In this document: one piece after another, positions 1 to 64,000 of the stretch
How the letters are laid out: each line of letters starts with the position of its first letter
Numbering within the stretch: the stretch's first letter is position 1
Assembly: GCA_036172245.1 (NCBI GenBank)
Contig: JAYWIR010000001.1
Coordinates: 1,054,001-1,118,000, forward strand
From: Raillietiella orientalis
Lineage: Eukaryota
Direction: 5' to 3'
Length of the DNA: 64,000 bases
Notes under the pieces: model-generated
What the model was told of the DNA's origin: nothing
Seen by the model: the letters and a program-made list of their open reading frames with translations, nothing else
Database searches by the model: none
Made by a program: the position numbers and the translations under genes

Positions 1-16
1 TGCTCAGTGAGGCCGA

Positions 17-404
17 GGAGGAGCTGTTGAGGCCTCCCTTCCTTTGATGCAGGTGGCGCCCTCCCGCTTCTCTGTGGAACGGGCGAAGGATACTGGTCTA
101 CGCAACCTCCTCCTCTCGAACGTTCAGGAGGACGGGATCTCCCACCCGGGCAGGAAGGTCCATCTTCCCTCCGAATGAATCGTGCTTTTGCGTCTTCCCG
201 GCGGCTCGTTAGGCAGAGGCGTTTCTGCAGCCGAATGCCTTGGGGGCAGGAGCATGTCGAGCTGGGGAATGCGCCCGTGCTCGTGCCCTCCTCCGTCCGT
301 TCTCCGACTCGAGTCTGGACGCCCTTCCGGGCCCGCTGCAGTGGACCGGGTTCTCGGTTGCGTTTTTGCCCTGTAGGGGCGACTCGCGCACGGCGTGCCG
401 GAGA
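17..404 (+). mobile_element. Candidate short 5'-truncated LINE insertion
   Basis: Exact 14-bp direct repeat CTCAGTGAGGCCGA at 3-16 and 405-418; 3' end CACGGCGTGCCGGAGA resembles the LINE terminus at about 60205. Confidence 0.45.
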
Positions 405-469
405 CTCAGTGAGGCCGACCGATGGACGGTCGGCCTTTCCCCCTCTTTCTCCCGAGAGAGGATGGAGGA

Positions 470-1270
470 AGGCCTTGATAGATGCCGTGCGGCTACGGGT
501 TCGAATTCGCCCCGGGGGAGAGAAGGGTCGACGCCGAAAATCGGAGGGGGAGCGTCGTAGGTTTCGAGTCCTCTCTGCAGGACGACGCCGGTTGACTTTG
601 GTTGGCTTCAATCGCGGCACCGGCGGAATCTGGATGTCTCCGCTGACGGACCGGAATTGGAAATTGATCTTCCGGGTTCCGTGCAGGAGAATCAAGGGCG
701 CTTTCATGATTCCCCTCCAGTTGTGAGAGTGGAGCGGCACAGCTGGAGATGGGTTGATGCCTCCCCTCGGGAGGTCTCATCTTCAGAGTATTAAGAAGAA
801 GAGCGCTGCTCCCTTTGGGGAGCGGCGCTTCACAGAAATTGGGGAGCGGTTCTCCGAGGTTCCCTTCAGAGGAGGAAACCAAGGAGAGGATCCTTTCCTG
901 GGTCCTCTGGAGAAGAAAAGAGGTGTGACCAGCTTATGGAGACCCCCTACGGAAACAACCAGGGCGAGGGTTCCCTTCCTTTGGGATCGCCTCTCGAGCG
1001 TAGGAGGAACGGACTGCGCTTCCTCTGGAGCCTTCCTGAATTCATAAGGCGGCCCCCCCAGGGTTACCCTCTAACTTGAAGAGACACACACACCCTCGGC
1101 TAGCGGGAGCAGATTTGAAAAAAGCTTTGTGGTTCCTCTTTGTGGCGGACAGTTCTTCAGCACCACTCGAAAACTAAAAAAGAAAGAAAAAGTAAAACCC
1201 TTGAAAAAAAAAGAAAAAAAAGCTGGAAGGGAAACAGCGGAAACGGAAGAACCCCAAAGGAATTCCATCG
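470..1270 (+). repeat. tRNA-headed ~750-nt module, copy 1
   Basis: GGGTTCGAATT at 497, GGTTTCGAGTCC at 560; collinear with the other copies through the A-rich end GCTGGAAGG..GAACCCCAAAGG. Confidence 0.9.
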
Positions 1271-1274
1271 TTCT

Positions 1275-2985
1275 GTGGGGTCCTTTCCTCCTCCTGGAGT
1301 CGGCTCTGTCTGCTGCTGCTGGACGGAAGGCGCTGGAGAAATCGCGAAGGACAGAGTCCAGGGAGTGCACCAGCGGTGGAAAAAAGGCAGGGTTCGCGGG
1401 GGCGGAGGAAGGCGGCACGACCGCGGGAGCTGGCGAAAGCTGCTCTCGCCTTGTGGCGCATGATGTGGGTCACCTGCCGTGCGCTCCGCAGATCGGATGC
1501 ACCCTGGAGCGCGGCGGATATGGTGCAAAGGGCTGCCCGTGCAGATCGAGTGGCTGGTGTTCGGACTCCTCTTCCCGGATAGGACCGACCTGCTGCCTTC
1601 GGGATTACTGGAGCCCGTATGCTAAGGGACCGCCTCTTTGGGAGGGATATCGGGAGGTTCCGCTGTCGGGCATGCTGACCGCTCCCCTCGCCTGGACAAC
1701 GTTGCGCTCCTCCTCGGGTGGTAGCACGAAAAGCGTTGCTGTTCGTCCACTGGGGCTTCCCAGGAGGATAGCGGCGTCACAACTGGGCGAAGGACGGCGT
1801 TCTCCGAACTGCGCCAGTCTCTGGGATGCGACGACCCTCGAGCACGGAAACGCCTCGAGGCCGCGCTGCTTCGATCCGAAGACACCTCGGAAGAGCTGCC
1901 GCTGCTGCGGCGGCGCTGCTTCGCTCCAGGATGCCGGCTTGGGCATCCTGACCATCCATAAGATCAAGCTGCAAGTTCAGTTCCGACTTTTGACCTTTTG
2001 TGTAAAACCATGGACATGTCATTGGTGACGCCACATCTTCCGGCACAGCGCTTCTTTCGCTGCTGCCGCGCAACCATCGTAAGGTGAGTCGATTTGGCTA
2101 CCCCTCGAAGCCTCTGTCCTCACTTCTGGTAGCTCACGGTGGACCTCCTGGCACCCCCCAAACGGGAATTTCTGGCAGCAGGAGGCGCTCGAGTCCTGGG
2201 TCGCCTCTCTGGAGGTGTGTCCAGAGGAACTGCGTCCGCTGCGAAAACTCCTGTGCGAGCCGCTGGGAGAAATCCTGCAGGACTAGATGCAGTGTAGCAG
2301 CCTCGCCCCTCGCCGCAGCACGGTCTGCTCTCAAGGCAAACGATGACAACAGCCATCCGGCGGGGCGGGAGTTGTCCTGCACCACTGCAAGAGTCGAGAG
2401 ACTCCTCGATGGCTGCATGACAAACGAATTGGTGGATGCCGCCATTCGTCGTTCCTGGGCGGAGGGACTCCTTCGGTGAAGCGACCTGCTCGGTGTACCC
2501 CCCGAAGAACACGCGGTCCCTTCCCTGTGTGTGCGGACGCCTCCGTGTTCCCGCTCCTCTGGAAACAAGATGTCCTCTTTCTGCACTGAAGGGATTCCTG
2601 TGCAACCAGAGCAGGCACCCTGGTTTCCGGGGGAGTTGCCTCTCCGAACTCTTCCAGGTGTAGTGCGATGGAGTCGTTCCCGCACCTCCTGTTGGACTGC
2701 GGTTCCCTGGAGGACATGTTGCGCCGACTCACCTCGGCGCTTCATTAGCCGGGAAGGCACCGCTTCGGACTTGCTGCGGCTCTTCTTCACCCAAGGCGGG
2801 CTGAAGACGGGCGCTGTTATAGCAACCATCGTTGCCTCCTCACCATGGTGACAGTTCGCCGCCGTGTGCTGGAGTCTCATTCTCAGCGAAGGGAGACCAC
2901 CAGCATGGCAGCCCCCTTCATGAGGACAGTTGCAAGGTGGTCTCATCTGCAAGAAGAGGTCATCAGTGAGATCGTGGTGTTTGTT
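1275..2985 (+). mobile_element. L1/Tx1-like ORF2 relic (RT domain 4 to C-terminus)
   Basis: QGVHQ (~1360), AHDV as a decayed YADD (~1460), DAGLGIL (~1930), SRCSAMESFPHLLLDC zinc knuckle (~2655-2700); clear DNA homology to 59284-60030. Confidence 0.8.
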
Positions 2986-2989
2986 GATG

Positions 2990-5710
2990 AGTTCCCACTG
3001 GGTCCCCTTGCAATGCGGTTGCGGATTTCTTTCTTGACGCTTGCTGGGATTCTGTCTCCTGGCAATGTATTTTGGGTTCGCCATCAGCGAACTCATGCTG
3101 CTCCATCTCGTGAAGAGCCTTGCCTCCCCACTATCCACAAACTCTTTATATCTCCACTGGCCCATTCAAATCCTCCTTCCGTTTCTCCAGAAAGTAAAGC
3201 TCCGAGATCTTCTCTTGCTGGTTGTTGGATGATTTTCTCGGGCACAGCTTTTCTAAGGGTTTCAAGGCCAAATCTTTTACCATAGTGTCAGAAGATAAGA
3301 CTGTTAAGCAGTTCGAAATGTCCAGGATGAAAAAGTGTCTACTTCATTGGACACTAGCATGAGCTTTCTTTCTATCACCATATAAATAACAGTTGGCTAC
3401 TCTTGACGGCAGATGGAGGAGGTGGTTCTTCACCAGCCACCGAATTCCGTCGGTGTTGTGCTTCCAGTCGGCCTTCGGATGCGTTCCCAGTCTTTGGAGG
3501 CGTACTAAACTTGGGAACAGAAATGTTTTTAAGGAATCTGGCTTTTTCTAGGAGAAAAGTCCAGATATGAAAATGGTTTCGTCTTGAATCCAGAATCTCC
3601 TCCACGGAGGAGACAGTGCTGAAGACCTGAATTTCAAATGGCTTTTTCGAGCATCTGCATGCTTCAGATATTGAGATGCTTGGGACTGATCCGCTGTTGG
3701 CCTTTAACCACGAGGGGTTTTCCAGTAGCAGAAATGAGACAGCAGATTTGGCAGGATAAATGGATAGACCAGAACGAGATGCTAAATTCTCAAAATGACG
3801 CAACCTGACTTCAAGGTCATACGTTTCTTCCAAGATGACCGAGTCATCGGGGTATGTCGGCAGAGCCTCTTCGCCGCAACTCTTCCTTATTACTCATAGG
3901 AGTGGCTGCAAGGCACTCCTGTGGGTAACGAGGAAGATGTGAACTAGTTCTCTGTGAACAACAAATAAATTAACGGGCAGCCCTGTGTAATTCCGTGCTG
4001 GAGAAAGAACGGTCTGGTAACTGAAGGCTCCAGCCATGCGTACGTGGTTCTCTAACCATTTTCAGGAAGGGATTGCCTATTCCAGTTTCTGACAGAGTCC
4101 GTAGGAGTATTTCATGGCAAATAGTGCCAAGCTCATTGGCCAGGTACACAAAACTAATCCAAGATCCTTCGAGATCCTGGCGTCTTGTGTGGTCCAATTT
4201 GTTCTGCAGCACGGAGTTGTGATCGAGTACTCCAGCAAATGGGAGAAAGACTCTTCGTCGAGTGCAAATCGCATTATTCTCAAGGATTTATTCTCTGAGA
4301 CGAGCTGACGGACACCTGACATACAGTCTATACACACTTAAAATCCATATACAGTCCTACCTCAGTACTCGACGGTGTCGGAATTCCTCAAACTCGGTAC
4401 TCGGCGCGTTTTGACGAGGAAAAATGTTTCGACACTCGGCGCATGACTCGGAACTCGACATCTCATTCTCATGATGAAACGAGTGAACGCTTTCATCTCA
4501 TGGTAGCTCACGAACTGTGCCGAACACTTCTATAAAGTGCTCCCCTGGTCATTCCCCTTTTTTGTGCTTTCTGTGCATTCTAAGCGTGAATCATGGGTTC
4601 TAAAATGGCTCAAAATCTTACCACGAATCTTAGAAAGGAACTCGTTCGGTACTCGTCTATCTCGACACATTCGTCACGAATTCCGGAACGAATTACAGAC
4701 GAGTACCGAAGTACCACTGTATTTTATATTTCAATTGGTGCATACTTTCTATACTGAATAAATTGAAACCGATACATTCAAGGAGACTTCAGAACATTGT
4801 GAAAGTAGAATGGTTCTGGTACACCTCCGTGACGATAGAATTCTACGATCTTCCAGAGGGATGTCGAATCTCGGAGTCAGCAAAGTTGCTTCTGTACCTA
4901 CCATCTTCCACCCGAGTAGGTGATTCCATCGAGCCCGGGAGAAGAGTTCGCTTCTCTCCTTAGCCATCCGGAAACCTCATCAACTGATTGGGGGGACATT
5001 CCTAGAGGAGATGATTAAGCCGCTCCCTCTAGAAGAACTTTTCTTCAGGGGTGGTTCATGATCAGTCGATAGAGAGAAGTCCGGCTGTTAGTGAAGGTGC
5101 TTCTCGACCACTTCTGGATCGATGGTCTTGACGAGCGATAATCGATCGAAACGCTCTCCTCCTGTTCAACCTTTACAGCTTCCGGATTTCTGCTTTATTA
5201 TGCGTGTCAGTTCGATGCCTCTCGGCACATCCTTTATAAGGCTTAGTGTTCAACACGTTGGGAATTTCATTTATGAGAGAGCCGCAACCGTTTTCAAAGG
5301 CCTCCCACCGCTTAATTCCCGTTCTTTGCAAATCCTCGAAACGCCATTCATCCTCCATGAATTTTCTGGAATGATCCGGTTGCCTTAACCCACCTCTTTT
5401 ACGTTTCCTCTTCCACTTTCTTGCTGGGAGACTGGTCTCTCCGGCGTGCTCTCATATTAGATTCTGTCTCCACAACAGGTGCGGCCGCAGCAGATTCCTC
5501 CTCATCTAGTATCTTCATTGAAAGGGCTTCGAAAGTTCTGCTCCATTCCAGGAAGTCTCCCTCCCTATTCTCCGAAAGTTGCATCAGAGACTTTTCAACT
5601 TTTCCAGCGGTTCTCCTTCAAACTCTTGAAGGCTGTCGAACTTTGATCGTAGCCAGAAGGCCGAGCAAAGTATGGTACAAAGGCAAATTCCAGCACTGCC
5701 AACTCCGACA
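2990..5710 (-). mobile_element. L1/Tx1-like ORF2 relic (RT), interrupted by a MITE
   Basis: HEILLRTLSETGIG, GITQGCPL (~3990), TYPDDSVIL..SGLSIYPAKS (~3860-3745); many stops and frameshifts. Confidence 0.82.
4352..4719. mobile_element. Tigger/pogo-type MITE, copy A
   Basis: TA|CAGTCCTACCTCAGTACTCG ... CGAGTACCGAAGTACCACTG|TA terminal inverted repeats with TA duplication; second copy at 43710. Confidence 0.88.
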
Positions 5711-6499
5711 GCCTTGAGATGCTGGGGCGCCAGCGTCGGACCTGCGGGCAGGATGCACTTGGTGCGATGTTTGAGCAGAGTGGAAGTTCCAAATGCCAGC
5801 ATCTGAGTGCGATGAGCATGAGGTGCACGCACGCACGCGCACATACACACATCAACACCTGCACGTACACGGTGTGCCTCCAGCAGTGCCAATCACACAC
5901 CGGACGGATTCGTGTCACGCGCTATACTCTTTGGAGGAGGAACGTGCTTCTCGAAAGCCAGGAGCCACCGCGTACCATTTTTTCAGCAGACACGACCGCG
6001 CTCCCTCGGCGCCATTAGCCACACGAGGGTGGGCATCCCCTGGGACGGAACGAAGAAAAGATGGTTCCTGGATTACCTAACCGAGTTGCTGGGGCTTAAA
6101 GCCGCCGCATGAATCCATTCCATGGGTTTGCGCACTGGGCAGGGAAAAGTTCTTTCCTTAACTAACAGGCAATCAGCTCTTCGTGACGAATTTTCCATCT
6201 CATTTGGAAGTTGGCTCACGGAAGCACCAAGTTTGTCAAAAGCAAGGGAAGCTTTCAGAGCGACGACTGCTCGCAAGAGTCTTGCCCGTGGGTCCAGATG
6301 AAAAGTTCCAGTGTGGCTTTTACCTTTTTTCTCTGCTCCACTTCTCTTCATGCGTAGCTGCGTGCTACCAACCGGCACAGAACTGGCATTACGTCAGGTG
6401 CATCGCCTCAATAACTTTCGAACTGAAGTCTCTATTTACGATCAGAACATTTTTTTTTTTATGTTTCCTTTACTCTATTGAATAAACAAGTTATCCTAG

Positions 6500-7012
6500 A
6501 TGGTGATTCAGGTTTTTAGGGCTCCATATCCAGTCTGCTCATCCTTCAGTCACCCAAACTGACATGATCAGAAAGTCCATTTTTTCGGAGCGTCCAGGTG
6601 CAGTCATCTCGAGGAGGTCCTCAGGAAGCTCCGCGCCCAGCGGATGGCGTCACTGCCTCTTCGGCCTCTTCTTCTGACTTTCCAGGCCGACATAATCCCG
6701 CGGGAACAGCAGAGGACCTCGAGGGACGCGGCTGGAAGCACCGCACTCCAAGAGGCATCTGAAAATGTCCCTGGGGCAGTCCACCATCAGGGATCGTAGA
6801 GTGGTCGCGAGGCAATGCCAAAGGGGACGGAGGGGCAAGACAGTCCAACAGCAGGAGCGGGAGGGTCTCCTTCTTCCCGCACCTGTCCCACTAAGCACCC
6901 GCCTCCTCCTGTGTCCAGTGGCGAAGGCGCTCTTCGCACGGGATTCCCCTATGCGCCACCAGCAACGCCAACTCCTACCACTTAGGGGGAGGGAGACCCT
7001 GGCCTAGGATGA
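6500..7012 (-). mobile_element. LINE ORF2 C-terminal relic
   Basis: DRCGKKETLPLLLLDC zinc-knuckle motif at about 6888-6840. Confidence 0.7.
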
Positions 7013-7014
7013 AG

Positions 7015-7415
7015 GAAACCTTTTGGGGTTCTTCTGTTTCCACTGCTTTCCTTCCAGCTTTCTTTCGAAGAATCGTTTTCCTCCTTAGGGGGGGCTCACG
7101 ATGCTCTTGAAGCACCGTCCATGCCACCCGAGGGTGCGTGTCACTCTTCAGCTTAGGGTGGTGCCTACGGGGGAACACCCCGTAGGCACCACCCTATGAA
7201 TCCAGGAAGGCTTCGGAGGGAGGAATTCGTTCCTCTTGCTCCTGGGAGGGAAACCTCCGAAGAGAAACCTCCGCCCTAGTGGTCTCCGAAGGAAACCTCT
7301 TCCTCATGCACTTCGGAAAAGTTGGCCGGATGGAACCCGGAAAGGATCTGCTCCTGGAATTTTTCCTCCCAAGGGAACCAGCAAGAGAACCGCTCCTGGT
7401 TTCCTCCTTTGAAAT
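7015..7415 (-). repeat. tRNA-headed module, copy 2 (3' half only)
   Basis: Reverse complement matches copy 1 about 870-1270, including GCCTTCCTGGATTCAT and AAGCTGGAAGGAAAGCAGTGGAAACAGAAGAACCCCAAAAGG. Confidence 0.88.
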
Positions 7416-7429
7416 GAACTCGTGAAGGA

Positions 7430-8100
7430 CTCTTTCCATATTACTGCACACACGAATTCTCTCTCTTGAAACCTTGCGACTATGACGCACGCGAAAAAGA
7501 CTTCGATTTTCTGTGAACTCTTGTGCACCAGCCTGAGGTGAATGAGAGCAGTGGGATTTTTTTCTGCTGTCCGCAAACGCTTCGCTCGCAGTTTGTTCCT
7601 GCAAGCGGCGAGGTACATCAAAAGATGTTTCGGAAAGGGGCGTTTCCGTGGATGTCCAAGACACGGACTTCTTTCCGGGGGAGAGCAGCCCTCCGTGACA
7701 CGGAGCTGTTCTCGGCAACGCCGTCTTTCGTTCTCCATGCTAAAATCCTTGTGAGAACTCCTTGCGAAAGCTTTGCTGTTGTCGTTCATGCATCCCGCGT
7801 ATCCCATTAATGACGACAGCAAAGGAGAATTCGAATAGCAGGGTAACCGAAGTTTCCAATTCCATAGAAGGCAGCTTGCATGGAAGCCACAAGAAGCTGG
7901 GATGATGATCTTTTCCATCTCATGGGCGAGCGTCATTGTGACATCGGGGAAAACAGATTCGGTACTCTTGGTACTTTTCTCCTTGCCGCTTTCCATCTTG
8001 GCACCGCTGAAATCGCTTTGTCTGTTTTGCTTACGTCAGACTCAGAGAATTTTCATAATGAAATGATGCACTGATGAATCTGAATGGGATTTTTAGTAAT
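7430..8100 (-). mobile_element. PIF/Harbinger transposase relic
   Basis: FPDV..IIIP..WNWK, GYAGCMND, PFPKHLLMY, HLRL..QKIEVFF..VARF follow the motif order of the Harbinger DDE domain. Confidence 0.7.
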
Positions 8101-10602
8101 ACTTGTGAGCACAGCTGCAACAAATCCTAATCCGTGATGCTTGGATGAGGATGCATGGAATGACTTCATATAGGAGGGGCTCCTAGAGGGGAAAAAACAC
8201 CACTGAGGAAATGAAAACAAAAATAAAGAATGGAGGTAGCCTAAGAGTCTTACATCCACTAAGCGTACGAGCCATCTTCGAAAAACCTATTTTATTACAA
8301 GGCAGTTAATCAGTACAAGTGTTCAAAGAGGTGTTAAGACGTGCTTTTCTTCTCTGCGAACTCATCTCTAAGAGGTAATCATCTATAAGCATCGGCACGG
8401 GACACGACCTTCGATGTCAAGCAGATAAACTCAGGTCCTTGGTTTTCATAACCAGTTTCTATGGATACCTCGCTCTCTCTGTTCCTAGTGCGTCACATGG
8501 GACATAAGGGAAAACAAGGCACACGGAACAAGGGCATTCAAACTTTGAATTAAGAAGAAGACCTTGATTTTTGACGGGATTTGGAAATGAGCTTCACGCT
8601 GATTTGTTAATCTTGCGCAGAGTTACTCGAAACGTTGTTCACACAAAGCAAAAGGATGATGGCCTGACAGGTATCAACGTACGTACAATGGGAGCTTGTT
8701 TGTCCTAAAATTAAAAAAAATCATTCCGATAAAAAAGTATGAACTTCCTTTGATTTGATCGTTTTTTATAGCGGGGAGCTCTGTTTTCAAAAGTGGAAAT
8801 AGAACTTCCTGGGATCTGAGATGTGAGAAGAAGAAAGGTTTTGCAGTGTCAAAAGCCATTCTTCCGAGAGGAAGGTACGGAGGACCTTTCAGGAGAGGAA
8901 ACGTAACACTTGATTGCGCGCTCCTCTGACCACCACGAAGATGCTGCTGAGAGGAGAAGCGAGCTGCCTCATCCCGATGCATCATTATCCCGGAGAATTC
9001 TTAACAAAGATATTTCCAGGCATTTCTTTCACCCAGCGTGCGCCTCACTCTCAATGAAATGCACCTTTCCCTTGTGGTGTACTCATCTAAAATTGGCTTG
9101 CGAAGACATGGTAACTACGTACACCCGCAGCGAGCTGAACTGAACCTGATTCCCTGATTCGGTTCTTACAGGTGCTTTTACAACTCCCTCTCCAACTTCG
9201 TGTAAGCTACGCCTTGCTATATTTAACAGCTACGTTCGTGTACAAAGCTGTGCAGATCAGGGCAGCATCCATTTTCCTTGGACCCCCTGCTCTTGTGGTA
9301 AACTCCCCACTCTGCAAACGGCCGTCCGGCACGGTTATTGGTTGGTGCCATGCAGCGCTTCGTCGTTAAGCACAGCATCAGTACCCGGTTTGAAGGAGGG
9401 TGCGATTGTGGACCCGTCGGGTTAAGCAAGGAGGCGAAATTCACGTTCAATTCACAACGACGGCCCTTTGCGCAAGTCGCACACAAGAGAACTCCATTTG
9501 GAGGAAAGTTCCAGAGAGGGGTGTATCAAAAGAAAGTGGAACACTGATGACACATTTTCAAATGTCGTCCTTTTTTTTTTTTTTTTTTTTTTTTCTAGAA
9601 GCGGAATTGACAAAGAGACTTTTTTGATCACTGCAGAAGCAGGCAGCTGACCATCTTCAAAGATTTTGACAGTTGGATGATGAAGTTAAGCACAAGCAGG
9701 AGAGGAATGCAAAACTTTATGATCAGTAATCCATGATGAAACGATGTAAGCTGTCAATCTGAGAATTGCATGTCGTAGTTGTGATTTAGGACATGCAGCC
9801 ATTAAATTAACGTGGTTTTCAGGCTACCAATAGGTTGAGCAGCGAAGGAACTAATTAAAACTTTCCTTGGATGATATTTAAACACGAACACTTACGGGAT
9901 GGTTTCGAAACCATTCGAAAACGAGGAATGGAGGAAGAAATGCACCCGTGAACGTAAAGAAATCAATGAGGATTAAAATCCTACCATAAATCATTTATTC
10001 TTGAAACAGCATCCTGGATTCGCGGGATGCGTCGAAAATCGACCCCCCAAATAACCGAAATCAATAAAAGTACAACACCTCATTTCAAAAAAACACACAC
10101 GCATCTTGCCTACAGGCATTTAACACTGCTGTGACACCACTTGATCGTTTCAATAAATAAAAAATGCCCTTAAAACCCACGACTCTTGGTACATTTCTGC
10201 AGCTTTCCAATTCTTTTTCCTTTTTTTTTTTAACACTCAGTTATCAATTGTAACGGCAAGACATTATCGTCGGGGCGTGTGTAATGCAAATGGACAGGAA
10301 GAAAGCGGACATGAGACTGTTAAAAACTGGTCAAGGCACTTTTGAAGTCATGAGAAGAGACAAGATGCATAATAGCATTGCAGATGGGGCAGGTGGTGAG
10401 CAACAAGACTCCAGCACTTGACATTTGCAAAACATCTTCATCTGGTAATTACAAAAGGCATATACTGTTGTACACCTATCCTGTAACATGCCCTTATCTT
10501 GAGGATAAGATCAAATCCCAACAATCGGAACTGGAGGATTTATTTGAAACAAATATGTGTCTTGCACTGATTGGAAAACTGCTGTTGTTTCATAAGCAAT
10601 AA

Positions 10603-13600
10603 TTATTTCTTTGCATTGACTGCAGCTTGCTGTTTCTCCCTAATCCAATTCTGAATACGTGATTTCAGTTCTGTATCGGGTATCAACATGTCTTCTGTCA
10701 AAGGCATTCGATTGAAAGGGTCCGTACAGGAATTGAGAAGATGGCGCACAATAACTGCCCTATCCATTCGAACTTTAGAGGGTGGAAGAATTACCGGATC
10801 TTCCATGAGGGTATCCATTAGAGGATCTAGAATTGGGCATAGAAATGTAAAAAACCTATCACATTTATGGTCAATCATAGAACCTCGAAACTCTTCTGGA
10901 GCATCACTGAAGTTAACATCTTTCTTTATGTTCTGAAGCATGGTGGCATACGCCTGTCCCGCTAGATCGCGAAACTGCTGAATCTGACTTGGTGTTTTGA
11001 TATTCGCACGATCCATACGACTTGCAGCTTCTTCAAAGAGCTCATGGCTGAATGACCTCTGACCAAAACATATCCGTGACATTACATTTCCCACTTACAG
11101 CATCATTTGCCATTGCAGTTGCCAGCTGATCACTGTACAAATGCAAATAAATATCAGTTAGCTGATTAAGCAAGCGTCTTGGTTCCCAAGAGTATTTTTC
11201 AGGATGTTTCACTTTGAGGTTGCGGCATTTAGGCCCACATAACTGCAGCAGGTTGAAGTTTAACATGGCTGCCAATCTGTCCACAAGCTCAGGACATAGA
11301 AAAGGGCCATGGATCTCCAGGGTAAGATAATGAAACATATCCACCGTCTCTGTAGCTAAGTACAGATACCAACGGCACTGTCGCTCATCTGCTAGCAACT
11401 GCTGCACTTTGCTATTCTGTTGTTCTTCAGTCAACTGGCTCCATTGCGTCCCTTCCATGAGTTCCTGAATTTCATGAATACGCTGCGAAACAGGTTTATT
11501 TCAACAGAAAACGAAGCAAATCACTTACTTTCAAGGACTCCAAGGATTCATCCAGGAGGAATGTCATGTCATTCATCACCATATTAACAAATTTCACAAA
11601 TAGTTTGCTGGAACTAAACCAAAGCACATGAGAGGCGGAAAAAACAACTTACTTTGACTCAACAATGATAGCTGCTCTATGTAGGGGCTGAGCCCACATA
11701 TGCTTGAAAATTCCCTGCAAATGGTTGCGTATGCTAAGCTTGTCAAAGAATTCAGAACTAGCGCCTGTGGATTCTACATCTGTATAAAATTTCATCAAAC
11801 TAGCGGCTAGATGACGCTGAGCCAAAGGATGGCGTAGCAATTGATTAAAGAGTGGAAGGGATAAAGGTTGAACCTCTGGACTTAGCATGAAAACCAATTC
11901 CACTAGCTTGGCAATCAAATAAGGATTGCTAACCAGCTGGGGGGAGCACAAGAAACACAAAAAAAACAAGGTGAGGTGTTCATCTACATTTTCTTGCATT
12001 GCCTTCGGTTGAAAAACAAGAACAAATTGAAACCAATCGGCTAAATCTTGCAATGCCCAATCCGGAAAGGATGAGTACAAGGAGTGAATTTCTGGTGTGA
12101 GAGGCAGTTGGGGTGATCTAGCTACACCAAGGAGCAAGAGCAAGATAGCTGCCAAACTATTGCAGAAAAGATTACAGGACAGCATAAATGCTTCATCTAG
12201 AAGCATGGTTTCAGCACACCACCGTATTTGGGTCATTCTCTGGAAAACCATCAATTCCAAGTAGAGTTTCAACTTTCTACCTCAATATTTTGCTTCCATT
12301 TGTTGATGAGTTCCTGGCTACGGGCTATAGAGTCAGAATCTTGTAGAGTATTTTGATGGCTAACGGCTTCATCAACTAGTCGTTGTGAGTCTCGGAGTGA
12401 CTTGACAGCTTGCTGGAGACGACGACATGCTGGTAGGACACCAACATGAAAGCAGTGCAAAGTGAGGAACCAACACTCAGTGGGAAATTTCACAGGATGC
12501 CACACATGTTGCTCCTTTGTATTCAACATCTGCAGCCATTCAGCAACCTCAGCTGAACTAGCTTTCAAGCATGAGCCAGTTGTTAGAGGAATTCGACAAT
12601 CAGGATGATACAAATAAAAGAGATCAACTTTTTCTGGTGCCACTTTTGAAGCCAGTCTTTGAAGTAAACAAAATAGGTTAATCATAACACCGTCAGGAGC
12701 TACTACTGAATAGTCTACATGAAGTTGGGAACGCTTCTCATTACGCTGCAACACTGTTGCCAAATAGGTCATAGTAGCACCACGAGATGCTGAGTTTAAC
12801 AACAGCAAATGAAATACATTAAACTGATGATGTCGAGCTGTTTGTAAGACTTGTCTGAAAGTCTGCTGTCTAAGCCTGACCTCATTGGCAGTAAGACCAA
12901 GAAAGGCACTTTCTGCAAGCTGCGGATTGTCTTCAGCAAAGCAAGATGCTTGCAGAAAGGAACCAAGAAAAGACAGTGAGACTACTTCCCTTCCCTGGGC
13001 TACTGTCATTGGCTCTTGTAACCAGTTTGGCAGATTTGTTAGCAGCATACAGAAGCACCGTACTCCTTGATATCGAAATGCACACAATTCATTGAGAGTT
13101 TGAAGAGGGGCTTGAGGACTGCTAGCTTGGGGTAAACGCTGCCTAGCTAAAGCAGCACAAGAACTCAACAGGGGAGTGAACACCTCATCAAAGCATCCTG
13201 ACTGGCAACACAAATTAACTAATTCCTAAGGAAAGCAAAGTGGAAAACAAAGAATATCTTTCTTACATGGAACAGATCCATTGGTAATTTATGGTTGATC
13301 AGCAAAGGTAATAATAACGGACTGCAACACTGATGTTGTGAACTAAAGCACCCTTGCAGGATCAGGAGAAGATGGCCAATGGCTTGTTGCCTGATAGTAT
13401 CCATTACTTCCATATAACTACGCAAACTACACATCTGAAATACTCCATTGGTAAGCTATTTTATTAAGGAGAAACAAGAGTCACCTTAGAGCGACGACTT
13501 TCTTCTTCACACACCTGCTGATAACACTGTATCACGAAGCCTATCATCAGCATTTCAGGAAAATCATGCCACTTTGTCTGGCCTGTCAAAGATAGCAATT

Positions 13601-14719
13601 CTGTGCAAGCATCTGAGCACTGTAGATCGGCAGATGAATCAGCATTTGGAGAATGCCAAAAGCCTACACTTATTGGGTAACAAAAATAAACAATAATTTC
13701 ATTTGTACATGCAAATCCTGGGTTTCTCATCAATATTTCATGGATTCCTGTTGGGTCCCAAGAACATTTACAGATTATCTCCATTAGACTCATGGATACT
13801 AAATTCTTGATGGAAACAGGCTTTTTTTCACCACTCAGAGGAGTTAAACAAATAAGAGATGCATCTCCTTCATCTACCCATTTCACTTTCAAAATTCTAT
13901 TCACAATTCTTCGAAATTGTTCTTCTGTAGTTTTGCCCTAAAAGATTCAAGCCATCTTCCAATTAACCTTTTGACTACAATCACCTTGAATCGTTTTGGA
14001 GTAGTTTCATCAACTTCCATGGTATCGATGCCTGAATCAACATCCAACTGAATATTCATTTTCATTTCAGGTATTTCATTTTCTTGCCAGGTATTGTCAA
14101 AATTGGATTCCACAGCTAGTAAAATACAGATTACTGTGCTTATCAATTAAAAATTCATTATTCAATTTCAGATAAAAAGTCAAATAAATATTAACAATAT
14201 CTAGTATTGGAAGTATAAGACGTCGAAGGCACATCAGTCTGGTTGGAATTGGTATTTTCTTGATTTGTGCTAGCAAGGTCCATAGAATTATCACATTTTT
14301 CTCCCCTCTCAGTTGACAATTCTTTATCAGCTGGATCGGAAACATTATTCAATGCAGATAAGTAAGCTAAACGCCTTTGTCTAATCTGCAAATCAAAAAT
14401 GCATGCTTTGGAATTTCGTAATATGTACATAGAATTGCAAATTACTCTTTTTCTAAAATACCATTTAATGAACAATCCTTTTCACTACCCATTAACTTAA
14501 TTCTGCTATTATCCTAATGATTCACTATCATAATCATTAAGGCAATGATAGTAAATCTGAAATCAAAATTACGAACACTGATCGGGCAGTCTGGCTATGG
14601 GAATTTACAACATAATAAATTGTAAACATCAAGTAGTCCAATTTAATAAATTCGCTTTGACTAATACACAACTACTTCTTACGAAAACTCACATCTTCAG
14701 GATTGGGATCCGAGTTCAT
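10603..14719 (-). CDS. UBE4B: Ubiquitin conjugation factor E4 B (Ufd2 core plus C-terminal U-box), intact multi-exon gene
   Basis: Exons read from GT-AG sites: 14719-14693, 14385-14196, 14115-13985, 13937-13485, 13434-13267, 13225-12281, 12239-11653, 11613-11529, 11482-11099, 11058-10884, 10826-10603 (3369 nt, 1122 aa; exon 4 may contain an extra in-frame 45-nt intron and the exon 2 donor is weak). N-terminus [18 protein letters not shown] resembles UBE4B; Ufd2 motifs [47 protein letters not shown]-box [18 protein letters not shown]...DPFNRMPLT. Confidence 0.97.
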
Positions 14720-16179
14720 ATTCTTCCAAACATCTCGGCCAAATATTTTTGTGGTAAATTAAGGCCATAATGGGATTCGATACAACTTTTAAATAACTGA
14801 CATAATTTTAGGAAAGCACCAAAATACAAATACATGTTCACGACTTTTAAGCATATAGTTTAAACACACAGGATGACCAGCCTCATTCTTCCTAATACTT
14901 CTAAATACATGCTGATACGTCACTGAGTGATCTTGGGGATCACGAAACGAACAGCATCTTCATTGAATTCATAATGCATGTTTTTAGTAATAATTTCAAT
15001 TTTTTTATGCATTCGATTCAATTATTTAAAGGTCGAACTCTTATTACAACTAGGATTAGTGTGTAAATTTCAAACATTCAAATCCAATAATTTTATGAAA
15101 ATTCATGTATTCCGAATTCAAGATAGCGTTTGAATACCTTACTATTATATCATTCTATCAGTGTCAGGAAATGAATCATTACCTGTTGTTATTGTTAACA
15201 TTTTATCTTTTTGAAATAATTATCTTACCATAATTTGAAGAAACATTCGACCTGATTCTTCATATTCCTCATAATCGATACTTAAATTCAAATGATCTGA
15301 AGAAAAGAAAATATGATTTCCATTCCTACATTTTAGTAATAATGAGTTCTGAAATCAGTATATGTATGTATGCATTTTATGATGTTATCTCTTTTCGAAA
15401 ATTGTCTACAGAATTTTCACAAGCATGCTTGTTCAAACATGGAAATGAATTTAATTTGGGAGCACATGCTGTATCTGATCCATTCAAAAGGTTCTTTCAG
15501 GAGATTGCATCGTTTACTTCGAATTGTATTTAATGCTTAGATTCGCTTCCTCTATGTGTTTGACTAAACATGAGTTTCTGCTAGTTTTCATGAAATCATG
15601 ATATTTTTAACCGGTGGATAAGAGATCGTCAACGTTACTAATTCCTTTCATTCCAGATATGATCCATTGAGATTGACAGCACGTATTTTTTTTACAGTAT
15701 ATGACAAGTCTGACAACAAAGCTATATCTGATTCGTTTTTTTTCTCTTAGAAAAAGGATAAGCCTCGCAGAGCTCTGTTGAACTAGATTTCTCCATAATT
15801 GTGTGCTCATTTAATAGATTTCCAAAGATGCTTGCAGGAGAAAAAAATGAGCAAATTTTGACTAGGTAATAAAGTTGTATTTCAGTGACATGACAGAAAT
15901 ACAAAATCAGGTAAATGCTTACATTCTTCATTACTTTGCCTTGAATTGAAAATTCTGACACATTCTTAACGAGTAAAATACGATAGATAAACCATAATTT
16001 CACAAAAATGGTCAAAGGGAACTAACTGCATGCCTCTGTTAACCCTCGATACAGTTGATTTATTAGTGATGAATGCTTTATGACACTGTGACGAATTTAA
16101 AATACAAAGTATCATGAAGAACCAAAATTAATAAAGGTCTGTTTTTTCTTTTTCCCATCTACTACCAACTGTTTTTCCT

Positions 16180-17760
16180 TTTGCACGTTTGTTTGTTTGT
16201 TTCCAAAAATTATGAATTCTTTCTAACGAACACAGCCATTGTTCAGGAATACCTTTACAGACACTTGGAGAAACTCAATCCTTTAAGATAATACATAGCT
16301 GGAATACGATGGTTCCTGTAGTGAGAAGTCTTCTTCCACCGACTGCCTCCTCAAATCCTGGCTAATTATGAAATTTCTGCTTCCTTCTGAGGCAGATCCC
16401 GTAACTAAGAGTCTGTATCTCAGTCTGTGAGCTTCCATGGTTACGAACAGTAAAACAGAGTGTCACTGTCTGCAGAGTCGGTTTCCAAGCATGGGGCCTG
16501 CGGCCTCCCAGACACGAAATCGGGGAATTTTCATTGAGGTAATGACGTTCTGCATGCAAGCGATTCCACGATGCATGGCAACCTTGCAGGTTTCAGCAGC
16601 GTGAAAAATCTCCGTCCACGCATCTAGGTAGATCTGAGTTCGTCTTCTCTCGCTTTCTGCTTGTCGTAGGCATTGGTCCCTAAAAGGAACTCTAGAAAAC
16701 GCTGAACCTAGGATGACCTAGAAAATGTTCCAGGGACCTTCAATACCCTCCCTACTCCATTACCCGAGGAGTTCTATTTCTTTCTTCAAAGTGAGATTCC
16801 CGGATGCACAGGAAAGCTATCATCTGATTTCGTGACAGCAGCATCGTTTTGCATCTCTGTTTGCACCTTATGCTTAGCTTTGGAAAAACTGTGATCATGG
16901 AAAAATGAATGGGAATGTTTTGACAATCTCGGAAAAGAATCAGAGAGAGAGTGCAGAGAATGCAAAGTCCTCTTCTAGAGAATGTGAACGGAAGGCATCT
17001 TTTTTGTTCCTCTTACGTCTGAATTTCCGGACCAGAATCCAAACATCCACAGCGCTCTTTTCCGTGGCTCTCTTTCAGCTCTTCACTCCACAGCGTGACT
17101 GCCACTGTGCATTTCACTGCCGGTAACCATGAGAAGTCCATCAAATGCTCTTGCATAGATTTTCATTTTGCTATGCATCAGGAAACTCTGCTCTGGAAGA
17201 TGTGTTCTTGCGACTAATGATTGTCAACGGAATGTGCCATGAAGAAATTTCAAACAGCCACTACCCTAGTCAGGACTGTATCAACAGCTTCACCTATAGA
17301 CTCTAACACATTTTTTTTTTCCAATAATGAGGTTTTAAAGTCCAAAAATTTTCTAGTGATAGTGGATTTTATGAGACGGTAAAGGTACGCTGTTCATACT
17401 ATAGCCTCACGACATCACGTTTCTCCAAATGCTCTTCAGCCATCGATGAGGACTACTACAGCACACCCTATATTTTACTTGATTTTCTTTAGCCGATTTT
17501 GGGTCGGAATAGGTCTGCGTATTGCATCATCATCCACAAAGGAAAGGTCATCCTTTGTTTTGCGTATTTCTTTTTCGTTTGTTGCTATGGGAACGCTACC
17601 TACTGTTACTCTAGTCGTTATTAAATCTCAGTCAGGAAGCCCTGTATGCTAACTAGGCACTTTATATCATCAATCACTAGAGAAGACACAGTGTTCAAAA
17701 CACTTCAGACCACTGAGTTGGTACTTGGAAGGAGCTGACGATTTGTCTTTCTCGATACAT
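16180..17760 (-). mobile_element. Cluster of very decayed LINE fragments
   Basis: VVVLIDG*RAFG (RT-like, ~17450), FLCIRESHF (endonuclease-like, ~16800), MHRGI and TLFYC (C-terminal), (AAAC)n near 16190. Confidence 0.4.
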
Positions 17761-18044
17761 GTGTTGGGTTGATGTCGGGATGTCGGTTACTTGCATTCCA
17801 GCTCCGTTTCTGTGGATGAGTCCAAGGAAAGCAGACGAGGAGTTTCTTTACACTTCAGAATGTCCGGACACATGAAAAGGGAGCGAGAGCACTCATCGGA
17901 CTGGCTCGTGGCCCGAGCATTGCCTCCGATGCTTAAAGTGGAGGTGAGGAGGAGGCGGGAAGCCGAGCAGACCACCGAGCTCTCATGCTCGAACGTCGCC
18001 AACCCGGACGCCCCGCTGACACAATAGCACGACGACTCTTTCGA

Positions 18045-18391
18045 GTCAGCAAGTGGAAAGTCACTAAATAACACTGGTAATACTTAAAAAACCATTGCGA
18101 AGAGAGACCCGAAGAACAAGCGGAAGGCGAACAACAGTTATAGGATCCACATCCACAAAGTGTTGAGGCACGTGCACCCGATCACGGGTTTCTCGGGCAG
18201 CGCTATGTGCACTATGAGCAGCTTCGTGAACGATGTCTTCGATCGCATAGCTGTACAAGCGTCCCGCTTGTCTCATTACACGCGACCATCACCAACTGGA
18301 GGTGTAGACAGCAGTGCGCCTACTGCTACCGGGGGAGTGGGCCGTTTCGGAAGACACGAATGCGGTGACCAAGTACACCAGCTCGAAATGA
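18045..18391 (+). pseudogene. H2B: Histone H2B pseudogene
   Basis: [48 protein letters not shown], then after a frameshift [26 protein letters not shown]. No ATG, internal stops, small deletions, decayed 3' stem-loop. Confidence 0.93.
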
Positions 18392-18499
18392 ACACCTTGC
18401 AATGGCCGTCTCCCGATCAACTTGCCCGGAAAAAACAAAAACCAGCCTTTTAGCAAGAGAAAGATTTTATTCACACCTTCCCCTGGGACACCTCCCCCT

Positions 18500-19330
18500 T
18501 GGTGCCCCAGGGGGTCCCCAGACAGCGGTTATAGCAGCACGCCTATAGCCTCACCGAGCCTCGCCTCCTGGCAAAGAACAGACTGTTTGAAAAAAGCGGT
18601 CGCATCAGAGACTCACGTGGCCAGTCGTGGGCGATGGGATCCTGACCCCAACCATCCTCTGCCCCCCGACAGAGAATGGTAGGCATCCTTATCATTCCCA
18701 CTGCCTTCCTTCTTTGTGGTCGATCCTCCGCATACGTTTTTGACGGCGCGACAGATGCTCTCCACTCTCTGCCAGTAACTCGGACATGCGAGCTGATTAG
18801 AGGGAAACCCGGAACGTCCCGATCCTCAGTTTCTGAGTTTCTCCTGAGCCATCGGTCCTTCGGAGGTAGAGGTTGGTGCCTCTGGTGGCTTCTCTTGATC
18901 ACGTTGCCCTCGTTCAGAAAGGCGGACGATCCGGCGGAGCGCCTCACCTCCCTGTCTGCGCGGTGCAGATTGCAAAGCGGAAGGATGACCCGCTGCTGTC
19001 GTTCCCGCGGGCGAGTCCACGTGTTGGAGGGGAAAAAGACGCGTCTCCATGGAGGCGGGCATGCGAATGGGCGCCTCCTGTATGCCGTCATTCTTAAGAC
19101 GGTTCTCTGATTCCCATGTGAGCGAAGCAGTGGACGATGATCCGAGAACGCGTCTCCCCTCCATCCAGCCGCCTGCGTCTTCTTCGGGTAAAACAAAATC
19201 CATCGCTTGTGGCTGACTTGAGCAGCAAAAGTCGGAATCTCCGCACCGTTGCCAAGACATTTGGTTCCCGCGGAAGCCTTTGGTCCGCCTGACTTCCTGG
19301 ACCATGTCTCCAGCGATGGTAAATGCTTCC
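18500..19330 (-). mobile_element. LINE ORF2 endonuclease relic
   Basis: QMSW..MDFVL followed by FSDHRPL, the C-terminal motifs of AP-type endonucleases. Confidence 0.65.
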
Positions 19331-19849
19331 TTGACTCTGCTCAGGTTTCACATTCGCAGGTTTCGCATGGTGAGGATCCGCACGCGCTCACCGCATTCGC
19401 TTTCCTTCCGCTAGCTTCGCGCAGCGCAGCAGCCCACCTTCGGGTGTGCTCTTCCGCTTCCTCCGTCGCTGCTTTTCTTTCGAACCTCTCCAATCTCCTT
19501 GTACTTTCAGGTTTGCAATAAAAAAAAACCGTAAAAAACCCATGAGGAAAACAATTCACCTGTTGAGCTCGTGCAAGAGGAAGGCTCTAGAACGAATTGG
19601 GTCAATTCGTCCTCATCCCCATTATTGTTTTCCACTACAATCTTCTGCTCCATTTTGCGAGCCCTACAAATACCTTGAACGAACTTCTTGTAGGCCATGA
19701 AACCATGTCGAGAAAGAAGTGACGGTTGCTGTTCCTAGTGTGTAGAAAATGCATGTAGTCTTATCGTGAAAACGATTTTTTTTTGTTCGTAAATGAATCT
19801 GTTTTATTAGCTTATTTGTCTTTTGGCCGTGGGCAATCGGAAAACGCGT

Positions 19850-21928
19850 ATGGCAATCGTGCAGGGCAAAAAGAAAGAAAGCGGTCGGGTTTGACGCAAC
19901 ATCTCACGAACTCTTGATAATTTTGCGATCCGTACGAAAGCCGCCGCCCTGCGACTTGCAGATATGGACATTGCTTCCTCCTTTGCTGCAACCCTCAGAG
20001 AGGCATTTCGTCACTGCAAGCGCTCAGTTTCGGTTGACTTTGGATAAGTCGTGTCATCGGATCTTCCCGACCACTTTCTAGCAGCGAAGGCGAGCCCAAA
20101 TCTCTCACGAAGTTGGCATGCTGACTTCCAGCAATCTCTTCACTTTCGGTGGGTCACGTGAGCACTTTCCTTGTGACACCTGAGTTTTGCTTAATTTGGA
20201 TTTGAGGACCGCTCTGCTACCATCAAACATGGCACGACGCCAGCAGCAATCCATTTCGTGCACGCAAATACACACCGTATGTTTTCCTTAATTTTAGGCT
20301 GTCCCTTCTTCTCAAGTGGGGTTTTTGCGTTCTGCCTGGAGCACATTTTGTGCACAATCCACTGATTCCAGGGATTATTTCTAAAAAGAGAAAGAAACCG
20401 AAAGCTTCTTGGGTGTGGAGGGGAAAATGGCACGTGTAAAAATTTCCTCCATGCTGCGAGAGGCCACTCTTCGTGTAGCTGAATCCCAACGCGAAATTCT
20501 CTTCCATTCGGCTTACCTTGCTACGGAGCTGCCTTCATCGCTCGCATGACACCAAATCTCGGAGACCCGGGGTGAACTTCCATGAAGGCTTCGCAGGCCA
20601 GGAACGCTTTTCCCTGCCATCATCCCAAGACAGGGCAGTGGGGGACTTCCCGATAACCTCGGCACTTGCAAGTTTGCCGAATGATCCGTTTCCTCCACGG
20701 AACACTCGAAGGAAAATAACAGCACTGCGGCTCTTGTCTCGGTCGTGTACCACAACATCTGCCCCGTTGACAATCGATTGCCAAACACATGTTTTCAGCA
20801 TGGCTCAGGATTGCAGCAATCTCTTCTGCTATACATCTTACGCGGCCTCTTCGCTCAAATCGTGAACTGCTGCAGACGGACAAGTGAGGTCTACCGGCGC
20901 CAAACAAACGGAATCCCAAGTTTGAACGATTAGGTGAAACCCATCCCGTGTTTGATCCATCTTTTCGATGGGTCCATGCACCTTTCGATACGTTCATTGG
21001 ATCAGAGTGCGAAAGAAAATGAAGACGAGTGAGAAGAAGGGACTTTTGACGTCATTTGTGCGTCGCAGTGTCTTCCTGCCTACTTCTCTGCCTGCGTGCC
21101 TTGCCTTATGCAAGTGATCCTGCGTTGCAATCCAAGAAGCTCGCTGGGTTCCCATGGACACGGCGGGCTGCATCAACAAGCTCATCGCGGTGGTCGCTGA
21201 CTTCCAGCGTCTTCCGTCTAAATTAGCCGTTTCGTTCTCTTAGCTCTTCTTCGAGCGCTAGTCGTGTGCTCACAAGCAAATTCAGGAAATCGATCTACAC
21301 ACTACACCAGTGCCCTCCAAACTTGTCCTACCGCCCCTTTTCCAGGTAAAAAATTGACCTGTGCCCCTCCGCCCGCCGAATCGTTCCAGCGTCTGCCAGG
21401 GGGCGGTATCGCCCACTTTGGGAAGCGCTGATATATACTCGCGTGCAACTTGCTGCAAATTAATGCATTTACACTAACTTTAACAATTCAGAAACAATCT
21501 AAATTTGATTTCATAACTTGGCCTATTAATAGCATCGTATTGTACACAAATAATGACACGCACACATCCTTCAGGTGCATGCTGGATTTTCCGACAGTGC
21601 GCGACACGCTTGTCTGTCAACACGTGCTTGACGAGACCCGCCGGCAGACTTGACCACCAATCGATCGCAACTTGCATTTTGTGTGTTTATTTGGGAAACA
21701 AAGTACCTAACCTAACTACGACTTCCCAAGGTACACAACAGATGAAACCTGTACCAACGTTTTTTTTTTACATTTTCTTATCTTCCCTTCTTTCTTTATT
21801 CTGTCACCGGCCCTCCCTGTTTTTATTCAACGCCCCCCAATTGCACTTGAGACTACTGTCGCCCCCTCCCCCCCTGAATTGTTCCAACGCCCACCAGGAG
21901 GCGGCATCGCCCACTTTGAGAAGCACTG
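19850..21928 (-). mobile_element. hAT (Charlie/Buster-like) transposon relic
   Basis: Terminus CAGTGCTTCTCAAAGTGGGCG at 21928 (minus); decayed transposase motifs AVIFLRVF, SDEGSSV, TCHFPLHTQEA, LLLASCHV*W. Confidence 0.65.
21308..21430. mobile_element. hAT-type mini-MITE nested in the hAT relic
   Basis: CAGTGCCCTCCAAAC ... CTTTGGGAAGCGCTG TIRs; 3' half matches 21860-21928. Confidence 0.75.
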
Positions 21929-22499
21929 CTCTGCACCCAGGGATGCACGGCAAGCTGGTGACGTGTACACAGTCTCCTAAATTTCTTTGATGCCATTGTA
22001 CTATGATCGTACCATCCTGTATGAATTCCATTTTACTATTTGATCAGATTGCCATGTTTACGATTCATGTTCAGCATGAGGTTCTTCCAGTGAGGCTCAA
22101 GCTGGCCTTCGTAGGACCCACCGTACTGCCCATTCTCTCCACCGTACCACTGACTTCTGGTGAAGGATTTGTTCTCTGAAAAATCTGTGTCAAGTTCGTA
22201 TTCTCAGTCGGACTTGGGAACAAGTGAGGTGCAGATGTGGGCTTCGTAGACAAGGGTGATTTTGGTTTTACTTGCCGCGGGTCGCATCTTTCTCCTGACT
22301 TCGTTTCCAAAGCCCTGCTTCCCTGAAAAGCAATCCGAAAAGACGATTATGGAAGCCAATTTTTCCAATTCAGGTTCCAGGGTCCAGAGTCGGAATCATT
22401 AAGCTAAGCCTCTTAAGTTCCAATGGAGATTCCTTATCCGTATCCTGCTTGAACGGCGAAGACGGTTTGTCTACGTCACTGTTCTACTTCTATTCGTTT

Positions 22500-24400
22500 C
22501 AGTGGAACAGTAAATGGAAGGTTGAAATCTTCATTCACAAAATACGATGCCCTCGGAATGACGCAGTAGGCGCGCTTTGCAAAGACCTCACAGAAGACTT
22601 TGCAAATTGTACTTTCCTAGACATGGAAGCGACTAACGATGTGTTTCTTCATTTGCAAGAAAAGAGGTCATGGCGCGTGTGCCGTGTGTGCATTTTTTAT
22701 GGCTGTGAAAAGGGACCGTGTCGCTTTTTGCTGCTAAATTCCTTGGAATATCTGATTAAAGTTTGCTCCTTCTTAGACCCTATTCTCCCGTCAGATGAAG
22801 CTCTTCTCCCAAACTCACTCGTGACCATGAGATTCTCTGTCGCAAAGAAAAACTGTGGTTCGATCGAATTTGGTTTGCACAGCAACATCTGCGATTGTTC
22901 CAATGGTGCTCAACAACAGCACTTGGCAGCTGTTGAGAGGTTCCTTCAGCCTTTTCACTTGTCGCTGTCATAGGAGCCGCTGCAGAGGTGTTTTTCAGGA
23001 ATCTACATGCCCAGTGGTCCGCTGGACACCGTCGACTGCGTGGACAGAAACAGAAGTTCAACATTGCGAGGCCTAACTTGCATTCGGTCCTTCGTGAAAA
23101 TTCAAGCATCCGTCTCGCATTCCTAGAAAAACAGATACTGTGGCGCAACCCATCGAACAGTGCCCATCTCGCTCTTGCACCATTCGCTACGATGGCGGAT
23201 TAAACGAAAAGAAAAATAATTCCAACGTGTACTGCGAGGGACTCCTGGATGTAGCTGTTGGCGGGGAGTGAGAACGTAGTAGTGGAAGTCAGCGTTTCCA
23301 AGGGAACACAACGAATCGTGTATTTGTGTGCGTTCTTATAAACCCAGAACCGTGTTCCAGCATTTCCTGAAAATTCATTCACAGTCATTCAGTCTGTTTC
23401 GATAAAATTCATCAAGGTTCGCTCGAGAAAGCTATCGACCAATGACTTTTGAAGACCAAGTATTTTCCGAGTGTCCTTCGTGCCTTCCTATCGCCTCCTA
23501 TGAATCCAAATTCGTTGGCCCGTGAAAATGATAGGAAGATCTTGTGGGATTGTCCCGTTGACCACCAGCTTCGACAACTTTAACTTTTCCGAATAAATGG
23601 GGCCATAATTGCATGCAACTAAAACAACTGACATTACGTTCATCTCGAGTTTTACTTTATTCGATTTTGAGTTGACGTGAGAACGATCAAAGATAGCACG
23701 TGCACGTAAATGCTTACGAAAAACCGTGTTTATTTGCCGAGACGATTCCAAGCAACAGCTTTTTCGCCAGTACCAAATCCAACGACTTTCTGCCAATGCG
23801 TCCTCAAATAAACCGACACCTTCCTTTATGTGTTTAGGACAAAAGCAAAGGAAATGTTCAGTTCGAAGTGCCTTTTTTTGGTCAAGCATCCGGAAGGTCT
23901 TCAGGACTACCGATGAGGACAAATGTTCGCCTACTTCGTATGGTCAACTGATCAACTCGCGTAGCACGAGTAGCCTAGATCTCCGGAAATGTGGCTGGCA
24001 TGGGCAGCATCTCGTCTTGTGAATTTATTCCACAAAATTCTCGTCAATCTGTGCACCTCGAACACGGTGGCACGTGACTTTTCCACTGCCGCCAGAGCCT
24101 CTTGTTTCCACACAATCCCCGTCGTTGGTCCTCTTCAAGTAACTTTTAATGTTCTGCATAGCAGCGTTCAGGATGTTGCTAATCTTATTGCGAAAGCTGT
24201 TCACTTTCCACTGCAGAAGGAATGGACTCTCGGAAGGTTGGTGGGTGTGCTTTGGATCGTTGCAGTAACGACCTCTTTCGCCAATGTAGCCCAGTCTCGC
24301 TAGGGACGCCAGATTCTTCTTTGAGGCTTTGGAAGATGGTCTGCCGGTAAAGTATGGGATCTTCAGCTCATTCTTGCCATGGAATCTGGAAGAAGACATC
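22500..24400 (-). mobile_element. hAT (ZBED-like) transposase relic
   Basis: VPRSTRWN motif (~23230) and NTSLVAS...F resembling the hAT dimerisation region (~22640); frameshifted. Confidence 0.55.
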
Positions 24401-25054
24401 AGAATAACAAAAACTCTTGCAGGTTTGGATTAAGCGCTGCTTCTTGTTATCGGCAAGAAAACGCGAATCACCATGGGAAAGGATTCTTCCTTTCGTTTTC
24501 ACGAGAGCAGTGCGTCCTTCCATCCCCACCCCTGCCAATTTTGACCACCAGCTCGCCAGCTCGAAACGTCCTTGCTGAGAGGATGTTTTCGAAAAGGGCG
24601 TTACTTTATTTATTTTTCCCTCCATTAAGAAATAAGATTGATTCGTGAAAGGAAACGTGGCCATAGTTAGAGATGAAGGGTATTCTCAGGAATCTTATCT
24701 CAGGTGTGCCACTGCTTTAAGAAACTGCTTGCATCACGAACTGACGATGGAAAAGCTGTCACGCTCACCGTATGCACACGGCCATGTGCTGCATGTCTTG
24801 GGGGCAGAATGAGGGGGACCAAACGATGGGGGAAAAAGCAAAAACAAGAACGGGTTCCAAAGGAGAAAATTGGAGAAGAGAATACCTTGGCTAAACCAAA
24901 CGACAAAAAACGTTGCGCTCACAGTTAGTACTCAGCTAAGAACCTCGACGACTGGCGAACGCGGTTCAGAATGATGAGCTCATGGGTCAAAGGAGCATTT
25001 ACAGAATGGGCTTATCAAAAATAGCATCCCAGACTCCCACAATATCAAAAAGGA

Positions 25055-25124
25055 ACCACCCGATAAGTTTGCCATTGCTATGATGGGCAGAACCAGCAGA
25101 GCAGTGGCAAACTTATCGGGTGGT
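25055..25124. repeat. 70-nt hairpin (25-bp arms, 20-nt loop)
   Basis: ACCACCCGATAAGTTTGCCATTGCT (25055-25079) pairs with AGCAGTGGCAAACTTATCGGGTGGT (25100-25124), one G-U. Confidence 0.92.
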
Positions 25125-25399
25125 ACTTTTTTTCTTTTTTCTTTTTTTAACAGATCAATTCCTCAACCCGAGCAAAGAATTGAACCACAGCTCAAGTGTG
25201 CGTTGTAAATAAGCGCCACCGGCTTTCAGAAGATTCGCGACATGCTTTTGATCATTCGTGTGCATCAAATCATCAGAAGCACGCTTAATGCATTGGATGC
25301 ACGCATGGCTTTACGGAGCACACTGCGACCTCAGCTGCACGTTGGGCAGGCATGCGCAAAGAACCCTTCGCCGCCTGATTTTTCCCAGCGACCCGAAGA

Positions 25400-25990
25400 A
25401 TCCAGGAGCAGGGAGAGACGGGACAGGGCGGCCGCAAAGAGTAATTAACGCAGGGAGCTCCGAACGATTTCGCTGCCTGCGAGAAGCGCGCCATGCCAAC
25501 GTTGTCCACAAGCATTACTCATGGGAACACGTGGCCTTCGCTCCCGTGTTTGCCTTCGTTCTGGAAAGCTCGACGATCCTCGAAATAAACACTCGAAAAG
25601 GAACGAGCGGAGCTGAAAGGATTCCTTGGGATGCTCTCGGATGCCGCGTTACTGTCGTTACTGTGGCCCGGCGGCAAATCCAGCCATTCGACTCAGTTCA
25701 TTAGTTTCGAATTCTTTCAAAGCAGCTGTCAAGGAGTTCCGAATCGGTCAGTTGACATCGGCCAAAGTCGGTGTCACGAGTCACAAAAAGACTGAAGCAC
25801 AAGAGAAGGCTGGCAGCATTCGACTTCCGCGCCTTAGAAAATTTGCGCAGCGCTTCATTTTCGAAGCCAAACGAAAGCGAGCAGCAAGCCGTGCAAATGA
25901 CCTACAGCGTGAGAAGAAGCGAGAACGGAGAGGCCCTGAGGGGAACGATGCTGTGTGCGAGGGCTGGACCTGCATCTCTTGCCATCTGAA
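25400..25990 (+). mobile_element. Possible pogo-type (DDE_1) transposase relic
   Basis: QIQPFDS followed by NSFKAA resembles LQPLD..FK; weak elsewhere. Confidence 0.35.
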
Positions 25991-26169
25991 GGAGTCGTCA
26001 ACAGCTTATTTAATGATGAACGGGAAGGCTCTCGGAGTGAGACGCACGCGGATAGTCCAAATCCAACGAATCGGAAGAGAATAAAATAAAATGATGTGGA
26101 AAATTCATAAAATAAATAAATAAAGTGGATACCGTCCGAGTATGCCAAGCAAAAAAAAAAAAAATTCCT

Positions 26170-26500
26170 GTGCACAGAGCTCTCGCAATATACACTGTGT
26201 GTCATAATATATACACTCCCTCGCACAGTGTGTATATAATTAAGACTATTAGAGCTCTCATAAAACACGCGCTCATTTGCTCACTGTGCATATTATCAGA
26301 TAATATCGAAGCTGTTTTGGCTCCTAACGGTGTGCACTATCAGAGCTATGGGCGCTCTCATAATATACACACCCACTTGCACACGGTGGATATTATGAGG
26401 TGTTATCGGAGCTATTAAAGCTGTCATAATATAGAGACTCACTTGCACAGTGAGCATGTTATTAGAGCTATTGGAACTCTAATAATGTACACAGTGCGCA
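26170..26500. repeat. Degenerate minisatellite, ~55-70 bp unit, about 5 copies
   Basis: Recurrent GCTCTCATAATATACACACTCACTTGCACAGTGTGCATATTATCAGAGCTATT-like unit. Confidence 0.8.
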
Positions 26501-26539
26501 CATGCGGGAAAATAGGCGAAAATTTAGTGTCGGGATCTC

Positions 26540-27310
26540 AACAGAGCAGGGTGTTTATAAACGATCCTTACCGTTCTTCGTTTTCTGGAGACTGCAAGAC
26601 ACCGAGAGAAAAAGAAATGGTTACAAAGCTGGCCCGTGAAGAGGAAACGGAATGCAAACCCCGAAATTCTGCGTGGAGGAGAGAGACTTTTGAGAAGGGA
26701 GACGTCTCAAAACCCGCTTTTCCGTTCCCCAGCAGCTGATGATTCTCTCCGCTCCTTCACAAAGAGGATGCAAAGACCACGGCACCCGTATGCAGAAAAG
26801 AGTCACTTTCGTTCCACGAAACGTAACAAGCGCACCATATGATTGGCTATGGACGGCCATTGACAAGAATCGTGCAGGTCAGAGGAAAGAATGTCAAGAA
26901 AACGAATAGAACCTGATGGCATTTCATTCTCTCCCGCTGCTGTGATGAAGTTTCCAGAGTTCCAGTATTTCAGGGACGTTGCTTGGCTTCGAATCCTGCT
27001 AAGGAGATGATAACTGACATGTGGAGATGAGGAGCAGCGCATCCTCTGTAGCTCTTCTGAGCTCGTTATGACTACGGAATCTTTTTGAAGCAGCGAAGCG
27101 GCGAGAATTTCGGGAACCAGAAGCCTGCGAATCAGATGAAGGAAGGACTGGGGCTCTAGGAACATTCTTGCATAATGTCGGGAGGACTGCAGCAGAGCAG
27201 CAGCAGATGAAGTGATGTGGAATCAAATTGCTAGACGAAATCCACCCTTTCGAATTCGAATAACTCCCTCTCCAAAATGAAATCCAGACGCGGACAACAC
27301 AGGTTCCAAG
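26540..27310 (-). mobile_element. PIF/Harbinger transposase relic
   Basis: RVWISFW..KG, EPQSFLHLI, QKDSV, QWPSIA, CI/GAV, NGKAGF in the expected order. Confidence 0.65.
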
Positions 27311-27814
27311 AACAGAGCCTTCCGATTCCAGAATTCCAGACCGTGGTTCAAACAGATCTTTGCCTTCTTCGCCGGGAAAAAAGCCGCACCAACACAATTC
27401 TGGCACCAGCCAAAGTTTCCTGTTTTTCTGACAGGAGTGGTCACTGAGAAGATGTTTTATCTTGCCCAACACTTATCCGTCCATTCCGCACGCGACTGCA
27501 AACGCATCCTTCGAACATCCAGCAACTACGCTGCATCCACGATCTTGGATGATGTGGACAGAAGTATTAAGCACTCAGGACTTTCCAGAGTACGGAAACC
27601 ACATGGACGCATACAACACATGAACGGCAGGAATGATGATGATAGCCGTGGAGTGAGGCACGGATTTTTGAAAAACCATTGCAGATGGAAGGCATGTCTT
27701 TGAGAGAAACTGCAACTATCAGCGTACTCTATGGGTGAAAATTATCGGCGTGTACTGCGGGCGCCCATATGCGTTTGGTAGATGTTTTTACCTTGTAGAC
27801 GCGACATAAGTTAA

Positions 27815-29436
27815 CACTATGCCTGTTTGTGATGGACAAATACGCTTATGTTCCTATAATACCTTAGCAACGACAGTAAACAAAATTCCATTTATATCGG
27901 CTGACGATTCTCGTTTTTTCAGTCATCTCTCTGAAAAACCGAGAGTAACATAATATTATGCCCTTTAAGAAGCCGCCATTCGCTACGGGAGCGAGAGTCA
28001 AACTGCAAGCGATTGGAATGACGCTCTGGAGGAGTGACCTGCCACCGGACTCCCAGGATAACCTTCTGATGTTTTATCATGGAGGGATCCTGAGCGGGTC
28101 AAGGATGAAGTACTTCACAGGAAAACAAGACGAGGATTGCAAAGCATGTGGAGATGTGGATACAAAACTTCATGTCCTGACCTGCCCCACAATTCAATAG
28201 GACTGGCAGACTCTGAAAAGGGTCATAGGGTTGCATAACAACTCGCAGATAAAAGTTCTGGCCAGGATGTTCCAGAGAAGCGGAAACGCCCCTTGCTACA
28301 ATCCCATGGTTAGGATGACCATTGCTCTGTTCATCACCGCCATCCTCATAAGATGGTGGAAGATGAGGACAGCCAGAACGGCAGTATCTCCCATGGATAT
28401 CCTGAAAGAGATTATCCAAAGGGAGATCGGCATAAGGAACTGTGGAATAGTGCCAGCCTGGACATACCGATGCATCCTGAAAAGGATTAAGGATAACGTC
28501 CAGGCTCACCCAACGCCCAGACCACCCTAGTGCAGAACCTCAATGCAGTGACTCCCCGGAATTGAACTTCATAGTGAAAGCAAAGAGTGTTCTTGGAATT
28601 GAATGATTGAGACTGTAGTGTGAATGGGAAGAAAACAAATTCACCCTACCCCTCGTGGGATTAGGAGAAAGTAACATGACATTATGGTTGTGTCGTATAT
28701 AATTTATTATATTGTTTTTCATCTTTGTGATACCTTAAAAATGTCGAAGAAATTGTGACAAGAGACGACAGTGAAATAGACGAAGAGTCGGATTCGAGTG
28801 AAGAATATGGCGATGAAATTGAGAGAATATCCTCATGTTTTTCATCGTCCTCTGATTCCGAAGATAATAGAGCAGCCGAGTATAGGAACAAAAATAGAAA
28901 AAAAAGGCCCAGAGTACCGAAGAAGAGTATTCAGATTCAGTTCCAAATGTGGAAGACTTCACACGAGACAAAATCTTGACAGTGCTTTTGTGGTCAGAAA
29001 AGAATTTGGCCCCTACGATATATATGTTTGAGGACAGAAATGCAGGAGGGAAAGAAATCCGCTGATGCATTTCGGATTTTTTGCTCAGAAGAGCTGATTT
29101 CTCATATTACAAAAAAGAATAAAAATTATTACAAATATACAAAAGAACATACAGCACATGAAATACATTCTCGTTTGAACGCTTGAAAAGATGCTTCAGC
29201 GTGTAAGATGCGTGGATTTTTATGCAGTGCTAATGCCGCGGATGAGAAAAATCTCGATAAAAGAGGCCACTGACCAAGTGCTAAGAGCAACCATGCTAAG
29301 AACATCTGTGCATAACCTAATGTACCTAATGCTCCAAGCTTCCTGCCATGAGCAAAGGGTCACAAAGCAGATGGGCGCTTTCCACAGTACGAAACTTACC
29401 CCAGCGCCAAGCGCTGTTCCTTTGGCATCAGATTCT
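27815..29436 (+). mobile_element. piggyBac-like deleted relic carrying a LINE insertion
   Basis: TTAA|CACTATGCC at 27811; acidic SEIDEESDSSEE; RIFCSEELISHI..NYY resembles the PGBD N-terminal motif; right end uncertain. Confidence 0.5.
27961..28669 (+). mobile_element. 5'-truncated LINE with 17-bp TSD
   Basis: FYHGGIL..CKACGDVDTKLHVLTC zinc knuckle, one stop; TSD AGTAACATAATATTATG (27944-27960) / AGTAACATGACATTATG (28670-28686). Confidence 0.88.
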
Positions 29437-29894
29437 TAAGAGTCGGGGAACCGGTCTCTGGAAAGGGAAGAGATGCGAGAGCGCGAACGGACCTCAGGTA
29501 CCTAGCCGGCTTGCTGAGCTCCATTTTGAATCTTCTTCCTGAAAAAAGGAAAAGAAAAAATTCCTGGTGAGTTGCCGTTTTTATCAAGCCGGTGCAGCAA
29601 ATGAGCTCACGACACCCTGACCCAAGACACGAAATAGGAGATGTCACTGGTCTGAAACGAGGCACTTCGAAGCACCTAAGATAATCGAGTTGTTCTTGGA
29701 ACCGCACTACCGCCGTGGAAGCAGCTCAAGGCACACAACGCAGGTCATCGGCTGAGATTTCTTTGGAATTGTTCCTCAGTACTAATTATGGAATCCTTTG
29801 CTTAGCTGTCAGTTGTTCTACGGTTGCGCTGTCTTTTACTGATCTCCCACTGGCAGGAACCAGGAGCGACACGGCTCGTGGATGAAGATCAGAC

Positions 29895-30610
29895 CCGCCT
29901 TGGAGACCGAGCGGCTGCAGTCTTCGCGCACGGTGCCGATCGTTGCGGGTTCGAATCCCGTCCGGGGAAGGATCGACGCCGAGAATAGGGGGCGTGTCGT
30001 GGGTTCCGAGTCCCCCCCCCCCGCAGGACGACGCCGGTTGACCTCGGTTGACTTCAGCTGCGGCACCGGCGGAAACCGTATGTTCCCGTCGACTGACCGG
30101 GATTGGAAGTTGACCCACAGGGGTCTTTCCAGGAATCAAGGAGTTCTTCAGGGTTTTTCCCCTCCGGTTGTAAGGATTGAGCTTGTTGTTGCCTCCCTCG
30201 TGGGGTCGTCTCTCCAGAGTATTAGGAAGCGCGCTGCTCCCTTCGGGGTTGCCTTCAGAGGAGGAAACAAGGAGAGGCTCCCTTGTGGGTTCTCCTCCGG
30301 AGAAGTTCCAGGAGTAAATCCTTCCTGGGTTCCCTTCGGAGGAGAAGCGAGAAAGGACTCCCTCCAGGGTTCCTTCTGGAGACGACTAATGCGAGGGTTT
30401 CCTTCGTGGTTCCCTCCGGTGCATGAACGGAACAGACTCCTTCCTCCGGAGCCTTCCTGGATTCTTAGAGTGGTCCCTCCGGGGTACCTCCTATAACTTG
30501 AGGAGTGACACGCGCCCTCGGATGGCGTGGACGGTGATTCAAGAGCTTCGTGAGCCGCTTCTAAGGATGCGGACAGTTCTTCAGCACTTCCAAAAGAAAA
30601 GAACATTTCC
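29895..30610 (+). repeat. tRNA-headed module, copy 3
   Basis: B-box GGGTTCGAATCCC at 29947-29959; collinear body; ~40-bp subrepeats at 30245-30450. Confidence 0.9.
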
Positions 30611-30614
30611 GGGA

Positions 30615-31250
30615 CTGGCGTTCCCCAACTCCAGGACTCTCGTCTGCTTGTCTCCCGATCCCTGGAAGCTGCTCTCACACGCTTTCGCTGGCTCGTCGGA
30701 GAGGGTGGAACCTCCCAGAAGAGGAGGAGGAGGAGGAGAAGGGACGCGGCTCAAAAGACGCGACTCCTCAGCGGACCGCGGTGACCGCAAGAGGTGACGA
30801 AAGAGAGAACGAAGACGGCGGCGGTGGCGGAGGAGGAACGCCAATTGATTGGTGGCAAGCAACTGAAAGCTCAACGTGGCTGACCGAGGGGGACGACGCC
30901 CTTCCGAAGAATCCTGGAGAAGCCCTCGGTCGCAACGTTGCCGACAAATCGGGGTCGCCGGAAAAACAGGGACTCCGCAGGGCAAAAGCAAACAAAAAGA
31001 TCAACATGTCCCAGGCATCGTCCAAGCTGACGCTCGGCATTTGCTCTCCACATGACGACATGTCTTTGACAGACACACAGCTGGTTCTAACGAGGCGGCG
31101 GACGATCCCTGAACGGCGCTTTCAAGAGTACCGCGCTTGGTTTGAACTGGAAGCGGACGTAAGAGGAGGAAGCAGGGTTAGGATCGAGTAGAGGCGAGTT
31201 CGCTGGAAGAGCTGCCACAGCGAGACCTCTCCGGAAATTCCGGGTAGCTC
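30615..31250 (+). mobile_element. LINE ORF2 fragment (between endonuclease and RT)
   Basis: ELEADVRGGSRVRIE*RRVRW resembles the RSR..W linker motif of L1/Tx1 ORF2. Confidence 0.45.
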
Positions 31251-31259
31251 TTCGAAAAA

Positions 31260-32160
31260 ACCAGGTGGGAGTCTGTAGTCTTCGAAGCCAAATGGTCTTC
31301 CAAAAAACACTGGGCTGAAGGAAAGACGGGACGAAAGTTTTTTAACAAAGAACATCATCATGACATTGAATTCAATGATATTCATCTTCATCTTCCCTTC
31401 CCCTTCCCCATCATCATGGCGGATTCTCCATCCATCCTGTAGGGAGGCGAAGCAACTGTCTTCCGTTCTTTGGCGGTTTAATCAGGGAAACTTTCCAGCT
31501 TCATGAAATCAAGTGCCCCGGTGCCTGTCAAGGGGATGGATTGGGAATTGAAAACGATCATTAAAGCTCTTTGCATGGTCCCAGGAGCACACAAAAAATG
31601 TACTGTAATCGCTTCTGGACTTGTGTTTCTTTGCCCTAAGAAGCACATTGTCTTCTCCGAAGTAATGAAGCTAGAAGATAAAAAAATCCTTTTCCGCCTC
31701 TGGTTCATCTAAGGATGTTTTTTTTTTTTCTTTACGAACTGCTCTCCATCGGGTCTTTGTAGAGCAATGGCTGCACGCAGTTATTGCTAGAAGGTTCTCG
31801 AGATGACACTCGATGTGAAACCCTTTCTGCCCACAGAGTTTCCTGTTTCACTAATTCATGACTGTAAACAGCTGGTCTGTGGGATGCTGATTTACGGATC
31901 AGATGACAACAAGTTGGTGAGAGATCTTCGGAAACCGCCTCCGGTTTGGGGCACTTCTTACCCGAGAAAAGATCAAGTCAATTAACGTCCTCTTTCTGTT
32001 GACCCAGATGTTCCCCAAAGCCCCTCTAGATGGAGAACGAGAGTACACGCTAGATTTGATCTGTGGGAGGTGTTGGAAGACGAGTACATCTTTTTGAATA
32101 TGTGTTGCCTTCTATGGAGGCACCAGATCTAAGATTCCCCCAACGAAACGGATTCACTTC
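31260..32160 (-). mobile_element. LINE RT relic
   Basis: NLLSSDP*I, QKGF..EN, LDEPEAEKDF, FFGRPF in RT domain order. Confidence 0.65.
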
Positions 32161-32299
32161 TCTAATTAACTCGTTTCTTCTGATCAGAGGCGGAGTTCTA
32201 TTGGCACCGCGGAAGAATTACTCGCGTTTCACTTTGGAATAGCCCCCACAAGCCACGAAAAGAGGTTCCCACTGTAAATAGGGTAATTCGACCCGATGC

Positions 32300-33045
32300 C
32301 CGCGTCACTGGCCATGTGGTCACGGTCTCCACGCGTGTTACCAGACGTCGCTGGTCCGAATACTCGGCAAGAATCGACGTCCAGAGAGATGGGGGGTGCG
32401 TCATGGATTTCGAGTTTCTCCCGCAAGATGATGCTGGTCAGCCTACATTCATTCGGGTGCGGCACTGGTAGCGATTCAACCTGGATGCTCACGATGAGGG
32501 CTGGGATTGGGAGTCGACCTCCGGGTCGGTCCTTCCAGGAAAGAGAATCAAGGAGTGGGCAGTTTCGCTCAGGTTGTTTACAGGAGCGGATCCCCCCCTC
32601 TTGCATGGACCCTCCATCTCGTACCATGGAGCTGGTGGATTGACGGTGTCCCTCCAGAGTGCAAAGAATCGTGTCTTTCCCGTCGGGGAGCTCCCTTCTG
32701 AGAAAATTCGGAAGCGTTTCTCCGGGGCTCTCTTCAGAGGAGCAAACAGGAGCGATCCCGTGCGAGATTTCCTTCAGAGACAACAGGGGTGATGGATCCC
32801 CGAAGGAAATCCCTCAGGCGTGAGGGGAGCGAACTTCCTTCTACGGAACCCTTCCTGGATTCATATGGAATCCCCCTCCCTACCTTGAAGAATTACACGC
32901 ACCTTCGGGTGGCGTGGAACAGCGTTAAAGAGCTGCGTGAGCCTCCAGGCACGCGACGATTCTCCAGGTACTTGGCAAATCAAAGAAAAAGAAAGCGGGA
33001 AGAAAAACAGAGAAGACAGAAGAAAAACCCAAAAGGATTGCACGT
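32300..33045 (+). repeat. tRNA-headed module, copy 4
   Basis: A-box-like TGGCCATGTGG, decayed B-box GGTCCGAATAC, collinear body and A-rich end. Confidence 0.88.
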
Positions 33046-33079
33046 GCAAGAACGATCCAGTTGAGATGCAAAGGTTCCT

Positions 33080-34130
33080 GGTATGCCCTTCATCACGAGA
33101 GGAAGAGGAACGATAATTTCTCGAGAAACACCTATCTCTGAGCTTTGGACCACGGAGTTTGATCTCCAAACCTTCTCGAAAAGTAGTTTTAGACAGTCAG
33201 GAACCTTTTTGAACCCCTAAGATCACATGGAACGACTTTACGGTTGCCTTGGTTTCGTTTTCCTCCTCGGAAAAGAGCACAGGAAAAGCCATCCATAAAC
33301 AGTCTCACCTTCCCTCGCACCATCAGGCATCTCTTTCGAGATTTTTGCGCATGTAAACAAGAGCAGAAAGCCCCCCTATGGATTCAATCACTGGGATTGG
33401 AAAAGTCCGCCCAGGGGAGTGGCAAGTTTGAAGCGAGACCCATCTGGAACGTAGGGGTCGGCTTCAGCCACAAGGTACGCTGGAAGTGCTCCGGAAAGAC
33501 ACGGGTCCGTCCCTTCATGAAGGAATGCGCACGGGCGCTTTTGCTGCTTCCGCACGTTGCACGCGACCTACGCGGCTGCTTTGCGTTCTTCCCCATCGGA
33601 ATCCAAGTTTTTCTTACGCAGCTTCCCAACACACGGAATTCCTTAGATTAGGCACAGCTTCGGCCGCGCATTCACATCGTCTCTTCGAAAGCGGAAAGTG
33701 GATCTAGGATGGCGCTTTTTACTCTTTAAGCTCTTTCTGGTATTTTGGCAGGCTGATACGAACCGTAATCGTTGGGAAGCTTCCAGAATTCATCAGAACG
33801 AATCGTGGCCTTGGACTTGGAATCGTCGGCAGCAATCTCTCCAGACCGATGCAAAAAGTTCTTATCGGTTTGGCTTTGGAAGCTGGGATTCCTTCCTGAT
33901 GCTGCTGGAACGAATTTCTCGTCGACCGCAGCAATGGTGATCTGGAATGGCAAAGGTTACAGGAAGACGAAATCACTCATCAGTCGTGGATGCACCAGCT
34001 AGCACAGCAGCTGGAACGCGAGGTGTCTGCTGATGTTTCGAGAATACGATCTGACACGCTATGGTTTGCAAGGATTCCGGTGGGCAAGTCACTGGTGAAG
34101 AGCAGAAAGAACGGAAAGTGCTAACAAATC
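33080..34130 (+). mobile_element. LINE RT relic
   Basis: SLGLEKSA..VGF, EGMRTG, SYAAS, LGFLPD in RT domain order. Confidence 0.6.
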
Positions 34131-34189
34131 ATCATCACTCATTCTTTTTACTTCTCATCATGAAGAATATTTCTGTTCACGATTGAAAT

Positions 34190-34720
34190 TTCAACAGCTA
34201 TTAACAGATATGCGGGTAATTAGCAATAGTTTTTCAGTTAGTCTCTTCAAGAGGGGAGCATCGACTGAATAGCGATATTTGTCATCCATAGTATTTTTTT
34301 TTTTTTTTACGCGAGTGGTGTGACTTTCGTTCATTTTAAGATGTCGTTTATTAGTGCCCGGGATGAGTATCCTCGTACAACCTCGAATTCTACGGCTCTT
34401 TCCAGTATTAGTGGCAAATAAAATGCACTGGGTGTTCATCTTTCAACGAATATCGTGAAACCGTTTCAAAAACTCTATAAAATCTTGGAAGGTTCCGTCG
34501 AAATGATACTGAAAATTTGGATTCATTAAAAAAATGAACTCTATTATGGATGGTATGGAAACCGTCCTTCCATTCCAGCCACAATGAGGAGCAAGGACAG
34601 AGAGATACGAGAAAATGAGCATCGCACAGCAGACGGATGCACTAACCATTACCTGAGGATTAGGATCCTCATCAACGAAAGCATCATTAATAAACTGAGC
34701 GATTAATGATCGAGGATGAA
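34190..34720 (-). mobile_element. Possible Harbinger transposase N-terminal relic
   Basis: NFQYHFDGTFQDF resembles F..HFRM...F; weak. Confidence 0.35.
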
Positions 34721-35639
34721 TCACTCATCGCTCGCACATCTTGCTCGCTCGCACCTTGAGAATGGCTGTGCCACTGAATGCTACTGCGCCATCTATCAAA
34801 CCCTTTTCAGATCATTCCACAGTGATTTGCCACCTCCATGGCGCCATTCGCTTTGGACCAGAGTCCGCAGTCTTCAAAGGGTGCGAAAAAAGAAATGTGG
34901 AAAGCTGCTCTCTCCAGACTGCCTAAACTGTTGTACCCCTTTGTGGCTCCCGGGCACTCATTTCTCAGTACAAAGAAAAATTCGACTGGCTGAAAGGGAA
35001 ACGACAGGAGAAGCGGAGCTGCAATTTATGCTGGCTCATCGGGGAAGCCTTTCGGTCTCTGAGGCGGGTGGGAATGGCAGGAGGCTCGATTCTCATTGTG
35101 AGCATACACTGTATTTTTCTCAGTTAGTGTTTCTTCCTCAGGCTTCCAGAAAGCGTCCACCGAGCGGGTTTTCCGTTGAGGGGGAGTATTTCCTCTTCGG
35201 AGCCAGAGGCCATTACTCTTGCGGTAACCCCTGCTGGGGATGTTGGCACGAAAGTTATCATCCGTTCGAGATGGAAGTTGAGAAAACGGGAGGCGCAGGA
35301 GAACGAAGCGGTCGAAAAAGGAAATCGCGGAAGAGGAAAGGAATGAAACGCGCTTTCATCTGACTTTTGTCCAGGGGGACGCACGAGCTCAGAATGAATC
35401 CCAGGGGCGTTCTGTCTCGGGGATGACTTGGAATAGCATTCGAAATCCGGGAGACCAAAGCACGGATGGCTACAGTCCAACAACACCAAAAGCTCTGATA
35501 GGAAATTTAGAGCCCCTGACAAGTGTCTGGCAGCTGGTGCAAAAAAAAAGGGGGGGGAGGATTTATGTCTTAATAAAAAAACAAAAAATGCATTTGTAAA
35601 ATGTTTATATAAAAAAAAATATTCAAATTTTAAAAACGA

Positions 35640-35970
35640 TAAACTCGCAGGCGAGGATGAGACGCCCTCTGACATGGACTGACAAGAACGTGCTGTTCGA
35701 ATGAGCGTGTATCCGGGAGCACCGAATGAGAGATGTGCTCTGAAGAAATTTTGCACCGACACCACGGAAGCATCTGGAATCTTGAATGCACTGCGGAAAG
35801 GGGGTGAGGAAGGGAATTCTTCAAATCTCGACGGAGGGAAGGGTGATGTTGAAAATGCATTTCGACAATGTGTCTCGACTCTCTCCCATCAACTTCTATG
35901 AGCAGATGCAGTCTTCCCCTATTCCGTGTGTTTCGGAAGCAGTAGCTGACGATAGTGCAACCCAACTAAA
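35640..35970 (+). mobile_element. LINE RT fragment
   Basis: DVENAF/DNVS (RT domain 3) across a frameshift at about 35860. Confidence 0.6.
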
Positions 35971-36449
35971 GATTAAAAAAAAAATATGCTAAGGATAACC
36001 GATGAATATTACGAGGTGAAAACCGGATGCCAAACGAGAAAAAGAAAAAAAGGGGGTTCAGAAAATCATCTACATCTATCTACGTGCCTTTTAGGGAAAA
36101 AAGTACAAGTCAGCACCTCAGGGTACAAGGTACCTTGGACGCTTACACTTCCGTACCACAAAAGATTTAGTTCTTGAATCCCTGGTGTCACGGAAATTCA
36201 TGCAGTCCCGTTCGCAAGCTCGAAAAGACTTCAGAAAGGTCTTTGGTTTCCGATCTCTGCAGAGCTGTTTGCTCTTTCGCCACCACTTCTTCTTCATCCA
36301 CTGATTCGGGAAAAAAAGTGGAAGGAAGAAGAGTCTGAGCTGCCCCGAATGTCTGACTAAGGCTGCTTCCCTTCTACGGGAGAGGTCGGGAACTTGCTTG
36401 AAAAACACTCGAAGAAACCGCGATGTAAATCTGAGTGTTGAGCTCAGAT

Positions 36450-37100
36450 GGTCCTCTAGCGGGTCACCTCACAGGTCAGGTGTCAGGACCGCATGTGGCA
36501 CCAAGCGTCGCGGGTTCGAATCCCCACATGGAGGATCCACTCCAAGAAATGGGCGCGCCGTGGGTTTCGAGTTCCCTTCGAAAGATGACGCTGGTGGGCC
36601 CACATTCGGGTAAGGCACTGGCGGAAGCAGCCGGAAATCAGATGACCACGTTGGCTGACCGGGATAGTTGGAACTGGAAGTCAACCCTTTGGGGTTCCCC
36701 TCCGGGTGTGCAAAGGGAGCCGTCCTCTTCCTGGGGACGGACCTTTTACCGCGAACCATGGAGCTGGTTGATGCCCCCCTTGGGGTGTTTTCTCTCCAGT
36801 GTCAGAAGCGCGCCTCTCCCTTCGGGGAGCACCTTTCAGAGAAAATAGGAAAACTCCCCTTCGAAGTTCTCTTCAGAGTAGGAAACCAGGATCGGCCCTT
36901 GCGGGCTCTTTCCGAAGAAATGAGGAATGGTCCCTTCCGGAGGGTTCCTCTGGGAGAATAAAGAAGCGGTTGACTTCAGGATTCCCTTGGGAGGCAACTA
37001 GGGCAGCAGTTCCCTTCCGGGTTCCCTCCCAATGGTAAGAGGAACGGACTTCTTCCTCAGTAGCCTTCCTGGACTCATTGGGTCCCTCCCCCCGGGGTTA
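36450..37100 (+). repeat. tRNA-headed module, copy 5 (3'-truncated)
   Basis: GGGTTCGAATCCC at 36512-36524; body collinear until about 37100. Confidence 0.88.
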
Positions 37101-37489
37101 CCCCTCCATCTCCACATCTCGAATTATCGGACCACCTGGATTCTTGCTTTCGAGCATTCTGCTACGAGGAATTGCATGTGAGCGACCTCTGCCGAGAGCA
37201 TCAAGGGACGAAGAAAGGTGCTCCTGACGTAGGTGATTGTTTCCGGAAGATGCTGTTGGGTACAACCAAACATCTGGATGCCCTGGCAACGGACTGTTGT
37301 CTGGGCTGCAGCGCCAGTCATGGAAATCTCATGCATGGAGATACAACACAGGAGCCTGTGGGACCACTCTACCAACTCAGGAGAAGTTGGACTGAACTGA
37401 ACTCTGTCGCCTGAATGAAGCATATGTGGGAAGTTCTGAAGGAAGGATCGAAAGATGTAACCATAGAGACCAAAGCATTTAATTGGAAA

Positions 37490-37726
37490 AAGCAAATGCA
37501 TTTTTTTTCCGTGATCTCTGATCAACAAGATAATCAACAACTCATTAATTTGATCCATAAAACGTACGTCAATTAGTCTCAATAAATATATGTTCCAATA
37601 ATATTACTGCTAATCATGTGACGAATAAATATGTACGTTAAAATAATAAATCTGTATACTGATCGATGTCGAATGAACACGGGTGTTTTATTTTCTATGA
37701 TCATTCGGGATTTTGAACGGGATCCC
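37490..37726. mobile_element. One arm of the AT-rich foldback MITE family
   Basis: Collinear with 52540-52737; ends TGATCATTCGGGATTTTGAACGGGATCCC. Confidence 0.75.
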
Positions 37727-37869
37727 TTGTCGTCGTGTTGCTACACCACTATTACCTCGTGAAAGGAATAGGATTAGGCCGTGTTGCCAGGTGTGTCACT
37801 GTGTAGCTTGAGTGGTTACTGTGCTCCCAGCCTCCCTCATCTGCACACTTTTGGCTGTAGTCCCTGATC

Positions 37870-39250
37870 AGTCAGGCTGACCCGGAACGGCAGCCTCTCC
37901 CGACGCACCAATAGAACCGGGAATTCCAGATCCTTGAACTTCGGGTCCGACGCGACCCGAGAAAGTCACAGCAGCGTCCGACGAGGAAGTTTCGTCTTTT
38001 TGTTTTCTCAGAGGATGGGAGGACGCGCAACGCCGCGTGCCAGCGGCGGCATTTCAGCTCCCGACGTGCCTTGCGTGACCGTACGAGATAAAAGGGAAAG
38101 AAAACGCATGCAGGAAAACCGCAGCACGATTTTCAGTGCCCCGGGAAACGTACTCCTGACCAGCAGCAAGAGAACCCCGTCAAACGAGAAACCCACCCGC
38201 ATGCTCCCCACCTACTTGCCAGTGGATATGCATGGGAATTTCAGAAAAAATGGGAAGATGGATTTTTGGAATTTCCGCAACCGATCTGGAATCCTCGCAA
38301 GTGGAAGCCTATAGATGCTTTACGGGTTCCAAAAATTAAAGGGGAAGCGTCGAGTCGCTATCCAAAGTTCCTGGAGATATCTCGGGACGATAGATTCTTC
38401 GAAGAGGAAGACCCACCCTGTGGATTTCCACCCCTTGTTGAAAGCGATGACGCCCGGGGTCAGACTGATATCGGCGATGCCATTGCACAGCCGAAGGCTC
38501 CGATGGGATGGTCTGAATAGGCGCAGTGGATGTCGACATCGAATATTTGCCAATCATCTAAGGGAGGTGGGTGTGGTCGATTGACTTGCATCCCTCGCTG
38601 GAAAGAAGGAAAGGCCCATTTGCCAGCACATAGCTCACCAGAAAGGGGGCTGCTTTTCCAGAAAGAGCAGTCAGGAGGGGGGGGAAGGGGGAAGAACACG
38701 AGTTTCTTTTGGCAACATTGTAAGGCGAATTTCGGTGATCAAACAAATGAAAAAACAGAAAACCGATGCAGTAGGGATGAGACGTTCTCTGCCGTCCTTT
38801 GATTTGCCTGTCGTTAGCCTTCATCGGGTAACCATGATCTCGCGTGACTCCTTGGAAAGGTCCTCTTCACTTCCTTCTCCCCCTACTCGTCCTTCTTTTC
38901 CGCTCTTCCCTTCCTTCTCCTTTTCTCCCTTCCTTCTCCCTCTCCTCTTCTTCCTCCTCTTCCACCTCCTCATCCTTTCCTTCTCCCCTTCCTCGTCCTT
39001 CTTTTCCTCTCTTCCCTTCCCCCTCCTCCGCCTCACAAAAAAAGTAAAAACACCGATGCAGTAGGGACGGGGCGTTCTCTCCCGTCCTTTAATTTGCCTG
39101 CTGTTCGCTTCCACCGGACAATCACCATCTTGCGTGACCTCTTGGAGAAGCCCTAGAAGGCGACAACGTCCAAGAGCTTGAGGACCTCGAAGTCCACAGA
39201 AGAGCGCTTCTCGATTTGAGACCTCGAAAGTGCCATCGTGAAACCCATTT
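37870..39250 (-). mobile_element. LINE endonuclease relic with an internal duplication and a CT-rich tract
   Basis: KSIDHTHL and YSDHPI motifs; ~100-bp direct repeat at 38760-38860 and 39047-39150. Confidence 0.6.
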
Positions 39251-39264
39251 CACCCTCCCGCGAT

Positions 39265-39960
39265 GACGTCCTCTCTGTGGCTGAGCACTCCGCCCGTGTC
39301 GGGTTCGAACCCGTGCGGGGAAGGGTCAACGCCGACAAATGGAGGGTGCGTCGTTGTGGGTATCGAGTTTCCTCCGCAGGATGACGCTGATGTGGCACTG
39401 GTGGGATCCGGAAACCGATGCCACTGTTGACTGGCTGGGATTGGAAGTCGAACCCTCCGGGGTTCCTTTTAGGACATCAAGGACTCGGTTGCCTTTGTGG
39501 CTCCCCTCCGGTTGTGAGGAGGAGGGACACCATGCAGCTGGTTCATGTCTCCTCAGGGGTGCTCCTCCGGAGTGTTGAGAAGCGCGCTGCTCCCTTCGGG
39601 CAGCGCCCTCCAGAGAAAATGGGGAAGCGTTCCCAAGGAGCGGTTCCCTTGCGGGTTCTTCTCCGGAGAAGAAACGTGGAAGGATTTTCCCTCCGGGGTT
39701 CCCTCCGGAGATGACCAGAGCGAGCGTTCCCTTCGGGATACCTCTCCCATTCGTAGGAGGAACAGCTGCACTTCCTCCGGAGCCTTTCTGGATTCCATAG
39801 GGTGGTCCCTTCGAGGTGCCCGGGTACCCCCTATGACCTGGGGAACGGCATGATCCCTTAGATGACGTGGACGGTGCTTCAGGAGCTCCGTGAGTCTCCC
39901 CCGAGGAGGCGGACAGCTCTTCAGTGCTCTTTGAAGGCCAAAAAGCTGGAAGGAAAGCAG
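39265..39960 (+). repeat. tRNA-headed module, copy 6
   Basis: Head TCCTCTCTGTGGCTGAGCACTCCGCC..GGGTTCGAACCCGTGCGGGGAAG resembles a tRNA(Asp/Glu)-type outline; collinear body. Confidence 0.9.
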
Positions 39961-39964
39961 CGCG

Positions 39965-40950
39965 AGAGACGCGCCATCTCTGGCAGAAGACGAAAGCAGG
40001 GACTCCCGTCTCCACCCCGACGATGAGGGAAGGAGGGAGGGGGACGCACGCACAAGCTCTTTGGCCGACCCGGCGTTGGTAGCTGCCCAACGCGTGCCGT
40101 TCGGCAAGTCCGCCGGGTGACCACAGCAGGGTGTAACCGCGAATCAGTGGCGGCAGCCCTCCCGCCCTTCGCGCGGGCGTCTTCGCTCGGATCCTTTGGG
40201 ACCCCCTCCTCCCCACGACGGAAGCCACAGGCGGTCCCAAGTAGTCGTTCCGGTGCCTGCCGTCAGCGCCCGTAGTTGCTGAGGTCCCCTACAGAGTGAC
40301 AAGGTGGCGCGCGGATCTCGTGGGAGGATCACCCTGGGTTGGAACGGCGTGTCGCCGACCGCGTTCCCGGAGCCATTTCCAGGGAGAGAGGGAGGTAGCT
40401 TGCGCGGGATGAGGGACAGAAGGTGGAATCTGCCAAGGCTCGGACCCTCCTGCGGACGCTCCTGCTCGTCCTTTCCTCTCCGGGGCATCCGCTGGGGTGG
40501 TGCAGATGCCAGGAACCCGGCAGGAGCGAAGCGGGCGTCGGGAGAAGAACAGGAGGAACGGTGAGGACTTCTCCTGCACACGTGGCGCCTGGCTTTCTTC
40601 CTCTCCTCCCCGTCCCTCCCTACCTCGCAATGCCGTGTCACCCTCTCCCCTCTCCTTCCCCTTCCCAAGGATATTCTCAAACAAGCACTCACCATCGCGA
40701 GGACGGAGGTCAGCACGACCGCGCCTGGTCCAGCCATGAGGGTCGCTGCCAACATCCGACGAACTGGTGCGGAAGACGGGAGCAGCAGAGGGGAACGGCC
40801 AGCCGCGACGATCGTGTGGCTCGTGATGAGATCTTTGCACTCTGCTCGTGATGAGGCGTCTCTGTGGCTGCGTGGAGCCGCCCTCTCGCGGATACGAGGA
40901 AGGGGGTACGCGGACCAGGGAAGTACAGACGCATCAGGAGCATATCCGGA
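39965..40950 (+). mobile_element. LINE RT relic
   Basis: KSAG*..GVTANQW (domain 0), LL/EVPYRV (domain 2), AKA, YLAM in order; heavily frameshifted. Confidence 0.55.
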
Positions 40951-41509
40951 GAAGACGTGACGTCAAGGGAGAGAGAGGGAAAGCACAAAAAAAAAAAGAG
41001 GGAGAGAGAGAGAAAGAGAGGCGGAGAAAGACAAAGAGGGAGCAGGGAAGCTGGAAGCGCATGGCTAATGGAGATAAATCACGCCTGGAGCGATTAGGGG
41101 ATGGTAGACCGGTCCTCGTCGACCACTTCCTGCTAGTGTCCCCAGTCCTCGGATCCCATCCCGCTTATAGGATCAACAGATGACGCAGGGAGTGAATGGG
41201 GGAAGAAAAAAATAGAGATGGGAGAAGGAAGAAGGGATAGGGGGAAGGAAACGAATCCATCACTTCGGAAGAGGGTGCGGCTGCATCTCACAGGAACGGA
41301 CACACCTATGTGCCCAGGGAAGCACGGCCTCTGCAGGTACCACCCCCTTCGGAGGAGGGGTGAGGCACCTATTCTGTCCCTAGAGCGCCCAGAAACCAGT
41401 TCTGCCTCTTCCTTGCTCACGCCCCCGCGCGCAGTTTGCCTAAGGCGGTCTTTCCCCCGTAGGTCACGGTGGGCGGCGAGCGAATGCTTCAAGTCACACG
41501 GCTTACGTT

Positions 41510-42250
41510 GGCGTCCTCACTGTGGCTGCGGCCTCCGCCGGCATGGCACCGGGCGTTGCAGGTTCGAATCCCTCCCGGGAAAAGGTCGACGCCGAAAAAT
41601 GAAGGGGTTGCATCGCGGGTTTCGAGTCCCCTCCACCTTGCAAGATGGCGCTGGTTGACCTCGGTTGGCTTTGGGAGCCGCTGACTGGCCAGAATTGGGA
41701 GCTGACCCTCTGGGGTCCTTCTGGGAATCAAGGAGACCTTTGGGGTTCCCCTCCGGTTGTGAGAACGGAGCTGGTTGATGCTTCCCTCCGGGGCTCGCCT
41801 CTCTGGAGTGTCAGGAGCGTGCTGCTTCCTTCTGGGTTCTCTTTAGAGGCGGAAACAGGAAGCGGTACCCTTGCGGATTCCTTCCGGAGGAAAAATTCCA
41901 GGAGAGGATCCTTTCCGGGTTTCCTTCGGAAAAGAAACGAGGAGTGGCCCCCTCCAGGGAGTTATATCGGTCCTTCCAGGGAGAAGGAGGAGGTTTCCTT
42001 CGGAGACGACCAGGACAGAGGGTTTCCTTCGAGGTTATCCCTTCCAAGCGTCAGAGGAACGGACTGCCCTTCCTCCGGAGCCTTCTTGGATTTCATGAGG
42101 CGGTCCCTACAGAATGGCTCCCCCTAACATGAGGAGTGGCACGCATCTTCGGGTGGCGTGGACGGTGCTGAAGAGCTTCGCGAGCGCCCCCTGAGGAGGC
42201 GAACGGCTCTTCAGCATTTCCTGGGAACCAAAAAAAAAGGATGAAAGGAG
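41510..42250 (+). repeat. tRNA-headed module, copy 7
   Basis: GGTTCGAATCCC at 41561-41572, GGGTTTCGAGTCCC about 41617; collinear body, A-rich end. Confidence 0.9.
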
Positions 42251-42254
42251 AGAG

Positions 42255-43670
42255 AGGGCGCCATGAAGCCATCGACACTTCCGACCTAAAGGGTACAGAG
42301 ATGTGATCCCCCCTTGAGGAGGAGAACCCAATGCTCTCCTTGGTGAATCGGCAACGGGGCATGCCGGTGTCTTCAGGCTGAATACGCCGATGACAGGTGG
42401 TCCCCGGGAACAAGGCGCATCCTGGCGCCGCGAAGGTCGCCTCCTCTCTCCCCGGAAGGGGAGAGGCAGAAGAAAGTGGACGAGAGTACTCCGGACTGAA
42501 CAGAGCATCGGTCGGTGTCCAGCCAAAGCTATCCTCTGTGGACTCCGGGTCGATAGGATCACTCTTGCAGGGACTCTTCCTTCCTCCGCGTCGGACCCCC
42601 AGGAGCGGTTTGCTGCCTTCACAGGGATGTGCGCCGGCTACTCGGTTCCAGGAGAGCTCGCGCCCTGCAATTCTTTTCCCCTCTCTCACACAGCGGGAAG
42701 AGCGCAGGGGTGCAGGGATGACTCCGTCTCCCAGAGGGCCGGGCAGTCGCAGCTCGGCAGCGCCACTTCTCGCTCCAATCAGTAGACACGGCGAGGTGGC
42801 GAACAGCTCAGGAACTCGGGTTCTGCGCCAGTGTTTCGGAAAAATTGTCTTGCCGGGATGAACGAGACGGACTCTCACGGAACCAACAGGAGGAGACGGG
42901 CGCCCGGGACAAAATAGGGCTTCCTTGGTAAGGAGGGTCCAAAAGAAGACGCCCCCAAGCTAGACCACGCCCTCAAGAGGATTCTGGCTTGCACAAACCG
43001 ACAGCGAGATACTCTCGTGGGGCGGGTGGCGGTCCGTTCCTCGCTTCCCCACGGCCCCCATGGTAGCGGACAGCTTTCTGCCGTCCCTCGCGGAAGCTGA
43101 CCTGGGATCTTCGAGGAGGACGGACAGCGAAATGGTTCTGGAAGGCCCGCGGACGAGAGGGCCGTCGGTGCGGCTCGCCGAAGATCCGCAGATCGGAAGC
43201 GTTGGAAAGCCGAAGAGAACTGGCGCGTCTCCTCGGCGCGCTCTCGGCAACGGCTCGTCCCGTGAGCCACCGCGCCGGAAAAAGAGCGAAAAACTTTGTC
43301 GTTCGTCTCTTTCCTGTGTCCCCTGCCGACTTTCTATGAGGGGAGAGGGGATCCCGCCGGGGAAACGCGACTTCTCACGAGGCCGCTCAGGGACAGTGCC
43401 CACCGCGATGCGACCGACGAGGGCAGAGGCGCACGGAAGACTAAAGGTTGGAGGACCATTCTAGATGGACGACAGATCAGGTCGGATCTGGAGTCCCCTG
43501 GACCTTTCTAGTTGTAGCGCGCCCGCAAGCGAGAGGAGCCGCACGCGCTTCTCTCCAGAGCCTGGATGGGAGGGAGGACCCGATTGCCGTCGAAGTCATC
43601 GTCTGTCTTGCAAAAGAAGGAAGGAAACAGGACCAGATGGGCTAGCTGGAAGGCCGATGCTGAAAAACCG
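42255..43670 (+). mobile_element. LINE ORF2 relic (RT domain 4 to C-terminus)
   Basis: EYADD at about 42380-42394, YSGL, IPPGKRDF..GTVPT near 43350. Confidence 0.65.
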
Positions 43671-43709
43671 TCTCTGAGACGACCTTGAAATTCTCGTCCT
43701 CGACATTTA

Positions 43710-44060
43710 CAGTGATGTCTCAGTACTCGTCCAACTCACTACTCGCCGCATTTTGATGAGAAAAAAAATGCTTCGACTCTCGGCTCATGCTCGGAACTCT
43801 CGACACTCTCATGATGGAACAAGCAAACTCTAATGCAGTCTACGTCTCGTGGTAGCTCGCGATCAGTGCCTAACAGTTCCATAGAGGGCCTCCCGGATCG
43901 TTCCTCTTCTTTTGTGCTCTCTGTTCATTTTAAGCGTTAATCATGGGTTCTATAATGGTTAGAAATGATACCACGCAGCCTAGAAAAGGACTCGTTCGTC
44001 GGTTTCAGCAGTCGTCATGGGTTCTGGAAAGAATTACCGACGAATACCGAGGCACCACTC
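43710..44060. mobile_element. Tigger/pogo-type MITE, copy B
   Basis: TA|CAGTGATGTCTCAGTACTCG ... CGAATACCGAGGCACCACTC; interior collinear with 4352-4719. Confidence 0.85.
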
Positions 44061-44064
44061 TTTT

Positions 44065-45560
44065 TCTGCTCCCAACGCTTGCTCGCATGTCTACTGCTGG
44101 GGAATAGGGCCTTCCCGAGAAGCACAAGAAGTGCAGCAGCCAGTCTTGCAGAAATGCTTAAGAGGAAAAGACGAGCAGGGAGCGAAGACCGGTTCGCAGC
44201 TGACCGCCTCCATTCACCTTGGAAGCAAGGAAAGAAAGGACAACCAAAAAGAAACGTGGAAACTTCTCCTTTCCGGGAACGAGAATGAAAAGAGATATCG
44301 AAGACTTTGCTTCTGAAATTCTCTAAAGCTCGAAGACCCTACCCCAGACGCGTGCCGAGAGAATCGCGCCGGAGCAACTTTCCTTTCCGGAAGGGTACAC
44401 AAAGACGAAAAACACTCTCAACATGTTCTCTTACTTCTCCGCTTCCAGGAGACCACGGATTCCTCATCTTCGCTTCCTTCGAAACAGCAGCCCCTTCTTC
44501 GGAAGTGGCTTCCCACCACCATACCACGAGTCCCCCTCCACGGACAGATGGCTTCCAGTTCCGCAGGAAGAGGTTTTTGATGTTTTTGGTGTACTCGCAA
44601 AGGCGATAACGGAATTCGCAAAAAGATGTACCCAGTGTTCAGTAAACTCCAAAGAAAAGGGCACCTTCGGTGGAAAATCGTCGAGTGTATCCTTAGCAAC
44701 TGATGTGCCCGGCAACGTCGCTGTGGGCACTAGCACATGCAATCCTTTTGTTTTTGTCTTTCCGCGCTTTTCTACTAGGCAAGGATCTGTCTGTCTGGTA
44801 GTGCGATGAACAGGAATGGAAGTCCACGAAATTGGTGAGCGAGTTGAGGGGGAAGTCTGCTAACGAGTGCTCTATCCCTGCTTTCTAGTTGCTGCAAAAC
44901 TCACTTATTGATCTGCTTGCTGGATCTTCCGCAGGATGCTGGTCATAATCCAAACCGGCACCCTGCCGCGGTTTTGCTTCGCCTGCCCATTTCCCTTCTG
45001 AAAAGACCCATCAAAATCTCCTTAACATTGGTCCGCGCACCCCTTCGAAGGTTGGTCCCTTCCGATGAGGGTGCTTTTGACAAAGTAGGCCAAAATGAAC
45101 CTCAAGGTGGGGGGTTGTACGCGGGGGCAACTGCTCGTCCTTGGAAGAGTCCTCGAAGGATCTCGATTCCGAACCGATGTCCACGGTTCGGTACTTTAAG
45201 TACGTCGGTGTGCCGCTGGGGGAATTTTTTCCACGGAGGAGGCGTGGTCCAACCGTCTCTGGAAGGCAGAGTCGGTTCTCGGTTCGTTCCAGGAAGGCAA
45301 GTTCTTCTTACCGCAAGACTGGCCATGGTCTGTGGCCCCCATCCTCCGACCCCTGTTTCTTGTCTGCTCCCCCTGCCCAGCAGTGGCAAGAAGCGGACCG
45401 AGGGTCTCCTGCGGAAAGCCCTTGAGGCCACCTGGAGGTCTCGGGTCCATTCGAAGGACGTGCGCGCTACGTGGTCATAGGAACGGGGTCTTGACCTCCT
45501 GAGACTCTGGAGAGGATGGAGCGCCAGCTCAACTTGAGAAGGCTGGCCCTATATTGGACC
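44065..45560 (+). mobile_element. LINE RT relic
   Basis: SPPPRTDGF (domain 0), FKYVGVPLG (domain 7, ~45195), RGLDL. Confidence 0.7.
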
Positions 45561-45569
45561 ACCCGTTGG

Positions 45570-47250
45570 CGCATCCCTGCGCGGCTCCTGGCCAAGCAAG
45601 GAGTCAACGCAGGGAGGAATCTTTGGTGTTCACTGACGACCGCCAAAGAGTGCCAGCTTCAGCAGGTGGTTGCCTTGGTGTAGGAGGACCACGGCTGGTT
45701 CATCCTGCTCTCCCGCGAACTGAGAAGTGCCTGGAAACAGGGAACAGTTCGGACGCGAGCCAAGGCAAGCGGCACAAGCTTCGCTCTGCAGGAGACTGTG
45801 GAATGACCCAGGAACATCTCGAGGGAACAAAGTGCACCACTTGCTGCAGCATCGTTCTCCCTCCGGGGCAGCGACGACCCGGTAGGTGCCTTGTATAATC
45901 TCAGGCCGGAAAAAAACTGCGCTGTTGGTCCTCCCGTCTTGCTATAGGGCCCTGCAGGTGCATAAGCGAAGGTCATCCTTTATGTTCCATCTGCATGCGG
46001 GGCGATCTCCGTCCAGCATTGGAGTCTGCTGCTCCACAGGATTCCTCCGTAATAAGCCATCAGTCCTGGGCCTCTGGCGGCAGTGAGGAACTGCAGAAGA
46101 CAGAAGTTCAAGGCCGCTCGCCCGAATCTCTCCAACGCCATTTCCAAGGCTTCTTCTACTAGATGTGGCCCTCCAGTCCACTGCGAGCTCTGGCCCTGAT
46201 GGAGTTCGCAGGGCTCGTACGTCGTCCGCCCTTGCAGCGAGCGCTTGTGGAGAAGAACTCGCGTAACTCGTGGGGGTCGCCACAAGCCACAAAGTTTTCG
46301 CGGTCCCCAAATGTTGACCTTTTCCTCCCCTGGACCCGTTTCCTCGCGAAGCGGACCTCTGCTGCCTGCCTTCTTGCGTGCATCGCACGGCAACTAAGCT
46401 AGAGGAAACTTTCTTTGTACGCTCGGTAGGTGTTTCGGGCACAAATCCACCCCTGGCCAAGTGACCGAACCGACACTCTCTCGAAGCCATTTCCGGAAGG
46501 CATTGAAGGAACTTCCTATTTTTTCCGCCCTTAGCAACGAATCTGAGTGTTAGATACAAGCATGAATTATAGGAGGGGTGAGGAAGCACAAGGTGTGACG
46601 GATAGGTGTCGTAGATGGATGAACCACGAACCATCGGACGGAAGAGGCCACTGTAGGGGAAATGATAGCTCTAGAATGACTGTGACAAGGGTGATGCCTG
46701 AAGAAAGGGTACAGCCAACCAGTCCAACTGCTCGAAAGGGTGAGCAGGGAGTCGCAGACAGCACCCCGTTTTCGCAACTGCTTTCGGCTGTCATAGTTTG
46801 CCTCTTAACAGCTCGGGGATGAGCACCAGGAAGGGTAGGAAGGATGGAGCTCTTGTAACATCGCTTCTCATGAGCTGAAACCCATTCGGTGAAGAAAACT
46901 TGCTGGCCAGAGTCTCCGGACGTGGCTGAGGGGACTGAAATAAGGGTAAGAGTGGACTTCTCTTGAGACCAGGTCTCGAGTCTTCCATCTGCCCCCCCCC
47001 CTCCTCCTGAATCTGAGAGACTCGGGTTCTGCTCATCTCAGAACCGCTCCCAAGGCGAAGCTGAGGCGAAGCATGCAGGCTCCCCTTAGCCGCAACTTTC
47101 ACTCCCGCGGTCTCGATGAGAGGGAAGGCGCTTCTATTCCGCTCTCTAGTGAATTCCCGTGAGATCCCGGATGTCACGCGTGTGTCATAATCGGAGGGAA
47201 AGGAGGGCGGAAGGGGAGTTCCTCCGCATGCTGCGCATGAAAGGGGGAAC
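45570..47250 (-). mobile_element. LINE RT relic
   Basis: PLIETAGVKVAAK (domain 2), NGVL/DSL (domain 4), TYPSHLVL (domain 5), GGPHL, VLLHQG. Confidence 0.55.
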
Positions 47251-47989
47251 GGCGCCTCACCATGGAAAGCGGAAATCCCCGTGGACAAACGTGGGAAATC
47301 ACAATGAAGAGATGTGATGCGAAGGATTCTCCCTCCTCCTTTACGCACAGATGAACAGGCAGAGACGTGCAAGCGAGTTCCAGATTCCTGGTTGCCAGTG
47401 GCCGAAATGACCACAGCAAAAGCTGCAGAGTGCACTCCCGTTTCGAGGGCACTCGCTTCCCGGTTCCCGTCGAGAAAGCGGTTGCTTTAGCGCCACCTCA
47501 TTCGATGGCGCAGAGCCTTCTGAGCGGGAATGTGTCCCAGTGTGGAGCGAACAATCGGATGCAGCATCTGCAGCTCCCTGAATCCGAAAGGAAGAGAAAC
47601 AGTTTCGTCCCGACTCATGAAAAGGCGCTGCTGGCAACAGAAGTCGGCAGCAAGTTGCGCTGAGCATGCCCTCCCTACGACGAACGACGAAGGGTTGGGG
47701 CGAGCATCAGCAGCACAGGAGGTGCTGCTGCCAAGTGACTTCTTGTGCGCTACGGTAGCGATCCACAAACCCCTGAGAGCAGCACCACGGAGGAAAGCGG
47801 TGTGCTGACCCAGGGATGCACTCCAGAACTCCGCACAGAAGGAACATCCGCCTGTTCTGGCTGCTCCGTTTCTGGAAATGGTCAAGTGTTCGTCAGAACG
47901 AACACAGGAATGTTGAAAAAAAGAAAGCATACGCAGGATTCTGGGTGCACGGGAAGGATGCCCAGCCGTTCCCTCGGACCACTCTTTAG

Positions 47990-49480
47990 CCACATCATTT
48001 GCAAACTGTGATCAGGGTACCTCAGTGCTGAGGATGCCAAAATCTTTCCCTGTGATACGGAAAAGTTGAGCAGCCGCTCCTAACACAAACAGAGTAAGTG
48101 AAGAAAGAAGATGGCAGATTGACACCTCAAGTGTTGGAAGACCTTCAACAGCAAACAAGAGTTCACGGAAGTTGAGAAGGATTCCTCCCTTCCCCGTCAC
48201 GAAGCATTCGGGGCTGTTCGGTCAACGTCACTCGTTTTCGCATCCTCTGCGGCATGCGGCGAGAGTGAGCTCTCACTCAGTGGACCGCGCAGATAACCTC
48301 TACGGTTCAACTCTTTCGTTTCTCCTCACCCTCTTTCCGAAATGTTCGTCCTGTTCGACCGCGATGAGATCTCGTCTTGTCCCTCGTCCGTTCTTCACTT
48401 GTCGCCAGCAGAGTCCCGGCGAACGTGCGTGAGTGCTCTTTCTCGGGGGTGAATGCTCCTCGAGCATGCAGATCCCGAATTTTCCACTATTGGCATGGGG
48501 AGGAACTTCTGATGGTGCGAACAAGAAGCAAGAAGTTCGAGGAGGACAGCAGCAACGGATGCAGCCAGAAACCCCGAGTTTACCATCGGTCACGCTCACT
48601 GCAGGAGTTCCAAAAGCTACTGAGAAAGATACGAGAAGGAAAGTGAGATTGAAGCGCAGTTTGGGGTGCCGGTGGATCCTGGGATCCCTGGAGCCAAATC
48701 TCCCTAGTGCTTCCTGTCTTGAACAAGGTCGGGTCAGTCGGAGGCAGCTCTAGGAAACGCAGACCGCATTCGAATTCGCCCCCACCACCTTCTTAGACCG
48801 GAATGTCGGGAGGTTCCGAGTCAGGGCTTGAGTTCCATCTCCTCGGACCTGTTCCAGGAGGCACCCGACCCGTGTACGTCCTCCGCAGCTTCCGGCGTTC
48901 CGAGCCGGGGGTCGTGCTTTCCCTTTCATTCCTAGGACGCCTTTCCCGATTTGCACGAGACTCATCCTCCGAGATGCCGTCGAGGTTGCTTTTGCTCTGA
49001 TTGTCTCCATGCATCTCGAGAGATACTCCCCGGGCTGCATCCCGAGCGGAAGAGCGAAACTCGTAGGACCTTCGCAAACACCCTGCGCAGAGGGACGGTG
49101 CGGAAAAATCCTGTGAGTGGGAAGAAGTGGAAAGCAATTTACAAGAGAGCGTCTGGGACCCGTGAGCGGAATGAGCAAAGCACAAAACCAGAGGAGGCTG
49201 GAAACGCAGCAGAAATGGGCTGTTCGGGCTCCATGCAGACAAGTGAGGTGTGGATGCACCTCGCCGGCATTTCCATGCCAGAACCCACCATCTCAGAAGA
49301 ACTTCAAGGAATGCAATGAAGAAAATATATTTCCTAAATGTGTACTCTATAGTACACTCTCCAACATTTCGTGGCGTGATGTACGACCATTTCCATCTAG
49401 GTCACTCGTGCTAATCGCTAAGTGGAACTTTTGTTCCGAGTTCCCACGAGAGACTGCCGAAGAAGCACGCAATAATTCTT
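47990..49480 (-). mobile_element. LINE RT relic carrying the left inverted arm
   Basis: HPRKS-like and GKGGIL motifs; shares the inverted tract with 50228-50560. Confidence 0.5.
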
Positions 49481-50560
49481 GAAAATCAGCCAACTCAGTG
49501 GTGCCAGCATCATTTGCGCCAAAGACACGGAATGCATGCTCACCAAACTTGGATGCATCTCTCTATAAGGGAAGAAGTCCCCATGCATTTTTCAAGTGAC
49601 CAGTTTCAAGGAACCCTCATGCCATTCCTGCGACTCAGCTTCTGTAAACTTGTTTGCTATCGAAAATCTCTTGAGGTTTGAGGCTTCATCTCGTCACCCT
49701 CTTCCCCTCGTCTTTTGCTATCCTTTCCTTTGTTTGTGTCAAGAGCGGCTGCTCAACTTTTTGGTATTACAGAGAAAGATATTGTCATTCTCAACATTGA
49801 GGTACCCTGACCACAGCATGATGTCCACACACGATGGAGAGACCACATTTCGTTTAGGGCACCGCAGTCTATCAAGCCTGGAACACTTTGGGGCCGCAGC
49901 TTCCCGGGGACGAGGTGCCCACGCTCACCCACAGTCGGAGTTGCAATGGGAACTCTGTGACCACCTGCAGATGCAGGGAAATGCTTCGCGTGCATTCTGT
50001 TGCCAAGCAAAACAGATGGGTGACTCACGGAAAAAAGCAAGGGCAACTTTCTCAGGAAGTTGTCCCTTCTGGAGTCATTGAAAAGACATACAGATGCCCG
50101 CTGTCGAGGAAGAACTCGCCGAGAAGACGAGAAAAGGATGAAAGCACCTCGCCCTATATATAATCGTCTATGCAGATGGATAGAAGGTCGGGACTGTGTA
50201 CGGTGTCTCGGTAAGAATACGACCTTTCCAACAGTGGAAAATTCGGGATCTGCATGCTCGAGGAGCATTTGCACCCGAGAAAGAGCACTCACGCACGTTC
50301 GCCGGGACTCTGCTGGCGACAAGTGAAGAACGGACGAGGGACAAGACGAGATCTCATCGCGGTCGAACAGGACGAACATTTCGGAAAGAGGGTGAGGAGA
50401 AACGAAAGAGTTGAACCGTAGAGGTTATCTGCGCGGTCCACTGAGTGAGAGCTCACTCTCGCCGCATGCCGCAGAGGATGCGAAAACGAGTGACGTTGAC
50501 CGAACTCCAGGGTCACTCGGGAACAGCCTTGAATGCTCCGTGACGGGAAGGGAGGAATCC
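48179..50560. repeat. Inverted repeat pair with a perfect 232-bp core
   Basis: 48216-48447 is the exact reverse complement of 50274-50505 (checked block by block); imperfect extension to 48179-48493 / 50228-50560. Confidence 0.97.
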
Positions 50561-51190
50561 TGGAATGATGCGACCTCCGTCCCTCGAAGGCTGCTGAAGG
50601 AACCTTGCGGAAAGAACGGATGCTGCCGGATGAGGAGATCTTCCTCTCTGTAAAAACATATGCATCGTCGTGCCTCTCTCCACACCCGGCTTCCGTAGTC
50701 CATTTGTGGTGAAGACCCTCCACTCCTTACTTCTGCTCTTACGGTTACTCAGATGGCGCTCTACATCTCGTGGGTCTTGACTGAAACGCGTTCTCCCTAG
50801 CGACAATGGAACTCTTCCAGCTTCTTGTAGTCTTTTGAGCGAGATTTTCCAAAAGTGGTCACTTTGCGGCCATCCGGAGTGGACTACGTCTCAGAGCCTG
50901 TTTCAGCCAGGCAGACACACCCCTCAGGGTCCACGCCTCCTTGTCGGTGCGGAGACAAAACCGCGTAAGTCGGTCCTTGTCGATGGCCTCCAGTGCTCGA
51001 GGAAATTTCCGTGGACGAAGTCTCATCTTTTGTGCGTGCGCATGTGTGTCTTGGTTCCTCAGGAAGACTCTTCCCTTGAGTCGCGAGCAAAGGATTCTCA
51101 GCGAAGTTCAAGTCGCGTGAAAGCAGACGAACAACCGACGGAGCTGCGGTGGAAACGCTGGGAGCCGGCGATGAGGCAGTAGTGAAAGAC
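49500..51190 (+). mobile_element. LINE ORF2 relic carrying the right inverted arm
   Basis: KILSFSTLR, GSCPF, VYADG (~50168), HPRKS, AET..VLVD in order. Confidence 0.65.
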
Positions 51191-51649
51191 TGCTGCTGGC
51201 GATTCCCTTCTTTCGTGGATTTGTTCCTTGCTAGTGCAAACAGTTGGGCGTGCACTCATCCAGTGTTCTTCGGCTCGGTGTTTCTTTCCGTCTAGCTGCT
51301 TCTTGGGCGCGTGCTCCTACAAGAACAAATCGAGTTCTAGGGTGTTAGGAGAATCGCTTGGAGGAGGAATCAGAGTCGTGTAATTGGGTCGGAAAAAGGA
51401 GAGATTTCTCCTTGGAAACGAAGACCGCTCCAGACGAATGGAAGCTGCAAGCTCCAAGAGATACCGAGGAGATCCATCCCTTCGAGTAGAGTAAAATGCC
51501 ATAAAAAAGCCGCTGCGTGCAGCGTGTCGTAGCAACAGGAAGAAAATGTAACGCTGCAATCTGACGTACGTGTGACCTGACACGCGCAGTGCCACATCCC
51601 CCACTAAACTTGACCATAGGAAGGAGTGAGGGGGTTCTCTGGACTGACT

Positions 51650-52740
51650 GGGCTCGGATTCAAAAACCCCGAAAGATCATAAGAGATAAATACGTTGTGC
51701 TCATTCGAAACAGATTAATATAGCAATTCATTTTAATATGCATAGTTATTCATATTTGTTTACTTACAAATTATTAGCAGTAATATTATTCGAAAGTATA
51801 TATTTATTATAATTCAGTGACATACCTGTTACCAATAAAATTAATAAGTTCTTGATTGAATTGCTGATATATACACTAAAGATTATGAAAATTAAATATA
51901 TGCTTATTGTATATACTTATATATATTAAATGAATGTATAGATATCGAGTTAATAATTAACAGTTAATAATTGTGACGAAAATAGTGGGCTAAAATAAAA
52001 ATGCAAGCAAATCGAATAAGCAAAAAAGAAAATTTGATATTCATGTATTCGTCAAATACATATGCCTTATATATATAAACATATCTGTATAAATATAAAT
52101 ATATGCATGTACATATATATGTATGTATATGTGTACATGAATGTATTTACATTTCTATATATATTTACACATATATATGATCACTTGCACGCATATATTT
52201 AAATTATATATAAATATTGATGTATATAATTGGCATATATGTATTTTTTTAGAATCTTTAATATATATATAATCAACAACATATTGATTTTTATTAATAA
52301 AATTCATGCCACTGAATGTTAGTAAATATATGTTTCAATCATATAATTGTTAATAATATGTGTGTTAATAAATATGATTAACTATGCATATCTATGTAGA
52401 AGAATTTGTATTTCTTTTTTATATAATCTGAATACATATATCAGCAATATAATTAACAGCTTACTAATTTGATAAATGAAATGTATACTCCTGAAGCTCA
52501 ATAGATATATAATCTTTAATACATTATACCAACAGTATAATCAACAGCTTATTTTATTAACAAACTGTATGTCACTGAATCTCAATAATTATACCTGTTC
52601 TAATACTATTACTGTTAATTATGTATACGTGTTCATAATATGAATAACGATGTATGTTAAAGTAAATTCGTGCATTAATCTGGTGGAGAATGAGCACACA
52701 TGTTTCTCTCTCATGATCTTTCGGTGTTTTGATCGTTCGG
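51650..52740. mobile_element. AT-rich foldback MITE (Mutator-like termini)
   Basis: TCAAAAACCCCGAAAGATCATAAGAG..TGTGCTCATTC mirrored by GAATGAGCACA..CTCTCATGATCTTTCGGTGTTTTGA; long decayed inverted arms. Confidence 0.8.
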
Positions 52741-54240
52741 GACTTCATCTGTTCGAAACACTTAAAAAGAACACATTTGCATTTTGCCCCCCAGAATTCA
52801 TTACTCCTCTAATCAGGGATTCTCGAAATCCAGTAGGGCAAAGAGAGAGGGGAAAGGTTGAAAAGCCTCCTATGCAGGACGTGACTTGCTCTGCATCTCG
52901 TTGCTCTCCTCCCCGTTTTTTCTTCCTGGAGAGAGCGCGCCACGGACGTGAGGAGTCTCCTCTCTTGACGCTACGTAGCAACAGCCTCCCGCAAATCGTC
53001 ATTTCCGAAACAGCAATGAGTAACTAGGCGCGTTAAGCAAAAGCATCGATTCGTGTACACAAACCGAGTGAACACATTTATCACCACCCAGTGCACGTGT
53101 ACATATGTACTCGTTCTGGCAGGTAAAACAGCAGCAGCAGCTTTCGGAGCGCTCCTAGAATCAGGGAAGATGGTGGCAGCTTGGAAGATGCTCGAAATCA
53201 CCTGGCAGCGCGCAAAGGCACGTAGGAAGAGCCCTCGGAGATTAAAATTAGCACCAGGAACTATTGGAGCTCCCAGCTCCCCTCTTATCCCCATCCTACG
53301 CAGATGTGCGAAGCTCTGCTGAAACTGTCCACACCGTACGAGCCTCACTGGGAATGCAGGAGGAGTTTGCCCGCATTTTCCCGTGGACGATGTTTGCAAT
53401 GACGTCAAAGGACGATCCCCCTCTGAGACGAGAAGACCTCAAACTGTCCGAGGTCCAGGGAAGTGTCCTCTGATTCGGAGTCGGACTCCACACCATCCTG
53501 GGAATACCAAAATAACCACTGAAGTGAATTTCGGAGTTTCGTGGCATTTTGATCGTTGGCGTCGGCGCGATACCATTTTAAGTGCTTCTCACCCCTTTGT
53601 CGTTGCGGCCCTATTATGAATTCACCCTTGAGCTGGAGCTGAAACTTGATGACGGGTCAGAAGAACTCAGTTTGAACCCTAAGGGGTGCTCTTGCGCTCT
53701 CATCGACTGCTCCCATGTTTTTCTAGAGAATTTGAGGCGTATCTTGATCTGAGTCATTTCTTGATCTCAAGGGCCACTGCTAAAGATGGTTTACGCCTCG
53801 AGCAAATTTTTCCAATAGGAAAACTGCTGCCTAGACGATGTGGTGATATTCAGGCGTCCGTGTCGATTGCTGTTTCCGTCTTCTTTCTCAATCGGTGGTC
53901 TCGAGGAGATCTAATGATTGCTGCCAGGTTCGCCGCCATAAACGAGGCAAGAGTTCAACAAGACTCCGAACGTCCTCCTCTAGCGTTTTTTTTTTTTTTT
54001 TTTCTGTTTTTTTTTTGGGGGGGGGGGGAAGGGGGGAGGGGGAAGGACTTCTCTGCGTTGCCTCTTGCGTAGGGAAAGCTCTGTTTAGTGCAAACCCATT
54101 TTTTGTCTTCCCAACGTTCTGCGATTCAAATTTACTCGAATAATGGGAGGAGCTGCAAACGGATTGAAAAGAATCATTAACTAGATCGGTGCGTCACTGA
54201 CACCGTAGCTGAAATTCAGAGCTCTTCTTGCTATTTAAGC

Positions 54241-54616
54241 ACAAGATTACTTAAGAGTACGTTTGTTCGTTCCTGACACATCAGCGGACCGGAAAGCGCG
54301 AAAAACATGCAGATCTGCATCTCATGGGCAATAGGGTGGGAAGGGGATGCTCGCAAAAGCTTGACTTTATCTAAGAGGAGCATTTCAATAGTAAGAGCCG
54401 ATCGGATAGAAAGAACAAATAAGAGAAACAAACACGTGCATACCCATTTCCTTTTTCTACGTAGTCCCCATTTTTTTCCAAACACTTTTGGTACCGTGGA
54501 GGAAGCTCTTTGAGAGTCGGGGATGTACGCGTTTCGAACCACCAATACATATTTTTGTTTCTCTTACTTCTTCTTTCTTTATATCTCATCGGCTCTCACT
54601 TTTGAAATGCGCCTCG
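54241..54616 (-). mobile_element. Internally deleted mariner element
   Basis: TA|CGAGGCGCATTTCAAAAGT terminus at 54616 and mariner C-terminal peptide LPPRYQKCLEKNGDYVEK; other end decayed. Confidence 0.75.
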
Positions 54617-56589
54617 TACTTAGCCGAATCAGTCCGAGTGTTTCTCATGGACCACTGAGGTCTGTCTACGGACTGAGTAATGTTCTCCCTAATAAATAAT
54701 GTTCTTCTTCCTAATAAATAAACATCATCGTGTCAGCGTGCAGTTAGATTCGTGGATATTCCGTCGAGTTGGTTTTGTTTCGTTGAAGATATTGCATTAC
54801 GGCGTTCTCGATGTTTTTTCATCTCGATGTTTGTTCATTCCCAGGAATTTAGGTGTGAGCTTCCCGGATAACAGTGGCACCTTTCATCCCTGCACTTAAT
54901 TTGCTTTTCTTCATTCTGACTTAAAAGTTTCCTTATTTTCGAATCGTATGAGTGTTATTTGTATTCAAAGAGAGCGTGCTCGTTTGGATTTCCGAATGCT
55001 TCTGCCACTCAGAGTGAAACACATGAGCGTATTTTCTCCGAGATGAAGGTGCAAACAGATGGAGGGATTATCCAGGAAGCAATGATGATTACGTTTTCCT
55101 CGCTCATCATATGAAATCAGGGGCATCGGAGGCAGGCAGAAAACTCCACGCGCTCCCAATCTTTTATTCTTTCCTTGTTTGACTGCCAAGCACGCTAAGT
55201 CACCAGGAGAAAAAAAATGTTTGCTGTCTCTTTTGAAGCGCACAATTCGTTGTTTCGTTCCTCGTTAGTGGTTTCCTTTCGAAATATCCAAGAAAGAGGA
55301 AGGTGGCAATCAAAAACATGAACTCCAAATGAAGTTGGTACTCCTGAGGAGCCGCATTTGCTATCAGTGCTATCTATGGGCGCGAAAGACAAGTTTGAGA
55401 AAATGTCGCTTCCTCGCCTGAATGCAGACATCTTCCCTGCATTGGTATGCTTCGAAACTGTGAAGCTGTGGATGATCTGTGAAATCACGTAGCCCCTTCC
55501 TGCCCCGCCAAAAGGCGCACGCGCGCGCGCATCCTATGTAGCTGTATATACATACAGAAATACGTTCCTTTGTATTATCAAATAACAAAACTGATCGAAA
55601 TAACAAAGGTAGTTGCAAACTGATGGAACGTCTCTCGCGCTTTTGTTCTTTTTTTTGGTTTTCCTTCCTCTTCATCGTAATGTAAATCTGAATCCGAATC
55701 ACAATCTAAAAAGAGCAGAGAAGACTTCCATTTCCAACACAAAGACGATTTTTTTTTTTTGTCTTTGTCGGTCTTCAAAAACGCACTACATCAACATTCA
55801 AGGATCGTGCAGTCTTTCCCACCCGGACTGCGTACGCCATGACAAGAGGCAACATTTCGTAGGTCTCAGGTTAGGAAGATTGATTTCCTGTCTTCTTCTT
55901 TGCTTTCTTTTGCCTCCGCGAATAGGGTGCTCTCGTGCAGAGTACGATGATGGCACGATACGAAAACGCCTTGGAGTAGGGAGATTAAAGGGAGAGTAGG
56001 TGCACGATCTGCAAACTCGTCTTAAGCAGGTCGATTATTCGAAACCTGATCGGAAGAACTGACCGTGGTCAAAGTGTTCGGACCGGAAATCTCGGGATTC
56101 TTGAAGATCGGCTTGGCATCCACGTTCTATTGTTCCCGGCAGAGGAGCAATGTATCTTTCAGCAAAAGAAGAAAAAAGAAAAACTCCTATTTTTGATTGC
56201 TACCTTAGGGAAGATCTGGAGCTAGAACCCTTCCGGCGGGGGCGAAATTCTCATATCATCGTTCGATGGAGAGGGTGCGCTCTCCTTGGTTCATTTTCAT
56301 TCTCCGAAGACAGAGCTAGCCTAGACTTTCCTTCGTGTTCTTAAGCTCCTTCCCTCTGCGTTGCTAGTAAACCGGACCGTTGTCCTCTCGCTGTTCTGTT
56401 TCCTTCGAGCCGACGGAAGAATAACCTTACTATATTTTTAGCATGTTTACTCTGAGCATCATTTCACGTGACTCTCCAAATCATGATCTGGGTGTTTGTT
56501 GTTGTCCAGTCTTCAGCTCCTCCAAACATGTTAATCGACGGAATAGCTGAAGGCCTCGCAACTGATTAGAGTTGACCGCACTCGACCAC

Positions 56590-57672
56590 CATTTTCACAA
56601 CCAGGGGAGAGTCTCGAAGGGCTCCTTGGTCTCCTGAAAGGACCCCGGAGGACCAACTTCCAATCCCAGCCAGTCAGCAGGGGCAATTTGGTCTCCAGCT
56701 TCCACCAGTGCCACACCTGGGACTTTGCGCTGGGGCGTGCTACTGGGTATTTCGGAGGAAGACCTGCAGTGGCCCCCGGTGCTCAGCAACACCCGCACCC
56801 TCCTCTTGATGTGTCAGGAGTCGGCGTTGATGCTGCTGCACTGGGAGCTCCCGTGCAATGCTGCCGGAATCATTGGACACAAGGATGTGTGGACCCAAAC
56901 TGCACAAGGCGAGGGTAGCGGGAATCCCTCTCGCACCTGCTTCTATACTGTGTTGCCCTCCAACCCTTTTGGGGACACTTCGCGACCTTTGGAACCCCTG
57001 ACGGCAACACCAGAAACGTTTTAAAGTGCCTCTTCCTGCGTAACGCCCTCATGCCGGCCGCATCCCTTGCAGCACTTTGCTGCCCACGCGGCGGGACCGT
57101 TGCTGCATGGAGCAACGCCAGAGGAGGTCACAACGACACAGGGACGCCATCAATTTTTCTGTCCTCTTCATGAGGATAGCGTCAAGATGCCGGCATCTGC
57201 AGATCTGGGAACCATAAAACAAGAACTTGCCGGCATCCTTACAAGGATGCAGAGGACGCCCCCGAGCACACAGTGATCCCTTTGCCAACTCCTCCTCCCC
57301 CATTTTTTGACTGCATTTTTTTGTTTTGTTTGTTTTTCTTTTTGTTTTTCACCCCTCCTGCTGTGCTGCCGAGGCAAACCCTTCTGGCCTGCGTGCCAGA
57401 TCCCGCAGGTTCCTTCTCGTAGTTATAAGTTACGTGGCAGGATCAATCGTCTGTGTCAGGATCTGTGATCCTGACACAGACGTGTGTGTTTACTTTATAA
57501 ATAAACTCTCCGGCATGACCGGGTGTCAACCAGTGCCACACCAGCGTCAACCTGCAGGAGGAGCTCAAAACCCACGGCGCGCACCTCCCACTCTCGGCGT
57601 CTATCCTTCCCCAGCAGCGTTTGGTGCCACACGCCTTCGTTGGCGGTGTACCACCACACTACCGCTGCCATT
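56590..57672 (-). repeat. tRNA-headed module, copy 8 (5' part), split by a LINE insertion
   Basis: Head with A-box-like TAGTGTGGTGG at about 57660; body resumes below 56717 after the 14-bp duplication ACCAGTGCCACACC. Confidence 0.85.
56718..57528 (+). mobile_element. 5'-truncated LINE with perfect 14-bp TSD
   Basis: TSD ACCAGTGCCACACC at 56704-56717 and 57529-57542; LRWGVLLGISEE..LLHW..PNCTR..ESLSHLLLYC; related to 2460-2700 and 59520-59740. Confidence 0.92.
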
Positions 57673-58892
57673 TTAGGATGCATCCATCTTTCGTGAGGCG
57701 ACCAGAAGTGCATTCACTCGCATGCTGTGACCTTTTTTGTCTGTACGCCGGAGCGCTTGGTGGACTTTTCCGAGTCCGCCCCAGAATTCGAAGCGCGGAG
57801 GATTTCCTTGGGTGGGTGTGTCCTTTTCTGAACCACATCCTCACTTCAGCTAAGCGTTCGCACATCCCGAATTCTCCTTGAGGCGACTCCTTCTCGCGAT
57901 GCTCCTCAGAACGTTGCGCCCTGAAGAGCCACGAACGTAAAGCTCATGCCAATACACCCGTGGCGAATTAAAGATTCCACAGAGCACGGAAGAACCGAAC
58001 AGATCAGAGAGATGCATGTGCGTTCCTCCACTTCTCTGATAACTCTCGCACTAAAGGAAGCTGCATCCTTCGAGGAAGATGAAATCGTGCTCTTGCAGCT
58101 TGCATCTCCAGTTGACCTGCTGCGCTTGAGCAAGTAGGTATCAATCCCTGGTAGCCTGTCCCATCGTAAGGTTGCGAATTTCCAGCCTCCGGCTGGAATC
58201 CCGCTTTTAGATGAATTGAATGTATTTTTTTACAATCAGTAAAGCAGCTTGATTAATTTACGGTGCATTCAGAATATCAGATGCTGGAGAAGCGAAGCAG
58301 ATGGTTCGCTTAATTATACACATCAGCGACTCTGCTCCGCCTCGGAAGTTTCCTGCAAATACAAAAGTGCACGGTCACGAAAACACAATTTGTTTTCCTT
58401 TAGTGAGAATCAGCAACATCGACTGGTTGTGCTTTGGCAAGAACACGAGGAGCCACATTGACAAAACTTTCTGGTCCTTCGTTTATCCTCCTCTCTTTCT
58501 TCCTTCTGGAGTTGGCTTATTTCGACCTTTGGAAAGAGGGCTTTGGCTCGTATTGCATTTCAACAGATGCTTCGAGCACGATGGCCTCTGGCATTAATAA
58601 AATCAAGGGTTCCAGAGACTCACCCTCCTCCTCCGAGCACAGAAATGCAGAGAGTGGCAGAATTAAATGGATGGCGTATGCCTACCGAGAAAATGCCATG
58701 GAAAGAAGAGAAGCAGACACCGAATTACCAAGTGCTCTCGTGTCCGAAGAAGTTCCAGCTCCTCAATACCAGCCATTGGCATCCGAGCTGCCGTCTCTTT
58801 CCGTCAGAATGCTCGTGGCACGTCAGGTCCTCCTAGATCAGAACCAACCTGCTGAAGGCCGGTTCCTAGACAGGAATGCGCTTGCATTTTAA

Positions 58893-60605
58893 CCCTAGAA
58901 GGGTAACGTGGCGTCATACACGACACACAGGAACTAAAATGTGCAGACTCTCTTCCATGGTCAGTGCTGCGAGCATGCCGTGCCAGCTACCTGATGCTGA
59001 GCCTTCAGTGTGCCTGCAGGCGAAATTGCGAGCACATCGGTTGGTTTTGTTTCATTTTGTGAGCGATTGTGTCGTGTACGACACTACGTCACCTTCTACG
59101 TTACACATAAAAATTTGTACCCATGGCTCCTCGTAAAGAAATTTTCACACAAAATGAACCGGAAGGGTCGATTGGACGCCACGAAAGAGGAGAAACCAAT
59201 CTGGAAGACTCTTCATCTAATGAAGACCAAGATTCAGACGACGGGAATACGGAAGCAGAGAGCGATGCCAGCTTGTAACACCTACCGCTGCAGGGTCTCC
59301 GCAAACCGCTGGGAGATCTCCTGCTGGATTGGGCGCAGCGGTCCTGGATAGCCGTCACACATCTTGCCTCAGCGCTGTCTACCCTGTGGGCAAGCAATGA
59401 CAGCAGCCAACAGGCGAGGTGGGAATTCTCCTGCAGCATTGCAGGAGTCGCAAAACTCCTCAACGGCTGCAAGACGAACGAATTGGTGAACGCCGCCACT
59501 ACTCGTTTCCGGGCAAGGGGACTCCTTCGGTGGTGTGAACTTCTTGGAATGCCCTCCGAAGAACTCGGAGTCCCTTCCCCGTGTTTGGACACCTCCGCGT
59601 TCCCTCTCCGGTGGAAACAGGATGTCCCGCACTGCGGATCCTGGTGCAACCAGCGCAGGTACCTGGTTTCCGGGAGAGTTGCCTCCCCGAGTGTTCCAGG
59701 TGCGGGGCGATCGAATCGCTCCCGCACCTTTTGCTGGACCGCAGTGTCTTCGAGGACTTGTGGCGGAGACTCGCTTCGGCCCTCCGTCGACCGCAGGTCA
59801 CTGGAAAGGACTTGCTGCGGCGATCCTTCACAGAAAGAGGACTGAAGAAAGGCGCTGCAATCGCAACCATCTGCTGCATCCGCGCCGTGGTGACATCCCG
59901 CCATGTGTTGGAGTCAGGTACGCGGCAAAGAGAGGCCACCAGCATGGCAGCAGTCCTCATGACGGTAGCAACAAGGTGGCCTCACCTGCCAGAAGAAGTC
60001 TCCAGAGAGATCGCCACCGTCCAGAGCCGCTTCTAGAAAGGAAGGAACGTCACAAACGTCAGAAACCGTTCACTACTTTTTGGAAGCCGGCCTGCGTGCC
60101 AGTAGTCAACCTCATGGACTTCTTTTTTGTTTCGGCATTTCTTGTTTTCTGAGGGGATATCCTTCTCCTCCTCAAACTTGTTGTTTATTTTTAAAATGAA
60201 ACGCTCCGGCGTGACCGTGACGGCAAGAAGCTTGTAAACACCTCACATGGAACGCCGGTTACAACGCAAAAATCTGTCTCGTTCTTTGCGAAATTTGATT
60301 TTATCTGTACCAAATAAAGAAGACCTGAGACTCCACGATGTTCCGCAAGAACCTTTAAAACCTCAAGCGCTGAGGAATGTGCCCGTGTTCCTCCAGCTGG
60401 AAAGAAGGGAAAAGTGTACCTGTTGCAAAACAGTCGTATGCACCCAACATCGAAGGCCTTTACTATGTGAACGTGAGAATGACTCATAAAATAATTTGTA
60501 AAGATCATCGTAATTCATCAACAAAATAAAACGCTTACGAAAAATTATTGAATGTTTATGACTTTAATTGGTGTCCTATATGGCACTGTGTTATGCTAGA
60601 CTGGG
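58893..60605 (+). mobile_element. Internally deleted piggyBac element
   Basis: TTAA|CCCTAGAAGGGTAACG left end; MAPRK..EDSSSNEDQDSDD acidic N-terminus; LVTPHMERR..CTCCKTVVCTQH..LC cysteine-rich C-terminus; decayed right TIR at 60571-60605. Confidence 0.82.
59284..60228 (+). mobile_element. 5'-truncated LINE nested in the piggyBac element
   Basis: TSD AGCTTGTAACACCT (59270-59283) / AGCTTGTAAACACCT (60229-60243); CSRCGAIESLPHLLLD zinc knuckle. Confidence 0.9.
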
Positions 60606-62149
60606 TGGAAATCAGAATAACTTCCTTATGTCCTTGGTTTCCACACAGCCAAGATGCTTTCCTATTTTTTGTGTGTGTGTTTATGCATCAATGATGATCT
60701 TTCCTATAGAAACGTCAGTGACGAAATCCCAATGAAGAGAAATTTTGCTCTGATAAGAACGCAATCCAGGAGAACGAACACTCACATGATGATCGCTGCT
60801 TGACGGTGGGCAGCAGGTTTCCGTGGACGGTGGTTATTAAGAAGCGCACGCATCCTTCTTGGTGCTTACTATCAGAGGGCGCGCTCTAATTAGCTGCAGA
60901 ACCATGTTAGATTACGTAAACATGCAGTCCGCTTAAGACTGCGCCACTCTGCATGCCGAATGACCAGATGAAAAAATGGAAAAAAGAAAAAAGAATGAAA
61001 GAGACTGAACGATGATTAGAGAAGAAGAACCTCCAAAATGTGCCGACGGGAAAGGTTGGTTATGTTCCAAGCAAACTTGGGAACACGTCTTGAATTATCT
61101 GAATTTGGGCAAAATTTATGCAACACCTACGGAGGAGGCATTTTCCAATGGAAAGGGATTTGGCCTTTCCCTGGACTTCAAAACCTACGAGATTTTGCAA
61201 GGCAGCGAGCAAACAGTCGTCACGCATCGAAATGAAATACAGAAGCCATCGATGACGGAGGGATCCGTGCAGGTAATCAATTTCAATTCAAAGAGTCGGA
61301 GCTGGTTTCTGGAGTGGTGTTCGAGAGGCTCTCCAGCCGGGCAAAACTCCTCGGGAAGCTGGGTCCACGTTGACCAACTCTCCTTCCTCCTCCCAGTAAA
61401 AGTTGATGGAAAACACTTTAGCAGCATACATTTAACTGTACTTTGCGTGCGCGCTTGAGTGGGCTTCATGCAAATGAGTAGCATCAAGAGGCAAACAATG
61501 GAATTACATATTATGTACCGCATGCTGGATAGAGAGGGAATGTCACGTGTCTCTAGCAGCTAGGCAAGGCAAGTTTACATCCAGTCAAGTGGAAGAGGAC
61601 AGTCAGTACCTCAAGCTTGAAATGATGAAGTGTTGTTTCGCTATAACCCACTTTATAGGAGACCACGGCTTTCCTACAGACCAATGGTTTCAAGAGCATT
61701 AGACACCAAAAGAACTTTCTGGAAGAGACCGTAGAGCTCGCATTCGCTCCCGAACCAGAACAAAGCAAACTGGGTTTCAGGACTCCATTTTCATGGGGAA
61801 AAAAAGAGCACCTCCTGTCTTCCACTCCTGTCCTGCCAGAGTCTTTGCCTTAGGGCTTGGTCTCGAAACCCCTCCGCTTTCCAAAGTGAGTCTATGCAGC
61901 AGCTGACCGGGAAGCAGGACAAATTGTAGAAGAAATCAATGCTCTGCAAGCCGGGATTGCCTTCACAACCTAGACGGAAGGGAACTTTCAGTCTTTTGGG
62001 GTTTCTCACGTCTGGTCTCCAGGAAGGAAACACCTCGCTGCAGCATAAAGGCCCCTTCACAGTGAAATTTCACGTAATCGCTTTGGGAGCGCAAAATCAA
62101 TCCGGGAATGCTCTGAGATTTTGGGTTCTCTGTCCCTAGTTTGGAAGGG

Positions 62150-63212
62150 AGTTCGGTTCAAGATCCCCAATGCCGAAATCCCGAAAGATCATAAAAAATA
62201 CACACATTTGTGCTTATTGTGCATATTAATGCATATATTTGTATGAGGATTAACACACGCATTCATTTCAACATACATATTTTTTAATATAATTAATAAT
62301 ATGAATTAATACATTATTAATATTCATAGGGAAGATTGTAAAAAATAAATACATATGCTTCATATATATATATATATATAATATACATATTGAAGATTAT
62401 GCAAATAAATGCATATGTTTATTGCATATACATTGATATATATGATAAACAAGTATTAAGTGTATATATTATACTTATATTATATACTTATTATACTTAT
62501 ATATATATATAATATGATATATTAAGTGAATATACAAAACATCGATTTTCAAACCCATATTTATCGAACCATCAAAATGCCGAAAATGGAATCGTCAGTT
62601 CACAAGGAAGTTCCATTTGTTGCGTGTTGGAAATGACAGGAAAGGAATACCAAATTTCTTTTTGTGTGTTGCTTTTTTATTTTTTTTCATTGTCACCACT
62701 GTTTTTTATTTTTAACAATTCTATATTTATATATACACTTAATACTTGTTTATCATACATATGAATATATATGCAATAAACATATGCATTTATTTGCATA
62801 ATCTTCAATATGTACATTAATAATATATTACTAATATTAATTATATAATCAGTGTGCATGGTAATAAATATCGACAAATACATGTGTTAAAATAATATTC
62901 ATAATATGGATGTTAATAAACATTAATGAACATGTGTGTCAAAATAAATTTGCATGTTAATCTACACATAAATACACATGTATCCATACACACAATTAGT
63001 ATATATTGCTATTTTTACCATCTTTAAAACATACATTAATCTATATATAAATACATACATATACTAATATAAATAACAAGCATATGTATTTATTTTTATA
63101 ATTTTATAATACATATTAATCTATGTACCATGTATACATATAAAATAATATGTATAATAGTAATTTTTTATGACCTTTCGAGATTTCGATCTCGAGATTT
63201 TGATCGGCACCG
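62150..63212. mobile_element. AT-rich foldback MITE (Mutator-like termini)
   Basis: CGAAATCCCGAAAGATCATAAAAAAT mirrored by ATTTTTTATGACCTTTCGAGATTTCG; inner ~85-bp near-perfect inverted pair at 62384-62469 / 62730-62815. Confidence 0.82.
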
Positions 63213-64000
63213 GTTTCGGGGCTGCCATCTTATGGAACTAAAAATTTAATCTCTTCACTCAGAAGTTCTTAACATACATGTACAAATCCATGCATTATTA
63301 TTTGATAGGGTACTTACTAACATAATAATGAAAGCATGTCAAAACGAATTAGAAAAAAACATTGCTATTCATGAAAATCCTAAAGAAGGCTAGAGTAGTT
63401 TCGTGCTAATCATACTATATCAATGATCCTGACGAAGTTTGATTTCTAGAGCGCGAAGCGAAAGCTTTTCGACTAGATTGGAGCACGAAACCGAATATTT
63501 CCCCATCTTTTCGGATTGGAATTAGAAAGAATGGAGAGGGAATGGGCAAGAATCGAGTCGTGGGAACCCTGATTCGGTAGTGCAGACTGAAGCGGCACGC
63601 CAAAAAACGTCAGTCGGAAGTGATCTCCAGAAGACATGAAGAACCATTTTGTTTCGGCAAGTGCCGCTCGATTCAAAGCTTGCAGAAGATCCCTCGTGCT
63701 TCTTAGCTGAAACTGCACAGCGACAAGGACTTCCTGCTTTTTTTAAAATGATGGTCTCATCCCTGGGATTCGTGAGACAAATCAGCATGTTCCGCTCCCG
63801 TTGAGCTCGGAACGAATCATGTTTTTCAAAAAAAAAAAACAAAAAACGGATCCACGCAAGCTCCTGCTCTTTCAGGTTCATTTGTTTACTTATCCTGTAG
63901 CAGGGGAATGCTACAGGATGAGTACAGAGCGGGAGCTCCTTGGAGAGACAGACTTCGAATCGGTGCGCCGAAGGCGGCGGTCGTCTGAGGTCCTGCGCTT

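Follow-up and report, generated by a model that had tools for sequence, protein, structure and literature searches.

How a family of repeats spreads may be recorded in what lies next to its copies. The window analysed here, a 64-kb stretch of DNA, carries copies of an ~800-nt non-coding repeat, which we call the module, together with LINE fragments, and a sequence-only reading of this DNA had proposed that the module hitch-hikes by becoming attached 5′ to truncated LINEs. LINEs are described as making bipartite chimeras, WEIRD-MGL ('MINE') in Magnaporthe and U6-L1 in mammals among them, in which a cellular RNA, copied at full length, forms the 5′ part and a LINE 5′-truncated at varying sites forms the 3′ part; the two are joined directly and in the same orientation, with short direct repeats around the whole, 14-bp repeats being reported (PMC2104539). 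Do the modules in this window have that architecture, and is it their means of spread? Our results lead us to favour another reading, in which the module is probably an old SINE-like family of non-autonomous retroposons that was joined later by ordinary LINE insertions, with template-switch chimeras numbering one or two at most. On this reading, module-LINE joining is not how the family spreads.

By nhmmer with a module profile, we located the module at eight loci (Table 1). Copies 1, 2, 3, 6 and 7 trained the profile and their recovery is by construction; copies 4, 5 and 8 were independent of profile building, yet were recovered. All eight copies that had been claimed are present, on the claimed strands and within 55 nt of the claimed coordinates. 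A 25-nt core motif, with up to three mismatches allowed, occurs six times in the window versus zero times in each of 100 shuffles. Pairwise identity among the copies is 55–71% and star-like, with neighbours no closer than distant copies, and divergence from the ancestral sequence of the family is roughly 20% for each copy. Copies 3–7 share one orientation within 12.5 kb, at a spacing of 2.2–4.2 kb; by our own calculation, five same-orientation copies in 12.5 kb have a two-sided probability of 0.06, and the SINE-like reading offers no explanation for them. Two metagenome scans returned no match to the module.

Table 1. Module copies and LINE-Y fragments in the 64-kb window.
Feature	Position	Strand	Extent	Detection
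Module copy 1	435–1295	+	full length	nhmmer, E 1.9e-210 (in profile training set)
Module copy 2	6975–7461	-	5′-truncated, profile positions 312–808	nhmmer
Module copy 3	29862–30676	+	full length	nhmmer
Module copy 4	32298–33041	+	full length, most diverged	nhmmer, E 9.6e-71 (outside training set)
Module copy 5	36489–37105	+	profile positions 54–612	nhmmer, E 1.4e-79 (outside training set)
Module copy 6	39238–40026	+	full length	nhmmer
Module copy 7	41482–42327	+	full length	nhmmer
Module copy 8	56585–57619	-	only profile positions 87–293, in two pieces, 57619–57522 and 56732–56585	nhmmer, E 1.4e-14 and 3e-22, respectively (outside training set)
LINE-Y1	2251–3084	+	ORF2 C-terminal relic, knuckle ~2650–2720	nhmmer, E 2.6e-109 to Y4; phmmer; motif
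LINE-Y2	6570–6993	-	5′-truncated relic, knuckle RCGKKETLPLLLLDC	nhmmer, E 1.2e-25 to Y3
LINE-Y3	56718–57528	+	5′-truncated insertion within module copy 8, antisense to it	
LINE-Y4	59284–60228	+	5′-truncated insertion, no module attached	nhmmer; motif

In pairwise flank comparison, homology between copies ended at the module boundaries. The six copies with alignable flanks have common 5′ and 3′ boundaries and otherwise unrelated flanks, and no pair of copies has common sequence upstream or downstream of the module. Six of the eight modules reach the 5′ boundary. By tail alignment, the 3′ boundary is identical in copies 1, 2 and 4, the common tail ending near 1277 in copy 1, which has an expanded A-rich tract at 1160–1235, and near 7003 in copy 2. 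We regard the module as non-coding, because gap events over 21 pairwise comparisons were mostly not multiples of three (14 of 22 for copies 1 and 3, for example) and a Pfam scan of the module ORFs returned no family.

Close to the sharp 5′ end, three of six heads contain an exact, tRNA-like B box, GGTTCGAATCC, and a weak A-box-like stretch also occurs in the promoter region. ARAGORN at default settings called no tRNA in the window or in the head consensus; relaxed settings gave a tRNA-like call in one of the six heads, that of copy 3 (29898–29968). Rfam gave no tRNA match at the gathering score and, when loosened, none at E ≤ 10 in copies 3 and 7 or at E ≤ 1 in copies 1, 4, 5 and 6. The proposal that the module is headed by a tRNA retains the B box and the single relaxed call in its favour, and is weakened by the default ARAGORN and Rfam results. 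It is the B-box-like motif that suggests that Pol III may drive the module. At the other end, a 3′ hairpin is conserved in six copies, in all of which an A-run follows directly; copy 5 has neither hairpin nor tail. The 60 nt after the A-run are purine-rich, ranking in the top 2.5% of window 60-mers in three of the six copies and in the top 12% in five. The hairpin is unlike the 3′ end of LINE-Y, the only LINE here with a defined 3′ end, and so points to no LINE partner. The sense strand of the module has no conserved T4 run, and three of seven copies have no T4 at all. Around the modules, the search for target-site duplications yielded only chance-level 8–10-mers, a 14-bp duplication of this age usually being lost.

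The LINE family, Y, is represented by four fragments, each with a CX2CX7HX4C zinc knuckle (C.RCG..E(S/T).PHLLLDC in all four). Y3 lies between the two copies, at 56704 and 57529, of a perfect 14-bp target-site duplication, ACCAGTGCCACACC; it lacks poly(A) and has a 3′ hairpin. Y4 is bounded by AGCTTGTAA(A)CACCT at 59270 and 60229, a duplication of 14/15 nt, and includes an open 165-aa frame at 59539–60033 that spans its knuckle. Neither of these two observed target sites is A-rich. With 5′ truncation, target-site duplication and the ORF2 C-terminal CCHC knuckle all present, family Y is a non-LTR retrotransposon; no RT domain was seen in its copies because all are short 3′ fragments. Pfam zf-RVT did not reach E 0.05 on the Y fragments, and in an Atlas search 4 of 30 matches fell in a zf-RVT cluster (score 0.94), which we treat as a lead only. 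The protein databases searched contain no close relative of the source genome.

Among 567 ORFs scanned across the window, no RVT_1 or Exo_endo_phos match was found at E ≤ 0.05–0.1, nor any integrase, RT or GIY-YIG domain; the sole LINE-type Pfam match was a zf-RVT at E 0.043, located at 27949–28197, upstream of copy 3. A description of the region as saturated with LINE relics is not borne out by these scans. As a practical caution, domain scans alone undercount old or unusual LINEs, since Pfam passed over a real LINE fragment with an open 165-aa frame.

The case for module-LINE joining is clearest at copy 2. Y2 lies in the same sense, starts no more than ~10 nt from the module tail and is truncated just before its zinc knuckle, which is found ~130 nt downstream of copy 2, as had been claimed. 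Taking five LINE fragments, six module 3′ ends, a 15-nt window, two strands and 64 kb, we roughly estimate the chance of an adjacency of this type at ~0.004. The junction is tighter than chance predicts and has the architecture of a LINE-mediated chimera. Compared with WEIRD-MGL and U6-L1, it likewise joins a non-coding RNA copy in the same sense to the 3′ part of a 5′-truncated LINE, and the 14–15-bp duplications of LINE-Y resemble the 14-bp repeats reported; unlike in those systems, the arrangement is clear in one of eight copies only, most modules have no detectable LINE, copy 2 is itself 5′-truncated (from profile position 312) and no enclosing direct repeats were found (PMC2104539).

Each copy had been said to be followed directly by a LINE ORF2 remnant, and beyond copy 2 this did not hold up. 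Downstream of copy 1, Y1 lies in the same sense and is compatible with the claim, but 974 nt separate it from the tail and direct joining is unproven. At copy 8 the claim is contradicted: Y3 sits inside the module, antisense to it, within its own target-site duplication. Downstream of copies 3–7 we detected no LINE remnant, with no Pfam family in 15 read-through sense frames (or in all 24 read-through frames), a negative result of limited power, as ORFs of the same age would be too degraded for Pfam to pick up. The spacers after these copies show no homology to Y or to one another, though modules of equal age align at E ≤ 1e-70. A 3′ LINE part truncated at varying sites, in sum, does not characterize the module set. 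Pfam-based ORF and read-through scans detected no ORF1 or RT after any copy. A single duplication enclosing module and LINE was looked for and none was found in the window, around copy 2 with Y2 or copy 1 with Y1 in particular; for Y1 and Y2 themselves, no 3′ end could be placed.

Ordinary genome decay includes nested insertion of LINEs and SINEs into older repeats, and Y3, which split copy 8, is such a case. Nesting alone does not account for a Y2 start so close to the module 3′ end, and insertion of LINEs targeted to the A-rich 3′ end, an alternative raised earlier, is made weaker for copy 2 by the composition of the two Y target sites. The second point lends something to the idea of the module as a cellular or Pol III RNA spread mainly by attachment, whether by template switching or by ligation, to LINE cDNAs at their variably truncated 5′ ends. 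So do the copy 2 junction itself, the same-sense Y1, which would imply a second, different truncation point, and the common 3′ end of copies 1, 2 and 4, as expected of a discrete RNA 3′ terminus; the negatives for copies 3–7, moreover, are weak ones. Even so, we consider this unlikely. LINEs of one family that are 5′-truncated necessarily share the family 3′ end, and the spacers after copies 3–7 share nothing with Y or mutually; those after copies 3 and 6, at 1.5–1.7 kb, could not accommodate a LINE that begins in 'early RT' or the 'EN-RT linker'. Copies 5 and 8 are without the module 3′ end, the part that a switch copies first. Hitch-hiking as a system is not supported: five of eight copies have no detectable LINE downstream, copy 8 carries an independent antisense insertion, two of the four Y fragments (Y3 and Y4) are ordinary, module-less 5′-truncated insertions and no enclosing duplication was found. 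It is very unlikely that the module is instead a 5′ UTR, from LINE-Y or some other LINE, brought next to downstream LINE parts by internal deletions that recurred: the same family does follow copies 1 and 2 in the same sense at different positions, but eight modules stand against four Y 3′ ends, only two of them downstream of a module in the same sense, which is the opposite of the expectation for a LINE 5′ UTR. Deletion breakpoints should also vary, whereas the 3′ boundary in copies 1, 2 and 4 is constant, and neither ORF1 nor RT was detected after any copy.

The module could also belong to another repeat class, for example as a piece of some longer non-autonomous element, such as the terminal region of an LTR or Penelope-type one, or as part of an SVA-like composite. 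Its length of 800 nt, the missing tRNA call and target-site duplication, two copies without 3′ ends and the nearby unclassified repeats X and W would fit, but no two copies have common sequence beyond the module ends, neither terminal inverted repeats nor LTR-like duplications were seen around them and no integrase, RT or GIY-YIG domain was found in the 567 ORFs; we consider this class unlikely. Copies 3–7 might instead descend from a non-coding RNA gene or regulatory module that was duplicated in tandem locally long ago, selection preserving the modules while the spacers decayed; this would explain their single orientation, their spacing and why modules align and spacers do not. It is nevertheless very unlikely, given that neighbours are no more alike than distant copies, that the RNAalifold covariation term is unfavourable (+2.96 kcal/mol) and indels are frequent, and that copies 1, 2 and 8 lie far off, on both strands, with one copy 5′-truncated.

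We favour the SINE-like reading. The tRNA-derived SINEs are a known class, and like them the module is non-coding, with a discrete 5′ end holding a B-box match and an A- or purine-rich 3′ region; it occurs in both orientations with unrelated flanks, and copy 2 has lost its 5′ part and kept its 3′ end. Unlike them it is unusually long at ~800 nt, its tRNA goes uncalled by default ARAGORN or Rfam, target-site duplications are not recoverable and its 3′ end is not common with LINE-Y. The loss of the 3′ end from copies 5 and 8, too, is not a product of retroposition alone. The module would run from a discrete 5′ end, with a promoter region of degenerate tRNA type, through a structured body to the conserved hairpin and, 3′ of it, a tail that is A/G-rich and variable. 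LINE reverse transcriptase may have scattered the copies singly, and homology would stop exactly at the module ends because they were inserted one at a time into unrelated sites. LINE-Y, active in the same stretch of DNA, inserted ordinarily, with 5′ truncation and 14–15-bp duplications, once into copy 8 and once without a module (Y4). The copy 2-Y2 junction, and possibly copy 1 with Y1, may represent a rare template-switch chimera arising in LINE-Y reverse transcription, or a nested insertion.

At present the locus is a matter of routine repeat annotation, with one unclassified SINE-like family and one LINE family. If module-LINE chimeras proved recurrent genome-wide, they would show LINE reverse transcriptase switching templates in an animal other than a mammal, a finding of modest importance, and would suggest a possible route by which truncated LINEs acquire a promoter. 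There is an outside chance of the module being transcribed, under a tRNA-like promoter, as an RNA of ~0.8 kb onto which the LINE-Y reverse transcriptase occasionally switches, yielding MINE- or U6-L1-like chimeras (copy 2 with Y2, copy 1 with Y1) and placing a ready-made promoter on truncated LINEs; the system would then be an animal counterpart, outside mammals, of WEIRD-MGL in Magnaporthe. The window also holds several other unclassified repeat copies, of family X at 4348–4726 and 43703–44072, and of family W at 37521–37804, 51584–51868 and 52528–52742.

The module, a non-coding repeat of about 800 nt with eight copies in the window, is a real repeat family. Self-BLAST of the window gave identities of 63–72% between copies. 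An nhmmer profile was built from five copies, which it recovers by construction; it also recovered the three loci outside the training set: copies 4 and 5, with E values of 9.6e-71 and 1.4e-79, and copy 8 as two fragments. The eight loci of the sequence-only reading were thereby all matched, on identical strands and with coordinates at most 55 nt off. A 25-nt core motif, with up to 3 mismatches allowed, occurs 6 times in the window and in none of 100 shuffles; in metagenome scans, this motif and a gapped head pattern gave 0 matches each. Alignments extended by 1.5 kb on the upstream side of the copies and 4 kb on the downstream side defined both ends of the repeat. Homology begins about 40–50 nt ahead of a GGTTCGAA motif and closes with a hairpin conserved among the copies (CTGAAGAGC...GCTCTTCAG), then an A-run and finally a purine-rich stretch, which copies 1, 2 and 4 have in common up to ...CCCCAAAGGATT. 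In six copies the profile match extends to the 5′ boundary. Coverage of copy 2 begins at profile position 312, copy 5 stops at position 612, and copy 8 spans positions 87–293 only.

Positions and strands of the module copies and of the fragments of LINE family Y (window coordinates)
Feature	Position	Strand	Search
Copy 1	435	+	nhmmer profile
Copy 2	7461	-	nhmmer profile
Copy 3	29862	+	nhmmer profile
Copy 4	32298	+	nhmmer profile
Copy 5	36489	+	nhmmer profile
Copy 6	39238	+	nhmmer profile
Copy 7	41482	+	nhmmer profile
Copy 8	57619	-	nhmmer profile
Y1	2251-2975	+	nhmmer
Y2	6993-6570	-	nhmmer
Y3	56718-57528	+	nhmmer
Y4	59284-60228	+	nhmmer

An old SINE-like retroposon is the reading that suits the module best. 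It does not code for protein, since gaps between copies are mostly not multiples of three and no ORF within it matched a Pfam family; frameshifting indels separate the copies at a rate of one per ~30–110 nt. Pairwise identities in the alignment (55–71%) are star-like, with neighbouring copies no more similar than distant ones. The A-run follows the 3′ hairpin in all six copies that retain the hairpin, and the 60 nt past it are unusually purine-rich: among all 60-mers of the window they rank in the top 2.5% for three of the six copies and in the top 12% for five. TRF detected no tandem repeats inside the modules, and the covariation term of RNAalifold was unfavourable. A search for target-site duplications around the modules returned chance-level matches only; at roughly 20% divergence per copy, a flanking duplication would rarely survive.

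The tRNA head proposed from sequence is weakly supported. The motif GGTTCGAATCC is exact in three of six heads, and some copies carry the A-box-like TGGCTGAG about 38 nt upstream of it. Against this, ARAGORN at default settings and Rfam found no tRNA, ribozyme or other family in the module, and a relaxed ARAGORN run called a tRNA in copy 3 alone. Sense-strand T4 runs are not conserved among the modules and are absent from three of seven copies, a pattern that Pol III transcription would permit but that does not argue for it.

When the spacers, the DNA downstream of module copies, were used as nhmmer queries at the DNA level, they revealed a LINE family with four members, Y1–Y4. The motif C-x-R-C-G-x-x-E-(S/T)-x-P-H-L-L-L-D-C occurs in every one of them, in an identical relative frame; it is a CX2CX7HX4C knuckle, typical of the LINE ORF2 C-terminus. 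The 3′ end of the family is a hairpin without poly(A). Direct repeats flank Y3 (ACCAGTGCCACACC, 14/14) and Y4 (AGCTTGTAA(A)CACCT, 14/15), indicating that Y is a LINE that inserted in the ordinary way, 5′-truncated and with duplications of 14–15 bp. Ordinary insertions of this LINE accompany the module family in the window.

That each module runs directly into a same-sense LINE remnant was the core of the sequence-only reading, and it held clearly at copy 2 alone. There the shared module tail ends near 7003 and Y2 starts at 6993 in the same sense, an adjacency with a roughly estimated chance of 0.004; the partner begins just before the zinc knuckle, which lies about 130 nt past the Y2 start, in full agreement with the sequence-only reading. 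At copy 1 the sense agrees, with Y1 lying 974 nt beyond the module tail. Y4 is truncated where its homology to Y1 starts, so Y1 could extend further 5′. The intervening 974 nt had no match in Pfam or among solved structures, and a phmmer search of the three frames of 1270–2290 against the PDB found no reverse transcriptase. A suspected similarity between the DNA just downstream of copy 1 and Y2/Y3 proved not significant, its best pair being equalled by 3 of 100 shuffles. At copy 8, Y3 instead sits inside the module, antisense, bounded on both sides by its own 14-bp duplication, which is module sequence (GGTGTGGCACTGGT), and is an independent nested insertion. The 5′ end of Y4 has no module.

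For copies 3–7 no LINE partner was detected. Their spacers show no homology to Y or to one another, apart from the repeat families X and W, which are unrelated, while the modules of the same copies, equally old, align at E ≤ 1e-70. Since 5′-truncated LINEs of one family keep its 3′ end, five coeval partners would need five different families. Partners starting in the EN-RT linker and early RT had been assigned to copies 3 and 6, whose spacers of only 1.5–1.7 kb are too short for them.

Domain searches likewise gave no sign of LINE remnants after any copy. Pfam found nothing LINE-related in 112 sense ORFs of ≥50 aa taken from the 2.5 kb that follow each of the eight copies; the only matches were to nine single-member families, the best at E = 0.01. 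Nor did any family reach E ≤ 0.1 in 24 sense frames of the 2.5-kb downstream regions, translated through stops with stops written as X. A further 455 ORFs (≥62 aa, whole window) yielded only UBE4B domains, a histone match and one zf-RVT match (E = 0.043), and regular expressions for RT motifs showed no enrichment. Pfam is insufficiently sensitive for LINE relics here, as it missed an open 165-aa frame in Y4 (59539–60033, +): despite a clear CCHC knuckle, this frame had no zf-RVT match at E ≤ 0.05. A zf-RVT cluster was among its nearest protein-atlas neighbours (4 of 30 matches, score 0.94), a lead only, and the PDB held nothing relevant. Current profiles seem to represent the LINE-Y clade poorly. 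Moreover, partners as old as the modules would have ORFs broken about every 100 nt, so the domain negatives for copies 3–7 carry limited weight. The zf-RVT match itself falls in an ORF whose zinc knuckle is of another kind (CKACGDVDTKLHVLTCP; 27949–28197, +) and which lies 1.7 kb upstream of, not next to, copy 3. The ORF probably represents the C-terminal end of a further LINE family; against representative proteins, 27949–28200 gave three weak repetitive matches, all non-LINE.

How, then, did modules and LINEs come together? PMC2104539 gives LINE-mediated chimeras five features: a 5′ part that is a cellular RNA in full length, a 3′ part that is a 5′-truncated LINE, variable truncation sites, direct same-sense joining and flanking direct repeats. 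Set against that account, the copy 2 junction is alike only in its truncated LINE and its direct same-sense joining; its 5′ part is itself truncated rather than full-length, and no enclosing repeat was found. The other module copies do not show the five features as described there. Around the module-plus-LINE units, the search for one enclosing duplication found none beyond chance. If the module were instead the 5′ UTR of a LINE, eight modules would have to be squared with four Y 3′ ends, and the 3′ boundary of the module is constant rather than variable; this reading fits poorly. One module–LINE junction, perhaps two, may be template-switch chimeras of the SINE-like module, and a hitch-hiking retro-RNA system is unsupported within this window.

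The window is eukaryotic DNA with zero N, and its G+C content is very uneven (31–61% per 2 kb). An AT-richer island holds a UBE4B/Ufd2-like gene on the minus strand (~10606–13937), with five large open exons, nearly contiguous, and few short gaps or frame changes. Ufd2P_core was matched in four ORFs (best E = 1.5e-48) and the U-box in one (E = 8e-26), both intact; the closest database proteins are arthropod UBE4B, whose identity is only 37% over the core and 58% over the U-box, so the host is probably an animal lineage that has no near relative in that database. At 18088–18450 (+), an ORF resembling histone H2B (Pfam Histone, E = 1.1e-5) is decayed and, in its C-terminal half, scrambled; it is probably a processed pseudogene and, if so, itself a mark of past LINE activity. 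Family X comprises 4348–4726 and 43703–44072, both on the plus strand, ~74% identical and with a palindrome inside, lying at unequal distances downstream of copies 1 and 7. Family W (37521–37804, 51584–51868 and 52528–52742; 68–74% identity, both orientations) adjoins AT-rich simple sequence at ~51.9–52.6 kb. An inverted repeat of ~320 nt (48178–48493 and 50228–50561, 92% identity, arms 1.7 kb apart) is far younger than the window's other repeats, and may represent DNA transposon ends or a foldback element.
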